NCBI RefSeq assembly: GCF_964213995.1 | Contig: NC_135819.1 | Location: 66,774,001-66,838,000, forward strand | Direction of reading: 5' to 3' | From: Mustelus asterias | Taxonomy: Eukaryota | Length of the DNA stretch: 64,000 nt | Shown: piece after piece, positions 1-64,000 of the stretch | Layout of the letters: the number at the start of each line of letters is the position of its first letter | Numbering within the stretch: position 1 is the first letter of the stretch | Program-made: the position numbers and the translations under genes | The notes under the pieces: model-generated | Told to the model about the DNA's origin: nothing | Seen by the model: the letters and a program-made list of their open reading frames with translations, nothing else | The model's database searches: none

Positions 1-372
1 TGGTTATTTGACGCACAACGGCTATATTTTGAGCCCGCTGTTGGACTTATTTCGCACACAATCGGATAATTTGTGACCATCCCCGTTCCTTCAATACTGC
101 TTAACACATAATATTAAATTCCTCTCTCTATGTTTAACACCTGGAAAAACATCTTTAAACTTATACGCCAATAAGGTTGAAAATACAAAATGTGTAGTAA
201 CAGAGCACATTAATGTGAACGCATAAAATGTTTCATTTTGTATTTGAACAAAATGAAGTTAACGCTCCAATGAAAATAGGAGAGGCGTTTCACATATTCA
301 CTTTCGTTGCTAATAATGAATGCACAGTGGGATTTTGACTCTCTGACATTACGTTGTATTACTCTTTTCAAG

Positions 373-732
373 CTGGACAACGGATTGATCAATGTTTACA
401 GCAGCCTAAAACGCTTTCTGTCACAAAAGGAGACTCGATCGTGTTAAATTGTTTCTACTCGGCACCTAGTCTACAAAGATTCGAAGCTTGGTGGGTTTTC
501 CAAAATGACCACCGATGTCCTCTCAAGACCATCGCAAATTTATCGTCCAATGGACCCCAAGTGATTCATTCTCGATATTCTGCAATACACAACTCCAGTC
601 AGAAAGCATTCACTTTAAGGATAACTGATGTTCAAATCAGTGACACTGGAGTCTATCGCTGTGAGATGTTTAAGACCTCGCCTCCACCAACTGGTAAAGT
701 AATAGGAAAAGGAACGGCGCTGAAAGTAATTG
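373..732 (+). CDS. Gene A exon: VJ-type IgV domain of a V-C1-TM-ITIM receptor
   Basis: Acceptor ttttcaag|373 and donor 732|gtaact, phase 1/1. Encodes GQRIDQCLQQPKTLSVTKGDSIVLNC...AWW...FTLRITDVQISDTGVYRCEMFKTSPPPTGKVIGKGTALKVI, with the B-strand Cys, C-strand Trp, DxGxYxC and a J-like GxGTxLxV motif. Confidence 0.92.
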
Positions 733-1286
733 GTAACTATATAACTTTATAAATTAGATTTCGTACTATATTATTTTGCACATTCCTACAAACTTCAGCT
801 GAAATGAATTCTGTACACGTTTTTGTCAGTCACAGAGATGTGAGTGCTCAGGTTTGATAGTTAGTCCGTGGCGAATTGGCCCGAGCAAGACGTTAGGAGT
901 GCTATAATTGACCTCAGTGCCCTTAGGCTTGGGAGGTTCCTACCCTTGATCTTTATCACGTTTTCCAGATGGACGTGCATATAAATGACATTGGTGGAAG
1001 ACAGAATCCGGGTCTCCATAGCAGAACAGCTTCATGATTTCCTAGGGTCGCACACGAGGAATATTCACAGGTGAGATGTTGGAGGGAACCTTTGGAGCAG
1101 TACCCCAGCAAACAGTCGGTTTACAGAGTGGTGAAAGGGAAAAAAATGGGTGGGAAAAGGGGGCAAGAAAGAAAGGAAAAGAAGTCATTGCGACAGTCAT
1201 ATCAAGGGTATAAACTAGAAAAGCACGACCAATATTTGAGATAACAATGCTGGCACACTGACAACCAGTATCAGCATCAAAGTATA

Positions 1287-1306
1287 ATATATATATATAT
1301 ATATAT
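1287..1306. repeat. (TA)n microsatellite
   Basis: About 10 TA units. Confidence 0.9.
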
Positions 1307-1475
1307 TAAAATTCCCTTCACCCTACCCAAAAACTGGATTGTACCTTTGTCAATGTGCTAACTTTAACGGAGCTAATATAAATGAAGCTGTGAAGAAAAC
1401 ACAGATATCGCAAGCATACGTTTACCATTACTAACCAAAGTGCATAATTTGTCTCCCATGCTTAAAATATTGGAG

Positions 1476-1593
1476 CAGCAGCGCTCCGAAAGCTAGTGGC
1501 TTGTGCTACCAAATAAACCTGTTGGACTTTAACCTGGTGTTGTGAGACTTCTTACTGTGTTTACCCCAGTCCAACGCCGGCATCTCCACATCA
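1476..1593 (+). mobile_element. Penelope-like element 3' terminus (pLTR fragment)
   Basis: Same ~115-bp unit as five other copies in the window; 13-bp TSD taaaatattggag (1463-1475 / 1594-1606). Confidence 0.8.
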
Positions 1594-2802
1594 TAAAATA
1601 TTGGAGTCATTGGAGCAAAGGTTATTTGACTTCTTAAAGATTATTCTGCATTCAAATAGCATTCCTCAATTTGGGCTAATGAAATGTTTGGTTATTTTAA
1701 AAATCAATTGTAATAACACTGGTCTTGTTCCCGACTCTTGCTTTGATAAAGGCAGACATGAAGTACTTATTTACATGCAGTTGCTATTTTTTGATCATCC
1801 ACAAATTGACAATCCTCTGTTGGGTTTCACATCACTTTTAACAATTCTCTGTGTATTAATATAATTGTAAAATACTTCAGTCTCTTTTTTAATGAGTTTT
1901 GAAATTGTTTTCTCAGAATTCCTCTTAGCATCTTGTAAGTATCTACTTACAATAATTAAATTACTTGACATATTAGTTGACCCCAACAACTTTCTAGGCT
2001 CAGAAAATACTGGAAACACTAAGCAGATCAGGAATAGCATCAGTCTAAGAAGTGAGTGACAAGTTAAAGTTTCAAGCCTAACTCTTTATCAAATTTCCTG
2101 CATCTGCATCTGAAGTCAGTTTGGTATGCCCTTGAAAAAAGTTCACTTATTTTGAGAACAGTTAAAAGAGGACACACAGCACTAATTTTCCCAAATGATC
2201 TTGTTTATTAAGATGACTCATGGAATTTCATGATCATCCACGATAATGAAATATGTGCAGAGAACTGTGCACATTGTTCCCTATCAGTATTCTTAGTAGG
2301 CGTATTAATTCTTTGTTGAACAAAATGGTCAGTAAAATAACAAGTGTTAATTATAGATTCAAATACATAGCACTGTTTAATAATGAACCTCCCCCCTCCC
2401 ACATTAAAATACTTTTTTAAAACCAGGAATATCAGTTTACTCAGCAGAGCAATAAATAATGCTACGTTGGGGAAAATTGATGGTTGTGTATTGTGTTACC
2501 TATTTAACTATTGGTTTTTAAACTATGGTATATTCTTGAAAAGAAAAATCATTGTTGGATACAAAATGTATTATGAATAAACAACAGTAACTGCTAGGAA
2601 GTACTATTTTTAACAATAATGGAATTTTTACTGTTACCTAGCTTTTTTAAAAATACCGTTACACTATGTACAATGAATTATTTGCCTCTATATCCACTTT
2701 GAGTCTGATATGAATAAGAAAATCCAATGGTAAAAATTAATTTGACAAATAGACTTTTTTTCAAACAAAATACAGCAGAGACTGGGAATTCTCAGCAAGC
2801 CT

Positions 2803-5549
2803 TAGTCATAGAGGTTTGCAGCATGGAAACAGGCCCTTCGGCCCAACTTGTCCATGCCACCCTTTTTTTTAAACCCCTAAGCTAATCCCAATTGCCCGCA
2901 TTTGACCCATATCCCTCTATACCCATTGTACCCATGTAACTATCTAAATGCTTTTTAAAAGACAAAATTGTACCCGCCTCTACTACTATCTCTGGCAGCT
3001 TGTTCCAGACACTCACCACCCTGTGTGTGGAAAAAGTTGCCCCTCTGGACACTTTTGTATCTCTCCCCTCTCACCTTAAACCTATGCCCTCTAGTTTTAG
3101 ACTCCCCTACCTTTGGGAAAAGATATTGACTATCTACCTTGTCTATGCCCTTCATTATTTTATAGACCTCTATAAGATCACCGCTCAGCCTCCTACGCTC
3201 CAGAGAAAAAAGTCCCAGTCTATCCAGCCTCTCCTTATAACTCAATCCATCAAGTCCCGGTAGCATCCTAGTAAATCTTTTCTGCACTCTTTCTAGTTTA
3301 ATAATATCCTTTCCATAATAGGGTGACCAGAATTGCACACAGTATTCCAAGTGTGACCTTACCAATGTCTTGTGCAACTTCAACAAGACATTCCAACTCC
3401 TGTATTCAATGTTCTGACCAATGAAACCAAGCATGCCGAATGCCTTCACCACTCTGTCCACCTGTGACTCCACTTTCAAGGAGCTATGAACATGTACTCC
3501 TAGATCTCTTTGTTCTGTAACTCTCCCCAATGCCCTACCATTAACTGAGTAAGTCCTGCCCTGGTTCAATCTACCAAAATGCATCACCTCGCATTTGTCT
3601 AAACTGAACTCCATCTGCCATTCATCAGCCCACTGGCCCAATTGATCAACATCCCATTGCAATTGGAGATAACTTTCTTCACTGTCCACTATGCCACCAA
3701 TCTTAGTGTCATCTGCAAACTTACTAACCATGCCTCCTATATTCTCATCCAAATCATTAATATAAATGACAAAACAGTGGACCCAGCACTGATACCTGAG
3801 GCACACCGCTGGTCACAGGCCTCCAGTTTGAAAAACAGCCCTCTACAACCACCCTCTGGCTTCTGTCAAGAAGCCAATTTTGTATCCATTTAGATACCTC
3901 ACCCTGGATTTAACCTTATGCAACAACCTATCATACGGTACCTTGTCAAAAGCCTTGCTAAAGTCCATGTAGACAACATCAACTGCACTGCCTTCATCTA
4001 CCTTCTTGGTTACCCCTTCAAAAAACTCAATCAAATTTGTGAGACGTGATTTTCCACTCACAAAGCCATGCTGACTGTCCCTAATCAGTCCTTGCGTCTC
4101 TAAATGCCTGTAGATCCTGTCTCTCAAAATACCTTCCAACAATTTACCCACCACAGATGTGAGGCTCACTGGCCTGTAGTTCCCAGGCTTTTCCCTGCAG
4201 CCCTTTTTAAACAAAGGCACATTTGCCACTCTCCAATCTTCAGGCACCTCACCCGTGACTATCGATGATTCAAATATCTCGGCAAGGGGACCTGCAATTT
4301 CCTCCCTAGCCTCCCACAATGTCCTGGGATACACTTCATCAGGTCCTGGGGATTTATCTACCTTGATGCACTTTAAGACTTCCAGCACCTCCTTCTCTGT
4401 AATATGTACACTCCTCAAGACATCACTATTTATTTCCCCAAGTTCCCGAACATCTATGCTTTTCTCAACAGTAAATACTGATGAGAAATATTCATTTAGG
4501 ATCTCACCCATCTCTTGTGGATCCGCACATAGATGACCTTGTTGATCCTTAAGAGGCCCTACTCTCTCCCTTGTTACTCTTTTGCCCTTTATGTATTTGT
4601 AGAAGGTCTTTGGGTTCTCCTTTGCCTTATCTGCCAAAACAATTTAGTGTCCCCTTTTTGCCCTCCTGATTTCTCTCTTAACTCTACCCCTACACCCGCT
4701 ATACTCTTCAAGGGATTCACTTGATCCCAGCTGCCTATGCATGTCATGTGCCTCTTTCTTCTTCTTGACCAGGGTCTCAATATCCCGAGTCATCCAGGGT
4801 TCCCTACTTCTGCCAGCCTTGCCCTTCACTATAAGAGGAATGTGTTTACCCTGAACCCTGGTTAACACACTTTTGAAAGTGTGCCACTTACCAGACATCC
4901 CTTTGCCTTCCCACATACTCCCCCAATTAACTTTTGAAAGTTCCTGCCTGATACCATCAAAATTGGCCTTGCCCCAATTTAGAATTTTAACTTTTGGGCC
5001 AGACCTATTATTCTCCATAGCTACCTTAAAACCAATAGAATTATGATCACTGGTCCCAAAGTGATCCCTCACTAACATTTCTGTCACCTGCCCTTCCTTA
5101 TTTCCCAAGAGGAGGTCAAGTTTTGCCCCCTCTCTAGTCGGGCCATCCACATACTGAATGAGAAATTCCTCCTGAATACACAACAAATTTCTCTCCATCC
5201 AACCCTCTAATACTATGGCTGTCCCAGTCAATGTTGGGAAAGTTAAAATCTCCGACTATTACCATCCTATTTTTCTTGGAGCTATCTGTAATCTCCTTAC
5301 ATATTTGCTCCTCAATTTCCCGCCGACTATTTGGAGGCCTATAGTACAACCCTATCAAGTTGCCCTTCTTATTTCTCAGTTCTACCCATATAGACTCAGT
5401 GGCCGAACCCTCGGATATATCCCCTCTCAGTACGGCCGTGATGCTTTCCCTAATCAAAAGTGCAACTCCCCCTCCTCTCTTACTCCTGTTCTATCTTTCC
5501 TATAGCATCTGTACCCTGGAACATTGATCTGCCAGTCCTGTCCCTCCCC
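2803..5549 (-). mobile_element. CR1-clade LINE (HER1-like), 5'-truncated ORF2 with APE endonuclease C-terminus and RT; frameshifted
   Basis: Minus-strand ORFs contain [58 protein letters not shown] and [14 protein letters not shown]. Confidence 0.95.
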
Positions 5550-6699
5550 TGGCAGCATCTAGGGAGAGAGAAATGGAGCTTGTTGACCAATTCCTTAATG
5601 CTCATCCAGCAAATTTTCAAATGAAATAGTAGAAAGGAGAATGGAAAATAGAAAGACAAACACCACTTTCAATTAAAATCTACAAAGTGCAACTGTTCAT
5701 TTATACTCTACAGATTGAGAAAAATTGAAGTGAATTTGCACCTATCAAAATTGGATTGAAATTCCTGCAAATTCTTTCCATTTCATCTGAGTTTAACCAA
5801 TCACTTTTTAAAAATTGGACTCAACCTTCTTCCCTGAGAAAATTTGCAAGTTTTGGGACCATATGTGGGTTCCAACTCTGATGGTGTTCCAGTCCTGCCA
5901 CCTGCACAATTTTCCCAGAGACGGCCAATCAAAGAGGCTGCCTACGGGAACCATGTCCAATTAGAGATGGCAGGCAGGCCAGAGGGCCCAATGAGAGCCA
6001 GGCGCCTCAAGAGGGAGGCATATTCTGAAGATTAAGTAAGTGTGGTCACAGCTGCAAGGCCATCATTGTAGAGGGAAGCCCCCCCACTTCCAGGATGGCC
6101 TGAGGGTGCAGCGATGGCCCTCAGATCGTCTCGGCTCCAGGATGGAGCTATTTATAGGAGATATCGGCACCTCCCTGCTCTTTTGCTGGGAGGCTGCCTC
6201 CAGGTTTTTGCCAGGCTTCCCCCTTGCGGGACTAGGTTGCGAAAAGGTCTCTGGTGTCACCAATGTGACTATAAATGGGCATCTAACTGACACTAATTCT
6301 GTATCTGTCCAAGCTGGGAATGAAAAATCTTGACCCCCGCTTACGGCAAGGTCACTCGGAAAGACTTGAGGAAACTTGGGCACCCTGAGATTCTCCAATT
6401 TGGCTGCTGGTTCTGTCTCTCCAAACCCCCACCTCTATGGGACTGAGTATATTCCGTCCATTGTTTTAAATCAGCTGTTAGGATGTCTGAAGTGGCTGAC
6501 ATGATCCATTTGTTTTTGGCGGTGTTGTTGGTGTATTCGGGATTGGTTACTCACTTGTTTGTGGCCACATGAGAAAGAACAAATTATGAAAAGATTGACA
6601 GACTTAAGAGAAAAAAGAAATGCCAGGTGTGGTTATGGGCAGCACAGAGTCAATGAGACAGAGGCAAGAGAGCCTGCAAACACAGAAGCCCAATGGAGC

Positions 6700-7115
6700 A
6701 TATAGGTTCCTTGGGTAGCACCTTCCAAATCCATGACCACTAATATCTTGAAGGACAAGAGCAGCAAGTACCTGGGAACACCATTACATCATTATCTGGA
6801 AGTTTCCCTCTAAGTCACTCACCAGCCTGTCTTGGGGATGTATTGCCGTTCCTTCACAGTTCACAGTAACCTCATTGCAGTGTGAATGTAAGTCTATTTG
6901 TGACTAATAAATAAACTTTTACTTTACTTCAACTTTATTGGATCAAAACCCTGGAATTCCCTCCCTAACAGCATTGTGGGTGTACCTACGCCTCAAGAAC
7001 TGCAGTGGCTCAAGAAGGCAGCTTGCCACCACCTCTTCTTAAGGGCAACTAGGGCTGGGCAATAAATGCTAGTCCAGTCAACAACACCCACATCTCGTAA
7101 AAGGAATTTTAAAAA
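6700..7115 (+). mobile_element. LINE 3'-end remnant with an embedded SINE-tail fragment (~6860-6925)
   Basis: The tail gggcaataaatgct...acccacatc is shared with the SINE at 21058-21375 and with 56410-56475. Confidence 0.5.
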
Positions 7116-7483
7116 CGTAACTGGTTGAGCGAATGGGAAATTGAGCAAATGACAGCAGATACTAGAGTGGGGAGTCTGATGACTAAGAGGAAAACAAAAT
7201 CAGGAAGGAGGAAATGATTACATTTAAAATATCAAAGTGGGTCACCAGACTGGCAAAAGACCAAATAAATCAGACTAGTGAAAATGAAAATTTGTAAATA
7301 TTTGGTCCTATTTCAAAAGATCATTATTGACTATTAGAACCCTACCCTTAAGTTTAAGTTATATATAGGTAATCTAACTTAGTTTTCGTAGCTTTGAAAT
7401 CTGAATGGTTCAATTGTACATTGGTCTCATATCAGTCTAGTTCCATTATTAATCCAAATTTCTGCCCTCTATTTCATAACCAG

Positions 7484-7795
7484 TTCAACCGTCTCTTTGG
7501 CTATTTGCATCGTCTGATGAAGCAGCATCTTCACCTTCACTTACTGTCACGTGCTCAGCATATAGATTCTATCCAAATGTTATCACAGTGATGTTCCAGA
7601 CAACATGTCTCAGCAATCAACTCACCAATGAAAGCTCACTCAACCTCGATGGGACCTACAACCATACAGCTATCATTAACATCTCTACCAAAACCTGCAC
7701 AAACTCAGCCAAATTCACTTGTGTAATTCAACATCCAGCATCACAATCCAAGATACAGCATACTATCTGCATTGATGCACACAAAACAGGCGAAG
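7484..7795 (+). CDS. Gene A exon: Ig C1-set domain
   Basis: Acceptor ataaccag|7484, donor 7795|gtaaga, phase 1/1. Encodes VQPSLWL...TVTCSAYRFYPNVITV...NLDGTYNHTAII...FTCVIQHPAS, with the C1 hallmarks C-x4-FYP, DGTY and FxCxxxH. Confidence 0.9.
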
Positions 7796-8599
7796 GTAAG
7801 ATAAAACATTATCAGCTTCTTCAGAGTATCTATTTGCAAGAGTAAAATTTCCTTTTGACACAAGGTGGAAGAATTGTTCCACTTGCTATGGGTGAGATGG
7901 ATACAGATAACATAAGTCAATCAATCCATCCACAAAGAAAATACTAGTCCCTATCCCCACATCTTGTCATCAGATTTTACAGTTGATTCAAGGATTTTTG
8001 TCTTACATGTTCTACCCAAAGGTCCATATCATTCTATGTGAAGAACTTCCTGACATTAGTAATAAATTTGTCTTCTTGTACATGTTTAAATTTGTGCCTG
8101 ATGTCTCACTTGAGACAGTGTTCAGAATGGATTTGTTACATCTGTCAACTTGCTGCATATATAAAACAGAGAAGGAGTTCATAATTGATTTTATGATCTT
8201 GTTACAAGGATTGAGCAGAATAATTGTTCCCCCTTCAAGCAGAATAGGTCTGTCTAAATAAACTTTTATGAAGCTCTAAATTATTTAGCGAGCTTTTGTA
8301 ATTAGCTTTAATCACTACATCCAAAACTCTTCCCCTCCTTGCTGTCTTCCCTCCCCCTGCCTTCTCTTCCCACACGTTCTCTTTCCCGCCCTCAGCCTTT
8401 TTCCCACCATCCCTCTTTCCCCCACCTTCCTTCCCCCACCCCACCCCATCTCTCTTTCCTCCCCCCCACCTCTCTTGATTGGAAATTATATTTTTACAGA
8501 TTGCATCATATGTCACACAGTCTCAAAATAGACACTGTTGCTAATTGTCACACAAAAAATTTCCATTTCCGTCCATTGCTGAAGTAGAAACTGAAGCCA

Positions 8600-10450
8600 C
8601 ATTTCCTGCGGTTTCTCTGCAATACGTATTTTGAGCTGAGCAGATTGCATTTCAGCTCATTTGAGACCAGACTTATTGGTCCTGCCAGAGGTGGAAGCGG
8701 AGGAGTGTGGGTGATGATGACAGTTCCCTATGAGGGATGTTATGCTCTTCCTCCTTAGTGACTGCCTCAACTTTGATCCTCCAGATGGCTGGAGGGTGCC
8801 ATCTGTTGTGGCAGAACTGGCATCCATTCCAAACATCACCGCCACTGACTGATGAAGGCTACTTAGTACGGCCTGCATCCTATGAATGGCAATATACAGT
8901 TGTTCCATGTGCTCTGTGTGCTTCTGTATGTATCTCTCCATGATGTTGGCCACTGTCCATATTGAAAGACTTATGCGCTCCAAGCCCTGAAACATGATGT
9001 TGTACAAGAGCCGAATGGACTCCTCCATTCCCACTCCATGACCTCAGTGAACTCTGACATCGGGGAGCACATGTGTTGCTGCAGGTTTAAATGGAGCATC
9101 CTTTGCTTTGACTCCCAAGACCCTGCATCTGTGCCCAGCTGAGTAGGGCTATGCCTATCCTCCATTTTCTCAGGGGGACTATCCACAGCTTCCTCTGCCT
9201 GTCCTGCATGCCCATGACATGCTTTTCACCCAGTGCCACCCCGTCTATGTATGTGGGAAAACACACTGAGGTGATTGTATCTGGTGGAGGCTGTGATTGT
9301 ACAGCATGGTGGTGCTTGCTGTGCTCTAGCAACACAACCTAACAATGGGTCCAGGAACTGGTTTCCAAGTCTCAATGAAAGAACCTGACATGAGAAGAGA
9401 TTATGAAAACTAGCTTTTGAGAGCAGGAACCTCTTCATGTTGAGATTGAGTCTTTGCATGCCGTCCGATGAGTCGGAGTGCAATGCATCCCGTTAATCTC
9501 TGCATTCCGGTTTCTATTCACCATTTCCAACTGAGAAGCCGGTCGAGTCTTCACTAACTTACTTGTGGTCAGCAAATCTGGGGGTCTCTATCATTCAGTC
9601 TTTCATAATGCTAACACTGGAGCAGCATGGTGGTTAGCACTGCTGCCTCACAGTGCCAGGGACCTGGGTTTGATTCCTGGCTTGGGTCACTGTCTGTGCG
9701 GAGTCTGCATGTTCTCCCCATGTCTGCATGGGTTTCCTCCGGGTGCTCCAGTTTCCTCCCACAGTCCGAAAGATGTGCTGGTTACGTGCATTGGCCATGC
9801 TAAATTCTCCGTCAGTGTACCCGAACAGGCACCAGAGTGTGGCGACTAGGGAATTTTCACAGTAACTTCATTGCAGTGTTATTGTAAGCCTACTTGTAAC
9901 ACTAATAAATAAACAAAACTAAATAATGTAAATGTTGGGTAACATTGTGAACCTATTTTCCTGCAATGACAAAAGGGACAAAGATAAAGCCCTGCTGGCT
10001 TCTGTCCAATGCCAATAACTAATATTTCTAAAAGGCTGCATGTATCAGTGTTGGAAATACCTCAGCAATGCTATGACTCAGAGTCTTGCTAAGGAGTTAG
10101 CGAATATCCTGTCACACATTCCTCCCATGTTCAGGAGCAACATGTGCTCTCAGGCCGCTCAGCTAGTACATCTGTACCCATTGGCCTGTTCTGAGGGCTC
10201 AATGTTGTACTCATCTTGCCCGGGTAAATAAAGTCACTGAACCTCTTCCTGCACTGCATCAGTTCCTTCTGACCACACACATCTGTTAATGATCTCCACC
10301 ACCTTGTTCTAGGCCAGCATGATTTGTGAGGGTGGCCTTCCCCTGCTTCACCCAGAAAGAAGACACCCCTCCTCTCCATTTTTGACTCAAGGAGGGCCTC
10401 CAGGCTGACAAAAACAAAGCAAGGACAGCCCTGTCCCAGGTCCCAGGCCT
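8600..10450 (-). mobile_element. Degenerate Harbinger Myb/SANT-like gene fragments
   Basis: LEALLESKMERRGVFF...W...QCRKRFSDF (Myb/SANT-like) plus downstream low-complexity coding remnants; interrupted by a SINE. Confidence 0.5.
9619..9922 (+). mobile_element. tRNA-derived V-SINE (HE1-like head), tail type B
   Basis: A/B-box head ggtggttagcactgctgcctcacag...gggtttgattcc; central gtttcctccgggtgctcc domain; tail ttcacagtaacttcattgcagtg...aataaataaac. Confidence 0.85.
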
Positions 10451-11749
10451 CTGTCTTTCTCACTTCAAGTGCAATACAGTAAGTAAACCCCAATACAGCA
10501 CCCACAGTACAGGTTGCTCTGGTGGGTTTAAATTGGGCAAGCTCTCCTTCAGATTTACCTCCCTTCTTCCTGCTCCCCCATCATCATGGACAATAATTGG
10601 CTGCACAACATGTGCTCCAGACCTCCAGCCAATCAACAATCCCCTGTCAAAATTGGGGATTGTGACTGCTCCCCCCTCACCCAGCCCCACCCTGCTGGCA
10701 GGACCAGGCTTGTTGCCCATTTCCCAACCCTGGAAGGAAAATCAGACCTCGAGAGTAATGAATTCATGTGACTTTATGGATTTAGCTGTTAAGAAAACAC
10801 AAAGACCGGAACTCTACCATCTCGCCCGCCACTGAATTGGTGCGTGCGAGGGCCCGACAACAGAAATCTCCGTTGACCTCAGGCGGGAATTTCCAGTCTC
10901 GCCCGAGCAAGTCCGTAAAATCCTGACCAAAAGGTCTACAGAACAACATGGAATCTGCAATCATAGATTAAACCATTTAGATGTGCTAAAGCAAGCAAAA
11001 TAAATAATAATAATAGGTTACAACGAGACAATTAGTATTACATAGAAAATTGAGATTAAAGATTAAATCATCACCATTAGAACAGAAAAAAGGTATTAAC
11101 TAAAAATAGGAAATAGAAATTCACTATTAAATAAAAATACTGGCACTGGTATAATGTGTCATCTGTGTAGAGGGGACAGATGGATTCCTTTTTAAATTGT
11201 GGTAACTTTTGACATATACAACAAAAAATGAAAGCAGTCTTGCAAGACTTACCAAAAAATAAATATGGCTGCACAAATTAGAACCTCTTCTAGCGGACGC
11301 CGAGGGTAAAGTTTGGACTGTAATTTCGTCTGGAATCTGGATATACAAGGTTATTACCATAAAATACATTTTCTGGAAAGATCATATGAAGACAGATCCT
11401 TTTCTGGCTCAACAAAGAGGTGGGCTAACCCTGGGGTCTATTTTGATCGGGACGCAGCATAGCATTGGTGCAAGTACATCCAATTTTCATTAAACACAAC
11501 TAAGCAAGGATTGCTCACCTGGACTCCTGAGGAGAAGAATCAACTTCCCGTCGCTTAGTAGTACAGAACTTGACCAGGATAAATGCAAGAATGCCAAATT
11601 TCAAAAGTTTGCAGTAATTTATACTACGGGAGAAAAGGGTGCTGATTGGTTGACAAGTGGACGTAAGTAGAATGTGCCCCAATGAATTTTCAGGGCCTAT
11701 AATTTTACCTCAAAAATAAATTTCTGTAAGATATTAATCTTGATTCCTT

Positions 11750-13395
11750 GTCCTTGGGTGGATGTACTGCGGGCTTGCGGTGGACTGAAAAGATTGAGTA
11801 TGTGGACTTTAACAAAGAGGTTGTGCTGGAATCTTTGAATGGCATCAAGATGGATAAGTCACCGGGTCCGGATGGGATGTACCCCAGGTTACTGTGGGAG
11901 GCGAGGGAAGAGATTGCAGAGCCTCTGGCGATGATCTTTGCGTCGTCGATGGAGACGGGAGAGGTGCCGGAGGATTGCGGATGTGGTTCCTATTTTCAAG
12001 AAGGGGAATAGGGATAGCCCAGGAAATTATCAACCGGTGAGTCTAACCTCAGTGGTTAGTAAGCTGATGGAGAAGATCCTGAGGGACAAGATTTATGAGT
12101 ATTTAGAGAGGTTTAGTATGCTCAAGAATACTCAGCATGGCTTTGTCAAAGGCAGATCATGCCTTACGAGCCTGGTGGAGTTCTTCGAAAATGTGACGAA
12201 ACACATTGATGAAGGGAAAGCAGTAGATGTGGTTTATATGGATTTTAGCAAGGCATTCATAAGGTCCCCCATGCAAGGCTTCTAGAAAAAGTGAGAGGGC
12301 ATGGGATCCAAGGGGCTGCTGCCCTGTGGATCCAGAACTGGCTTGCCCAAAGGAGGCAGAGAGTGGGTATAAATGGGTCTTTTTCTAAATGGAGGTCGGT
12401 CACCAGTGGTGTGCCCCAGGGATCTGTTCTGGGACCCTTGCTGTTTGTCATTTTCATAAATGACCTGGATGAGGAAGTGGAGGGATGGGTTGGTAAGTTT
12501 GCCGATGACACGAAGGTTGGTGGGGTTGTGGATAGTCTGGAGGGATGTCAGAAGTTACAGAGGGACATAGATAGGATGCAAGACTGGGTGGAGAAGTGGC
12601 AGATGGACTTCAACCCAGATAAATGCGTAGTTGTCCATTTTGGCAGGTCAAATGGGATGAAGAAGTACAATATAAAGGGAAAGACTCTTAATACGGTAGA
12701 GGATCAGAAGGACCTTGGGGTCCGGGTCCATAGGACTCTAAAATCGGCCCTGCAGGTGGAGGAGGTGGTTAAGAAGGCGTATGGTGTGCTGGCCTTTATC
12801 AATCGAGGGATTGAGTTTAGGAGTCCGGGGATAATAATGCAGCTATATAAGACCCTCGTCAGACCCCACTTGGAGTACTGTGCTCAGTTCTGGTCGCCTT
12901 ACAGGAAGGATGTGGAAAAGATTGAAAGGGTGCAGAGGCGATTTACAAGGATGTTGCCTGGATTGAGTGGCATGCCTTATGAGGATAGGCTGAGGGAGCT
13001 CGGTCTTTTCTCCTTGGAGAGACGTAGGATGAGAGGAGACCTAATAGAGGTATATAAGATGTTGAGAGGCATAGATCGGGTGGACTCGGAGAGGCTTTTT
13101 CCCAGGGTGGAAATCGCTGCTACGAGAGGACACAGGTTTAAGGTGCTGGGGGGTAGGTACAGGGGAAATGTTAGGGGGAAGTTTTTCACACAGAGGGTGG
13201 TGGGCGAGTGGAATCGGCTGCCGTCAGTGGTGGTGGAGGCAAACTCAATAGGGTCTTTTAAGAGACTCCTGGATGAGTACATGGGACTTAATAGGATGGA
13301 GGGTTATAGGTAGACCTAAAAGGTAGGGATATGTTCGGCACAACTTGTGGGGCCGAAGGGCCTGTTTTGTGCTGTAGTTTTCTATGTTTTTATGT
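11750..13395 (+). mobile_element. CR1-clade LINE, 5'-truncated RT region and 3' tail
   Basis: ORFs 11748-13313 contain SGVPQGSVLGP and KFADDTK; ends in a (ttctatg)-like tail. Confidence 0.95.
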
Positions 13396-13587
13396 CCCTG
13401 AGGGCTTCGTATACATTTTCCAGATTAATGAAATAAGTTTATATGGTTTAATAGTAATTGTAATCACACCACAACTTTTGTAGAGCCCAAATAGGGTGCG
13501 AATGCTTCTCAGAATGGTATCACACCACTAACCAAAAGTTAGCTCAATTGACAACTCAAATGCGAATTATATGGAACTTCATGCATT

Positions 13588-13910
13588 GGGGTGGCACAGT
13601 GGCAAGCACTGCTGCCTCACAGCTCCAGGGACCTGGGTTTGATTCTCGACTTGGGTCACTGTCTGTGTGTAGTTTGCACATTCTCCCCATGTTTGCGTGG
13701 GTATCCTCCCGGTGCCTCCCACAGTCCAAAGATGTGCAGGTTAAGTTGATTGGACATGCTAAGTTAGCTCTTAGTGTTCCAGGATGTGATAGGTTAGAGG
13801 GATTAGCAGGGTAACTAAACAGGGATAGGGCCTGGGTGGGATTGTTGTCAGTGAAGGCTCGATGGGCCGAATGGCCTCCTTCAGTACCATAGGGTTTTTA
13901 TGATTCTATG
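13588..13910 (+). mobile_element. HE1-like V-SINE, tail type A (CR1/HER1-derived)
   Basis: tRNA head, V-domain, tail gatgggccgaatggcctccttc...tgattctatg; atgca flanks both ends. Confidence 0.9.
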
Positions 13911-14081
13911 ATGCAACATAAGATACCCCATTCTGCAATGACCTATTGATGGAGATGAGAAGAAGGATGGAGCTCTGAAATAAATTGCTGCAGGAAGGCA
14001 GCTACTTGCATAAGGCTAAATGTGTAAAATTTGAGTCTTAGCAGGTTGGCATATGTTGATTACAGAATTCATATTTTACAG

Positions 14082-14171
14082 GTCATAATGGACAGCTCTG
14101 GACATCCATATGTAGCGGAACAGCTTGTATTATTCTTCTTGTGCTCTTCTTTCTCAAAAAATGCACATGCG
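14082..14171 (+). CDS. Gene A exon: transmembrane segment
   Basis: Acceptor attttacag|14082, donor 14171|gtaagt, phase 1/1. Encodes GHNGQLWTSICSGTACIILLVLFFLKKCTC: a hydrophobic helix followed by a KK stop-transfer, with no charged residue in the TM. Confidence 0.85.
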
Positions 14172-14999
14172 GTAAGTGGATCCCAAGCAAACAAAGTTCA
14201 CTCCATGAGGGGCAAAGTCTGTTTTCAAACTCTGATGACTCTAAACCACAATCCTTACTCCTCCTCCCCTCAGAATCAGCAATCTGCAAACTGTCCATTT
14301 GGCTTTAAAGTGATTTAACTGTTGGTGATATAAATTTGCATCTTAAATACCAATAAAATGTTCCAAGTTTTACATTTCCCTGGCTTAGACCGCTCAACAT
14401 TAGTGCCTTTCTACAATCACCTTATGCATTTACTTCCTTTGTTCAAAGTCTTGGATTGTGCCATTTCCTCAGTTGTCTTCCTCACAAAAAAACAGATTTA
14501 GTTCTATAAACTCTCTTCATTAATCCAATACTCAAATCTGTTTGTAATTCCCCTTTTGTGAAGCCTGGCCACTGCCTCTAAATCCAGTCATAAATGATGT
14601 CTCCATGCATGAGTGCAATGTTCAAGGTCATTTCATTCCTCCAGCACTAATTTAAGAATGTAATTACCCAGCATTATTGACAGTGCATGTTATTTAAAAA
14701 ATCTTTTTGTAATATTCCATATTCAATATTTATCAGTGACTGTTTTTTTGATAATGGTCTGTTTTCAGTTTGAACAATGATAGTCCAAATGATACACCAT
14801 TATCATCAACTGATCAGGCTCTGAATGTTAGAATCCAAAAAGTAAAAAATATTATATTTATGATTTGCACATGATGTGAAAGGAATATACTGAAGAAAGT
14901 TAATTTCCCATGATATAAAGGGAGTCTATACCAGCTGTGCATTAATGGGAATGCATGATTATAATTATAGGCCTGAATTTCCCACTGTTCAGCACACAA

Positions 15000-15860
15000 A
15001 TTCAGTGGGACTGCAAGTAGATGTGGAACCCATTCCTGGGCAAAATTGCATTGTCAATGTAACTTCACGCTGGGTGGCCAATTAAGGCCCACCCAGCATG
15101 TAATGCATCCTTGGGAAGGCTGGAAGAAGCAGGTAGATGCGTGAATGAATTGGGCACCAGTTTGATTGGGGATTTCGCAGGCAGCACCCTGAAGGCTGCC
15201 AGGGGCTGTGGGAAAGGCAACGGGAGTGTTCTTCACAGGATCAAAGAAAAAGCTATCTGCAGCACCTAATGGCCTCAACATCCAGTGTACACAGAAGGTG
15301 GGAGGGCAAGTCCGGTGGACACTCTGCACCCTGTTTCACAGATGAGTGCCTGATCATCCTCCGGACAGGAGGTCAGTGCCAGGTGTCATGTCCTGATGCC
15401 CAGGAATGGGAAGAGGAGGCCATCGCATGTCACAACAAAGTCATGAACAGAGGTGGCAACCCAGGTCAGTGTGTACGATGTGGTGCACTGAATGTGGATC
15501 CAGTGCTGCAAAACTTTCAACAATCTTCTGCATTTGGCAAGGGTGAATACAGAGATGGTATGGAACTGCGGGGAGATATGTACTTGGGTGGCCATTCCTC
15601 ATCACCTTCAGGTAAAAGAGTGTGTGCCAACTTGCATTGAAGCCTTTGCTAGCCAATGTTAGCCTGAATACATTGAAGGGGAAGATGTGCCACTGTGCCG
15701 CACCCCACAACCTGGTTTTTGGGGCATTGGTCCAGGCTGGAATGGTACTGCAGAGAGAAGGAGCATCAATAATGAAATCAGTTCTTCCCTTTCAAGAGAA
15801 GAGAAGCATAATGTGGTGGAGCGGCAAAGAATGGGCAGGGAAAGCTGTGGTAGCATAACA
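15000..15860 (+). mobile_element. Degenerate Harbinger-related fragment (Myb/SANT-like)
   Basis: SAPCFTDECLIIL...WEEEA resembles the APRFSD N-terminus of Harbinger Myb-like proteins. Confidence 0.4.
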
Positions 15861-15864
15861 TCTA

Positions 15865-18800
15865 TGAGTGTGATATGCAGCAGTTGAACGCAAGTTCAGG
15901 AACAGCGGAGGAGTGCAGGGCCAGGAGTGTAATACGGAGGTTGAACGCGAGTCCAAACTCGAATTCTGCAGAGGTGGAGCATGAGTCGAAGCTCATGTTG
16001 CAGCGGTTAAAGGGCAGAGGTTGGAGGTCAGCGGTCGAAGTCTGACAGTTGACCCTCAGGAGTTGAAGAGTATGGAAGTCTTTGTTGTCCTCCTTTGTAT
16101 CTAATTGTCTTTGAATAAATAATTCAATTACTTTCACCTGCAAAGTAATTGTAAAGCCACCAATTATTACATTTGGCAATGAGGTAAATCGGGATTCCAG
16201 TCACCAGCTCACGGAATCCATGGGGGATAAAGTCTGCCCATTATAAAAAAGTCTCTGCAGCAAGTAAGTAAAGAAAATGCCCCTTTTTGAGAAAATCAAT
16301 CCTTTTGATCCAGAGGCTGAACACTCTGCTCAATATATTGAAAGACTCCGTTATTTATTTCCCACTAATGAAATTACAGGGGAAGATGAGAAAAAAGTCA
16401 TTCTGTTTATGGTATTTGGACCTCAGACGTAAAATCTTATTAAAAATTTAACACCACCAGAAACTCCAGATAGTAAATCTTTTGATCAACTCATAAATTT
16501 ATTATTATAACCCTAGACCGTCGATCATCATGCAGTATTTAAGTTTAACTCTGCGGTAAAGGATCCATTTATGTCAATTGTGACATAAAAGGCAAGACGA
16601 AGAAAATTGGCTGAGCCATGTGAATTTGGACCTTCACTAAGTGACCTCCTGCAAGACAGATTAGTTTGTGGCGTAAATAACTTAAACATACAAAAAAAAC
16701 TACTGGCAGAAGATAAGATTTCCTGAGAGAAAGCCATGGAAATAGCTCTGGCAAGTGCGGAGAGAGGTGCTCTAGAGTTGCAGTGCATGTATAAAGGCAA
16801 GGTGAATGAGCAATGGCACAAAACTTTGGCAAGTTGGGAGGACAGAGCTTAGAGTACAGAAGAGACAGAGCAGAAACTCAATGTGCAAGGCAGGAGACAG
16901 AAGAAAAAGAAAACAGGTCAAACCAGCCAGAAATTCTGATGAATGTTTTAGATGCAAGGAAGATCAACCCACAGAAAAATTTCCAGGATTCTGTCTGTCT
17001 GTTTTGGCCACAATCGGAGAGGCCACATCTGAATCAAGCGCAAGTCAAACAGAATATACCTAGTTTAAACAAAAAACTCCAGTGCACAGTTTAGAATATG
17101 TTTGAGAAGAGGAATTTGAATTGAATAATGTAAAAATGAGTAAATCGGATCTGATAGTAATAATACCGTTGGTAAACAGGCGGCCATTAACCATGGAAGT
17201 AGATACCGGTGCTTCTGTTACCATCGTAGGGGAGCAGACATTTAAATACCTTAGAGGCGGAGTTCAACCCCTAAGTTAAATAATTCAATAGAATTGGTTG
17301 AGGATTCAAGAAAATTTGTAACAATTAACACCCACAAGGGTTTATTTCAGTACACCAGGTTACTTTTGATGCCTCTTCAGCATGCGCTATCTTTCAACAC
17401 ACTGTGGAAAGTTCATTGCGTGACAAAGTCAAAGTAGCGGTATACCTAGTTGATATTTTAATAACAGGAGTTTCCCCAGAAGAGCATTTGGCAAACCTCA
17501 AGGAGGTGCTCAAGAGATTCAAAAGGGCAGGGGTGCAACTTTAAAGAGAGAAGTGTACTTTTCAGGCCTACAAGGTCACTTACCTTTGATTTAAAGTTGT
17601 GCCAAGGGACTACACCCTCTTTAAAAAAATTAGTAAAAGCTAAAAAGGAAGAACCAGCACCTAGAAATGTCTAAGAACTGAAATCTTTTTTGGGCATGGT
17701 TAATTACCATGGCCAGTTAATACCAAATCTATCAACATTACTGGCACCATTAAACCTGCTTTTCAAAGAAAAATCAACATTGGTATTAGAGTGAATCACA
17801 AAAGGAGGCATTCTAAAAAGTTATATTTGCCTAACAGTTTTCAGATTTACTAATGCATTTCGATCCAAAAAGAGAAATAATCCTAATATGTGATGCTTCG
17901 CCAGTTGTTATGGGGCAGTCTTGTCTCATAGAATGGAAGATGGCCCAGAACGGCCCATTGATTTTACATCAAGAACCTTAACTGATGCCGAGAGAAAATG
18001 CTCCCAAATTGAGAGTTTAAAAATTCCACCAGTATGTTTATGGGTATCATTTTATGATCATCACCAATCGCAAGCCATGATTAGGGTTCGCGAAGACAAG
18101 CCTATTCCTTTCAGCCAGAGTACAATTATGTGCTCCAACATAAACCAGGTACCAAACTACCAAATGCAGATGCCCTGAGTCACCTTCCACTGCCTCGAAC
18201 AATATCACCACCAACAGTACCACAAGAAATAGTGTTAGCCCTCAACTTCTTGGATACGCTACCAGTATTGTCAAACCAAATCCAGAATTGGACTCAAAGA
18301 GACCCAGTCCTGTCCAGAGTAAAGAGGATGGCTTTCCATGGATAGCACTTTGACTTTTCAGCTCCGCAAAGATGAACTGAGCTGTGAAGACGGAGTGTTA
18401 ATGTGGGATCTAGAGTTGTGCTCCCTGGCCCAGCAAGAGCAACATTACTGCAAGAATTACACAATGCTCACCCAGGTCAGACTAAAATGAAGATGCTCAC
18501 AAGAAGTTATATTTGGTGGCCAGGCATTAGTAAAGATATTGAAAATCTAGTAAAGCATTGTGATCAATACCAATCGCAACAAGCAGTGCCTCCTTCGGCT
18601 CATTTGCACCCATGGAAGTGGCCTGGCTGACCTTGGTCACAGTTGGTTACATGTGGATTTCCTTTTCTGGGCACTACGTTCCTAATTATCATTGATGTCC
18701 ATTCCAAGTGGCTTGGTATTCATGAAATGAAAACAACAATGTCATCCGCAACAATCGAAAAGTTACAACAAACCGTTGCTACGCATGGCCTGTAGGAAGG

Positions 18801-19676
18801 TTTGGTCTCTGATAAAGGCACTGCCTTTACAGTTTTAGCAGCTTATGAAAAATAATGGAATAAAACATGCGTGTATGACATGCTATCACCCAGCCTCAAA
18901 TGTCTTGGCAGCAAAAGCTGTCCAGACTTTCAAGACAGCAATGAAAAAACAGCAGCATTACAATTGAAGCTTGCTAGATTCCTCCTCACTTACAGGACAA
19001 CACCACACGTTACTATGGGAGTGTCCCCTGCACAATTACTAATGGAGAGGCGCCTCCAAACAAGACTTGACCTGGTGTTTCTAAATTTATTCGTGTGGCT
19101 TTTGCTACCAAATAAACCTGTTGGACTTTAACCTGGTGTTGTTAAACTTCTTACTGTGTTTACCCCAGTCCAACGCCGGCATCTCCACATCGTTTCTAAA
19201 TTTACCAGGGAAGGTGGAAATGAAACAAGGTATACAAAAGGAATATCACGGTTCTGTTCAGGGTGATAGGTCATTCAAGGACTTAGTATTCGTTAGGAAC
19301 TTTAAATTTGGTCTAGCCTGGGTCCCCAGGAAAATTGTAATAAAAACAGGCCAGCTGTCTTATCCGATTGACCGCCAAGTAAGAAAAGTAAGGAAACACG
19401 CATGTCACACAAAAAAAAGAGAAAGTAACATAATACAAACAGAGAGGGATAATCCAGTAGCATCTATCACCATTCTTTCAATAGTGCCAAGTTCAGTTGG
19501 ACCGTTTATTTCGGATAAAGGCACTTGTGTTGTTCCCATGGAAACTGGAGCAGCTGGTGTTTGGAATGTAGAGCGAGTAAGACGGCAATAAATACCTGTG
19601 TTCCCTGACGCCTGGTTGTGGAGTGAGTTCTTGAGGATACTCCTCAATAGTAAAGAATTTAACAATCTTAAAGGGG
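15865..19676 (+). mobile_element. Degenerate Ty3/Gypsy LTR retrotransposon (LTR end, PBS, gag, protease, RT, RNase H, integrase)
   Basis: PBS-like tggcaatgagg at 16174-16184 after ...ttaca; gag from ATG 16277; protease MEVDTGASVTI (~17193-17225); RT TINTHKGLFQY; RNase H CDAS; integrase ELHNAHPGQTKMKMLTRSYIWWPG and YRTTPHVTMGVSPAQLL. Many stops and frameshifts; no 3' LTR seen. Confidence 0.88.
19090..19191 (+). mobile_element. Penelope-like 3' terminus inserted in the Gypsy integrase region
   Basis: 13-bp TSD gtttctaaattta (19077-19089 / 19192-19204). Confidence 0.85.
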
Positions 19677-19783
19677 CTTCAAGTCAGCATCACCATGAGG
19701 TCTCCTGCTTGTCTTCACCTTCCCCACATCCACTACACCTCCCCAACCCCTGCAGAACCCAAACCCTAAAATTCACAAACATG

Positions 19784-20068
19784 TAACACCATCAGGCAAT
19801 TTTTTTCAGTGTTGCTCACACAATCCACCTTCTACAATGATCCAGCTGCTAGCTAGGGTCTCCCTGGCCAGTCAAGAAGTGAGCCACTAAACCAGGGCCC
19901 AAAAGTCAATCTTTTTAGTAAGGCATTTTGTCTTTAATTTCAGTTATTTTCACAAAGACCAGCAGGTCAAATTTTTCATCCTGTGCCATTCATTGAAAAT
20001 AACACCATCAGGCAATTTTTTTCAGTGTTGCTCACACAATCCACCTTCTACAATGATCCAGCTGCTAG
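19784..20068 (+). repeat. Exact 69-bp direct duplication (19784-19852 = 20000-20068)
   Basis: Identical sequence taacaccatcaggc...ccagctgctag at both positions. Confidence 0.9.
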
Positions 20069-20280
20069 TCCAAAGATGTGCGGGTTAGGTTGATTGGCCA
20101 TGCTAAAATTGCCTCTTAGTGTCCTGGGATGGGTAGATTAGAGGGATTAGTGGGTAAAATATGTAGGGATATGGGGGTAGGGCCTGGGTGGGATTGTGGT
20201 CGGTGCAGACTTGATGGGCCGAATGGCCTCTTTCTGTACTGTAGGGTTTCTATGATTTCTATGATGATGATTTCTATGAT
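20069..20280 (+). mobile_element. 5'-truncated HE1-like SINE (tail A)
   Basis: tccaaagatgtgcgggttagg...gatgggccgaatggcct...(tttctatga)n. Confidence 0.88.
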
Positions 20281-20709
20281 AACATTGTGAACCTTTGTTA
20301 ACTGTTCTTTATAGATAAGCTGCTAATTTTCACAGCTCAATAATGGTGTTTAGTTTATCTCAGACTTTCAGAGGTCTCTTTCCCTGTTATCGACTTCAAT
20401 GTTACTTGAAATAAATGTGTAATGTTTCCAGGTTAATTGGGTGACCTAAGTCCTTAACTGAGTTATGTTTCATTTGTGCTCAAGTCATTCTGTTACGAAT
20501 GATAAACACAAATCACAAACATTTATTTACGTAGTTCCTTTTTTCTCATTAGTCTTTGTTCTTTCAGTTTGTAACTAACTTCATGTAATAATATTAAGCA
20601 AATATCAGAAGATGATATAAAATATATTGTTATACATCATGCAGTTCACTGCCTACAAAATATTTTGCTACAACAAATTATTCTATGTCACAATTAACAT
20701 TTTATATAG

Positions 20710-20783
20710 AAAGAAAAGGAACTCAAGAACAAAAAGGAACTCAAGCTAGTCATGGAAGATTGCACCGTAGGCAAGATAACACG
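20710..20783 (+). CDS. Gene A exon: proximal cytoplasmic tail
   Basis: Acceptor ttttatatag|20710, donor 20783|gtaaac, phase 1 to 0. Encodes ERKGTQEQKGTQASHGRLHRRQDNT and exactly bridges the TM exon (phase 1) and the terminal exon (phase 0). Confidence 0.72.
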
Positions 20784-21057
20784 GTAAACTTCATTTGTAA
20801 AGTATGAATATGTAAATTGAGACCTAGCATCTGTTATGAGTTCAAAGCAGATGACAAGCCTGACCCTATTCAGGATTGTTCTGCAGTCATCAATAAAAAG
20901 TATTAAATAAAAGCTCTTCATATGCAATTAGGCCATATGAAGCAGACTGGCCTGGTCTGAGAGGATATGGGCAGCCAGACTTTTGATGAATTCAAATTTA
21001 CGAAGGGTGGAAGATGGGACCCTGGCCAGGAAAGCATAGGAATAATCAAGTTTAAAG

Positions 21058-21375
21058 GAGAGGTGGTGGTGTAGTGATATTGTCGCTGGACCAATAATTC
21101 AGACAACCAGGGCAGTGCTCTGGGGACCAAGGTTCCAATCCTACCATGACCGATGGTGAAATTTGAATTCAATAAAAATCTGGAATTAAAGTCCAATAAT
21201 GACCATGAAACTATTGTTGATTGTCATAAAAACCCATAATAATGCCCTTTAGGGAAGTAAATCTGCCGTTCTTACCTGGTCTGGCTTACATGTGACTCTG
21301 GCCCCAACAATTAGGGATGGGCAATACATGCTGGCACAGCCAACGACACCCACATCCCATGATTGAATTTTAAAA
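21058..21375 (+). mobile_element. tRNA-derived SINE of a second family
   Basis: Head ggtggtgtagtg...ggttccaatcc; tail ttagggatgggcaata.atgctggc...cccacatcccatga. Confidence 0.6.
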
Positions 21376-22004
21376 AGGTTTCAGCAGGTGGCCAGAAAGA
21401 ACTGACACCAGGGGTTTGCCAGTGGGAGCTGATGCTGAAAGGATAGAAGGTGCTCTTGGATTCATTTGCCACTGACAGTCAGTAGTTACACTGGAAAAAT
21501 CTGAAAAATAAACCATTCAATAATAGAAAATGATGGAATAATGTGAGTGGAAAAATAATAAAATTATATTCATATGAGTTTCAGAACATTTCTTATTACA
21601 ACTCTTTGCAATGACTGAGGAATTGAGTGCTGAAGCTATGATAGTAGTCCAAACACAGATTGTTTTGATTGATTGCCGTAAAATGTTTAATATAAGCCAT
21701 TAGCTCACTCAAATTGGTATGTGAAACCATTGTCAAAACAAAAAAAATGAATAAATTAAAATCACTCCACTCTCTGCTCACCTCAGTTGAAGAGCAAATG
21801 TGTTGTTTATCTGTTGAAAACTTCTGGTGAAGGGCATAAGAACAGCAAATGTGTAAAGAACAAGTCAGAGAAAATGAGATAAAACAAGTGCCAAATTTAT
21901 ATTTTAAAGTGTGTCGGTTGTACAAGGAGGGCGGGCTGAGGAAGATAAGTGTAGGAAAAGCAAATGCATTTGTATGTCTATCCCATTTTAATAGTAACTT
22001 CGCA

Positions 22005-22075
22005 GATTTTCACAGTAACTTCATTGCAGTGTTAATGTAAGCCTACTTGTGACACTCATAAATAAATTTAAACTT
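22005..22075 (+). mobile_element. SINE tail-B fragment abutting the acceptor of the ITIM exon
   Basis: gattttcacagtaacttcattgcagtgttaatgtaagcctacttgtgacac...aataaa matches 9850-9915. Confidence 0.8.
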
Positions 22076-22088
22076 AAAACTTTTGCAG

Positions 22089-22211
22089 GATGAGAACAAT
22101 GGAAGTAATATCTACTACGCAGAACTGGAATTAGGAAACTTGCAGAAAGTAAGAAAAAAGGAAGAGGAGATTGTCTACAGTACAGTGCTTTTTTCAAAAT
22201 CTGATGAATAG
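22089..22211 (+). CDS. Gene A terminal exon with two ITIMs
   Basis: Acceptor ttttgcag|22089, phase 0. Encodes DENNGSNIYYAELELGNLQKVRKKEEEIVYSTVLFSKSDE*. IYYAEL (22110-22127) and IVYSTV (22170-22187) match the ITIM consensus I/V/L/S-x-Y-x-x-L/V. Confidence 0.85.
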   Translation, partial: DENNGSNIYYAELELGNLQKVRKKEEEIVYSTVLFSKSDE

Positions 22212-22409
22212 GAAGAACACCCAACAAATACTGACAAATCCACTGCTTACCATGTTCAAAGTAAACTAGTCACAACAGCAGTCAACTGGAATTAAAAGAA
22301 AGCCAAAGCAAGTATTTTGCCACGGGCATGTACCACTGAAATGAAGCAGAACCTTTAACCTTCTGAGTACCAAATTCATTTGAAACTTACATGTTCATTA
22401 ACAGTTAAA

Positions 22410-22415
22410 AATAAA
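22410..22415 (+). terminator. Candidate polyadenylation signal of gene A
   Basis: AATAAA ~200 nt after the stop codon, followed by T/GT-rich sequence. Confidence 0.4.
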
Positions 22416-23975
22416 CAAGAATCATCTGGAAAAAAATCTTAAATCAAACTGCTGCATCCAAATTCTTCTTTGTAATCATTCTCAGTTTTTTCACTTGCAT
22501 TTTCTTGGAATTGGATAGTTAGCTGTGTGTTGTAATTAGACATTAACTTATATGTGCTTTTGTGCTCCGTGATTATACATGTTTGTATATCTTTTTTTCT
22601 ATACATGTGTATCTGCTGTCTGAGTGCTCCATTTGAGACTGTGTTGTCTTTGTGTACTGCATATGCTCTAGCTGGGTTTTCACACTATATATGTGATCTC
22701 TGCATATGTTATTTTTGTCCATGCAATGGTTTCCTGTGCGGTGTGGGATGTGCAATTTTGTGCATTGTAAGTGTGGGTTCATGTATGTGCAGAGTAATTG
22801 TTTAAATTTAGTCTCTTTGTGTGCAGTTGTTTAAATTACAAATTTAAATACATATTTAAATTCTGCAACTAGAATTTAATCAAAATTGTTACATAACCGG
22901 CTCAGGCCAGGATGTTTACCTGATCAGGGCACAGGAAGTGAAGCAGGCAAGGAACGTAATTTCACCTCGCTGCTCACTTTGCCAGCACCATCCCAGCCCC
23001 GGGCCATTTTCAGGAAGTTGTTGGGTACAGAATGGCTGCTGGCAGCGAGTGGATAAGTCAATTAACAAGCCATTTAAAGCTTGTACCAGAGGCCACTGGG
23101 ATTTTCCAGTTGGGTTGTAAGCTCCTTGTAGTGTCAGGAGCAAGTAATTTACCTGGTGACAGTCTCCCTGCAGCAGGCCAGAGGGCCAGAACTCTGGGGT
23201 GATTTTGAGGCCCGCTCATCCACCTGGCCACAGTCAAGGCTGCAAACTGCTTGTCGGGCAACTACGGCCATTTTTTTCCTTTCAAATGTTTTATAAGTGC
23301 AGGGAGGATGCCTAAGTGGAGGCACCCTCTTTCTCCCTTCTATCAATGGCTGTATTATGATGGCCACTGGATATCGTCAATAGATCTCCCCATGGGTCTC
23401 GTCGAATACGAGCTCCCTATTAAGCAAGTGGAGGCTCGCCAATAAGGAGGGAGCATTGGGGGGATTTCAAACCAGCCAGCTCCCCTCAGGCTGGCAGTCG
23501 AAAGACTTTGGGGCTGGCCTGTACTCTGTAGCCACTGAGCAGCACTTTCAGCACATTGTCAATGAAGGGTGATGGTGACAGAAGACTGGCCTCGGTAAGA
23601 TTGTTAGAGGCAGGCTACAGCTTCTTTAGTAGTGGGCAGCCTTCTACTGGCTCTCCAGCTTCAAGTGCCTGCCTGCATGCCAACCTTAATTGGAAGGCAA
23701 GTGTGCCCTCTGCTGCTATTTGGCCAATTCAGCAAAATTCTATTTTGGGTCGCTGCTCTTTACAGTGATGAGTCAGGACCTGCACTTGATGCCAATGTCG
23801 GGCTCCTGACTGTAAGTAGAAAATCCCGCTTTTGGAATAGTTTTTAACATATAAGAAAGTATTATATTATCAATTAGTCTGTTAGCTTTCTTTAGCAGTT
23901 TACTTTGTTCTGCAGACCTAATTTGAATATTACTGTGCATGGCTTGATGCTGCTGCTTTTACTTTATGGTCAAGC

Positions 23976-24497
23976 TGAATGCTTAAGAACATTAACATAC
24001 AGAGGGATCTGAGCGTGCAGGTCCACAGTTCCCTAAAAGTGGCAACACGGGTGGCCAAGGTGATTAAGGAAGCATATGGCATGCTTGCCTTCATCAACCA
24101 GGCACTGAGTACAAGAGTTGGCAAATCATGTTGCAGCTATATAAAACCTTGGTTAGGCCGCGTCTGGACTATTGCGTGCAGTTCTGGTAGCCACGCTACC
24201 AGAAGGACGTGGAAGCTTTGAAGAGAGCGCAAAGAAGGTTCACCAGGATGTTGCTGGTCTTGAGGGTGTTGGCTATGAGGAGAGGCTGAATAAACTAGGG
24301 ATGTTTTCACTGGAAAGATGGAGGTTGAGGGGAGGCCTGATAGAGGTCTACAAAATTATGAGAGGCACAGACAGGGTGGATAGTCAGAGGCTTTTTCCCA
24401 GGGTGGAAGTGTCAATTACAATAGGGCACAGGTTCAAGGTGAGAGGAGGAAAGTTTAAGCAAGAAGTGCAGGGGAAGATTTTCACGCAGAGAGTGTG
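23976..24497 (+). mobile_element. CR1 LINE fragment (RT C-terminus)
   Basis: [29 protein letters not shown]; near-identical to 46515-47025. Confidence 0.9.
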
Positions 24498-25493
24498 ACG
24501 TTTATTTTTGTTGTTAAAAGGGCACAGCTACCTGGCCAACATCCTGTAGGGGTAACCCCTCCAGGGTACAGCTAGTGGCCACAGATATGGTCCAGCAGCC
24601 ATTAAAGGTTGGGCCCCATGGTTAACAATAATTGGCCTGAAGGGTGGCCGACCAATCTGACCACAAATTGCCCTAATTGAAAATGGTCCGGGTCAGAATG
24701 GTGGCAGGGAAGCCAGAAGTGTGAATTGTGCACTTGCCTGCCTCTAATATTGGCCCTAACCCATCTGAAAATGTGACCCATGATTACAATGTGACCAAGG
24801 TTGGGAACTAAATATTCCAGGTACTTGTCATTTTGAAAAGACGGGAACCATAGAAAGAAGGTGGGGTAGCCCTGCTACTAAAGAATAGCATAAGGACATT
24901 AATGAGAAGGGATGAAGGTTCAAATGATCATAAAGCAGAATTGGTATGGGTGTAGGCAAGGAGTAGGAAGGAAAAAAAAAATTTAATGGGAGTAGTTTAC
25001 AGGCACACTAACAGTGGCTTTTCAGTTCGATGAAGCATGAATCAATAAATAGTAGAAGTTTGTGAGCAAAGTCCTACAATAATCATGGGACTTGGTCTTT
25101 AAGATTAAGATTGAAAAAATTGAAATTAAAGAGGTAGTCTGGAGGATGAGATCACTGGGGGGAAAGGATGGCAGGGGCCTGCGGGGTAATTACCGAGAAC
25201 AATATGTTGAGGAACCAACTAGAGATAAGACTAATTTCGATCCTGTATTTTGTAATGAAATAGAACCAATTAGTAATCTCTTAATAAATGATCTTAGGGG
25301 CAGTGTAATCATAATATCATAGAATTTCACATTCAATTTGAAAGTGAGAAACTTAAATCCAAAACACGAGACTTAAACTTCAAAGAAGTCAATCGTATAT
25401 GCATGTAATTATAGTTAGTAATAGGTATTTATTTAGCAAGTTGGCTAAAATTGATTGGAAAAATAGACTAAAAGTTTTGAAAGTAGATACGCT

Positions 25494-26742
25494 GGGCCCT
25501 ATTTTACCATTTTGATTCTAAGTGCTGGGCAGGCTTGAAACTGGGAGTGTTTCAGATCCGACTTTTAGACCCATTCTCAGGTGCCCCCATACACACTCTG
25601 CCTGCAAAACAATCAGCAATTCTGAATCACGCTGCAGAAGCCTGAGGGCAGGGCTTAATGCGCCCGAAATCCTGCAGCTCCGATTAGCGCCACCAACTGC
25701 GCGTGCGCAGAAAAAAAATGATAGAATGTAGCTCCCCTACCACATCCCTCCCGGGCCAGATGCCTCCCCCCTGGCTCCCACAGACATTGCCCCACCCCCA
25801 CAACATTACTGACCCCCTATCCCCACATCCCCTCCGCCACCCAGACTGATCGCGGGCCCCTGGTACCCTTTCCCCTCCACCGATCTCAGGCAGAGTGGCA
25901 GCGGACCCCCCTTCCCCGTCACTGATCTCAGGCAGAGTGGCAGTGGACCCCCCCCCTTCTCCCTCGCTGACCACAGGCAGAGTGGCAGCAGACCCCCCCT
26001 TCCCCGTCACTGATCACAGGCAGAGTGGCAGTGGACCCCCCCTTCTCCCTCGCTGACCACAGGCAGAGTGGCAGCAGACCCCCCCTTCCCCGTCACTGAT
26101 CACAGGCAGAGTGGCAGGGGACCCCCCCCCCTTCTCCCTCACTGAGCACAGGCAGAGTGGCAGCAGACACCCCTTCCTCCTCACTGATCACAGGCAGAGT
26201 GGCAGCAAACCCCCCTTCCTCCTCACTGATCACAGGCAGAGTGGCAGCGGACCCCCCTTCCTCCTCACTGATCTCAGGCAGACTGGCAGCGGACCCCCCT
26301 TCCTCCTCACTGATCTCAGGCAGACTGGCAGCGGACCCCCCTTCCCCTTCACTGATCTCAGGCAGAGTGGCAGCGGACCCCCCTTCCCCTTCACTGATCT
26401 CAGGCAGAGTGGCAGCGGACCCCCCTTCCACCCCCTACCAATCTCAAGAAGAGAGCCATCGGACCCACCTTTCCCCACACCGATCTCAGGCAGCGAGTTG
26501 TCAGATGCTCGGCACTTACTTCCTTACTAACTGGAGCACCCAAATTGAACTTTTGTGGAGCATGTCTGTTTTGCGCCGGAATGCATGCAAATGCATTTAA
26601 ATGGCCGTCGCACCCAGTTTCGGATCTTGGTAAAGGGGAACTAGCACGGAGGTGGGTGCAGATCGCGCTACTTGCCTCACGCCCGACTTCACCAAGTTTT
26701 CACGCCCAAAAATGGGCGCAACTTGATGGTAAAATCGGGCCT
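25494..26742. mobile_element. Non-autonomous TIR element (Harbinger-type MITE)
   Basis: Terminal inverted repeats GGCCC(T/G)ATTTTACCAT; 3-bp flanking duplication gct. Confidence 0.7.
25865..26430. repeat. Minisatellite, ~42-bp unit, ~13 copies
   Basis: Unit cactgatctcaggcagagtggcagcggaccccccttcctcct. Confidence 0.95.
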
Positions 26743-27502
26743 GCTGTCTCCAACATTTGAAGAAATTATCCAAAATTCAGAGGAAAAGTGATCCACCTCT
26801 GGTTTACTGAAAGAAGTTAAGGGTTGTTTGAAATAGTAAAGTAGTAAACTGGTTTTAGAAACCAGCAAAGAGCAAACAAATTATGGAAAAAGTAGGAGAT
26901 GAGAATTAACTAGTACAAAATATAAAAATAGATTGTAAGAACTCCTACAAGTATGTAAAAAAGGAAATAGTGAAACTAAAAGCCAGGATCTCTATCCCTT
27001 AGGCCAGGACAATGAAAATTGAAATGGGATATAATGAAATGTTAAACAAATGTTAAACAGATGTTAAACAAATATTTTGCAACTGACTTGAGGCCAGGTG
27101 GATTAGTCATGGTAAATGGTGGGGTTATGGGAATAGGGCAGGTGAGGGGACCTGGGTAAGATACTCTGTCAAAGAGTCGGTGCGGACTTGATGGGCCGAA
27201 TGGTCTCCTTCTGCACTGTGGGGATTCTATGATTCATAGTAGCAGCCACTAAATAAAAATCAAAAACAATAATAATATCTGTGGAGGAAAAATACTTGAG
27301 AAACTAATGAGACTAAAAGCCAACAAACCCCCTGAACTGATGGATAATATTCAAAGAGATAACTGCAGAAACAATTACTGCTATTTTACAACCTCGCTTG
27401 GGCGAGGCTCGTAAAATCCTGCCTGAGGCCAACGGAGAATTCCGTTCTGCAATTTACCTGTTAAAATTCCTGTCAATGAGCAGAATTTTCCAATTTTGAA
27501 AC

Positions 27503-28345
27503 TGTAACAATACTGTGCCTGTAAGAAATGTATTTGTGTCATGTTTCTTGTTCAGGATCTGTTGAAGCAGTTTGTTTTATTCTCAATGCCATTTTGTAAC
27601 CGGCAGCATCTGTTGTTACTGCAGTAGCATAATTGATCTTAATTGCTACAATCTTTGTTTTAATCTGGCCTAATGCTGTTGATTTTCTTGTTCCCCTGGG
27701 ATTTTGCAGGGTAGGGGTTGTTTGGACTGATTGACAGGTAAGGTCATATGACTGGGTGGAATTAGGCTTACACAGAGAACTTGAGTTCAGTCTGCTTTTG
27801 GGATCTTTAGAGAGAGGTTGCTTTCTCTATCTCTCTTTTTCTCTCTGGATTTAGAGACTAGAATCTGCCAGGAAATAGTCTCTTTCTCTGAGATTCTGCT
27901 GTTTCAAGTGGATCTTTCTCTGGAGGTTGCTGTATGAGAATTAGAAGCCAGGTATCTGTCTGGAGCTCTGTCCAGACGTGTTAAAAGGCTGGAAATCTAG
28001 CATCCATGTGATCATGTCAGTATTTAGTGCTAACTGGTTCTGAAGAAGGGATTTATGTCTATGGGCTGCAGCTTAAATTGGAACAATAGAGAGGGATAGC
28101 TATTAAGAATTATACTTTGTCATGTTTAAGTATTTTAATTGGTAAAAGCTATGCTAATTATTTTTGTTATATTCTAAATGTGTTCTTAAATAAAGTTTGT
28201 TTTGATAAAAGCTTCCTCGTGGGTCATTTGAATCATATCTGTAGCAAAATACCTTGTGCTCAGCCTAATGTCAAAATCAAACAGAAAAGTTAGGGTCCAG
28301 GCTAACTTCATAATATACCTTGGAGTTTCTGATCCAATCCTAACA
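27503..28345 (+). mobile_element. Possible solo LTR
   Basis: TGTAAC...TAACA termini, internal AATAAA (~28188), flanks gaaac/gagac. Confidence 0.35.
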
Positions 28346-28469
28346 GAGACCAAGTGTAGTGGTGGGTGGATACTGCATGGTGGGAAATCGTGCCAAATTT
28401 TGCACTCATTTGCTCATTAATTATGTATAGATGAGTTTCTCGGGTCAGGAATTGATTTGTCTGCCCCGA

Positions 28470-28768
28470 CGTCACAGTGGCGAGCACTGCTGCCTCACAT
28501 CACCAGGGACCCGGGTTCAATTCCCGGCTTGGATCATTGTCTGTGCGGAGTCTGCAAGTTCTCCCCATGTCTGTGTTGGTTTCCTCCAGATGCTCTGGTT
28601 TCCTCCCATAGTCCAAAAGATGTGCTGGTTAGGTGCATTGGCCATGCTAAATTCTCCCTCAGTGTACCTGAATAGGCGCCAGTGTGTGGCGACTAGCGGA
28701 TTTACACAGGGACTTCATTGCCGTGTTAATGTAAGCCTACTTGTGACACGAATAAATAAACTTTAAAC
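28470..28768 (+). mobile_element. V-SINE, tail type B
   Basis: Homologous to 9619-9922 throughout. Confidence 0.85.
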
Positions 28769-28849
28769 TAATGGGCATGAAGGCCCAGCACCATACCTAA
28801 ATGCCACCTTCACTCTCTTCAGCCCAGTTCTCAGAAGAAGATGTGCGGA

Positions 28850-30670
28850 GATAGTAGTGGCAAAGAAGAAAGCTGCTCGCGGTTCTGCAATGACCCCCTA
28901 GAGGCTCAGATAGGTGATGCACATCAATTTAGGGACACCCCTACCCCAAGGATGGTTCCAGGAAGCCCCCAGCCTCACCGTGCTAGCCTGAGAGGCCATT
29001 ATGAGAGAAGTGAGTACATGGGGCAACCACCATCGAAATGCAACCCAGTGCAAGAAGAGGATGCATGATCCCATCCGCTCCACTAGGGTAGGTCAACCTT
29101 CTCTTCACTCCAATATCATACTCTCATAATGGCATCATCCGTTCAAAGGGTCACACTGCTTGGCAATCTCATACAATATTAGCAGGGGGCACATCACCAC
29201 TGATTGTGTCACGGGAACTTTAGCATCACCAGCATCTCGTCTATCATCCTGCATAAATATCAAGACCGCACAAAACTACAAAGGGTTGTGAACGAAGCTC
29301 GAGCCATCACGCAAACAAGCCTCCCATCCATTGACACTGTCTACACTTCCCGCTGCCTCGGAAAATCAGCCAGCATAATTAAGGACTCCATCCACCCCGG
29401 ACATATTCTCTTCCACCTTCTTCTGTCAGAAAAGATACAAAAGTCTGAGATCACATACCAACCGACTCAACCAACTTCTTCCATGCTGCCATAAGACTTT
29501 TGAATGGATCTACCATTTATTAAACTGATCCTTCTCTACATCCTACCTATGACTGCAACACTATATTCTGCACCCTCTCCTTTCCTTCTCCCCTATGTAC
29601 TCTATGAACAGTATGTTTTGTCTGTATAGTGCACAAGAAACAATATTTTTCACTGTATCTCAATACATGGGACAATAATAAATCAAATCAAATCCTCAGC
29701 AGTTACTGTGGAGGGCTCAGCACACAAAGGAGGCATGAATACTTCCCAACCTTTCCTTCATCTCTTCTCAACATATTCCATATACTTGTCTTCATCCAGC
29801 CCAAGTTTGCACACAAGAGGGAGAGGTCCCCAACTGGAAGAGAGAGGGCCAAATAAATTTGTTGAGGATGCGCCGAGTTGGCAGAAGAGGACAAGGACCG
29901 CTCCTGTGGAGAAGGCGAGATTGGTCTCTCCCAGTGAGTCCCCCATGAGTTCTTCACATCCTGACATTCACAGTGAGTGACATGCAATTTTGTATTCAAT
30001 CTGTTCATGAATTAAATATATCTTTTACAGGCACGAGCATGCCTGATGCATCTCTGGAAACAACTATGTCACACATGCAAGAAATGCAACAACAGGAAGC
30101 AGAAAATCAGACAAAGGTGCGAGAGGCAGTGAGCAAACTGGAGTGAATGATGGAGGATGTTGGGTCACCATGGGAAGAATGGTGATTGCCTTAGAGACTT
30201 TGGTCCAGCATATCTTACTGAATTTGTGGACAGACCTGTGCTCCATCGGTTTGGCATTGGTGGAATCCATCAGTGGTTAGGCGAAAGGGGATGCGGCACC
30301 TTGACCTCCTTCCAAGTGCTCCTTCTCCTCAGTGTGTCAGGCAGGGGCCCGCTGGCACCCACAGCGAGGAGAACCAGCAAATGCTCACCCTGGAGCCATC
30401 CATCCAGGTGACTGCAAGAGTGTCTAGCCAATCCCAATCCCCTCTGCTATGGCCCCATCACTTCCGAACGAACAGCTGATGCAGGTGCACCTGTCCCACA
30501 GCAGGGCACCCATAGGATGCTGGGGTCCTCCAGCTCCCAACCCTCTAGAGGACGGCGCCAAAGGCATCAAAGATAACAGGGTGTATCAGTCAGCAGGCTG
30601 CCTCCACCTCTGCTGTAGATATCAGGGATGCACGCAGACATAGCAGTAGGGTTAGAAAAATAGAGAAGCT
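28850..30670 (+). mobile_element. Degenerate Harbinger Myb/SANT-like gene, interrupted by Rex1
   Basis: KKAARGF-like start and QPSARRGCMI remnants; coding-like stretches similar to 33200-34200. Confidence 0.45.
29259..29693 (+). mobile_element. Rex1/Babar-type LINE 3' fragment
   Basis: QDRTKLQRVVNEARAITQTSLPSIDTVYTSRCLGKSASIIKD; ends in an (atcaa)n tail. Confidence 0.85.
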
Positions 30671-31418
30671 TTGATTTCACTTCTGGGTCATGGGTGTTTA
30701 ATCATTGTAAATATCTTTGTAAATACATTTGTTGTTCATGAAACTGGTGTTTTCATTTGAAAGCGTCGTGTATATGCACCTATGTACCCTTTTATTGTGA
30801 GGGTGATATATGCTCCCACTCAGTGTTCACCTCCTTTTATGAGCCTCACATTTATGTGATGTGTAGCTGACTTGTGTTACTTATTCTACCCTCAAGTCAT
30901 GTCAGGGAAACGTTTTGCAAAGGTTCTGCAAAATACATTAACAACCATACTCCTTACAAAGCAGAATGGAATTAGGTATCTTCATGAAGTTTGGAGGGAT
31001 AGCTATAATTATTTCTCCAATGAAGAAGGCTGCCTTCATAGTTAGTGCCAAAGTGCAAGACCTGCAGTCATGAAACTCTGTCCAACCATGAATGCATCAT
31101 TGTCCACACAAACCTTCCCAGAACGATTGCCACCACTGCAGCAAAGCTTTTAATGCAGTGCCTGCACTTTGTGGTGACTATCACATCACAGAATGCACCA
31201 ATGGATCATTTACTGCTGACCTTTCCAATGAATGGGGTCATGAGATTTGAAGGTGCAAGGCTGAATGCTGAGATTGCTCTCAATGTCACTGTTATAAACG
31301 CTTTTCAGTCCATTGGCATGGCACAAAGGGATGGAAGGAATGTCCCATTGCCTCCTCCTAGAATCTTGTGGCTATCAGTGTGTCGCAGGCACATTTTCCA
31401 TGTCCTGCTTCTTCAAGT

Positions 31419-31583
31419 ACAAAGATGTGCGGGTTAGATGGATTGGCCATGCTAAATTGCCCCTTAGTGTCAGGGGGACTAGCTATGGTAAATGCATAGG
31501 GATAGGGCCTGGGTAGGATTGTAATCAGTGCAGACTCGATGGGCCAAATGGTCTCCTTCTGCACTGTAGGATTCTATGATTCT
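31419..31583 (+). mobile_element. 5'-truncated HE1-like SINE (tail A)
   Basis: caaagatgtgcgggttag...gattctatgattct. Confidence 0.85.
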
Positions 31584-31589
31584 TTGAAG

Positions 31590-32130
31590 GGCATTGTCAC
31601 GTGGGAGCTGACCCTCATCTCCCTCTTCAGGTTCCTGCTCTTCATTGCCCGAGGAGCTCTCCACCTACTTCCCCTCTGACAAGGGAGTTGTGAAACACAC
31701 ATCAGACCATGATGATGTGAGACAACCTCTCTGAAGAGTACTGAAGAGACCGATCTGAACGGTCCATCTTCAGGATGCCAATGGTTTGCCCAATAATGTT
31801 TTGTGTTGCCTTATGCACCTCAGAGGATGAGGCACTTGTGTCATGAGCCATTTTTTTGATCAGGTACCCCTTATCCCTAAGCAGCCAACCCTGTATTTAC
31901 AGAGGCCCTTTGACTATGTGAGGCACCTGGGAATGACTCAGGATGCACGAGTCATGGCAGTTCCCAGAGTACCTGGCATAAACTTGCATGCTATGCTTCC
32001 GATGATCACAAAGCAGACTGATGGACAATCTGCATGCAAACAAACTTGAGTCTGACAGTGATCTTTCGGGCCATTGGCAGAGGATGTCCACCGAGTCCAC
32101 AGGGAATTAGTTCCTCCCACATATTGTAAT
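31590..32130 (-). mobile_element. Harbinger transposase (DDE_Tnp_4/HARBI1-like) remnant
   Basis: Minus-strand CDHRKH..QVYARYSGNCHDSCIL and GWLLRDKGY-like motifs. Confidence 0.7.
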
Positions 32131-32374
32131 AGCTTGGCACTTCTGGCATCATCAAGAGATTTCAAGCTTTGTTAGGAACAAAGGGTATTTATTGATAAGA
32201 GAAACTAGGTACAAGAGTTTTCAGTTCTAGGCTGCCCTGGAGTTAATGTTAACTACATGGCTGCTAGAAGATACTGCCTGAGAGAGGACTCCACCCTCTG
32301 GGGTAATCATTCAGTCTCAGTTCCCATTGGTCCCTCAAATCAGGTGACTCACTTCTTCTGTGCTGTCTTAAAGA

Positions 32375-32564
32375 CAGTAAGGAGGCTAACAACACCAAGT
32401 TAAAGTCCAACAGGTTTATTTGGTAGCAAACGCCACTAGCTTTCGAGGAGCAGCGCTCCGAAAGCTAGTGGCGTTTGCTACCAAATAAACCTGTTGGACT
32501 TTAACCTGGTGTTGATAGACTCCTTACTGTGTTTACCCCAGTCCAACGCCGGCATTTCCACATC
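32375..32564 (+). mobile_element. Penelope-like insertion: inverted plus direct pLTR (near-palindrome)
   Basis: Inverted copy joined to a direct copy at the hammerhead region; 12-bp TSD ctgtcttaaaga (32363-32374 / 32565-32576). Confidence 0.85.
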
Positions 32565-33199
32565 CTGTCTTAAAGAGACAGACACCACATACACAACAGA
32601 TATGATCCACCAGTTCTCTTGACAAGTGCAGACATGCATGGCATTTTCTGTTGCTCACTCCAATTCGGAGAGTCATCTATGGCAGACCCTTAGTCATGCA
32701 AGTCACCTCCTTGGGATGGGTGTAACCTCCTCATCCTCTGGTTGTTGCTAGGCCTTCCCTGGGCCATGGAATTCAGCCCAGGCCTCCTCTGCAGTCTAAT
32801 CATAGCCATCATTAAGGCGGTATTGAGTGCAGGGTCTTTTATTTAATCTTCCTTCTCCCTGGGGAATGATAGATGCAAGGCATTAATGAACACTGGGCAG
32901 ATATAATAGATCTCCCACTCGCACATAGAAAGACAATGTACTGCCCCAGAGCTGGGTCTGTGCTAATACAGCTGAGATGCACACTTATATACCTAGGTGC
33001 CCACAATGCCAACCCTGACACTTTACATCTCAATCCCATTGAATTTGTGAGAGCTTTGGCGGCATTATGAAATATGTGACCTTACCAAAGGAACTCCTGC
33101 AATCAATTGTCATGTATACTGATCAACCTTAGCTTGCCCTTCAACAATGACTCAATTTCCTTTGACCCATGATCCATGTCAATTGGATGAAGCTTAGAG

Positions 33200-35660
33200 G
33201 TTTTCATTGAAGATGTGGCACATGGCCAGCAGCTGTGCTTCTTAGACTCTTTCCACATTAACATTCTCACATTCCAATCAGACCAGCATTCTATCTTTTG
33301 CAGCCCTGAGAACAGCACAGATGAGGAAACCACAGACACTGACATTGTTGGATTGTCACAGCATTCACCCACACCCCCCAGTAATGTAGAGACACACACC
33401 TTGGTGGGACTTTGTTCCACAGGGTCACAATCTAGTGGGCACATCATACTGTCTGATCCACAGCAGGTTGGGGCAGGGACATCCCAGGGTGCTAGCATTC
33501 GGAGGATTGGTGGAGGCCAGGAATCTGCTGAGTCTGAGTCAGATGTCTAGATTTGGCCATGCCTCAGTTGCTGGACCTGTAAAGACAAACTCGGAAACAT
33601 CAGGAAGGGATGTCTGCTGCACTCATCAGACTGCAAGGCTGATAGAGGAGTCCGTCCACCTTCAGAATGAGGTGATTGCGCCAACAGGCCAACGCACTGA
33701 GATCAAGACTGATAGGTGGTGGCCACCATGGAGACCTTGGTCCGGGACCTCTATCCTGCACTGCTGCGGAAGCTGCACTTCATAGCTGAAGCACTTGCTG
33801 GCATCCATAATTGTCAATGCCAGAGGTGGGGCTGGGCATCTCAAGCTCACTCCAGCTGCCCCATCTTCTCAAGGAGGCAGCCAAAGGCCCTCAGGCATCC
33901 ATAGAAGGAGGGGGATCAGCAGGTGTACACCCCAGGACCATCCACCCAGGTGACTCTGGGAGAGAACAGCTCATCCAAATCCCCACTTCCTGCGACCCCT
34001 TCAGTTCCAACTCCACAGGCCGAGGATTATGCCGCACAGCAGGACCCGAAAGCAGACCGGGCTCTCCAGAGCTCGGCTCTTCACAGGACACCCGCCAAGG
34101 TCATCATAGACACAGATAGCATTCAGTAGGTTGCCTCCACTGTCATTGTGGTTGTTGGGGATGCACTAAGATGTAGTAGCAGGACTAGAAGAGTCAAGAG
34201 GTTATAGTTGCACAGTGTGAGCACAGATGTAAATCATTTGTACATAATGTTAAATATTGTAAATAAACTCCCAGCAATGTTACCCTGTCAATGGCTCCTT
34301 GTTATGATAATCAGTGTTCGTGTACGTCCAAAGTGAAAGCTTAGTTCCTGCACAGATAAAGGCAAGTGTCTCTGTCCAGGGCTTCCTCCCCATTCTGTGT
34401 GCAATCTTCCCAGCACAATGATGGTGCACCTTCACAGTCCCTGGACACATCAGTCATATATACATCTCGATGGGACTTATCGTTGCTGCCAGAATGTTCT
34501 TGGCTGGTGTCATAGTGTTCTTTCATTTTCACTGTGTGCTCTCAGAATCTTAGAGGTGTGGTTGGGCCCCACCTTCTCTAATGACATGTGGTCCTGAAGA
34601 GATCAGCTTACAAAGAATGTCATAGGATTAAGAGGAGTTAAAGTTTCCCTACTGCATCTCCACGATATGACTCTGCTCATTAAGAGCAAACAAGCTGCTA
34701 TCAGCCAGGCAGGAGTCCGACAGTCACATAATCTCTGTGAGGATTTATGGACTGTCCCCACTGCAAGTCAACAGCATCCTCCTGGAATGTAGGCACTATG
34801 GGCATCTGCTGAGTCTCCATGACAGAAGCTTTATAACAGAGGGTATGTGTGCTGCCAGATGTGAGTGTAATGTTTACAGATGCAATGTGGGGATAGATGG
34901 ATTGTCTTCATTGCATGTCATCATTCATCCTCCATGAATCTAGTGGCTATGAGGGCATGCCAAGTGTACCTGCCTCATCTGAACATCGCAATAGCCTCGT
35001 AGCCATCATCTATGCCTTTGAGGGCCTCCTCACTCTCATCCCCATCTATGTCCTCTTCATCAGAGGGGATATGCAGCTCCTCCATCACCTCCTCGGGCAG
35101 TACCTCCCCATTGTTGTGCAGGATGTAGCAAGTGAAAATGATGCATGACATCCTTTGTGGATTATATTGTAGGGATCCACTGGACCAGTCCAGGCACCAG
35201 AATTTCATTTTCAGCATCCCAATGGTTTGCTCCACCAAAGTGTGAGTTGCAGCATAAGCCTCATTGTACCTTCTCTCTGCTGGACTCTGAGGCTTTCATC
35301 AGCCACATCCTCAATGGGCATTGCTTGTCCCCAAAGAGCCAACCCGTCAGCCTCTGGGGACCCTGGAAAATGTCAGAGATCTGAGACAAATGTAGGAATC
35401 ATGGACACTCCCTGGGAATCATACACTGACCTGGAAGATGCATTTGCTACAGTCACAGACCAGTTGAACATTCAGCAAGTGGAAACCTTTGTCATTGATA
35501 CAATTAACTGCTTGTTGCCATGGAGATCTTGAGTGCCACATGAATGCAGTTAGTTGATAGCATCCTGTATCTGTGGAAAACCAAAGATCTGTGCAAATCC
35601 CAGCACTCTTGCTTCCTGGCTTACCTGATCCCAGTGGAAATGCACAAAGTTGTGGACCTT
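33200..35660. mobile_element. Degenerate Harbinger transposon: Myb-like gene 3' part (+) converging on transposase (-)
   Basis: Minus strand VEQTIGMLKMKFWCLDWSSGSLQY...YILHN and INDKGFHLLNVQLVCD; plus strand LSQHSPTPPSNVETHT. Confidence 0.75.
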
Positions 35661-35975
35661 CACGAAGATGGCTACAGGATAGAGCAGGGAAATGGACTGA
35701 CTGCATTACTTTATAGAGCTGACACAGATTCAAAGCACCGAATGGCCTCTATTTGTGCCGTAATGACTCTATAGGTGGAATTTAATCAGGACGGCAGGGT
35801 TCAATGTCTGCCCCAAAACTGATCATATCCCAAGATAAAACATACCCCAAGACAAGATGCTTCATGAAGAATACATGGCATAACAGTGCACACCCTCACT
35901 TACAGGATACTAGAGACAGAGCCACGTAACGTACGTTCCAGGATTTTCAAAGTAGCTCCTGCCATTGTGTATTCA

Positions 35976-36540
35976 CAATAAGAGTTTTAACAACACCAGG
36001 TTAAAGTCCAATAGGTTTATTTGGTGGCAAATACCATTAGCTTTCGGAGCGCTGCTCCTTCGTCAGATGGAGTGGAAATCTGCTCTCAAACTCTGTGCTG
36101 TCGTGTGTCGTGAAGAGTCGCTGAGCAGAAACTGATAGCCAAGTTCCGCACACATGAGGACGGCCTAAACCGGGATGTTGGATTTATGTCACACTATCAG
36201 TAACCCCCACTGCTTGCCTCCTGGACTTGCAGAATCTCACTGGCTGTCCTGTCTGGAGACAATACACATCTCTTTAACCTGTGCTTAATGCTCCCTCCAC
36301 TCACATTGTCTGTATCTTTAAGACCTGGTTGGCTGTAGGGATTCGCATTCTAATCAGTATTCTGTAACTTGATTTTGTGTCTCTGTGCCCTGTTTGAGAG
36401 CAGATTTCCACTCCATCTGACGAAGGAGCAGCGCTCCGAAAGCTAATGGTATTTGCTACCAAATAAACCTGTTGGACTTTAACCTGGTGTTGTTAAAACT
36501 CTTACTGTGTTCATCCCAGTCCAACACCGGCATCTCCACA
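35976..36540 (+). mobile_element. Penelope-like element: inverted pLTR, GIY-YIG C-terminus and direct pLTR
   Basis: 36114-36203 encodes RVAEQKLIAKFRTHEDGLNRDVGFMSHYQ* (the GLN motif that ends the PLE GIY-YIG domain); TSD cattgtgtattca (35963-35975 / 36539-36551). Confidence 0.85.
36413..36449 (+). ncRNA. Minimal type I hammerhead ribozyme motif in the PLE pLTR
   Basis: CCAT-CTGACGA-A-GGAGC(agc)GCTCC-GAAA-GCTA-ATGG; inverted copy at 36034-36070. Confidence 0.7.
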
Positions 36541-37825
36541 TTGTGTATTCAGCCAAGGGGAATATAGGATATTGACACAGGTATAGAAAAAGCTGATCAG
36601 CCAAAGATTCCCACACCTTGCTTAGGCGCACACCAAAGCATACTTTCCCATTTCCAGTTATATAGTGGCACCATTGATACAAAACAATGTCTTTTCCCAA
36701 GATATGTGCTCTGTCTGCCCCTTTTATAGGAGTCTGTCAGAGATTCTTTGACCCCTAATTAAATAAAATACAGAAACAAACTACCCGACACGAATAGTTC
36801 TAAGGCGGCGTGTGGGGGGAGGAGGGGGGGATGTTCTCACAAGCTCTGAGGACTTGTTGGGTCATATCCGTTACACCAAACCACCCACCCACCTCCCCGC
36901 AGTGGTGCTACTCACATTAGCCATGACAAGAGTAAAAGATACCACACAATACATACCATCATTATCAATGCAAGGATTATAAAAAGAAAAACAGATAAAT
37001 ATAGCACAGCTCTAGTGCCATACAACCTATCCAATGCACTCCCCAACACTCTTCAGCTCTTTAAGGATATTAAACCATTGCATTCAATTTTGACACAGGA
37101 CCAGAAGCAATGCAGGTAGTTCCCCCTGTGCTACCTTGCACGCCTGGCATAATGAGGATATAGTAGGATCAAATCTGTGTCTTAAGCTTGGAATAATTAA
37201 AAGGAACATGCTGAGGGATGCATTCCATTATAAATAAATGGACTTCCCTAGTTTTCAAAGGGTGACAGGCAAAATTTGCCTCAATGCTCATATACTAGAT
37301 TACCCCCGTCAACGTGATAAATAACATTACAAAATCAAAAAAGGAGTGTAATGACAAGAGGTAAAGTCCACGATTAGTAATGAACTAAACCAATTTTGAA
37401 TTTTTTCAGTTCTTCTTTAAATGTACAAATGTTTTGAAAAGTTCAAATTGATTCCTACCAATCCTCTTCATGACTTCAGACTTATCTTTATATTTTGGGA
37501 AACAAACTGTAGAGCCTTTTTCATTGCTGTACAAATACATTTAATTCACTTGGGGTCATACCCGAAAACCTTGCTTTTGCGAAGACTTGACGGTGTTTCT
37601 AATATATAGTACACATTCATTTGGGTAAGAGATAAGGATGAGGTTGAGGTCAGAATGCTGGTCATGGAGAAGTCAGAGTAGACCATCATGAATGGCTGAT
37701 AATTTCCATTATCAACAGTGCGGACTTTTGATCTTGCACTACCTTTTGCATGCCTCTGTCACTACCTCATGTTCCCAACAGAGTTGACTGTGCAGAAGAC
37801 TAAATGCCAACGATCATTTTCCTTT

Positions 37826-39660
37826 TAGAACATAGAACATTACAGGGCAGTACCGGCCCTTCGGCCCCCGATGTTGCGCTGACCAGTGAAACCAATCTAA
37901 AGCCCATCCAACCTACACTATTCCGATATCATCCATATGTTTATCCAATGACCATTTAAATGCCCTTAATGTTGGCGAGTCCACTACTGCTGGAGGCAGG
38001 GCATTCCACACCTTTACCACTCTCTGAGTGAAGAACCTACCTCTGACATCTGTCCTATATCTATTACCCCTCAATTTAAAGCTATGTTCCCTCATGCTAG
38101 CTATCACCATCTGAGGAAAAAGGCTCTCACTATCCACCCTATCTAATCCTCTGAGCATCTTGTATGCCTCTATTAAGTCACCTCTTAACCTTCTCTCTAA
38201 CGAAAACAACCTCAAGTCCCTCAGCCTTCCCACCATACCAGGCAACATCCTATTAAATCTCCTCTGCACCCTTTCCAATGCACCCACATCCTTCCTATAA
38301 TGTGGTGACCAGAACTGTACGCAATACTCCAAGTGCGGCCGCACCAGAGTTTTATACAGCTGCAACATGACCTCCTGGCTCCGAAACTCAATCCCTCTAC
38401 CAATAAAAGCTAACACTCCGTACGCCTTCTTAACCACCCTATCAACCTGGGTGCCAACTTTCAGAGATTTATGCACCTGGACACCGAGATCTCTCTGTTC
38501 ATCCACACTACCAAGTATCTTACCATTAGCCCAGTACTCTGTAATCCTGTTACTCCTTCCAAAGTGAATCACCTCACACTTTTCCGCATTGAACTCCATT
38601 TGCCACCTCTCAGCCCAGCAATGCAGCTTATCTATGTCCCTCTGTAAGCTGCAACAACCTTCCATTCTGTCCACAACTCCACCGGCTTTAGTGTCATCCG
38701 CAAATTTACTAACCCATCCTTCTATGCCCTCATCCAGGTCATTTATAAAAATGACAAACAGCAGTAGCCCCAGAACAGATCCTTGCAGTACACCACCAGT
38801 AACTGAACTCCAGGATGAACATTTCCGATCAACCACCACCCTTGTCGTCTTACAGCTAGCCAATTCCTGATCCAAATCACTAAATCACCCTCAATCCCAT
38901 GCCTCCATATCTTCTGCAATAGCTTACCATGGGGAACCTTATCAAACGCTTTACTGAAATCCATATACACCACATCAACTGCTTTACCCTCTTTGGTCAC
39001 CTTCTCAAAGAACTCAATAAAGTTTGTGAGGCACGACCTACCCTTCACAAAACCGTGTTGACTATTCCTAATCAAATTATTCCTTTCTAGATGATTATAA
39101 ATCCTATCTCTTATAATCCTTTCAAAAACTTTGCCCACAACAGAAGTAAGGCTCACTGGTCTATAATTACCAGGGTTGTCTCTACTTCCCTTCTTGAACA
39201 AGGGGACAACATTTGTTATCTTCCAGTCTTCTGGCACTATTCCTGTAGACAATGACGACATAAAGATCAAAGCCAAAGGCTCTGCAATCTCCTCCCTAGC
39301 CTCCCAGAGAATCCTGGGATAAATCCCATCCAGCCCAGGGGACTTATCTATTTTCACACATTCCAGAATTGCTAACACCTCCTCCTTATTAACCTCAATC
39401 CCGTCTAGTCCAATAGCCTGTATCTTAGTATTCTCCTCAACAACATTGTCTTTTTCCTGCGTGAATACTGACGAAAAATATTCTTTTAGCGCCTCTCCTA
39501 TCTCTTCAGGCTCCACACACAACTTCCCACTCCTGTCCTTGACTTGCCCTAATCTTACCCTAGTCATTCTTTTATTCCTGACATACCTATAGAAAGCTTT
39601 AGGGTTTTCCTTGATCCTACCTGCCAAAGACTTCTCATGTCCCCTCCTGGCTCTTCTTAA
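37826..39660 (-). mobile_element. CR1-clade LINE, 5'-truncated
   Basis: RT ORFs 37913-39681; ends in a (tagaaca)n tail. Confidence 0.95.
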
Positions 39661-40756
39661 CTTTTGTTTTAAGTTTTGCAACTTATCTATCTGATCCCTA
39701 AAATCCTTGTACTTTTTGTAAAGTATGTGTACTGTAGGCCAACTCTTTCTGAACTTTCTTCAACCTAATTTTGTCTTTCTGAAATTCTTTATCAAAAATA
39801 TGCTAGTAATCTTTTCCTCACCTTCCAGAATATTTCTCGTTCTAGATGCACTGTTTTCGCTGTTGACTCTCTATCTGTGGTTCCGTGATTACTCCTGGTT
39901 GCAATTAATAAATACTCTACATGTGTTGACAGTTTACTCAATGTGCTTATCTCAGTAGCTTATGATGACAGCATTCTGCTCTCAGCTGAAATATTCAGAA
40001 ACCCTTCCCCCGGTCTTCCTCTATCTTCTCTGGCCCATCTTCCATCTGAAGAAGGAGGCTGCCCTACAAGCGGCTGGCAGTTTCGCCATGTCAATTGCTT
40101 GTTTGAAAACTTCAAACTCATTAATGCAGGAAAGATACCCAAGATGTCAGGAAAGCCAACTCCCCCCACTCCACCACCCCGCGCCCCCCCCCCCCCCCCC
40201 CACCCAATCCATTACTTAGTTAAAGGTCATTCTTTTAGTGTACCGTATGCTGAGGATCTGTTGCTAACCTTTCCCAGATACTTGTACAAATAAAAGGATA
40301 GACAAGGCACTAAAAGGCTCACTGCTAGCAGTTCTGGAATGTGTACACCTTTGTTTTGTCTCAGTGTTGGCTGCTAGGAATATTTTTTTCTGAAGAGAGA
40401 CAGAAACAGAAAGCATATAACCTTCTGCTAAGGGTTTACAGTACAATTCCTGCTAATTCTATAATATTCTTAGGGGGTGAGGTGACAATATCCATTAAAG
40501 ATAACAATGCAGTGCTAAAGAGAGAGGATGCCTTTGACAGGGATCAATCCAGTTGACTAGAGCTAAGAAACAAAAAAAGGTGTCATTATATTGTTCAGTG
40601 CGTACTATAGGGTACCTACCATTGGGAAAGTTGTAGATGAACACATTTGCAAAAAAATTATTGAAAGGTGCAAGAATAATAGAGTGCAAGAATAATGGGA
40701 TACTTTAATTATCCACATATAGACTTGGTTAGTAGAAGGTTAAAGGTCAGAGAGGA

Positions 40757-41611
40757 AAGAACAAAGAACAATACAGCACAGGAACAGGCCCTTCAGCCCT
40801 CCAAGCCCGCGCCACTCCCTGGTCCAAACTAGACCATTCTTTTGTATCCCTCCATTCCCACTCCGTTCATGTGGCTATCTAGATAAGTCTTAAACGTTCC
40901 CAGTGTGTCCGCCTCCACCACCTTGCCCGGCAGCGCATTCCAGGCCCCCACCACCCTCTGTGTAAAATACGTCCTTCTGATATCCGTGTTAAACCTCCCC
41001 CCCCCCTCACCTTGAACCCCTCGTGAACGTCACCACCGATCTGGGAAAAAGCTTCCCACCGTTCACCCTATCTATGCCTTTCATAATTTTATACACCTCT
41101 ATTAGGTCACCCCTCATCCTCCGTTTTTCCAGTGAGAACAACCCCAGTTTACCCAATCTCTCCTCATAACTAAGCCCTTCCATACCAGGCAACATCCTGG
41201 TAAACCTCCTCTGTCAAACGCTTTACTAAAGTCCATATAGACGACATCCACGGCCCTTCCCTCGTCAACCATTCTAGTCACTTCTTCAAAAAACTCCACC
41301 AGGTTAGTGAGGCAGGACCTCCCTCTCACAAAACCATGCTGACTATCGTTAATGAGTTTATTCCTTTCTAAATGCGCATACATCCTATCTCTAAGAATCC
41401 TCTCCAACAACTTCCCGACCACAGACGTCACGCTCAGCGGCCTATAATTTCCAGGATTATCCTTCCTACCCTTCTTAAATAACGGGACCACATTAGCTAT
41501 CCTCCAATCATCTGGGACCTCACCTGTGTCCAGTGACGAGACAAAGATTTGCGTCAGAGGCCCAGTGATTTCATCTCTCGTCTCCCTGAGCAGCCTGGGA
41601 TAGATTCCATC
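40757..41611 (-). mobile_element. CR1 LINE fragment with an internal deletion of the RT core
   Basis: YMDFSKAFD is joined directly to the RRFTRMLPG region at ~41214. Confidence 0.85.
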
Positions 41612-42395
41612 AAAAAAAGCATTCCTAGAATGTGGTCAGGAAAGCTTTCCACAGCAATCTATTTTTAGTCTATCAAGAAAAATGGCATTTCTAGGTCTGA
41701 CTCTTGGAAATGGATCGAGTGTCAATAGTTGAATCTAGTTGAATAGTGATCACGATATCATAAAGTTTAGGTTGGCTATGAAAAAGGACAAGGTACAATC
41801 GAGAATAAAAATAATTAACTGGGGAAAGCCCACCTCAATGGGGTGAGAATGGATATGACTCAGATCAATTGGAATCGAAGACTGGCTGAGGATTGATAGG
41901 GAGTAGATGTAGGTGAATATTGCTCCTGGGGAGAGCTGGTGCAAATATGATACAAGTGGCCTCCTCCTGTGCTGATTCAACACTTTGGCGGATGGGCAAG
42001 GGTATGGGGGCGGGGGAAGTAGCAGGTAACTGGAAAATTCCAATTCCGGACAAAAGCTCTGTGATCTTTAAATGCATTTAACTGACTATCTGTCACTTGT
42101 GGGTGGGAAGCCCTGCCGTCCCCCTTCCCGGCCATTTTGCTCCAGGGAAAATGGCCCTGGGGAAAGATGCGGCGGGCAAAACCAATTTTCACACCCGTCA
42201 GCACACCTGCATTCAACCCCCGGAATCCTGCCCGGTTGGAAAGTCTTGACTTTCCAATATCTCTAACTTTTATTTACAGATCAGACGGAGTCCAAAAGCT
42301 AGTAGCTGACGAGCGGATATCTGCAATTTTATAGATACAAGTTATTTATGTTAGCCGCTTCCTGTAAAACTTTGGGGAGTCGGTTATTCATATTT

Positions 42396-42830
42396 AGTTT
42401 CGATTTTGAATCTCAATACAGGAACTAAGTTAAACTAAAGCAGCTTCTGCAATCGACACAAAGGCCCACAGCAGAGAATGAATTCTGGAGCGGAGCTAAC
42501 AACTTCATTGTGGGAATGGGTTTCAACAGAACCTGCAATTCAGAGTTCTCCGTGTTTTGACATTTGCAGCAATGTACAGTACAAAGTTCACTCTGACACT
42601 GTGACCTCCCACTTTCTGATAAAGCGATACCGGGAAACTGAAAATAAACTGCGCAACTTGTTAATGGAGAAGTGAAGGTGGTAAATTTATGAAGTTAAAT
42701 TGCCCAAAATCACGGAAGGGAAAGATTCTGCAACATTTAGAAAAGTCTTGTAAGTGAATGTGTATTATTTTTTAATCGATGATTCGTGTTAAATGTTTAT
42801 CTTGAAGTTTTACAAGTTAGTTTCACTTTT
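42396..42830. promoter_or_regulatory. Cluster of IRF/ISRE-like motifs; candidate promoter or first exon of gene B
   Basis: AGTTTCGATTTT (42396-42407), GAAACTGAAA (42634-42643) and AGTTTCACTTTT (42819-42830) in non-repeat sequence; candidate donor |gtaagt at 42750. The gene B leader exon has an acceptor, so an upstream exon is required. Confidence 0.4.
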
Positions 42831-43314
42831 GCAATGTTGACCCCAACAATGACAATGGTTCTGAATGTGAGGCCGAAACCGACCCCGCGATCCTGACCTG
42901 AATTTCCTGCTCCCTGGGATTGCAGGGACGACCACCCCAGCTCACTGCCTGTCCCGACCTCACACCGATTTTATACTGAGGCCGTGAGGCCTCGGCGCGA
43001 AGCCCGCCCTTGCCCCGAAGTGAGGCTCTTAACCTGCCAATTAGTGGCCACTTTCGAGCCTCAAATTTTAGGCAAACGGGCGGATTGAAGCTCTGTGAGG
43101 AAATCCAGAAATAAAGGCTGGAATTCCCCAGTCTCACGCGCACCAGCGAGAACGGACAATTTGGCGCTCAGCCAAATCTCCATTCACAGCAGTGGAGACT
43201 CCAGGCCAAAGAAAATTCAGTAAGAAGTCTCACAACACCAGGTTAAAATCCTACAGGTTTATTTCGGATCACCAGCGTTCAGAGCGCTGCTCTTTCATTA
43301 GGCGACACCTGATG

Positions 43315-44212
43315 AACAAAGAACAGTACAGCACAGGAAACAGGCCCTTCGGCCCTCCAAAGCCTGTGCCGCTCCTTGGTCCAACTAGACCAATCGTTTG
43401 TATCCCTCCATTCCCAGGCTGCTCATGTGACTATCCAGGTAAGTCTTAAACGATGTCAGCGTGCCTGCCTCCACCACCCTACTTGGCAGCGCATTCCAGG
43501 CCCCCACCACCCTCTGTGTAAAAAACATCCCTCTAATATCTGAGTTATACTTCGCCCCTCTCACCTATCTATCCCCTTCATAATCTTGTACACCTCTATT
43601 AGATCTCCCCTCATTCTCCGTCTTTCCAGGGAGAACAACCCCAGTTTACCCAATCTCTCCTCATAGCTAAGATCCTCCATACCAGGCAACATCCTGGTAA
43701 ACCTTCGCTGCACTCTCTCTAACGCCTCCACGTCCTTCTGGTAGTGTGGCGACCAGAACTGGACGCAGTATTCCAAATGTGGCCTAACCAGCGTTCTATA
43801 CAGCTGCATCATCAGACTCCAGCTTTTATACTCTATACCCCGTCCTATAAAGGCAAGCATACCATATGCCTTCTTCTCCACCTGTGTTGCCACCTTCAAG
43901 GATTTGTGGACTTGCACACCTAGGTCCCTCTGTGTTTCTATACTCCTGATGACTCTGCCATTTATTGTATAACTCCTCCCTACATTATTTCTTCCAAAAT
44001 GCATCACTTCGCATTTATCCGGATTAAACTCCATCTGCCACCTTTCCGCCCAATTTTCCAGCCTATCTATATCCTGCTGTATTGCCCGACAATGCTCTTC
44101 GCTATCCGCAAGTCCAGCCATCTTCGTGTCATCCGCAAACTTGCTGATTACACCAGTTACACCTTCTTCCAAATCATTTATATATATCACAAATAGCAGA
44201 GGTCCCAGTACA
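43315..44212 (-). mobile_element. CR1 LINE 3' fragment nested in the PLE
   Basis: VLGPLLFVIYINDLEEG...KFADDTK...[15 protein letters not shown]. Confidence 0.92.
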
Positions 44213-44218
44213 GAAGAC

Positions 44219-44255
44219 TCACCTGAAGAAGGAGCAGTGCTCCGAAAGCTCGTGA
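44219..44255 (+). ncRNA. Minimal hammerhead ribozyme motif (variant)
   Basis: TCAC-CTGAAGA-A-GGAGC(agt)GCTCC-GAAA-GCTC-GTGA. Confidence 0.65.
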
Positions 44256-44573
44256 TTCCAAATAAACCTGTTGGAGTGTAACCTGGTGTTGTGAGACTTC
44301 TTACTGTGCCCACCCCAGTCTCAACGCTGGCATTTCCACATTAAAGGAAGTTCGACTTTGGGTGGGAACCCATCAACAGAAGCCCCCTTCGGAGGTTTGA
44401 TAGTGCTGTTTGGGAGGGTTTAAACTAGTGTGGCAGAGGGGTGGGAATCAGAACAGCAGGCCAATAAGTGTAGGGACTGAGGAAGAAAATGAGACTGAGA
44501 TAAACATAACTCAAAGTAAGAGCAGGCTGAGGAATGTTGCAGGGCTCTTCACGGATATCTTCACATCCTCTTC

Positions 44574-45770
44574 GATTTGATTTGATACATTATTGTCACA
44601 TATTATCATACAGTGAAAAGTGTTGTTTCTTGTGCGCTATACAGACAAAACATACCGTTCATAGAGAAGGAAACGAGAGAGTGCAGTGTTACAGTCATAG
44701 CTAGAGTGTAGAGAAAGATCAACTTAATGCAAGGGAAGTCCATTCAAAAGTCTTGACAGCAGCAGGGAAGAAGCTGTTCTTGAGTCGGTTGGTACGTGAT
44801 CTCAGACTTCTGTATCTTTTCCCTGACGGAAGAAGGTGGAAGAGAGAATGTCCGGGGTGCATGGGGTCCTTAATTATGCTGGCTGCTTTGCCGAGGCAGC
44901 AGGAAATGTAGACCGAGTCAATGGATGGGAGGCTGGTTTGCGTGATGGATTGGGCTACATTCATGACCTTTTGTAGATCCTTGCGGTCTTGGGCAGAGTA
45001 GGAGCTATACCAAGCTGTGATACAACCAGAAATAATGCTTTCTATGGTACATCTGTAAAAATTGGTGAGAGTCATAGCTGATATGCCAAATTTCCTTCGT
45101 CCTCTGAGAAAGTAGAGGCATTGGTGAGCTTTCTTAACTATAGTGTCGGCATGGGAGGACCAGGACAAATTGTTGGTGATCTGGACATCCAAAAACTTGA
45201 AGCTCTCGACCCTTTCTACTTCGTCCCCATTGATGTAGAGAGGGGCATGTTCTCCTTTCCTGAAGTCGATGACAATCTCCTTCGTTTTGTTGACATTGAG
45301 GGAGAGATTATTGTTGCCACACTAATTCACCAGATTCTCTATCTCATTCCTGTACTCTGTCTCGTCATTGTTTGAGATCCGACTCACTACGGTAGTGTCG
45401 TCAACAAACTTGAAAATCGAATTGGAGGGGAATTTGGCCGCACAGTCATAGGTGTATAAGGAGTATTGTAGGGGGCTGAGAACACAACCTTATGGGGCAC
45501 CCGTATTGAGGATGATCTTGGAGGAGGTGTTGTTGCCTATCCTTACTGATTGTGGTCTGTGAGTTAGGAAGTTCAGGACCCAGTCGCAGAGGGAGATGCC
45601 GAGGCCCAGGCCACGGAGTTTGGAGATGTGTTTCGTGGGAATAATAGTGTTGAAGGCTGAGCTGTAGTCAACAAATAGGAGTCTGACATAGGTGTCCTTG
45701 TTATCAAGGTGTTCCAGGGTTGAGTGCAGGGCCAGAGAAATGGAGTCTGCTATGGACCTGTTGCGGCGGT
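44574..45770 (-). mobile_element. Rex1/Babar-type LINE, 5'-truncated
   Basis: NNLSWSSH...KKAHQCLYFLR...FYRCTIESI...LPSGKRYRS...NSFFP; (atcaa)n tail. Confidence 0.9.
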
Positions 45771-45779
45771 ACCACAGTC

Positions 45780-47240
45780 GAGGTTCTAGAGGACTGGAGA
45801 ATAGCCAATGTTGTTCCCTTGTTTAAGAAAACAAGCAGGGATAATCCTGCAAATTATAGGCCAGTGAGCCTGACATCAGTGGTGGGGAAGCTTTTGGAGA
45901 AGATACTGAGGTACAGGATATATGCGCACATTTGGAAGAAAATGGACTAGTTAGTGACAGGCAGCATGGTTTTGTACAGGGAAGGTCATGTCTCACCAAC
46001 TTGATTGAGTTTTTTTGAAGAGGTAACAAAAGTAATTGATGAGGGAAGGGCTGTGGATGTTGTTTATGTGGACTTTAATAAGTTTTGACATGGTCCCACT
46101 TGGCAGACAGATACAAAAACTAAAATCACATGGGATTCGGGGCTGGCTAGATGGATACAGAACTGGCTTGGTTATAGAAGACAGAGAGTAGTGGTGGAAG
46201 AGTGTTTTTCCGAGTGGAGATTTGTAGCTAGTGGTGTTCCACAGGGATCAGTGCTGGGATCTCTGTTGTTTGTAGTATATATAAATGATCTGGAGGAAAA
46301 TGTGGGTGGTCTGATTAGTCAGTTTGCGGATGACACGAAGATTGGTCGAGTTGCTGATAGTGCCAGGGACTGTCAGAGGATACAACAGGATATAGATAGA
46401 TTGCAGAGTTGGGCACAGAAATGGCAGATGAAGTTTAATCCAGAAAAATGCGAGGTGATGCATTTTGGAGGATCAAATTTTGATGTGAATTATACTGTAA
46501 ATGACAGAACCTTTAAGAATATTAACATATAGAAGGATCTGGGCATGCAACTCCACAGTTCCCTAAAAGTGGTAACACAGGTGGCAAGGTGATTAAGAAA
46601 GCATATGGCATGCTTGCCTTCCATCAGCCGGGCATTGAGTACAAGAGTTGGCAAATCATGTTGCAGCTATATAAAACCGTGGTTAGGCCACATCTGGACT
46701 ATTGCGTGCAGTTCTGGTAGCCACACTACCAGAAGGACGTGGAAGCATTGGAGAGAGTGCAAAGAAGGTTCACCAGGATGTTGCCTGGTCTTAAGGGTGT
46801 TGGCCATGAGGAGAGGCTGAATAAACTAGGATTGTTTTCACTGGAAAGATGGAGGCTGAGGGGAGACCTGATAGAGGTCTACAAAATTATAGAGGCATAG
46901 ACAGCGTGGATAGTCAGAGGCTTTTCCCAAGGTGGAAGTGTCAATTACAAGAGGGCACAGGTTCAAAGTGAGAGAGGGAAAGTTTAAGGGAGGTGTGCGG
47001 GGGAGGTTTTTCACGCACAGAGTGGTGGGTGCCTGGAATGCACTGCCAGAGAAGGTGGTGGATGCAGGCACATTAGCAACCTTTTAAGAGGCATCTGGAT
47101 GGGGAGATGAATAGGGAGGGAATAGGGGGATACGGACCGAGTAAGGGCAGGAAGTTTTTATAGTTTAGTTAGAGTATCACGATTGGCACAGGCTTGGAGG
47201 ACCGAAGGGCCTGTTCCTGTGCTGTCCTTTTCTTTGTTCT
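45780..47240 (+). mobile_element. CR1 LINE, 5'-truncated
   Basis: [31 protein letters not shown]; tail ...tttctttgttct. Confidence 0.92.
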
Positions 47241-50054
47241 GACTGGAGAGGCCCTCCCTTATGGGATCTACAGAACTCTACCCCCACCCCAGCCTCCAGA
47301 GACTGGGATTGCTCGCTACACAACACCCCAGGCTTTCACTGCTCTGGAACCCTTTACATTTATCTGGGCCTCTGGTTCCCTTGAATTAGCTTGAAACCAC
47401 TGCAGCAGAGTTGCTGGAGAGCCCCTGGCCGGAATTCTCTGGCCATTCACACCATGCTGCCGCTGCCAGCAAGAGCGGAAAACTTAGCGTTCAGCCAAAT
47501 TTCCGTTCAATGCAGCAGGACGTATATGTTCTCCACTGACTCCAACTGAATGATGGGGGCCAAGCTCTCATCTCTGGGAACATGTCTCCAGGAACTTTTC
47601 CCTGGGACCCATCCTCCAGGAGATTTCCTCCAGGACCATTTTCCAGAAGTTTTTCTCCGGGACCCATTCTCCAGGAACTTTTCTCTGGGACCCAGTTATT
47701 TTCACAAGTGTACATGGATTTTAAGGATACACAAGTTACACAATATATCTTGTTTCATAATGTTCTCAACAATCACGCACTTCCTGTAACCCAACAGGCT
47801 ACCTGTGGTCAGACAACACCCCACTCCGAAACCCAATGGCAGACGTCACTCAATTGATCTGTGGATTTCTCCCAAGTTCCACACACTAACACAAACCGCC
47901 CCCCCCCCCCCGCCAACATGGTGGATTATTGTCACACAAGTCCACTTTCAGAAAGACACGCTTTAAAATCTTGTTTTACACAATCACTTCCCTCAGCTGT
48001 TTTCATCAAAGATCCGCTTCCAGGTTTTCCTTTCAGTATTCCTCTGTCTTGAATTACCACAACAACGAAACTTCTACAAAAACACTCAGGTACTCAGTCC
48101 TCAACAGACTATTAATGTTGACACATTAACCAACTGGACATAATTTTCTGCCACGTTCAACTCTTTAGTTTGAGCTTTTTTAAACCATTTGCAATTTGCC
48201 AAGTGACAGCAACCAAGGGAGCCACAGACCATCATTACTCTGTGCTAATCCAAGACTGTCAACAGAGCTCCCTGAGAGGTATTCTTGAAGGTGAGTAAAT
48301 AGGGCAAGTGAATAGCAAGTAAATTCTTTATTTAACAAAAGTGGTCTACTGGAGGGCCCAGATATAAGTGACTACAAGACAATTGGTGAATAGTCGGTCA
48401 GTTTTTTTATAATTGAAAAGAGCAGAAGCTAAGAGCCAGATTTGTGATTTAAAAAGAGCAGTTTTCTCTGTCTCTTAGCTAGGAAATTGTAACTCTATTA
48501 CTTACTAACTTAGTAACTAAAACTAGATAAACCAACTAATTAATGGAACTGAAATAATCCATTCAATTAAAAAATTGATCAAATAAGTAAACTACAGGCA
48601 GATGGATATGTCAGGGAAGACAATGTATTGTAACTGCCACATGTTGGAGTTTGTGGAGATCTATCTGTGAGAAGTATCGGCAGATCAAGCACATTCAGCT
48701 CAGAATTGTTAAGCTGCAGTCTGGGCTGCAAATGTTGCAGAGTTGGAGTGGGTGGACCCACAAAAGGATGAATTAAAAGCAACGTGGGAAATGTCAAGGC
48801 TCTGGAGCAGAATAATATTTTGGATAAAACTAAGCAGAGTGGGTCAGGAAAGGACAAAGAGTTATGGGGCAGAATTATTTTTAAAAACTTAAGTATTGAA
48901 CCGACGAGAAAACAGTAGGGGGTTCGTTGGAGCCTCAGCTCGCCTGTGAAGCCAGCTGCTGAGATCCTGGGACGCTATTACGCAGGCACCCCGATCTCAC
49001 CACCCTTGCAGAGTTCCACCTACTCTCCCCGATTGCCACTCCCACTGATCAACTCCCCCTACCCTACAGAGTTCCCTTCCCCCTCAGGCACCACCCTTCA
49101 GGCCCTGCCCCCTTGGCACTGCCAAGATTCCCGGTGGGCAAGGCCAGGGTGCCAGGTGGGCACTGCCTGGCTGGCACTGTCCCATTGGCACAGCCCAGCC
49201 CTGCTTCTCAGCACCCGGGGGGCATCAATGGCCTCCGGTCCCACCGGCGAGACCATCACGTCAGGTTCTCATTGGTGGGGACCATCTAGGATTCTTGCCG
49301 GTGAGAACCTCGACCGGCAAGTGGGTTGAGGTAAGTGAGCCGAGATGGTAGCGTCCGTCCAGGACTCATTAATGACACGTAAATTATGTCATTAATATTG
49401 AAATCAGCTTCGCTTCCTTTCTGAGCACAAAGCTGATTTTGCCGGCAAGACAGTGCCGCGAGAGATGAGAAACTGGGCACAAACCTGATTTTTCACCACT
49501 CATCCTATCTTTCTGGCTTGTCACGCCGATCGACTAGTAAGATCACACCCAAGAAGTTTATAGGATATAAGCAACTAAGATGATGTCAGGCAAAATTAGA
49601 AGAAAGCTAAAGGCACAGTATATGAATGCGTAAAGGCTTTGCAACAAATTAGACAAATTAATGAGAGAGCGAATTAATAGGTTTGATGTCATAGCCATTA
49701 CAGAGACATGATTGCAAAGAGACCAAGACTGGGAAGTAAGCATCCCAGGATACTTCACTTTTAGAAGATAAAATGAAAAAGGATGATGCAAAAGTTTGGG
49801 ATAAAGACAGTAGAGAGAAAGAATGTTAACTCGAATAATAAAGAAATAGGATCAGTTTGGGTGGAGCAAGAAACAGAAAGGAGGAGTGAACCCTTCAACT
49901 TACACCAGAGAAACTTGATAATGTGAAACTCTTTTCTGCTGCTTTGTTTATTGTCAGTCTCTCTGGATATATATTTGCCACAAATCTTGAATAGGTGCTT
50001 GGAGAAATAATGAAATCACTCATTCTTATTTAATGGGTTTTTATTTTTCAGGCC

Positions 50055-50115
50055 ATGGCGAATCCACTGTGCATCACGCTGTTGTCACTTCTCTTCCTCC
50101 AGCAGTTTCTTTTCG
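50055..50115 (+). CDS. Gene B exon: signal peptide of a B7-like protein
   Basis: Acceptor atttttcag|50052, Kozak-like gccATGG, MANPLCITLLSLLFLQQFLF, phase-1 donor 50115|gtaagg. Confidence 0.8.
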
Positions 50116-50120
50116 GTAAG

Positions 50121-51000
50121 GTCCCCCTCCTCTGCAGGGGCATCCACCTGGTTCACCTCCTCCTCCTGGATGTCTCCCCATTGCTGTGCCAGGTTGTAGA
50201 GTGCACACTAGACCATGACGATGTGGGAGACCCTCTGGGGAATGTACTGGAGAGTCCAGGCAGCGGAACCACATCTTCAGAAGCCCGGTGCACTGGTCAA
50301 TGACGGACCGGGTGGCAGCGTGGGCCTCATTATAACAGATCTCTGCCTCAGTGTCAGGCCTCCACACTGGGTGTCATCAACCAGGACCACAGCGGGTAGT
50401 CTTAGTCCCCCACAAGCCATCCCCGCAGCCTGGGGTGGTCCTCAAAGACCCCAGGGATATCTGAGCTGTACAAGATGTAGCAATTGTGCACACTCCCCGG
50501 GTGGTATGACACATGTGCATGATATCACAAACTATCTGGACATTCAGGGAGTGGAGCCCCTTCCTGTTAATAAAGGGCACTCGCTGATTCCATGGGGCCT
50601 GCAGGGCGATGTGCATGCCATCCATAGCCTCCTCTACATGGGGCACCCCAGTGATGGCAGAGAAGCCTGCAGCCCGGACTTCCTGTTGGGCCTGGCACAT
50701 GTCAAAGTGGATGTAGTTGGCTGCCTGGGTGTACAAGGCATCCGTGCCAATGCCTGCGAGGTGCCGCAGAAGTCCCTGCTTGAGCCCTGGAAAGACCCAT
50801 GCGCATAAATGTTTACAGCCACCGTCACCTTCACGGCCATCGGGAGCAGGTGTCTTCCTGCCCCACGAGGTGCCAGGTCCGTAAGGACGCGACATGGGTA
50901 CTTCACAGTCTCCCTGCTGAGACGTAGTCTGCAGTGGCACACGGCGTCCAGCAGCCCATTGAAGGACATGCGGGTCCTATAGAGTTGGAGTCTCTGTCTC
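50121..51000 (-). mobile_element. Harbinger transposase remnant in the intron after the gene B leader exon
   Basis: LPMAVKVTVAVNIYAHGSFQ, FINRKGLHSLNVQIVCD, YNEAHAATRSVIDQCTGLLKMWFRCLD. Confidence 0.85.
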
Positions 51001-52310
51001 CATAATCCTCTGCGTGCCCTCCCCCTTCCCCACCACCTCGAGTCAATGGGCTTCCAGGTCCTGGCCCCTACCAGCGGCCCCTGACCTCATGCTGCAGCCT
51101 CAAGCCTGGGTTGGCCTTGTTCATCGCAGCAGCAAGGACAATTTCCAAAATGGTGGGTGGGGGAGTTGGGGGCTTGTTAAGGAGAGAGAAAGACAGTCCA
51201 TAAGGTGATCCATCATGGGCCCATCAATCTCTCCCAGTAACCCGTGTCCCCATAACTCTGGACTCTGCCAACTGGACACCATCCCCAGTGCCGTGTCCCA
51301 CCTTGATGGGCTGCCGACTGTTGCCACATCTTTGCCATGTCCCCTTATGGTCACCAATGGCCTCCTACACAGCTGTATCCTCACCTCACATGATCTGGCA
51401 TGATGCATTCTGCATCCAGACTGCAGTTACGTGGTCGCTGGTGTGCATCACGAGCCTGCCCCTCCAGATGGCCAGTCCCCCAAGTGCAGACTCCCGAGAC
51501 CACAGGCCATTGCCGGCAGCATGTGGCAGACTGGACTCTGTGCTACAGCGCTCACATAAAGCATAAGGGTGGCTATGAGGAGTTCCCCATTGGGAACCTT
51601 GAAGCATAGACTTGCCACCTCGACACTGGCGCACTAGCTTCCGGGAATGGCTTGCATTGCAGACAGATGGTGAAGAAGCACCCTCGTGACTATCATGTGA
51701 TTGGAAATCATGCAGTCTAAGGAGCGGTGTGAACACTGCTGATCTCCCTTGATTGGAGCAGCAGCTGCCAGACCTGGTACCTGTTACTGTTAGTGGGGCC
51801 TGGGATGGAATGTCCACAATCAGCCACAGAGCCTGTTAGTAGGGTTGGGACTCAACCTCATATGAAATCCCTGAAAGATCATTCAGCGTCCAGGGGTAAT
51901 GCGTGAAACACATGCCCCAAGCCAGAGGCGACACCGCCCCCCCCTCCCCTCCCCTCCCGACCTGTGGCCCTCCGAACATGTCCGAGCTCCCCAACGTCCT
52001 GCACCTATGCAAGCGCTCCACCCATCCTGCGCCATGGCAGCGACTGACCCCCCACCCTGCACCCCAGGGGTTTGTGCTCAGCAGTATTCACCTCCTCGCT
52101 CTCCTTCGCTACTGCTGCTCCTTGACCACACTTTTAAAGACCTGTACTAATTGGTGACAGTGTGACATCATGCTGGAGTGGTGGGAAACCTCCAGGAGTG
52201 TGTGCTGAACTTGCAAATGATATGGAAATCCAGTCAATTTCATGCTCAGCTGGTGCCTCCATGTTTCTCATTAAGATTATGTATTTTTTTATGTCCTATA
52301 TTTTTATTAG

Positions 52311-52658
52311 GTGAGGGATCTTCCTCTCGGGTTAATGGAGTCTCAGGTAAAGACATATTGCTGCCCTGCACCTTTCCTATTGCACTCAATTTCAGACTGA
52401 AGGATCTTGTCATTACCTGGCAGCGAACACTCAGTTCAATCGTGGTTCACAGCTTCTACAGTGTGAAAAATCATCCAGAATATCAAGACTCAGCATTCAG
52501 GGGACGGACTGAGCTGTTTCCCCAAGAATTCCACATAGGGAATGCTACCCTCAGACTGAAAGGAGCAACTATGTCAGATCAGGGCAACTACACCTGCTTC
52601 GTGATTCAACAGGATGGAAATGGCTACTTGGAGAATGTGGTGGAACTGGAATTATATG
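52311..52658 (+). CDS. Gene B exon: B7/butyrophilin-family IgV domain (CD276/VTCN1/HHLA2-like)
   Basis: Acceptor tttttattag|52311, donor 52658|gtgagc, phase 1/1. Encodes GKDILLPCTF...LVITWQR...VVHSFY...YQDSAFRGRTELFPQEFHIGNATLRLKGATMSDQGNYTCFV, the B7-family signature VHSF...Q...FRGRT.LF...GNAxLRL...D.G.YTC. Confidence 0.92.
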
Positions 52659-54469
52659 GTGAGCACATAGATATCTCCCAGCAGTAAATGAAAGAACTTT
52701 GAAAATGTTATTGAGGGAATTGTGTTTGGGTAGAGACTCCTGATCGTCTGGAAAGTGTTGCACAGTTTTGATATATTTAAAAGTGACTGTTCTTGAGGGA
52801 GATTCGTGAGAATGGAGCTTGTTAGGTACGTAGGACAAATTGAGCAACCTTTGTGCTTTGCAGAGGATGAATTTCTCTTCAGTCTGAGTAAAACGTCCAC
52901 TTATCAATTATTCTCTCCACTTGACTCAGGCTGTTATTGTATTTGAATTTGAGATACATTCCACTAAACTTGACTTGAAGCTGCCCATGGTTATTAACCA
53001 GACTCTGAAAGGTCCCCAGGCATAAACCTGACATTTAACAACTAATGGCAGCCCAGATCTATCGGTCTGAGAGGCATATAGTAGACCAGCAAATCCAAAA
53101 TTATTTGGCTGCTATCCACCCCAGCCTGGAAGACCTCCGCCTCTGATCCCTGGGTGGGGGGGGCGGGGTCAGTGAAAAGGGATTTGCTCTGTTCCCGCCT
53201 CCAGCCTGTCACTCTCCAATCAGAGAAAGGGTGCAAGGTGTGAGGCGCATTTCTTTTAGGCATCCCTACAAAGAGGGTGCCCACCTGATTGTAGTAGAGA
53301 ATGGGATGGGATTGCTGGTTACTTGCCCACCCATCTCATCAACATGTCCTGAGGTGCAGGAACCACCCCACCCCACCCCCCATTTCGGGTGAAAGAAACC
53401 CTGACAATCCCGAGCAGCGTAATGTGGGTAAAGACCCAGCATTGCATACTCCTTACCCACTTTATCCCCCTCCTTTCACCTGGTAACCAAGTTTAAAAGA
53501 GGAAAGCCAGACCCCGTACTCACCCTCCTAACTCTCTGACATTTTATCCTCCTGTTGGTTGCTCAGAGAACCTTCGAGCTGGTGACCAGGTGTTGGTCAA
53601 TAATTTCCTAATAATTCATTTCCCATCCCATTTCCTATAATGTTTTCCTCCATTGTCACTGGCCACCGTATCCTTTCCAAGGGAGAGCAACAAAGGTGAT
53701 CCTGGATGTTAGAAATCTATAAGGAAATATTATGGATATCACATTAGATATGGAGAGTTTAAGCTGCCTGTTATAATTTGAAGTCTTGTAATAACAGGCA
53801 TGTAAAATTACTTAAATAGAATAAAAGGATAGCATTATTTAGAGTTATGAAATATTACAGAAGAATAATTCTTTGACCCTTTAGGTTAAAACACGGCAGG
53901 CAGACACACAGATGAGGCACGCAGGCTCTACAGCAATGCAGGGATGAAAGAATGAAATGTTAATTGCTGAATGGACTGCAGGGAAAAGTGGGAAGAAGGT
54001 TCTTTTACAATAAATATCTGAAGAGATAGATGGGCCATAACTTGCTTGTAGTGGCATTCGGCATCAAATTGCCACTTCGTACCCATTTACCTGCACTAAA
54101 TTTCTTCAGTGCTAGTCTCACCCGACCTTCCTTACTCAGGCCAGATGAGATTCAGGCAGTGCAGCAGATCACCAGGTTCAGAGTCCACAGTGAAGGAGGA
54201 CACACCCTTTTTTAACACCACTCGCTGCAGTAAAGTAGGTGAGTTTAAAGGTCCCATTGTAAATAGCAGACCAGGGAGAAAGTAAGTGTGTAAGGTAAAC
54301 TGATGGGATTTGAGTTGTGAGCAATTAGCCAAGAAGTTACAACCCACAAAGTATTGAAGCAACAGAATATCATGACGAGTATAAGCATATTATCATCCAG
54401 AGTGTAACAATGCTAATTGATATGCAAGCTGAATAATCATGGCTGATTTAATCATTACTGATCATCAGG

Positions 54470-54625
54470 TGCTTATCACATTGCTGCTTGTTGGACCATG
54501 CTGCGGACTACCACATTCCCTACATTAAAAGTGTGCCAACACATCACAAACATCTCATTGGCTGTAAAGTGCTTTGGGATGTCCTATGGCCATGAAAGAT
54601 GCTGCTTAAATAAAAGTCTTTTATT
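54470..54625 (+). mobile_element. Ancient SINE/L2-type 3' tail remnant
   Basis: cattggctgtaaagtgctttgggatgtcc...gaaagatgct...aaataaaagtctttt. Confidence 0.5.
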
Positions 54626-55319
54626 TATCTATCTATCTTATTGATCCCATGACTATTTGGAACCTGAACTGGATATCATGTAATTTGCATAGATCCCCAG
54701 GTGCCTTTTTCCAAAGACTGACTGAGGGAACATTTCGTAAGATAAAGCCAGGTGATATCATTCAGTAGGCTTATTCCCAGGAAATGAATACAGATCAACA
54801 TTTATGATCAGATTAATTTAATTGACAATTAGTAATTATCCATTCTTTTCAAACCTTCTGAATGTGATGAAAACCTGCCTTGGCAATCTAGTTTTAAAAT
54901 TGTCACTTCCAAATTGTCTTTCCCAATAATTATTATCTGCCATCTTTACCTGGTCTGGTGTATATATATTACACCAGATGCACAGTGTGTGGTTAATTCT
55001 TAAATGCCCTCTCAAATGGATTAGTAAACCACTTAGCTGTATTCAAGAAGGTGGCTCACAACCACCTTAGAGTAATGTATAGCAGGAGGAGGTCATTCAA
55101 CTCATTGAAATTGTGCGAGCTCTGCATGGCACAATACAGTCATCCCATTCTCCTGCTCTATCCCTGTAAATTTATTTCCTTCAAATGCCAATATGCTTGT
55201 CCCTACATTCCCTCTGTATCTCTTTCCCAAAAACATACATCTATATATCCCCAGCCCATAAACCATCAATTAATAGCAATGGTTTGTCCACTTGTCTACT
55301 TTATTTAAACATGTCTTTT

Positions 55320-55632
55320 GGGTGGCACACTGGTTAGCACTGCTGCCTCACAGTGCCAGGGTCCCAGGTTCATTCCGGCCTCGGGTCACTGTCTGTGTGG
55401 AGTTTGCACATTCTTCCCAGGTTTGCGTGGGTTTCCTCCGGGTGCTACAGTCTCCTCCCACAGTCCAAAGATGTGCAGGTTGGGCTGATTGGCCATGCTA
55501 AATTGACCCGAGTGTTACGGGGGTTAGCACGGTAAATGTCTGGGTTTGGGGGAATGGGGCCTGGGTGAGATTGTGGTCAGTACAGACTTGAGGGGCCGAA
55601 TGGCCTCCTTCTATACTATAGGGATTCTATGT
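55320..55632 (+). mobile_element. HE1-like V-SINE (tail A)
   Basis: Full head, V-domain and tail ending gggattctatg. Confidence 0.9.
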
Positions 55633-55679
55633 CATAATTTTGTACAAATCTATCTGAACTTTCCTAGTCTCCTTTGCTT

Positions 55680-56400
55680 GTTTACAGAATTATTGATCGG
55701 TTACAGCACAGGAGGCCATTCAGTCTGTTTTGTCTGTGTTGGATCTCTGGAAGAGCAACTCGCCTAGTGTCATTCCCCTGACTTCTCCCTGTAGCCCTGC
55801 AAAGTATTCCTCTTCAGATAATAATCCAATTCTTTTTTGAAAGCTACGATACTCGAGGCAGTTCAATCCAGATACTAGCCAGTCATTGCATTAAAAAATG
55901 TTCTCATGTCACTGTTGCTTCTTTTGCCAATTGCTTTAAATCCATTTGGTCTGGTTCTCACTTCTTCCACCAAGGGGAACAGTTTCACCATATCAATGTT
56001 AATGAAGTTCTTCATTCCTGGAAGCATTCTTATGGATCTTTCCTGAATGCTTACGTCCTTCACATATTTCCTGAAAGGTTTCCAGACTGAACGTTGAGGC
56101 TGAACCAGTGTTTTAAACAGTTTAATTAGAACTTTTGTCCTTTTGTACTCAATGCTCCTACTTATAAAACCCAGGATCCTGTAATGGTTTATTAACAATA
56201 TCCCCCTCCCAGTTCACAATATGTCCAGTTCTGTATCATTTACAAATTTTGAAAGTGTGCCCTCTACACCCAAGTCTGGGTCATTAATGTACAACAAGAA
56301 AAACAGGATCCTAACGGTGATCCCTGGGGAACTCCATCACAAACCTTCCTCCAGTTCAAATAACAACCAGTGTTTCCTGTTCGCCAGCAAATTTTATATT
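55680..56400 (-). mobile_element. Degenerate CR1 LINE 3' fragment
   Basis: ILGFISRSIEYK...LFKTLVQP...RMLPG. Confidence 0.7.
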
Positions 56401-57745
56401 TTCAAGAGCGATTAGGGATGGGCAATAAATGTTGTCCTTGCCAAAGAAACCCACTGTGTGTATCAATGAATAAAAAGATCTGAGATAAATGCCACTGGTT
56501 TCAGTAGGCAGGTATTGTCATAAACTCTCAAGGTACAATATTCAAATTTTACCCTAATATCATTACCTAATATTATTACTACCAATAGATCTTAAACTGG
56601 TATCTTGTACTTTTTAATAATCCTGTATCTCAATTCTAACCATTAGCGGTGGGAAAACTTAGAGCTGTCATTTTAGTCAAAAGGTGAAAACAGGAGCTCA
56701 GTGTGCACTGCGTTAATAAGCCACAACTGTTTGAAATCTGGATTTAACACACATTTTTGCTCCTAACTGCTGAACACCATAATTTTGCTTGCATGGAGGT
56801 GCTAACTCAGATTCCTGCAGGTTTGACAGTGAAGTGCTGAGTACATGCAATTTTGGTGGAGTAGCTTTTGAGGGCTGCTCGCACCCACTTCTACAGAATG
56901 TGTGGAGTGTCCTAGTTGTCACTGCACAACATATCGCAAGCGGGTTCAGAATCTGAAGAGGGTGCACCACTTTTCGCGCAGCATTTAAGATGCTTGTGGA
57001 GGAGGTCCAGAGCAGGAGAAATGTTCTGTATCCACAGACAAAAAACACCACCTTTCCCTTCTGTCCCTCTGCTCATGCAGCAGCTGCTCAGGTATAGTCT
57101 TGTGTCCTTCTCCTAATCCTCGTCCAGAACAAAGGGGAATCTCGAACCAGATTATCATGACCAAGCACTCCCTTTTGGCTGCTGACCCCTAGGAGGCCGA
57201 TTAGCAAAGCACATCAGTTTTTGGACAAAGTCCTCAGAGATTATTTGGATTAAATATTGCTAGAGTGTTAGTGAAGAATGAACAGTGTCCAAGAAACTCT
57301 TGCCATGTGTTTCAGAGACTCTCTTCACAACTGCAGTGGCATATACACAAGAAATGATAAGTATCCCTTTAATTAGCACTTCAAATCCACATCAACACCT
57401 TGTTTACCCTAAATAGTTAGTTGCTGTTATGAAAGGCCACCGGGATGCCATGCAGCCTCCTTAATAAGTTCTACAGGCATTTAGAACAGAATAGAATTTG
57501 AAGTAGTGAACTTTCAGGTTCCTTACCCTCGCTTCAATTCCTTTAAAAAGGTGGCATTTTGCTCTAAACACCAGCAGATTTGGTATTTCAGCTCAAAACT
57601 CCACTCTGGTCACATCAGGAGATAGTTAATGCCTGGACACACTGCTAAACATAGTTCATTTCACAGGAAGATTGAGTGATTATTGCATCACAGTTCTTAA
57701 TAGAATCATTTAACCATAATGTCCTGCTTATTCCATATATCCTAG

Positions 57746-57904
57746 ATGAACCACTGATTCCTGGAATTGATGATAAAAATCCAGCTTTGGAAAGAAAGAA
57801 AATCGAATTACCACTGGGGCTTTCAGCTGGAACTCTGATTATTTTAATTGCAGTCGGATTTGGAATTCGCAAAAAGCAAAACAGGAAGCAACAAAATCCT
57901 GAGA
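57746..57904 (+). CDS. Gene B exon: stalk, transmembrane and basic stop-transfer
   Basis: Acceptor atcctag|57746, donor 57904|gtgagt, phase 1/1. Encodes DEPLIPGIDDKNPALERKKIELPLGLSAGTLIILIAVGFGIRKKQNRKQQNPE. Confidence 0.8.
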
Positions 57905-58118
57905 GTGAGTAAAATGTTTAGAAATTTTAGGCATTCGCCGATTGATTTGCATACATATAAATACAAATTTGATACAAATCTATGACAATTGAGTTGCAAA
58001 ATTCAGTGCAAATTTCTTGAATATCTAAAGCAATGGGTTCTTGATATGGAAGTGAATTTACTGCTTTTAATCTCACTTCTATATTGGTTACATTTAAAAC
58101 CAATGATGATGTGTGTCA

Positions 58119-59131
58119 CTTTGATTTGATTTATTATTGTCACATGTATTAGGAAACAGTGAAAAGTAATGTTTCTTGAGCGCTATACAAAGCATACCAT
58201 TCATAGAGAAGCAAAGGATAGAGTGCAGAATGTAGTGTTACAACCATTACTAAGGTGTAGAGAAAGATCAACTTAATGCGAGGTAGGTCCATTCAAAGGT
58301 CTGATGGCAGCAGGGAAGAAGCTGTTTTTGAGTCAGTTGGTACACATCCTGAGATTTTTGTATCTTTTTCCCGACAGAAGAAGATGGAAGAGAGTATGTC
58401 TGGGGTCTGTGAGGTCCTTAATTATGTTGGTTACTTTTCCGAGGCAGTGGGAAGTGTAGACAGAGTCAATGGGAGGGAGGCTGGTTTGAGTGATGGATTG
58501 GGCTACGTTCACGAGCTTTTGTAGTTTCTTGTGGTCTTAGACAGAGCAGGAGCCATACCAAGCTGTGATACAACCAGAAAGAATACGTTCTATGGTGCAT
58601 CTGTAAAAGGTGGTAAGAGTTGTGGCGGACATGCCAAATTTCCTTAGTCTTCTGAGAAAGTAGAGACAAGGCGTTGGTACTCTTTCTTAACTATAGTGTT
58701 GGCATGGGGGGATAAGGACAGGTTGTTGGTGATCTGGGCATCTAAAAACATGAAGCTCTTGACCATTTCTACTTCCTCCCCATTGATGTAGACAGGGGCA
58801 TGTTCTCCTTTACGCTTCCTGAAGTCGATGACTATCTCCTTCATTTTGTTGACATTGAGGGAGAGATTATTGTTGCCGCACCAGTTCACCAGATTCTCTA
58901 TCTCTTTCCTGTACTCCATCTCGTCATTGTTTGAGATCTGACCCACAACAGTGGTGTCATCAGCAAACTTGAAAATCGAGTTGATGGGGAATTTGGCCAC
59001 ACAGTCATAGGTGTCTAGTAAGGGGTTGAGGACACAGCCTTGTAGGGCACCGGTGTTGAGGATCATCGTGGAGGAGGTGTTGCCTTTCCTTACTGATTGC
59101 GGTCTGTGGGTTAGGAAGTTCAGAATCCAGT
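58119..59131 (-). mobile_element. Rex1/Babar-type LINE fragment
   Basis: NTGALQGCVL...KFADDTTVVG; homologous to 44574-45590. Confidence 0.9.
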
Positions 59132-59236
59132 CACTGGATCTACCTGTAGACTGGTAGATTTATCGATATAAATGATTATTGGTGCAAAATGTATGACATA
59201 ATTGAGTTCTATAGATGTATGCTGTAAAGACGTTCT

Positions 59237-59720
59237 GAAAGATGTGCTGGTTAGGTGTATTGGCCCAAGCAGGTGCCGGACTGTGGTGACTAGGGGAATT
59301 TCACAGTAACTCCATTGCAGTGTTAATGTTAAAGCCTTACTTGTGACTAATAAATAAATAATAATAAACTGTATGATGTGACTGTTAACTTACTAAAGAT
59401 AAAAATAGAGAAGTCTTGCTAAAATTATACAAGGCACTAGTTAGACCACTCCTGGAATACTGTGAACAGTTTTGGTCCCCTTATCTAAGGAAAGATACAC
59501 TGGCATTGGAGGCAGTCCAGGGAAGGTTTATTAGGTTGATCCCAGATATGGAGGGATTTTTTGAGAAGAGGTTGAATAGTTAGGCCTGTACTCATTGGAG
59601 TTCAGAAGAATGAGAGGCGACCTTATTGAGAAAAATAGAATTCTCAGGGAGCTTGACAGGGTAGATGCTGAGAGAGTATTTCCTCGTGGGAGATTCTGGG
59701 ACCAAAGGGCATACTCTCAT
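59237..59720 (+). mobile_element. SINE tail-B fragment followed by a CR1 fragment
   Basis: aaagatgtgctggttagg...aataaata, then LYKALVRPLLEYC and [11 protein letters not shown]. Confidence 0.75.
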
Positions 59721-60367
59721 GAGCGAAAGGCCTACCTCTGCACCTACATCTTATGGTGTTATAATTTAAACTGTATATTACGAGCATAGCTTCAAAGTGT
59801 AGTCTTGCTTTGGACCAACATTAAGAAATTGTGAGGTTAGATTTTCAAATTTTCACTTCAAGCATTGGACTCTCCGCATTAGGACTGCAGATTTTTAAAA
59901 TCTCCTCCAAGTGTTAAGTCAAAAGTCAAGGATTGACTCTACTGAGGATTGACAATCCCTTCTCCAGAGAAGTTTCACTGTGGGTTCGAGCTACTTGACA
60001 CCGATACTCAATTTGTGTGTGAATAGAGCCTGAAACTTTACCTCAGAGTCACTGAGCAACAAACTGTTACACAATAAGGATCACAGAACCACAGCTCCAC
60101 AGATTCCTTGTATTCTCAATCATTGACTGTGACTTGTGGAAAATCTTTGTTGTAATTTAATCTAGTCCAATATTCTGTACAGGATTATGTTTTAGAAATG
60201 GTGGCTTGAATTTTGAATCCCCAATGGGGATGAGCACTGAAGCAGATGGGTATGACTACTGGCCAATAAGCCGGTTTCCCAGCACCATTCTACCACCCAG
60301 CAGTTGCCCAGCAGGTCAGCACTCCAGGCAGGCTTAGAGGCCTTCCCTGCCTGGCTAGCTTCAGCAA

Positions 60368-60529
60368 GGTAAGAAGTCTCACAACACCAGGTTAAAGTCC
60401 AACAGGTTTATTTGGTAGCAAAAGCCACTAGCTTTCGGAGCGCTGCTCCTTCATCAGGTAAACCACTTTAACCTGTTGTGAGACTTCTTACTGTGTTTAC
60501 CCCAGTCCAACGCCGGCATCTCCACATCA
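60368..60529 (+). mobile_element. Penelope-like inverted plus direct pLTR fragment
   Basis: 12-bp TSD tagcttcagcaa (60356-60367 / 60530-60541); minus-strand hammerhead core CTGATGA...GAAAGCTA at 60425-60459. Confidence 0.85.
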
Positions 60530-60929
60530 TAGCTTCAGCAACACAGCACAGGTTGCCCTTTAGTGGTTCCATGTCACACCCTACAGCGATGACCTGACTG
60601 CTAAGGGTTCTTTATAATATAAACTATTACAACATGTAAAGAGCACATCCATCTTGGGACCCTTTCCCCTTCCACCTCCTCCCCTCCACCCTCCTCCCCT
60701 CGCTCTATCCCTCACTTACCAGAAAGGTCAGATGGCTGCTTCCTGCATGGTTGAGGACCTCGTATTGTCCCTCCAGCTTCGGCAGCCTACCATGCATCTT
60801 TAATTGGAGGTGAGCCCATCCTCTGGCCTTTAAGTGGCCAATTCAGGGAAAATCATACCTGCTTGACTGTTCCCCAGATATTGCTGGCTGCTGACCTCTA
60901 TTAGTCCCTGACTGCTGGATCCCAAAGCC

Positions 60930-62160
60930 CTATGCTTATGGTGCATTTGGATTTTCAGAAGATTTTCAATAAGGTTCCACACTGGAGGTTAGTAAGCAAA
61001 ATTAGGACACATGGGTTTGAGCTGTTATACTGGCATGGATTGAGAATTGGCTTTTGCACAGAAAGCAGAGAATAAGAATAAACAGATCATTCTCAGGTTG
61101 GCAGGTTGTGACTAATGAGCCACCACAAAGATCAGTGTTTTCTAGCCCCTGCTATTTGCAAACTATATCAATGATTTGGATGCGGAGACCAAATATAATA
61201 TTTCCAAGTTTGCTGATGACTCAAAACTAGATGGGAATGCAAGTTGTGAGGAGGATTGAAGGAGATTTAGACCGGCTAAGTGAATGGGAAAGAACATGGC
61301 AAATGAAATATAATGTGAAAAAAATGTTAAGTTACCCACTTTCATATGGAAGATAGAAATACAGAGTATTTCTTAAATGGTGAGAGATTGGGAAGTGTTG
61401 ATGTCCAAAGGATCTGGGTGTCCTTGTTCATCAGTCACTGTAAGCTAACATGCCGGTACAGCAAGCAATTAGGAAAGTAAATGATATGTTGGCCTTTGGT
61501 GTAAGAGGATTTGAGTACAGAAGTAAATAAGTCTTGCTGTAATTCCCCTTGGTGAGACTGTACCTGATGCATTGTATACAGTTTTAGTCTTGTCACCTTA
61601 GGTAATATATGCTTGCTATAGAGACAGTACAATAAAGGTTCACCAAACTCATCCCTGGAATGGTGGGATTGTCTTGTTAGGGGAGATTGAGGAGATATGT
61701 TCTCTAGAGATTTGAAAAATGAGAGGTGGTCTCATTGAAGCATACATGGCTCGATAGTGGAGTTGCAGAAAGGATGATTCCCCTTGGGTTCTCGAGCCAG
61801 GGGACACGATCTCAAAATCAGAGGTAGGCCATTTAGGACTAAGATAAGGAATTTCACTCCTCAGAGGGTGGTGAATCTTTGGAATTCTATACCCCAGTCA
61901 GCTGTGGCGACTTAGTCATTGAGTATACTCAGGGCAGAGATAAATAGATTTCTAGATGTAAAGGTATTAAGAGATACGGGGATAGTGCAGGAAAAAAGGC
62001 GTTGAAATAGAAGATCAGCCATGATCTAGTTCAGCGGTCTCCAAACTCCGATCCGGATGCAGCCCGCTGCGGGCCAGATGTGGCCTGCGGGCCGTAGTTT
62101 GGAGACCCCTGATCTAGTTGAATGGTGGAGCAAGCTCGAGGAGCCGAATGATTTCCTATG
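60930..62160 (+). mobile_element. Old degenerate CR1 LINE 3' region
   Basis: LDFQKIFNKVP and SKFADDSKL remnants; TQRVVNLWNS-like sequence near 61860. Confidence 0.75.
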
Positions 62161-62229
62161 ATACCAGCAGTAAGTGAGACCATTTGTTAAGAAGCAGAAA
62201 CTAACTCAAGCTTATTTTGTTTTTTTCAG

Positions 62230-62259
62230 AAATGCCTTTACTGGTAGACGCTGTAGAAG
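62230..62259 (+). CDS. Gene B probable small cytoplasmic exon
   Basis: Strong acceptor ttttttttcag|62230, donor 62259|gtaatg, phase 1/1, encodes KMPLLVDAVE. Confidence 0.6.
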
Positions 62260-62566
62260 GTAATGTTCTGTTTTGCGTTCTTCTTAGATTCTAGAATATA
62301 CAATGCTACTGCAACTGACTGCAATAATAAAACTTGTTTTGAATCCAATTTTCCGAAAAGAACCCCACCCAATGCTGAATGGACAGTGGTGACATGTTTG
62401 ATTTTGTAATTTAGCCAGGCAAAAATAGAATTCTCACCATTAAGTAATTTGGAACTTGGACTCCATATATTAAAGGAGATTAAAAACTATAGACATATGT
62501 CAGTTTTAAGCTATGTATATTGAGAACATATTTAAAAAATGAACTTATCAAGTTTACTCCTTTCAG

Positions 62567-62643
62567 AACACATGCACAATCTAATAGATAATTGCAGTTC
62601 AATTTTCTCCCAAAGCTACCTGTCAACATTCATGGGCAAATAG
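62567..62643 (+). CDS. Gene B candidate terminal coding exon
   Basis: Acceptor ctcctttcag|62567; reads in frame EHMHNLIDNCSSIFSQSYLSTFMGK* after a phase-1 junction. Confidence 0.45.
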
Positions 62644-64000
62644 GAAGAGAGGTATTCCTTTAAGACATTGATAATGTCATCTGGATGTCCCGCCCCAGAC
62701 CGTACATTGATGAGAAATCTGACTTGGTTTTCATACTCCTTTTAGTTCGTCCAAATAATTCTTTGGAACGCTCTTCTACACCCTAGTCTCTTGGGGAGTA
62801 ACCGTTGAAACTCTGCTCTGAGTATTTCACCTTTGATCACTTAATCCCGCAGCATTTTGCACGTCTATAAATTAGACATAAATTAGGACTCAATACAGGT
62901 TCAAATCGGATAACCTTTTCTCACAGGTTCCATTTGACAGTCTGGTTATGAAATTGAGATGGTCCTTTTGTGTTGAGTAACAAGGTAAAGGAACATAGGA
63001 CTTAAAAGCAGGATTAGGCCATTTGGTCTTTTGAGCTTGCTCCACCATTCAGTAAGATCCTAGCTGATTTGGCTGTGGTTTCAATTTTTTTTTCTTTCCT
63101 GTCTGGCCACCATGACCCTTAACTCATTGGGTGGAATTTTCCTGTCCTGTCTACCACAGGAATCGTGGCAAGCGGGACACAGACCACACAAAGATCCGTT
63201 GACCTCGGGCGGGATTTTCTGGCCTTGGGACAAGCACGGCCGGAAAATCCCACCCTACATCTATCAAATCTCTAACTCTCCCTTCAATAAATTCAGTGAC
63301 CCGGACTTCACTGCTTTCTGGGGAAAAGATTTCTACATACTTAAGACCCTCAGAGAAAAATTTTCTCCTCATCTGTCTTTAAAGACCTCGTTCTTAAACT
63401 GGGGTTCTCGTTCCATTCTCCACCACAAAGGGGAACCATTCTCCCGATCCAGTTTCCTCAGGGTCTTGTATGTTTCAGTAATATTACCTCTCAGTTTTCT
63501 AAATTGCAATGGGTGTGAGCCAATACAATAAGTCCTTCATTGTAGGAAAAAGTTGAATGAATCTTCTCTAAACTGTTTCTAATGCAATAGGATGAGATTC
63601 TCCTGAATCGGAAACACCAGAGTGTTTTCCACTAGCACTGGGAGCATCTATGAGTTGGAATTCTCCCATCTGATGAATGCAAATATGTGCATCCCGAGCA
63701 ACCCACCGGCCAGACACACTTTTCAAAAGCGCCCTAATCTTCATGGTCGGAGACAGGCACTCCTCTCCCCCGAAATGGAAATGGTGACCCCCCCCCACCC
63801 TGAAATTGACCAGGGGTGCATCACCAATGCCTCAGCAAAGACAAGCATCCACCCACAAATAATGTGTAGCCCCCCCCCCCCCTCATTCAGGCCATGCGCC
63901 TTGGCGTTGTCAATGGTGTACTGCCCCAGGCACCATGGCACCATCACACTGGCCTGGTGCCTTGGGCCCCAAGGGGGATTAGGGAGGTAGGTCCAGTGGC

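What the first reader, a model, noticed from the sequence alone, without database searches (positions are those of the whole stretch)
373..62643. Putative genetically linked checkpoint pair: PPP-loop ITIM receptor next to a B7-like ligand
Seen: the FG loop of gene A reads YRCEMFKTSPPPTGKVIGKGT, and a B7-type IgV gene follows ~28 kb downstream on the same strand. Established: CD28 and CTLA-4 bind B7 ligands through an FG-loop MYPPPY (CTLA-4: [21 protein letters not shown]), but they have no C1 domain, and mammalian CD28-family receptors are generally not adjacent to their B7 ligands. Inference: this could be a co-inherited inhibitory receptor-ligand module combining a CD28-like binding loop, an antigen-receptor-like C1 domain and PD-1/BTLA-like tandem tyrosine motifs.
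Basis: inference. Interest (0 to 1): 0.8.

Follow-up and report, generated by a model that had tools for sequence, protein, structure and literature searches.

The report
B7-headed membrane NLR beside checkpoint receptor
The supposed ligand gene in this shark is really an immune sensor of the NLR class with a B7-type antibody-like domain and a predicted membrane anchor at its front, kept from sharks to frogs and alligators, and it lies next to a likely inhibitory receptor that may bind it.

Summary
The receptor is real; the 'ligand' was misread. Gene A is a single-copy V(J)-C1-TM receptor with a PPP loop and two ITIMs, kept in 4 of 4 shark species found. Gene B is not a short-tailed B7 ligand: eight canonical exons running past the window encode signal peptide, B7-type IgV, one transmembrane helix, an acidic dileucine motif, NACHT, HD2 and LRRs (equal to public model P0005). 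Spliced contigs link the TM exon onward, and a skate contig holds the whole frame. The same layout forms one clade (100/100) in sharks, rays, gar, lungfish, amphibians and alligator, so it dates to early jawed vertebrates. Ten literature searches found Ig-TM-NACHT proteins only in sea cucumber (no LRR), none in vertebrates. A second PPP-loop V-C1 gene beside a B7-type gene lies on another contig, so linkage looks non-random; a second, separate Ig-TM-NACHT gene also exists. Binding of A to B is untested (about 30%). Most likely B is a surface/endosomal NLR triggered by clustering through its IgV.

The parts
373..732 (+). Gene A, joined V-J exon with YxC-x6-PPP-x5-GxG loop (leader exon lies about 1 kb upstream of the window)
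7484..7795 (+). Gene A, C1-set exon
14082..14171 (+). Gene A, uncharged transmembrane exon
20710..20783 (+). Gene A, first cytoplasmic exon
22089..22211 (+). Gene A, last exon with two ITIMs (IYYAEL, IVYSTV) and stop
50055..50115 (+). Gene B, signal-peptide exon
52311..52658 (+). Gene B, B7-type IgV exon
57746..57904 (+). Gene B, stalk + transmembrane helix + basic stop-transfer exon
62230..62259 (+). Gene B, 30-nt micro-exon that completes the acidic dileucine motif
   Evidence: (GT..AG joint 57904 to 62230)
62260..64000 (+). Gene B, start of intron 4; the gene goes on past the window: NACHT-HD1-WHD-HD2 exon at 65538-67266 and three LRR/C-terminal exons at 74800-74886, 74989-75153, 77293-77623 (window numbering extended along G000:C19)

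Best explanation
Gene B encodes an NLR whose front end is a signal peptide, a B7-type IgV domain and a predicted single membrane anchor, so it likely works as a surface or endosomal receptor whose cytoplasmic NACHT-LRR part would be switched on when a partner binds and clusters the IgV; the neighbouring gene A, a V-C1 receptor with two ITIMs, is the best candidate partner. Shown: exon structure, domains, conservation, adjacency (architecture about 0.95). Inferred: type I topology with IgV outside; AP-adaptor sorting by the [DE]xxxL[LI] motif (motif function recalled); clustering-driven nucleotide exchange and oligomerisation; output through bound partners, because there is no CARD or PYD. If A binds B (about 0.3), the contact would signal both ways: phosphatase-recruiting inhibition in the A-bearing cell and NLR signalling in the B-bearing cell.
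For: Eight GT-AG exons translate exactly to P0005, with V-set, NACHT, NOD2_WH, HD2 and LRR hits. Contigs skip 57905-62229 at GT..AG in X7 and X8 (one sample) and X1 (another organism and study); in X8 one 2736-nt record carries the NACHT exon with 0 differences from record position 724, has the same depth figure (39.5) as the TM exon and the joint, and its 723 upstream and 282 downstream letters fit the model's exon lengths. A 3341-nt Logan contig holds the whole V-TM-NACHT-LRR frame of a skate relative (P0014). NACHT cores form one clade, 100/100, 30 of 54 rows; their V domains also group (SH-aLRT 89, 15 of 43 rows), so V and NACHT were inherited together. Among 30 chosen V+NACHT members: hydrophobic helix after V in 29, dileucine in 24 (background 42 of 569 windows), intact Walker A in 27. 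Linkage: S. torazame accessions; second PPP V-C1 gene 33 kb upstream of a B7-type V-C-V-TM gene on C17, while at most 0.13% of the genome lies within 60 kb of one of 39 B7-type V hits. Gene A's V groups with EIP-loop CD28H-type V exons, apart from Ig/TCR V (SH-aLRT 88).
Against: No localisation or tissue data. Walker A is degenerate in two gars and alligator, so ATP-driven switching is not needed in every lineage. No death-fold effector exists, so the output is a guess. Gene A orthologues were found only in sharks (4 proteins among 135 candidates, word-limited search), whereas gene B spans jawed vertebrates; linkage outside Scyliorhinus is unchecked, and in S. canicula only the contig length agrees while the accession numbers are about 490 apart. 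The V-to-TM and micro-exon-to-NACHT joints of this species were not seen directly. Flanking markers gave no sign that C19 and C17 are paralogous (no tetraspanin or legumain hit on C17). Ig genes cluster for reasons of descent alone. One model (Stegostoma isoform X2) lacks the TM exon and skate contigs hold a short V-TM form without NACHT. The NBD part of the predicted structure is low-confidence (pLDDT under 50).
Confidence: 0.55

Rival explanations
1. Gene B is a microbe-binding pattern receptor like sea cucumber AjNLRC4: the IgV binds microbial surfaces and the inner part drives uptake; gene A is only a neighbour.
For: AjNLRC4 binds microbes through its Ig domain and drives actin-dependent uptake (PMC8699970, passages); the Atlas's two best clusters for P0005 are NACHT+V-set, commonest in echinoderms; the dileucine motif fits endocytosis; amphibians have several diverged copies.
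Against: The V is B7-type, single-copy in this genome and as conserved as the NACHT across lineages (33-43% to gar, lungfish, amphibians and alligator versus 24-39% for the NBD), which fits a host partner better than varied microbes.
Confidence: 0.2
2. Gene B is a membrane-tethered damper or scaffold on endosomes, in the manner recalled for NLRC3 and NLRX1; the IgV serves adhesion or location and does not trigger the NACHT.
For: No CARD or PYD; Walker A lost in gars and alligator; short LRR followed by three predicted helices.
Against: Walker A intact in 27 of 30; the profile matched NLRX1 only over HD2-LRR (positions 686-876), with NOD2 and NLRP3 ranking higher; no Pfam NLRX1_C hit among the 25 families listed.
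Confidence: 0.17
3. One reading: gene B mainly makes a short-tailed B7-like ligand for gene A, and the NLR form is secondary.
For: A 214-residue V-TM-dileucine form stands in skate Logan contigs (P0118 cluster, 5 members); a phase-compatible 76-nt stop exon lies at 62568-62643.
Against: NACHT-bearing models in 16 named elasmobranchs and many bony vertebrates; no C domain.
Confidence: 0.06
4. The V-TM and the NLR are two genes joined by annotation software.
For: Such read-through happens at this locus: the S. torazame model runs on into legumain-prodomain exons.
Against: Spliced contigs and a contig-derived full frame; the same junction in sharks, rays, gar, lungfish, amphibians and alligator; congruent V and NACHT trees.
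Confidence: 0.02

Closest known systems
Sea cucumber AjNLRC4 / AjNLR-new (PMC8699970, PMC13133943; passages read)
   Same: Extracellular Ig, transmembrane segment, intracellular NACHT, no CARD (AjNLRC4).
   Different: AjNLRC4 has two Ig domains, two TM segments and no LRR; gene B has one B7-type IgV, one TM, full HD2-LRR on a NOD2/NLRP-type core, and is a vertebrate gene. Orthology not tested; independent origin is likelier because B7-type V domains are a jawed-vertebrate type (inference).
Anthozoan transmembrane NLRs (PMC5094078; passages read)
   Same: NACHT-LRR with N-terminal membrane anchor.
   Different: 3-5 N-terminal TM segments, no Ig ectodomain mentioned in the passages; the paper calls other metazoan NLRs cytosolic.
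Vertebrate NOD2 / NLRP3 / NLRC3-type NLRs
   Same: NACHT with Walker A/B, WHD, HD2, ribonuclease-inhibitor-type LRRs, one large NACHT exon.
   Different: Death-fold effector replaced by signal peptide-IgV-TM; nearest other NACHTs in the genome are at most 30% identical.
B7 family (CD276/B7-H3, VTCN1/B7-H4, HHLA2/B7-H7)
   Same: IgV sequence type; closest shark paralogues 36-45%.
   Different: No IgC domain; 790-residue NLR tail instead of a short tail.
CD28 family members CD28X and CD28HL3 (PMC11599192; parts 1-5 of 6 and supplement 4 read) for gene A
   Same: CD28X-type loop spacing YxCx6PPPx4/5GxG (met in this species, S. canicula X1 and Pristiophorus; S. torazame has SxG); CD28HL3-type tandem I/VxYxxL ... 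VYSxV tail.
   Different: Extra C1 domain, which the family definition excludes; no EYEDM motif; tyrosines 20 residues apart (motifs 27-61 apart in CD28HL3); on C19, not near the PLA2 and AMPK-beta hits on C13.
SIRP family for gene A
   Same: Joined VJ exon, C1, ITIM tail; NCBI names one orthologue SIRP-alpha-like and the Atlas ranks a SIRP-alpha cluster first.
   Different: One C1 rather than two (two recalled), two tyrosine motifs, PPP loop; no SIRP chain among the 60 best PDB hits shown for either domain.

Membership tests
NLR (NACHT-LRR) family, gene B | NACHT domain with Walker A and B | tested here: met
   PF05729 83 bits; GDAGVGKS and LIILDGLDE; Walker A in 27 of 30 members
NLR (NACHT-LRR) family, gene B | WHD, HD2 and C-terminal LRRs | tested here: met
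   (HD2 30 of 30, LRR_6 28 of 30 at E 0.1)
NLR (NACHT-LRR) family, gene B | N-terminal death-fold or BIR effector (canonical vertebrate subfamilies) | tested here: not met
   V-set and TM instead; no CARD/PYD in P0005 or among the 25 families listed for 30 members
NLR (NACHT-LRR) family, gene B | Cytosolic location | tested here: inconclusive
   Signal peptide and TM by hydropathy and exon layout predict a membrane protein; no localisation possible
B7 family, gene B | B7-type IgV | tested here: met
B7 family, gene B | V plus C ectodomain | tested here: not met
   No Ig-like frame between V and TM exons; none in the aligned orthologues
B7 family, gene B | Binds a CD28-family receptor | not testable with these tools
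   Needs a binding assay
Echinoderm Ig-NACHT receptors (AjNLRC4 type), gene B | Ig outside, TM, NACHT inside | tested here: met
   Predicted topology against PMC8699970
Echinoderm Ig-NACHT receptors (AjNLRC4 type), gene B | No LRR, two TM segments | tested here: not met
   LRRs present, one TM peak
Echinoderm Ig-NACHT receptors (AjNLRC4 type), gene B | Common descent of the NACHT | not tested
   No named echinoderm sequence was in the tree
CD28 family (PMC11599192), gene A | Single IgV-TM-cytoplasmic layout | tested here: not met
   C1 exon in this gene and in all orthologues
CD28 family (PMC11599192), gene A | CDR3 prolines with G-strand GxG | tested here: met
   PPP in 4 of 4 species; GxG in 3 of 4
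CD28 family (PMC11599192), gene A | [M/L/I][Y/F]PPPY hexamer of CTLA4 | tested here: not met
CD28 family (PMC11599192), gene A | Synteny with a described member | tested here: inconclusive
   Only CD28HL3 markers were probed (C13); neighbours seen here (ACOT-like, legumain-prodomain, tetraspanin) match no marker list read
SIRP family, gene A | V-C1-C1 ectodomain (recalled) | tested here: not met
   One C1 in the gene and orthologues
SIRP family, gene A | Joined VJ exon and ITIM tail | tested here: met
   (no RSS heptamer at the exon end)

The most novel reading that the evidence does not exclude
Early jawed vertebrates wired a B7-type checkpoint ligand directly to an NLR: gene B is a two-way ligand-receptor that is read by the linked PPP-loop ITIM receptor and answers through its own NACHT-LRR, a cell-contact-triggered NLR pathway kept in sharks, gar, lungfish, amphibians and crocodilians; sharks and rays built a second Ig-TM-NLR separately.
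Probability: 0.28. Interest if true: 0.95.

Novelty: new variant of a known kind. Interest (0 to 1): 0.82.

Why it matters
Vertebrate NLRs are taught as cytosolic sensors with death-fold effectors, and B7 proteins as short-tailed ligands. An old, widely kept vertebrate gene that joins the two shows a membrane-receptor route into NLR signalling, sits unrecognised in databases as 'NLRC3-like', and can be tested in frogs or newts. It also offers a natural design in which an outside binding event may drive NACHT oligomerisation. The linked V-C1 ITIM receptor and the second linked pair on C17 bear on how CD28/B7 pairs and VJ-C1 antigen-receptor precursors arose.

Tried and rejected
Complex prediction of the two V domains was not available: no verdict. 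A model of gene A's V domain and the VIA structure comparison could not be run. The run search for gene A's V exon listed no holder on record as RNA; gene A's splicing rests on splice signals and orthologue models only. The V-to-TM joint in this species stays unobserved. Gene A as shark CD28HL3: rejected for now (C1 present; marker hits on C13). Gene A as rearranging Ig/TCR segment: rejected (single copy, joined VJ, no heptamer). Kinship of the C-terminal helices with NLRX1's C-terminal bundle (recalled): not shown by sequence. C19-C17 paralogy through flanking genes: not found. A better-matching LRR tail elsewhere in the genome: none. Ohta et al. 2019 on VJC1 genes (PMC6761025) is not held, so gene A may already be named there. 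Three look-ups of earlier scan findings returned nothing.
Full report
Setting. The window is G000:C19:66774001-66838000 of a 3.68-Gb genome. Gene B equals the NCBI protein P0005, named Mustelus asterias by its source. Introns are filled with LINE-like and other repeats.

Gene A. Five exons in the window (373-732, 7484-7795, 14082-14171, 20710-20783, 22089-22211) have GT-AG sites in matching phase and give one open frame; a leader exon lies about 1 kb upstream. Domains are V-set and C1-set. The V's best PDB hits are antibody and TCR V domains, the C1's are shark UrIg2 and novel-antigen-receptor constant domains. It is single-copy: the best-scoring other V in the genome is 34% identical, the best other C1 32%. 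Four proteins from three other sharks were found among 135 candidates; all keep PPP and both ITIMs. Against the motif tables of the 2024 CD28-family survey (PMC11599192; text parts 1-5 of 6 and supplement 4 read, all 9 supplements searched) the loop has CD28X spacing and the tail resembles CD28HL3, but the family is defined as V-TM-tail, and no gene A peptide was found in the supplements. In a 15-row tree its V groups with EIP-loop CD28H-type exons apart from Ig/TCR V (SH-aLRT 88, quick method). The Atlas ranks SIRP and V-C1 clusters first. Reading: a non-rearranging VJ-C1 inhibitory receptor near the CD28H branch, member of neither CD28 nor SIRP by layout. Recruitment of SHP phosphatases is inferred from the ITIM consensus.

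Gene B. A search with its V exon returned 7 proteins among 159 candidates, all 810-1086 residues with V-set and NACHT. Eight exons (50055-50115, 52311-52658, 57746-57904, 62230-62259, then 65538-67266, 74800-74886, 74989-75153, 77293-77623 in extended numbering) translate with no mismatch to P0005: leader, B7-type IgV, stalk, one hydrophobic helix followed by basic residues, EKMPLL, NACHT, WHD, HD2, LRRs and three predicted terminal helices (mean pLDDT 60, V and LRR confident, NBD not). Structure and profile searches rank NOD2 first, then NLRPs. The NACHT exon is single-copy; the 76 other matches scored 27-30% identity (stricter first look).

Is the fusion real? Four runs kept as contigs were laid on 57600-67500 (library types not on record, X7 and X8 one sample). 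The joint 57904 to 62230 (GT..AG) stands in X7, X8 and X1. X8 record 32 (2736 nt) holds the NACHT exon without a difference from record position 724 and shares its depth figure with the TM exon and the joint, so I read them as one contig; 723 upstream letters fit 596 coding letters plus a short UTR, and 282 downstream letters equal the next two exons plus 30. X4 has a 3640-nt record with TM and NACHT exons at one depth figure. Independently, P0014, from a 3341-nt Logan contig clustering with skate proteins, carries the whole layout in one frame.

Range. The NACHT-LRR search gave 16 elasmobranch-type proteins at 57-100% and then a drop to 23-26% (24 hits among 8000 scored). A profile search of 1.84 billion representatives gave, among the best 150, 17 proteins with V and NACHT, 16 with V first. 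Source names were looked up for 30 proteins: 8 sharks and 8 batoids in all, two gars, lungfish, coelacanth (NACHT part only), caecilian, newt (two genes), seven frog genera and two alligators. In the careful tree the representatives of these form one clade, 100/100, roughly following species relations (54 rows, midpoint root, no human rows); P0105 and P0147 fall outside; P0006, P0043, P0089, P0113, P0141 and several elasmobranchs were not rows. No chimaera, teleost, bird or mammal member was seen among the named proteins, which does not show absence. In 30 members chosen for having V and NACHT, 29 have the helix, 24 the dileucine motif (7% background), 27 an intact Walker A.

Linkage. Gene A's stop is 27.8 kb from gene B's start. 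In S. torazame the two sets of accessions are five apart on a contig of the same length; in S. canicula only the contig length agrees. On C17 a V(EIPPP)-C1-TM gene lies 33 kb upstream of a B7-type V-C-V-TM gene on the same strand, with a second V-C1 gene 145 kb further up; V-C-V is the HHLA2 layout (recalled), and PMC11599192 states that CD28H binds B7H7/HHLA2. Two other CD28H-type V exons (C13, C26) had no B7 V in the 60-80 kb read. Two such pairs are unlikely by chance, but shared descent from an Ig cluster would give the same picture without binding today.

Mechanism. Most likely the IgV is engaged outside the cell or in an endosome, clusters the protein and lets the NACHT domains oligomerise on the membrane; without CARD or PYD the signal must pass through bound partners, perhaps at the juxtamembrane helix or the terminal helices. 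Gene A is the leading partner candidate because PPP-loop receptors bind B7-type V domains and the genes are linked; I put binding at about 0.3. Rivals are a microbe receptor, a tethered damper, or a mainly short ligand form.

Literature. Ten full-text searches (seven aimed at gene B, three at gene A and the pair) found Ig-TM-NACHT only in sea cucumber (PMC8699970, PMC13133943; passages) and multi-TM NLRs in anthozoans (PMC5094078; passages); other listed papers were seen as listings only. The whale shark NLR survey (PMC8455134; passages and 12 of 24 supplements searched), a zebrafish NLR paper (PMC4852459; passages) and a 2025 fish NLR review (PMC12436146; passages) do not mention an Ig-TM NLR in what I saw. 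PMC10751288 and PMC12227049 (passages) describe other VJ-C1 genes. Subscription papers, including the 2019 VJC1 paper and an older B7-family paper (recalled), could not be read, so prior mention is possible.

Verdict. New variant of a known kind; interest 0.82.

Noticed in passing
G000:C4:33921537-33940516 (-), loci L096, L102-L103: A second, separate Ig-TM-NLR: exons for V, C1, TM, a C1-like segment after the TM, then NACHT, 43-76% identical to ray protein P0105 (Narcine); its NACHT lies outside the gene B clade. No transcript check.
   Followed up: partly
G000:C17:70767161-70969400, loci L003, L010, L046, L069-L080, L112-L115: Two EIPPP-loop V-C1 genes with near-identical C1 exons, one 33 kb upstream of a B7-type V-C-V-TM gene: a candidate linked CD28H-like/HHLA2-like pair.
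   Followed up: partly
G000:C13:61427955-61428287, locus L002: Best paralogue of gene A's V (34%), with a TM-like frame 2 kb on and no clear C1; lies between PLA2 (58.6 Mb) and AMPK-beta (63.6 Mb) hits, so a loose candidate for the shark CD28HL3 that PMC11599192 did not find.
   Followed up: partly
extended window 74800-77623 (L032): The three tail exons of gene B are only 42-47% identical to other sharks and rays (NBD and HD2 65-82%) and branch outside all 13 other elasmobranch tails; no better copy in the genome. Fast change or an old alternative cassette; unexplained.
   Followed up: partly
extended window 85691-89841 (L033): Legumain-prodomain exons just behind gene B, with no Peptidase_C13 hit on C19; the S. 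torazame model splices them onto the NLR.
   Followed up: partly
P0118 cluster (Logan contigs): Skate-like contigs encode a 214-residue V-TM-dileucine form without NACHT, a possible ligand-only or decoy isoform.
   Followed up: partly
P0032, P0181, P0214: Walker A is altered in two gars and in alligator, suggesting ATPase-dead versions.
   Followed up: no
window 14160-14171: Gene A has a Cys-x-Cys right after the TM (second Cys lost in Pristiophorus); palmitoylation or a CD4/CD8-like Lck clasp (recalled) are guesses.
   Followed up: no
window 50077-51426 (-) and 34978-35748 (-): Broken Harbinger/DDE-transposase-like frames (family recalled, not scanned), one inside gene B's first intron.
   Followed up: no
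extended window about -68.4 kb (-) and 136158-146564 (+): Nearest other genes seen: an acyl-CoA thioesterase-like exon upstream (name recalled) and tetraspanin exons downstream.
   Followed up: partly
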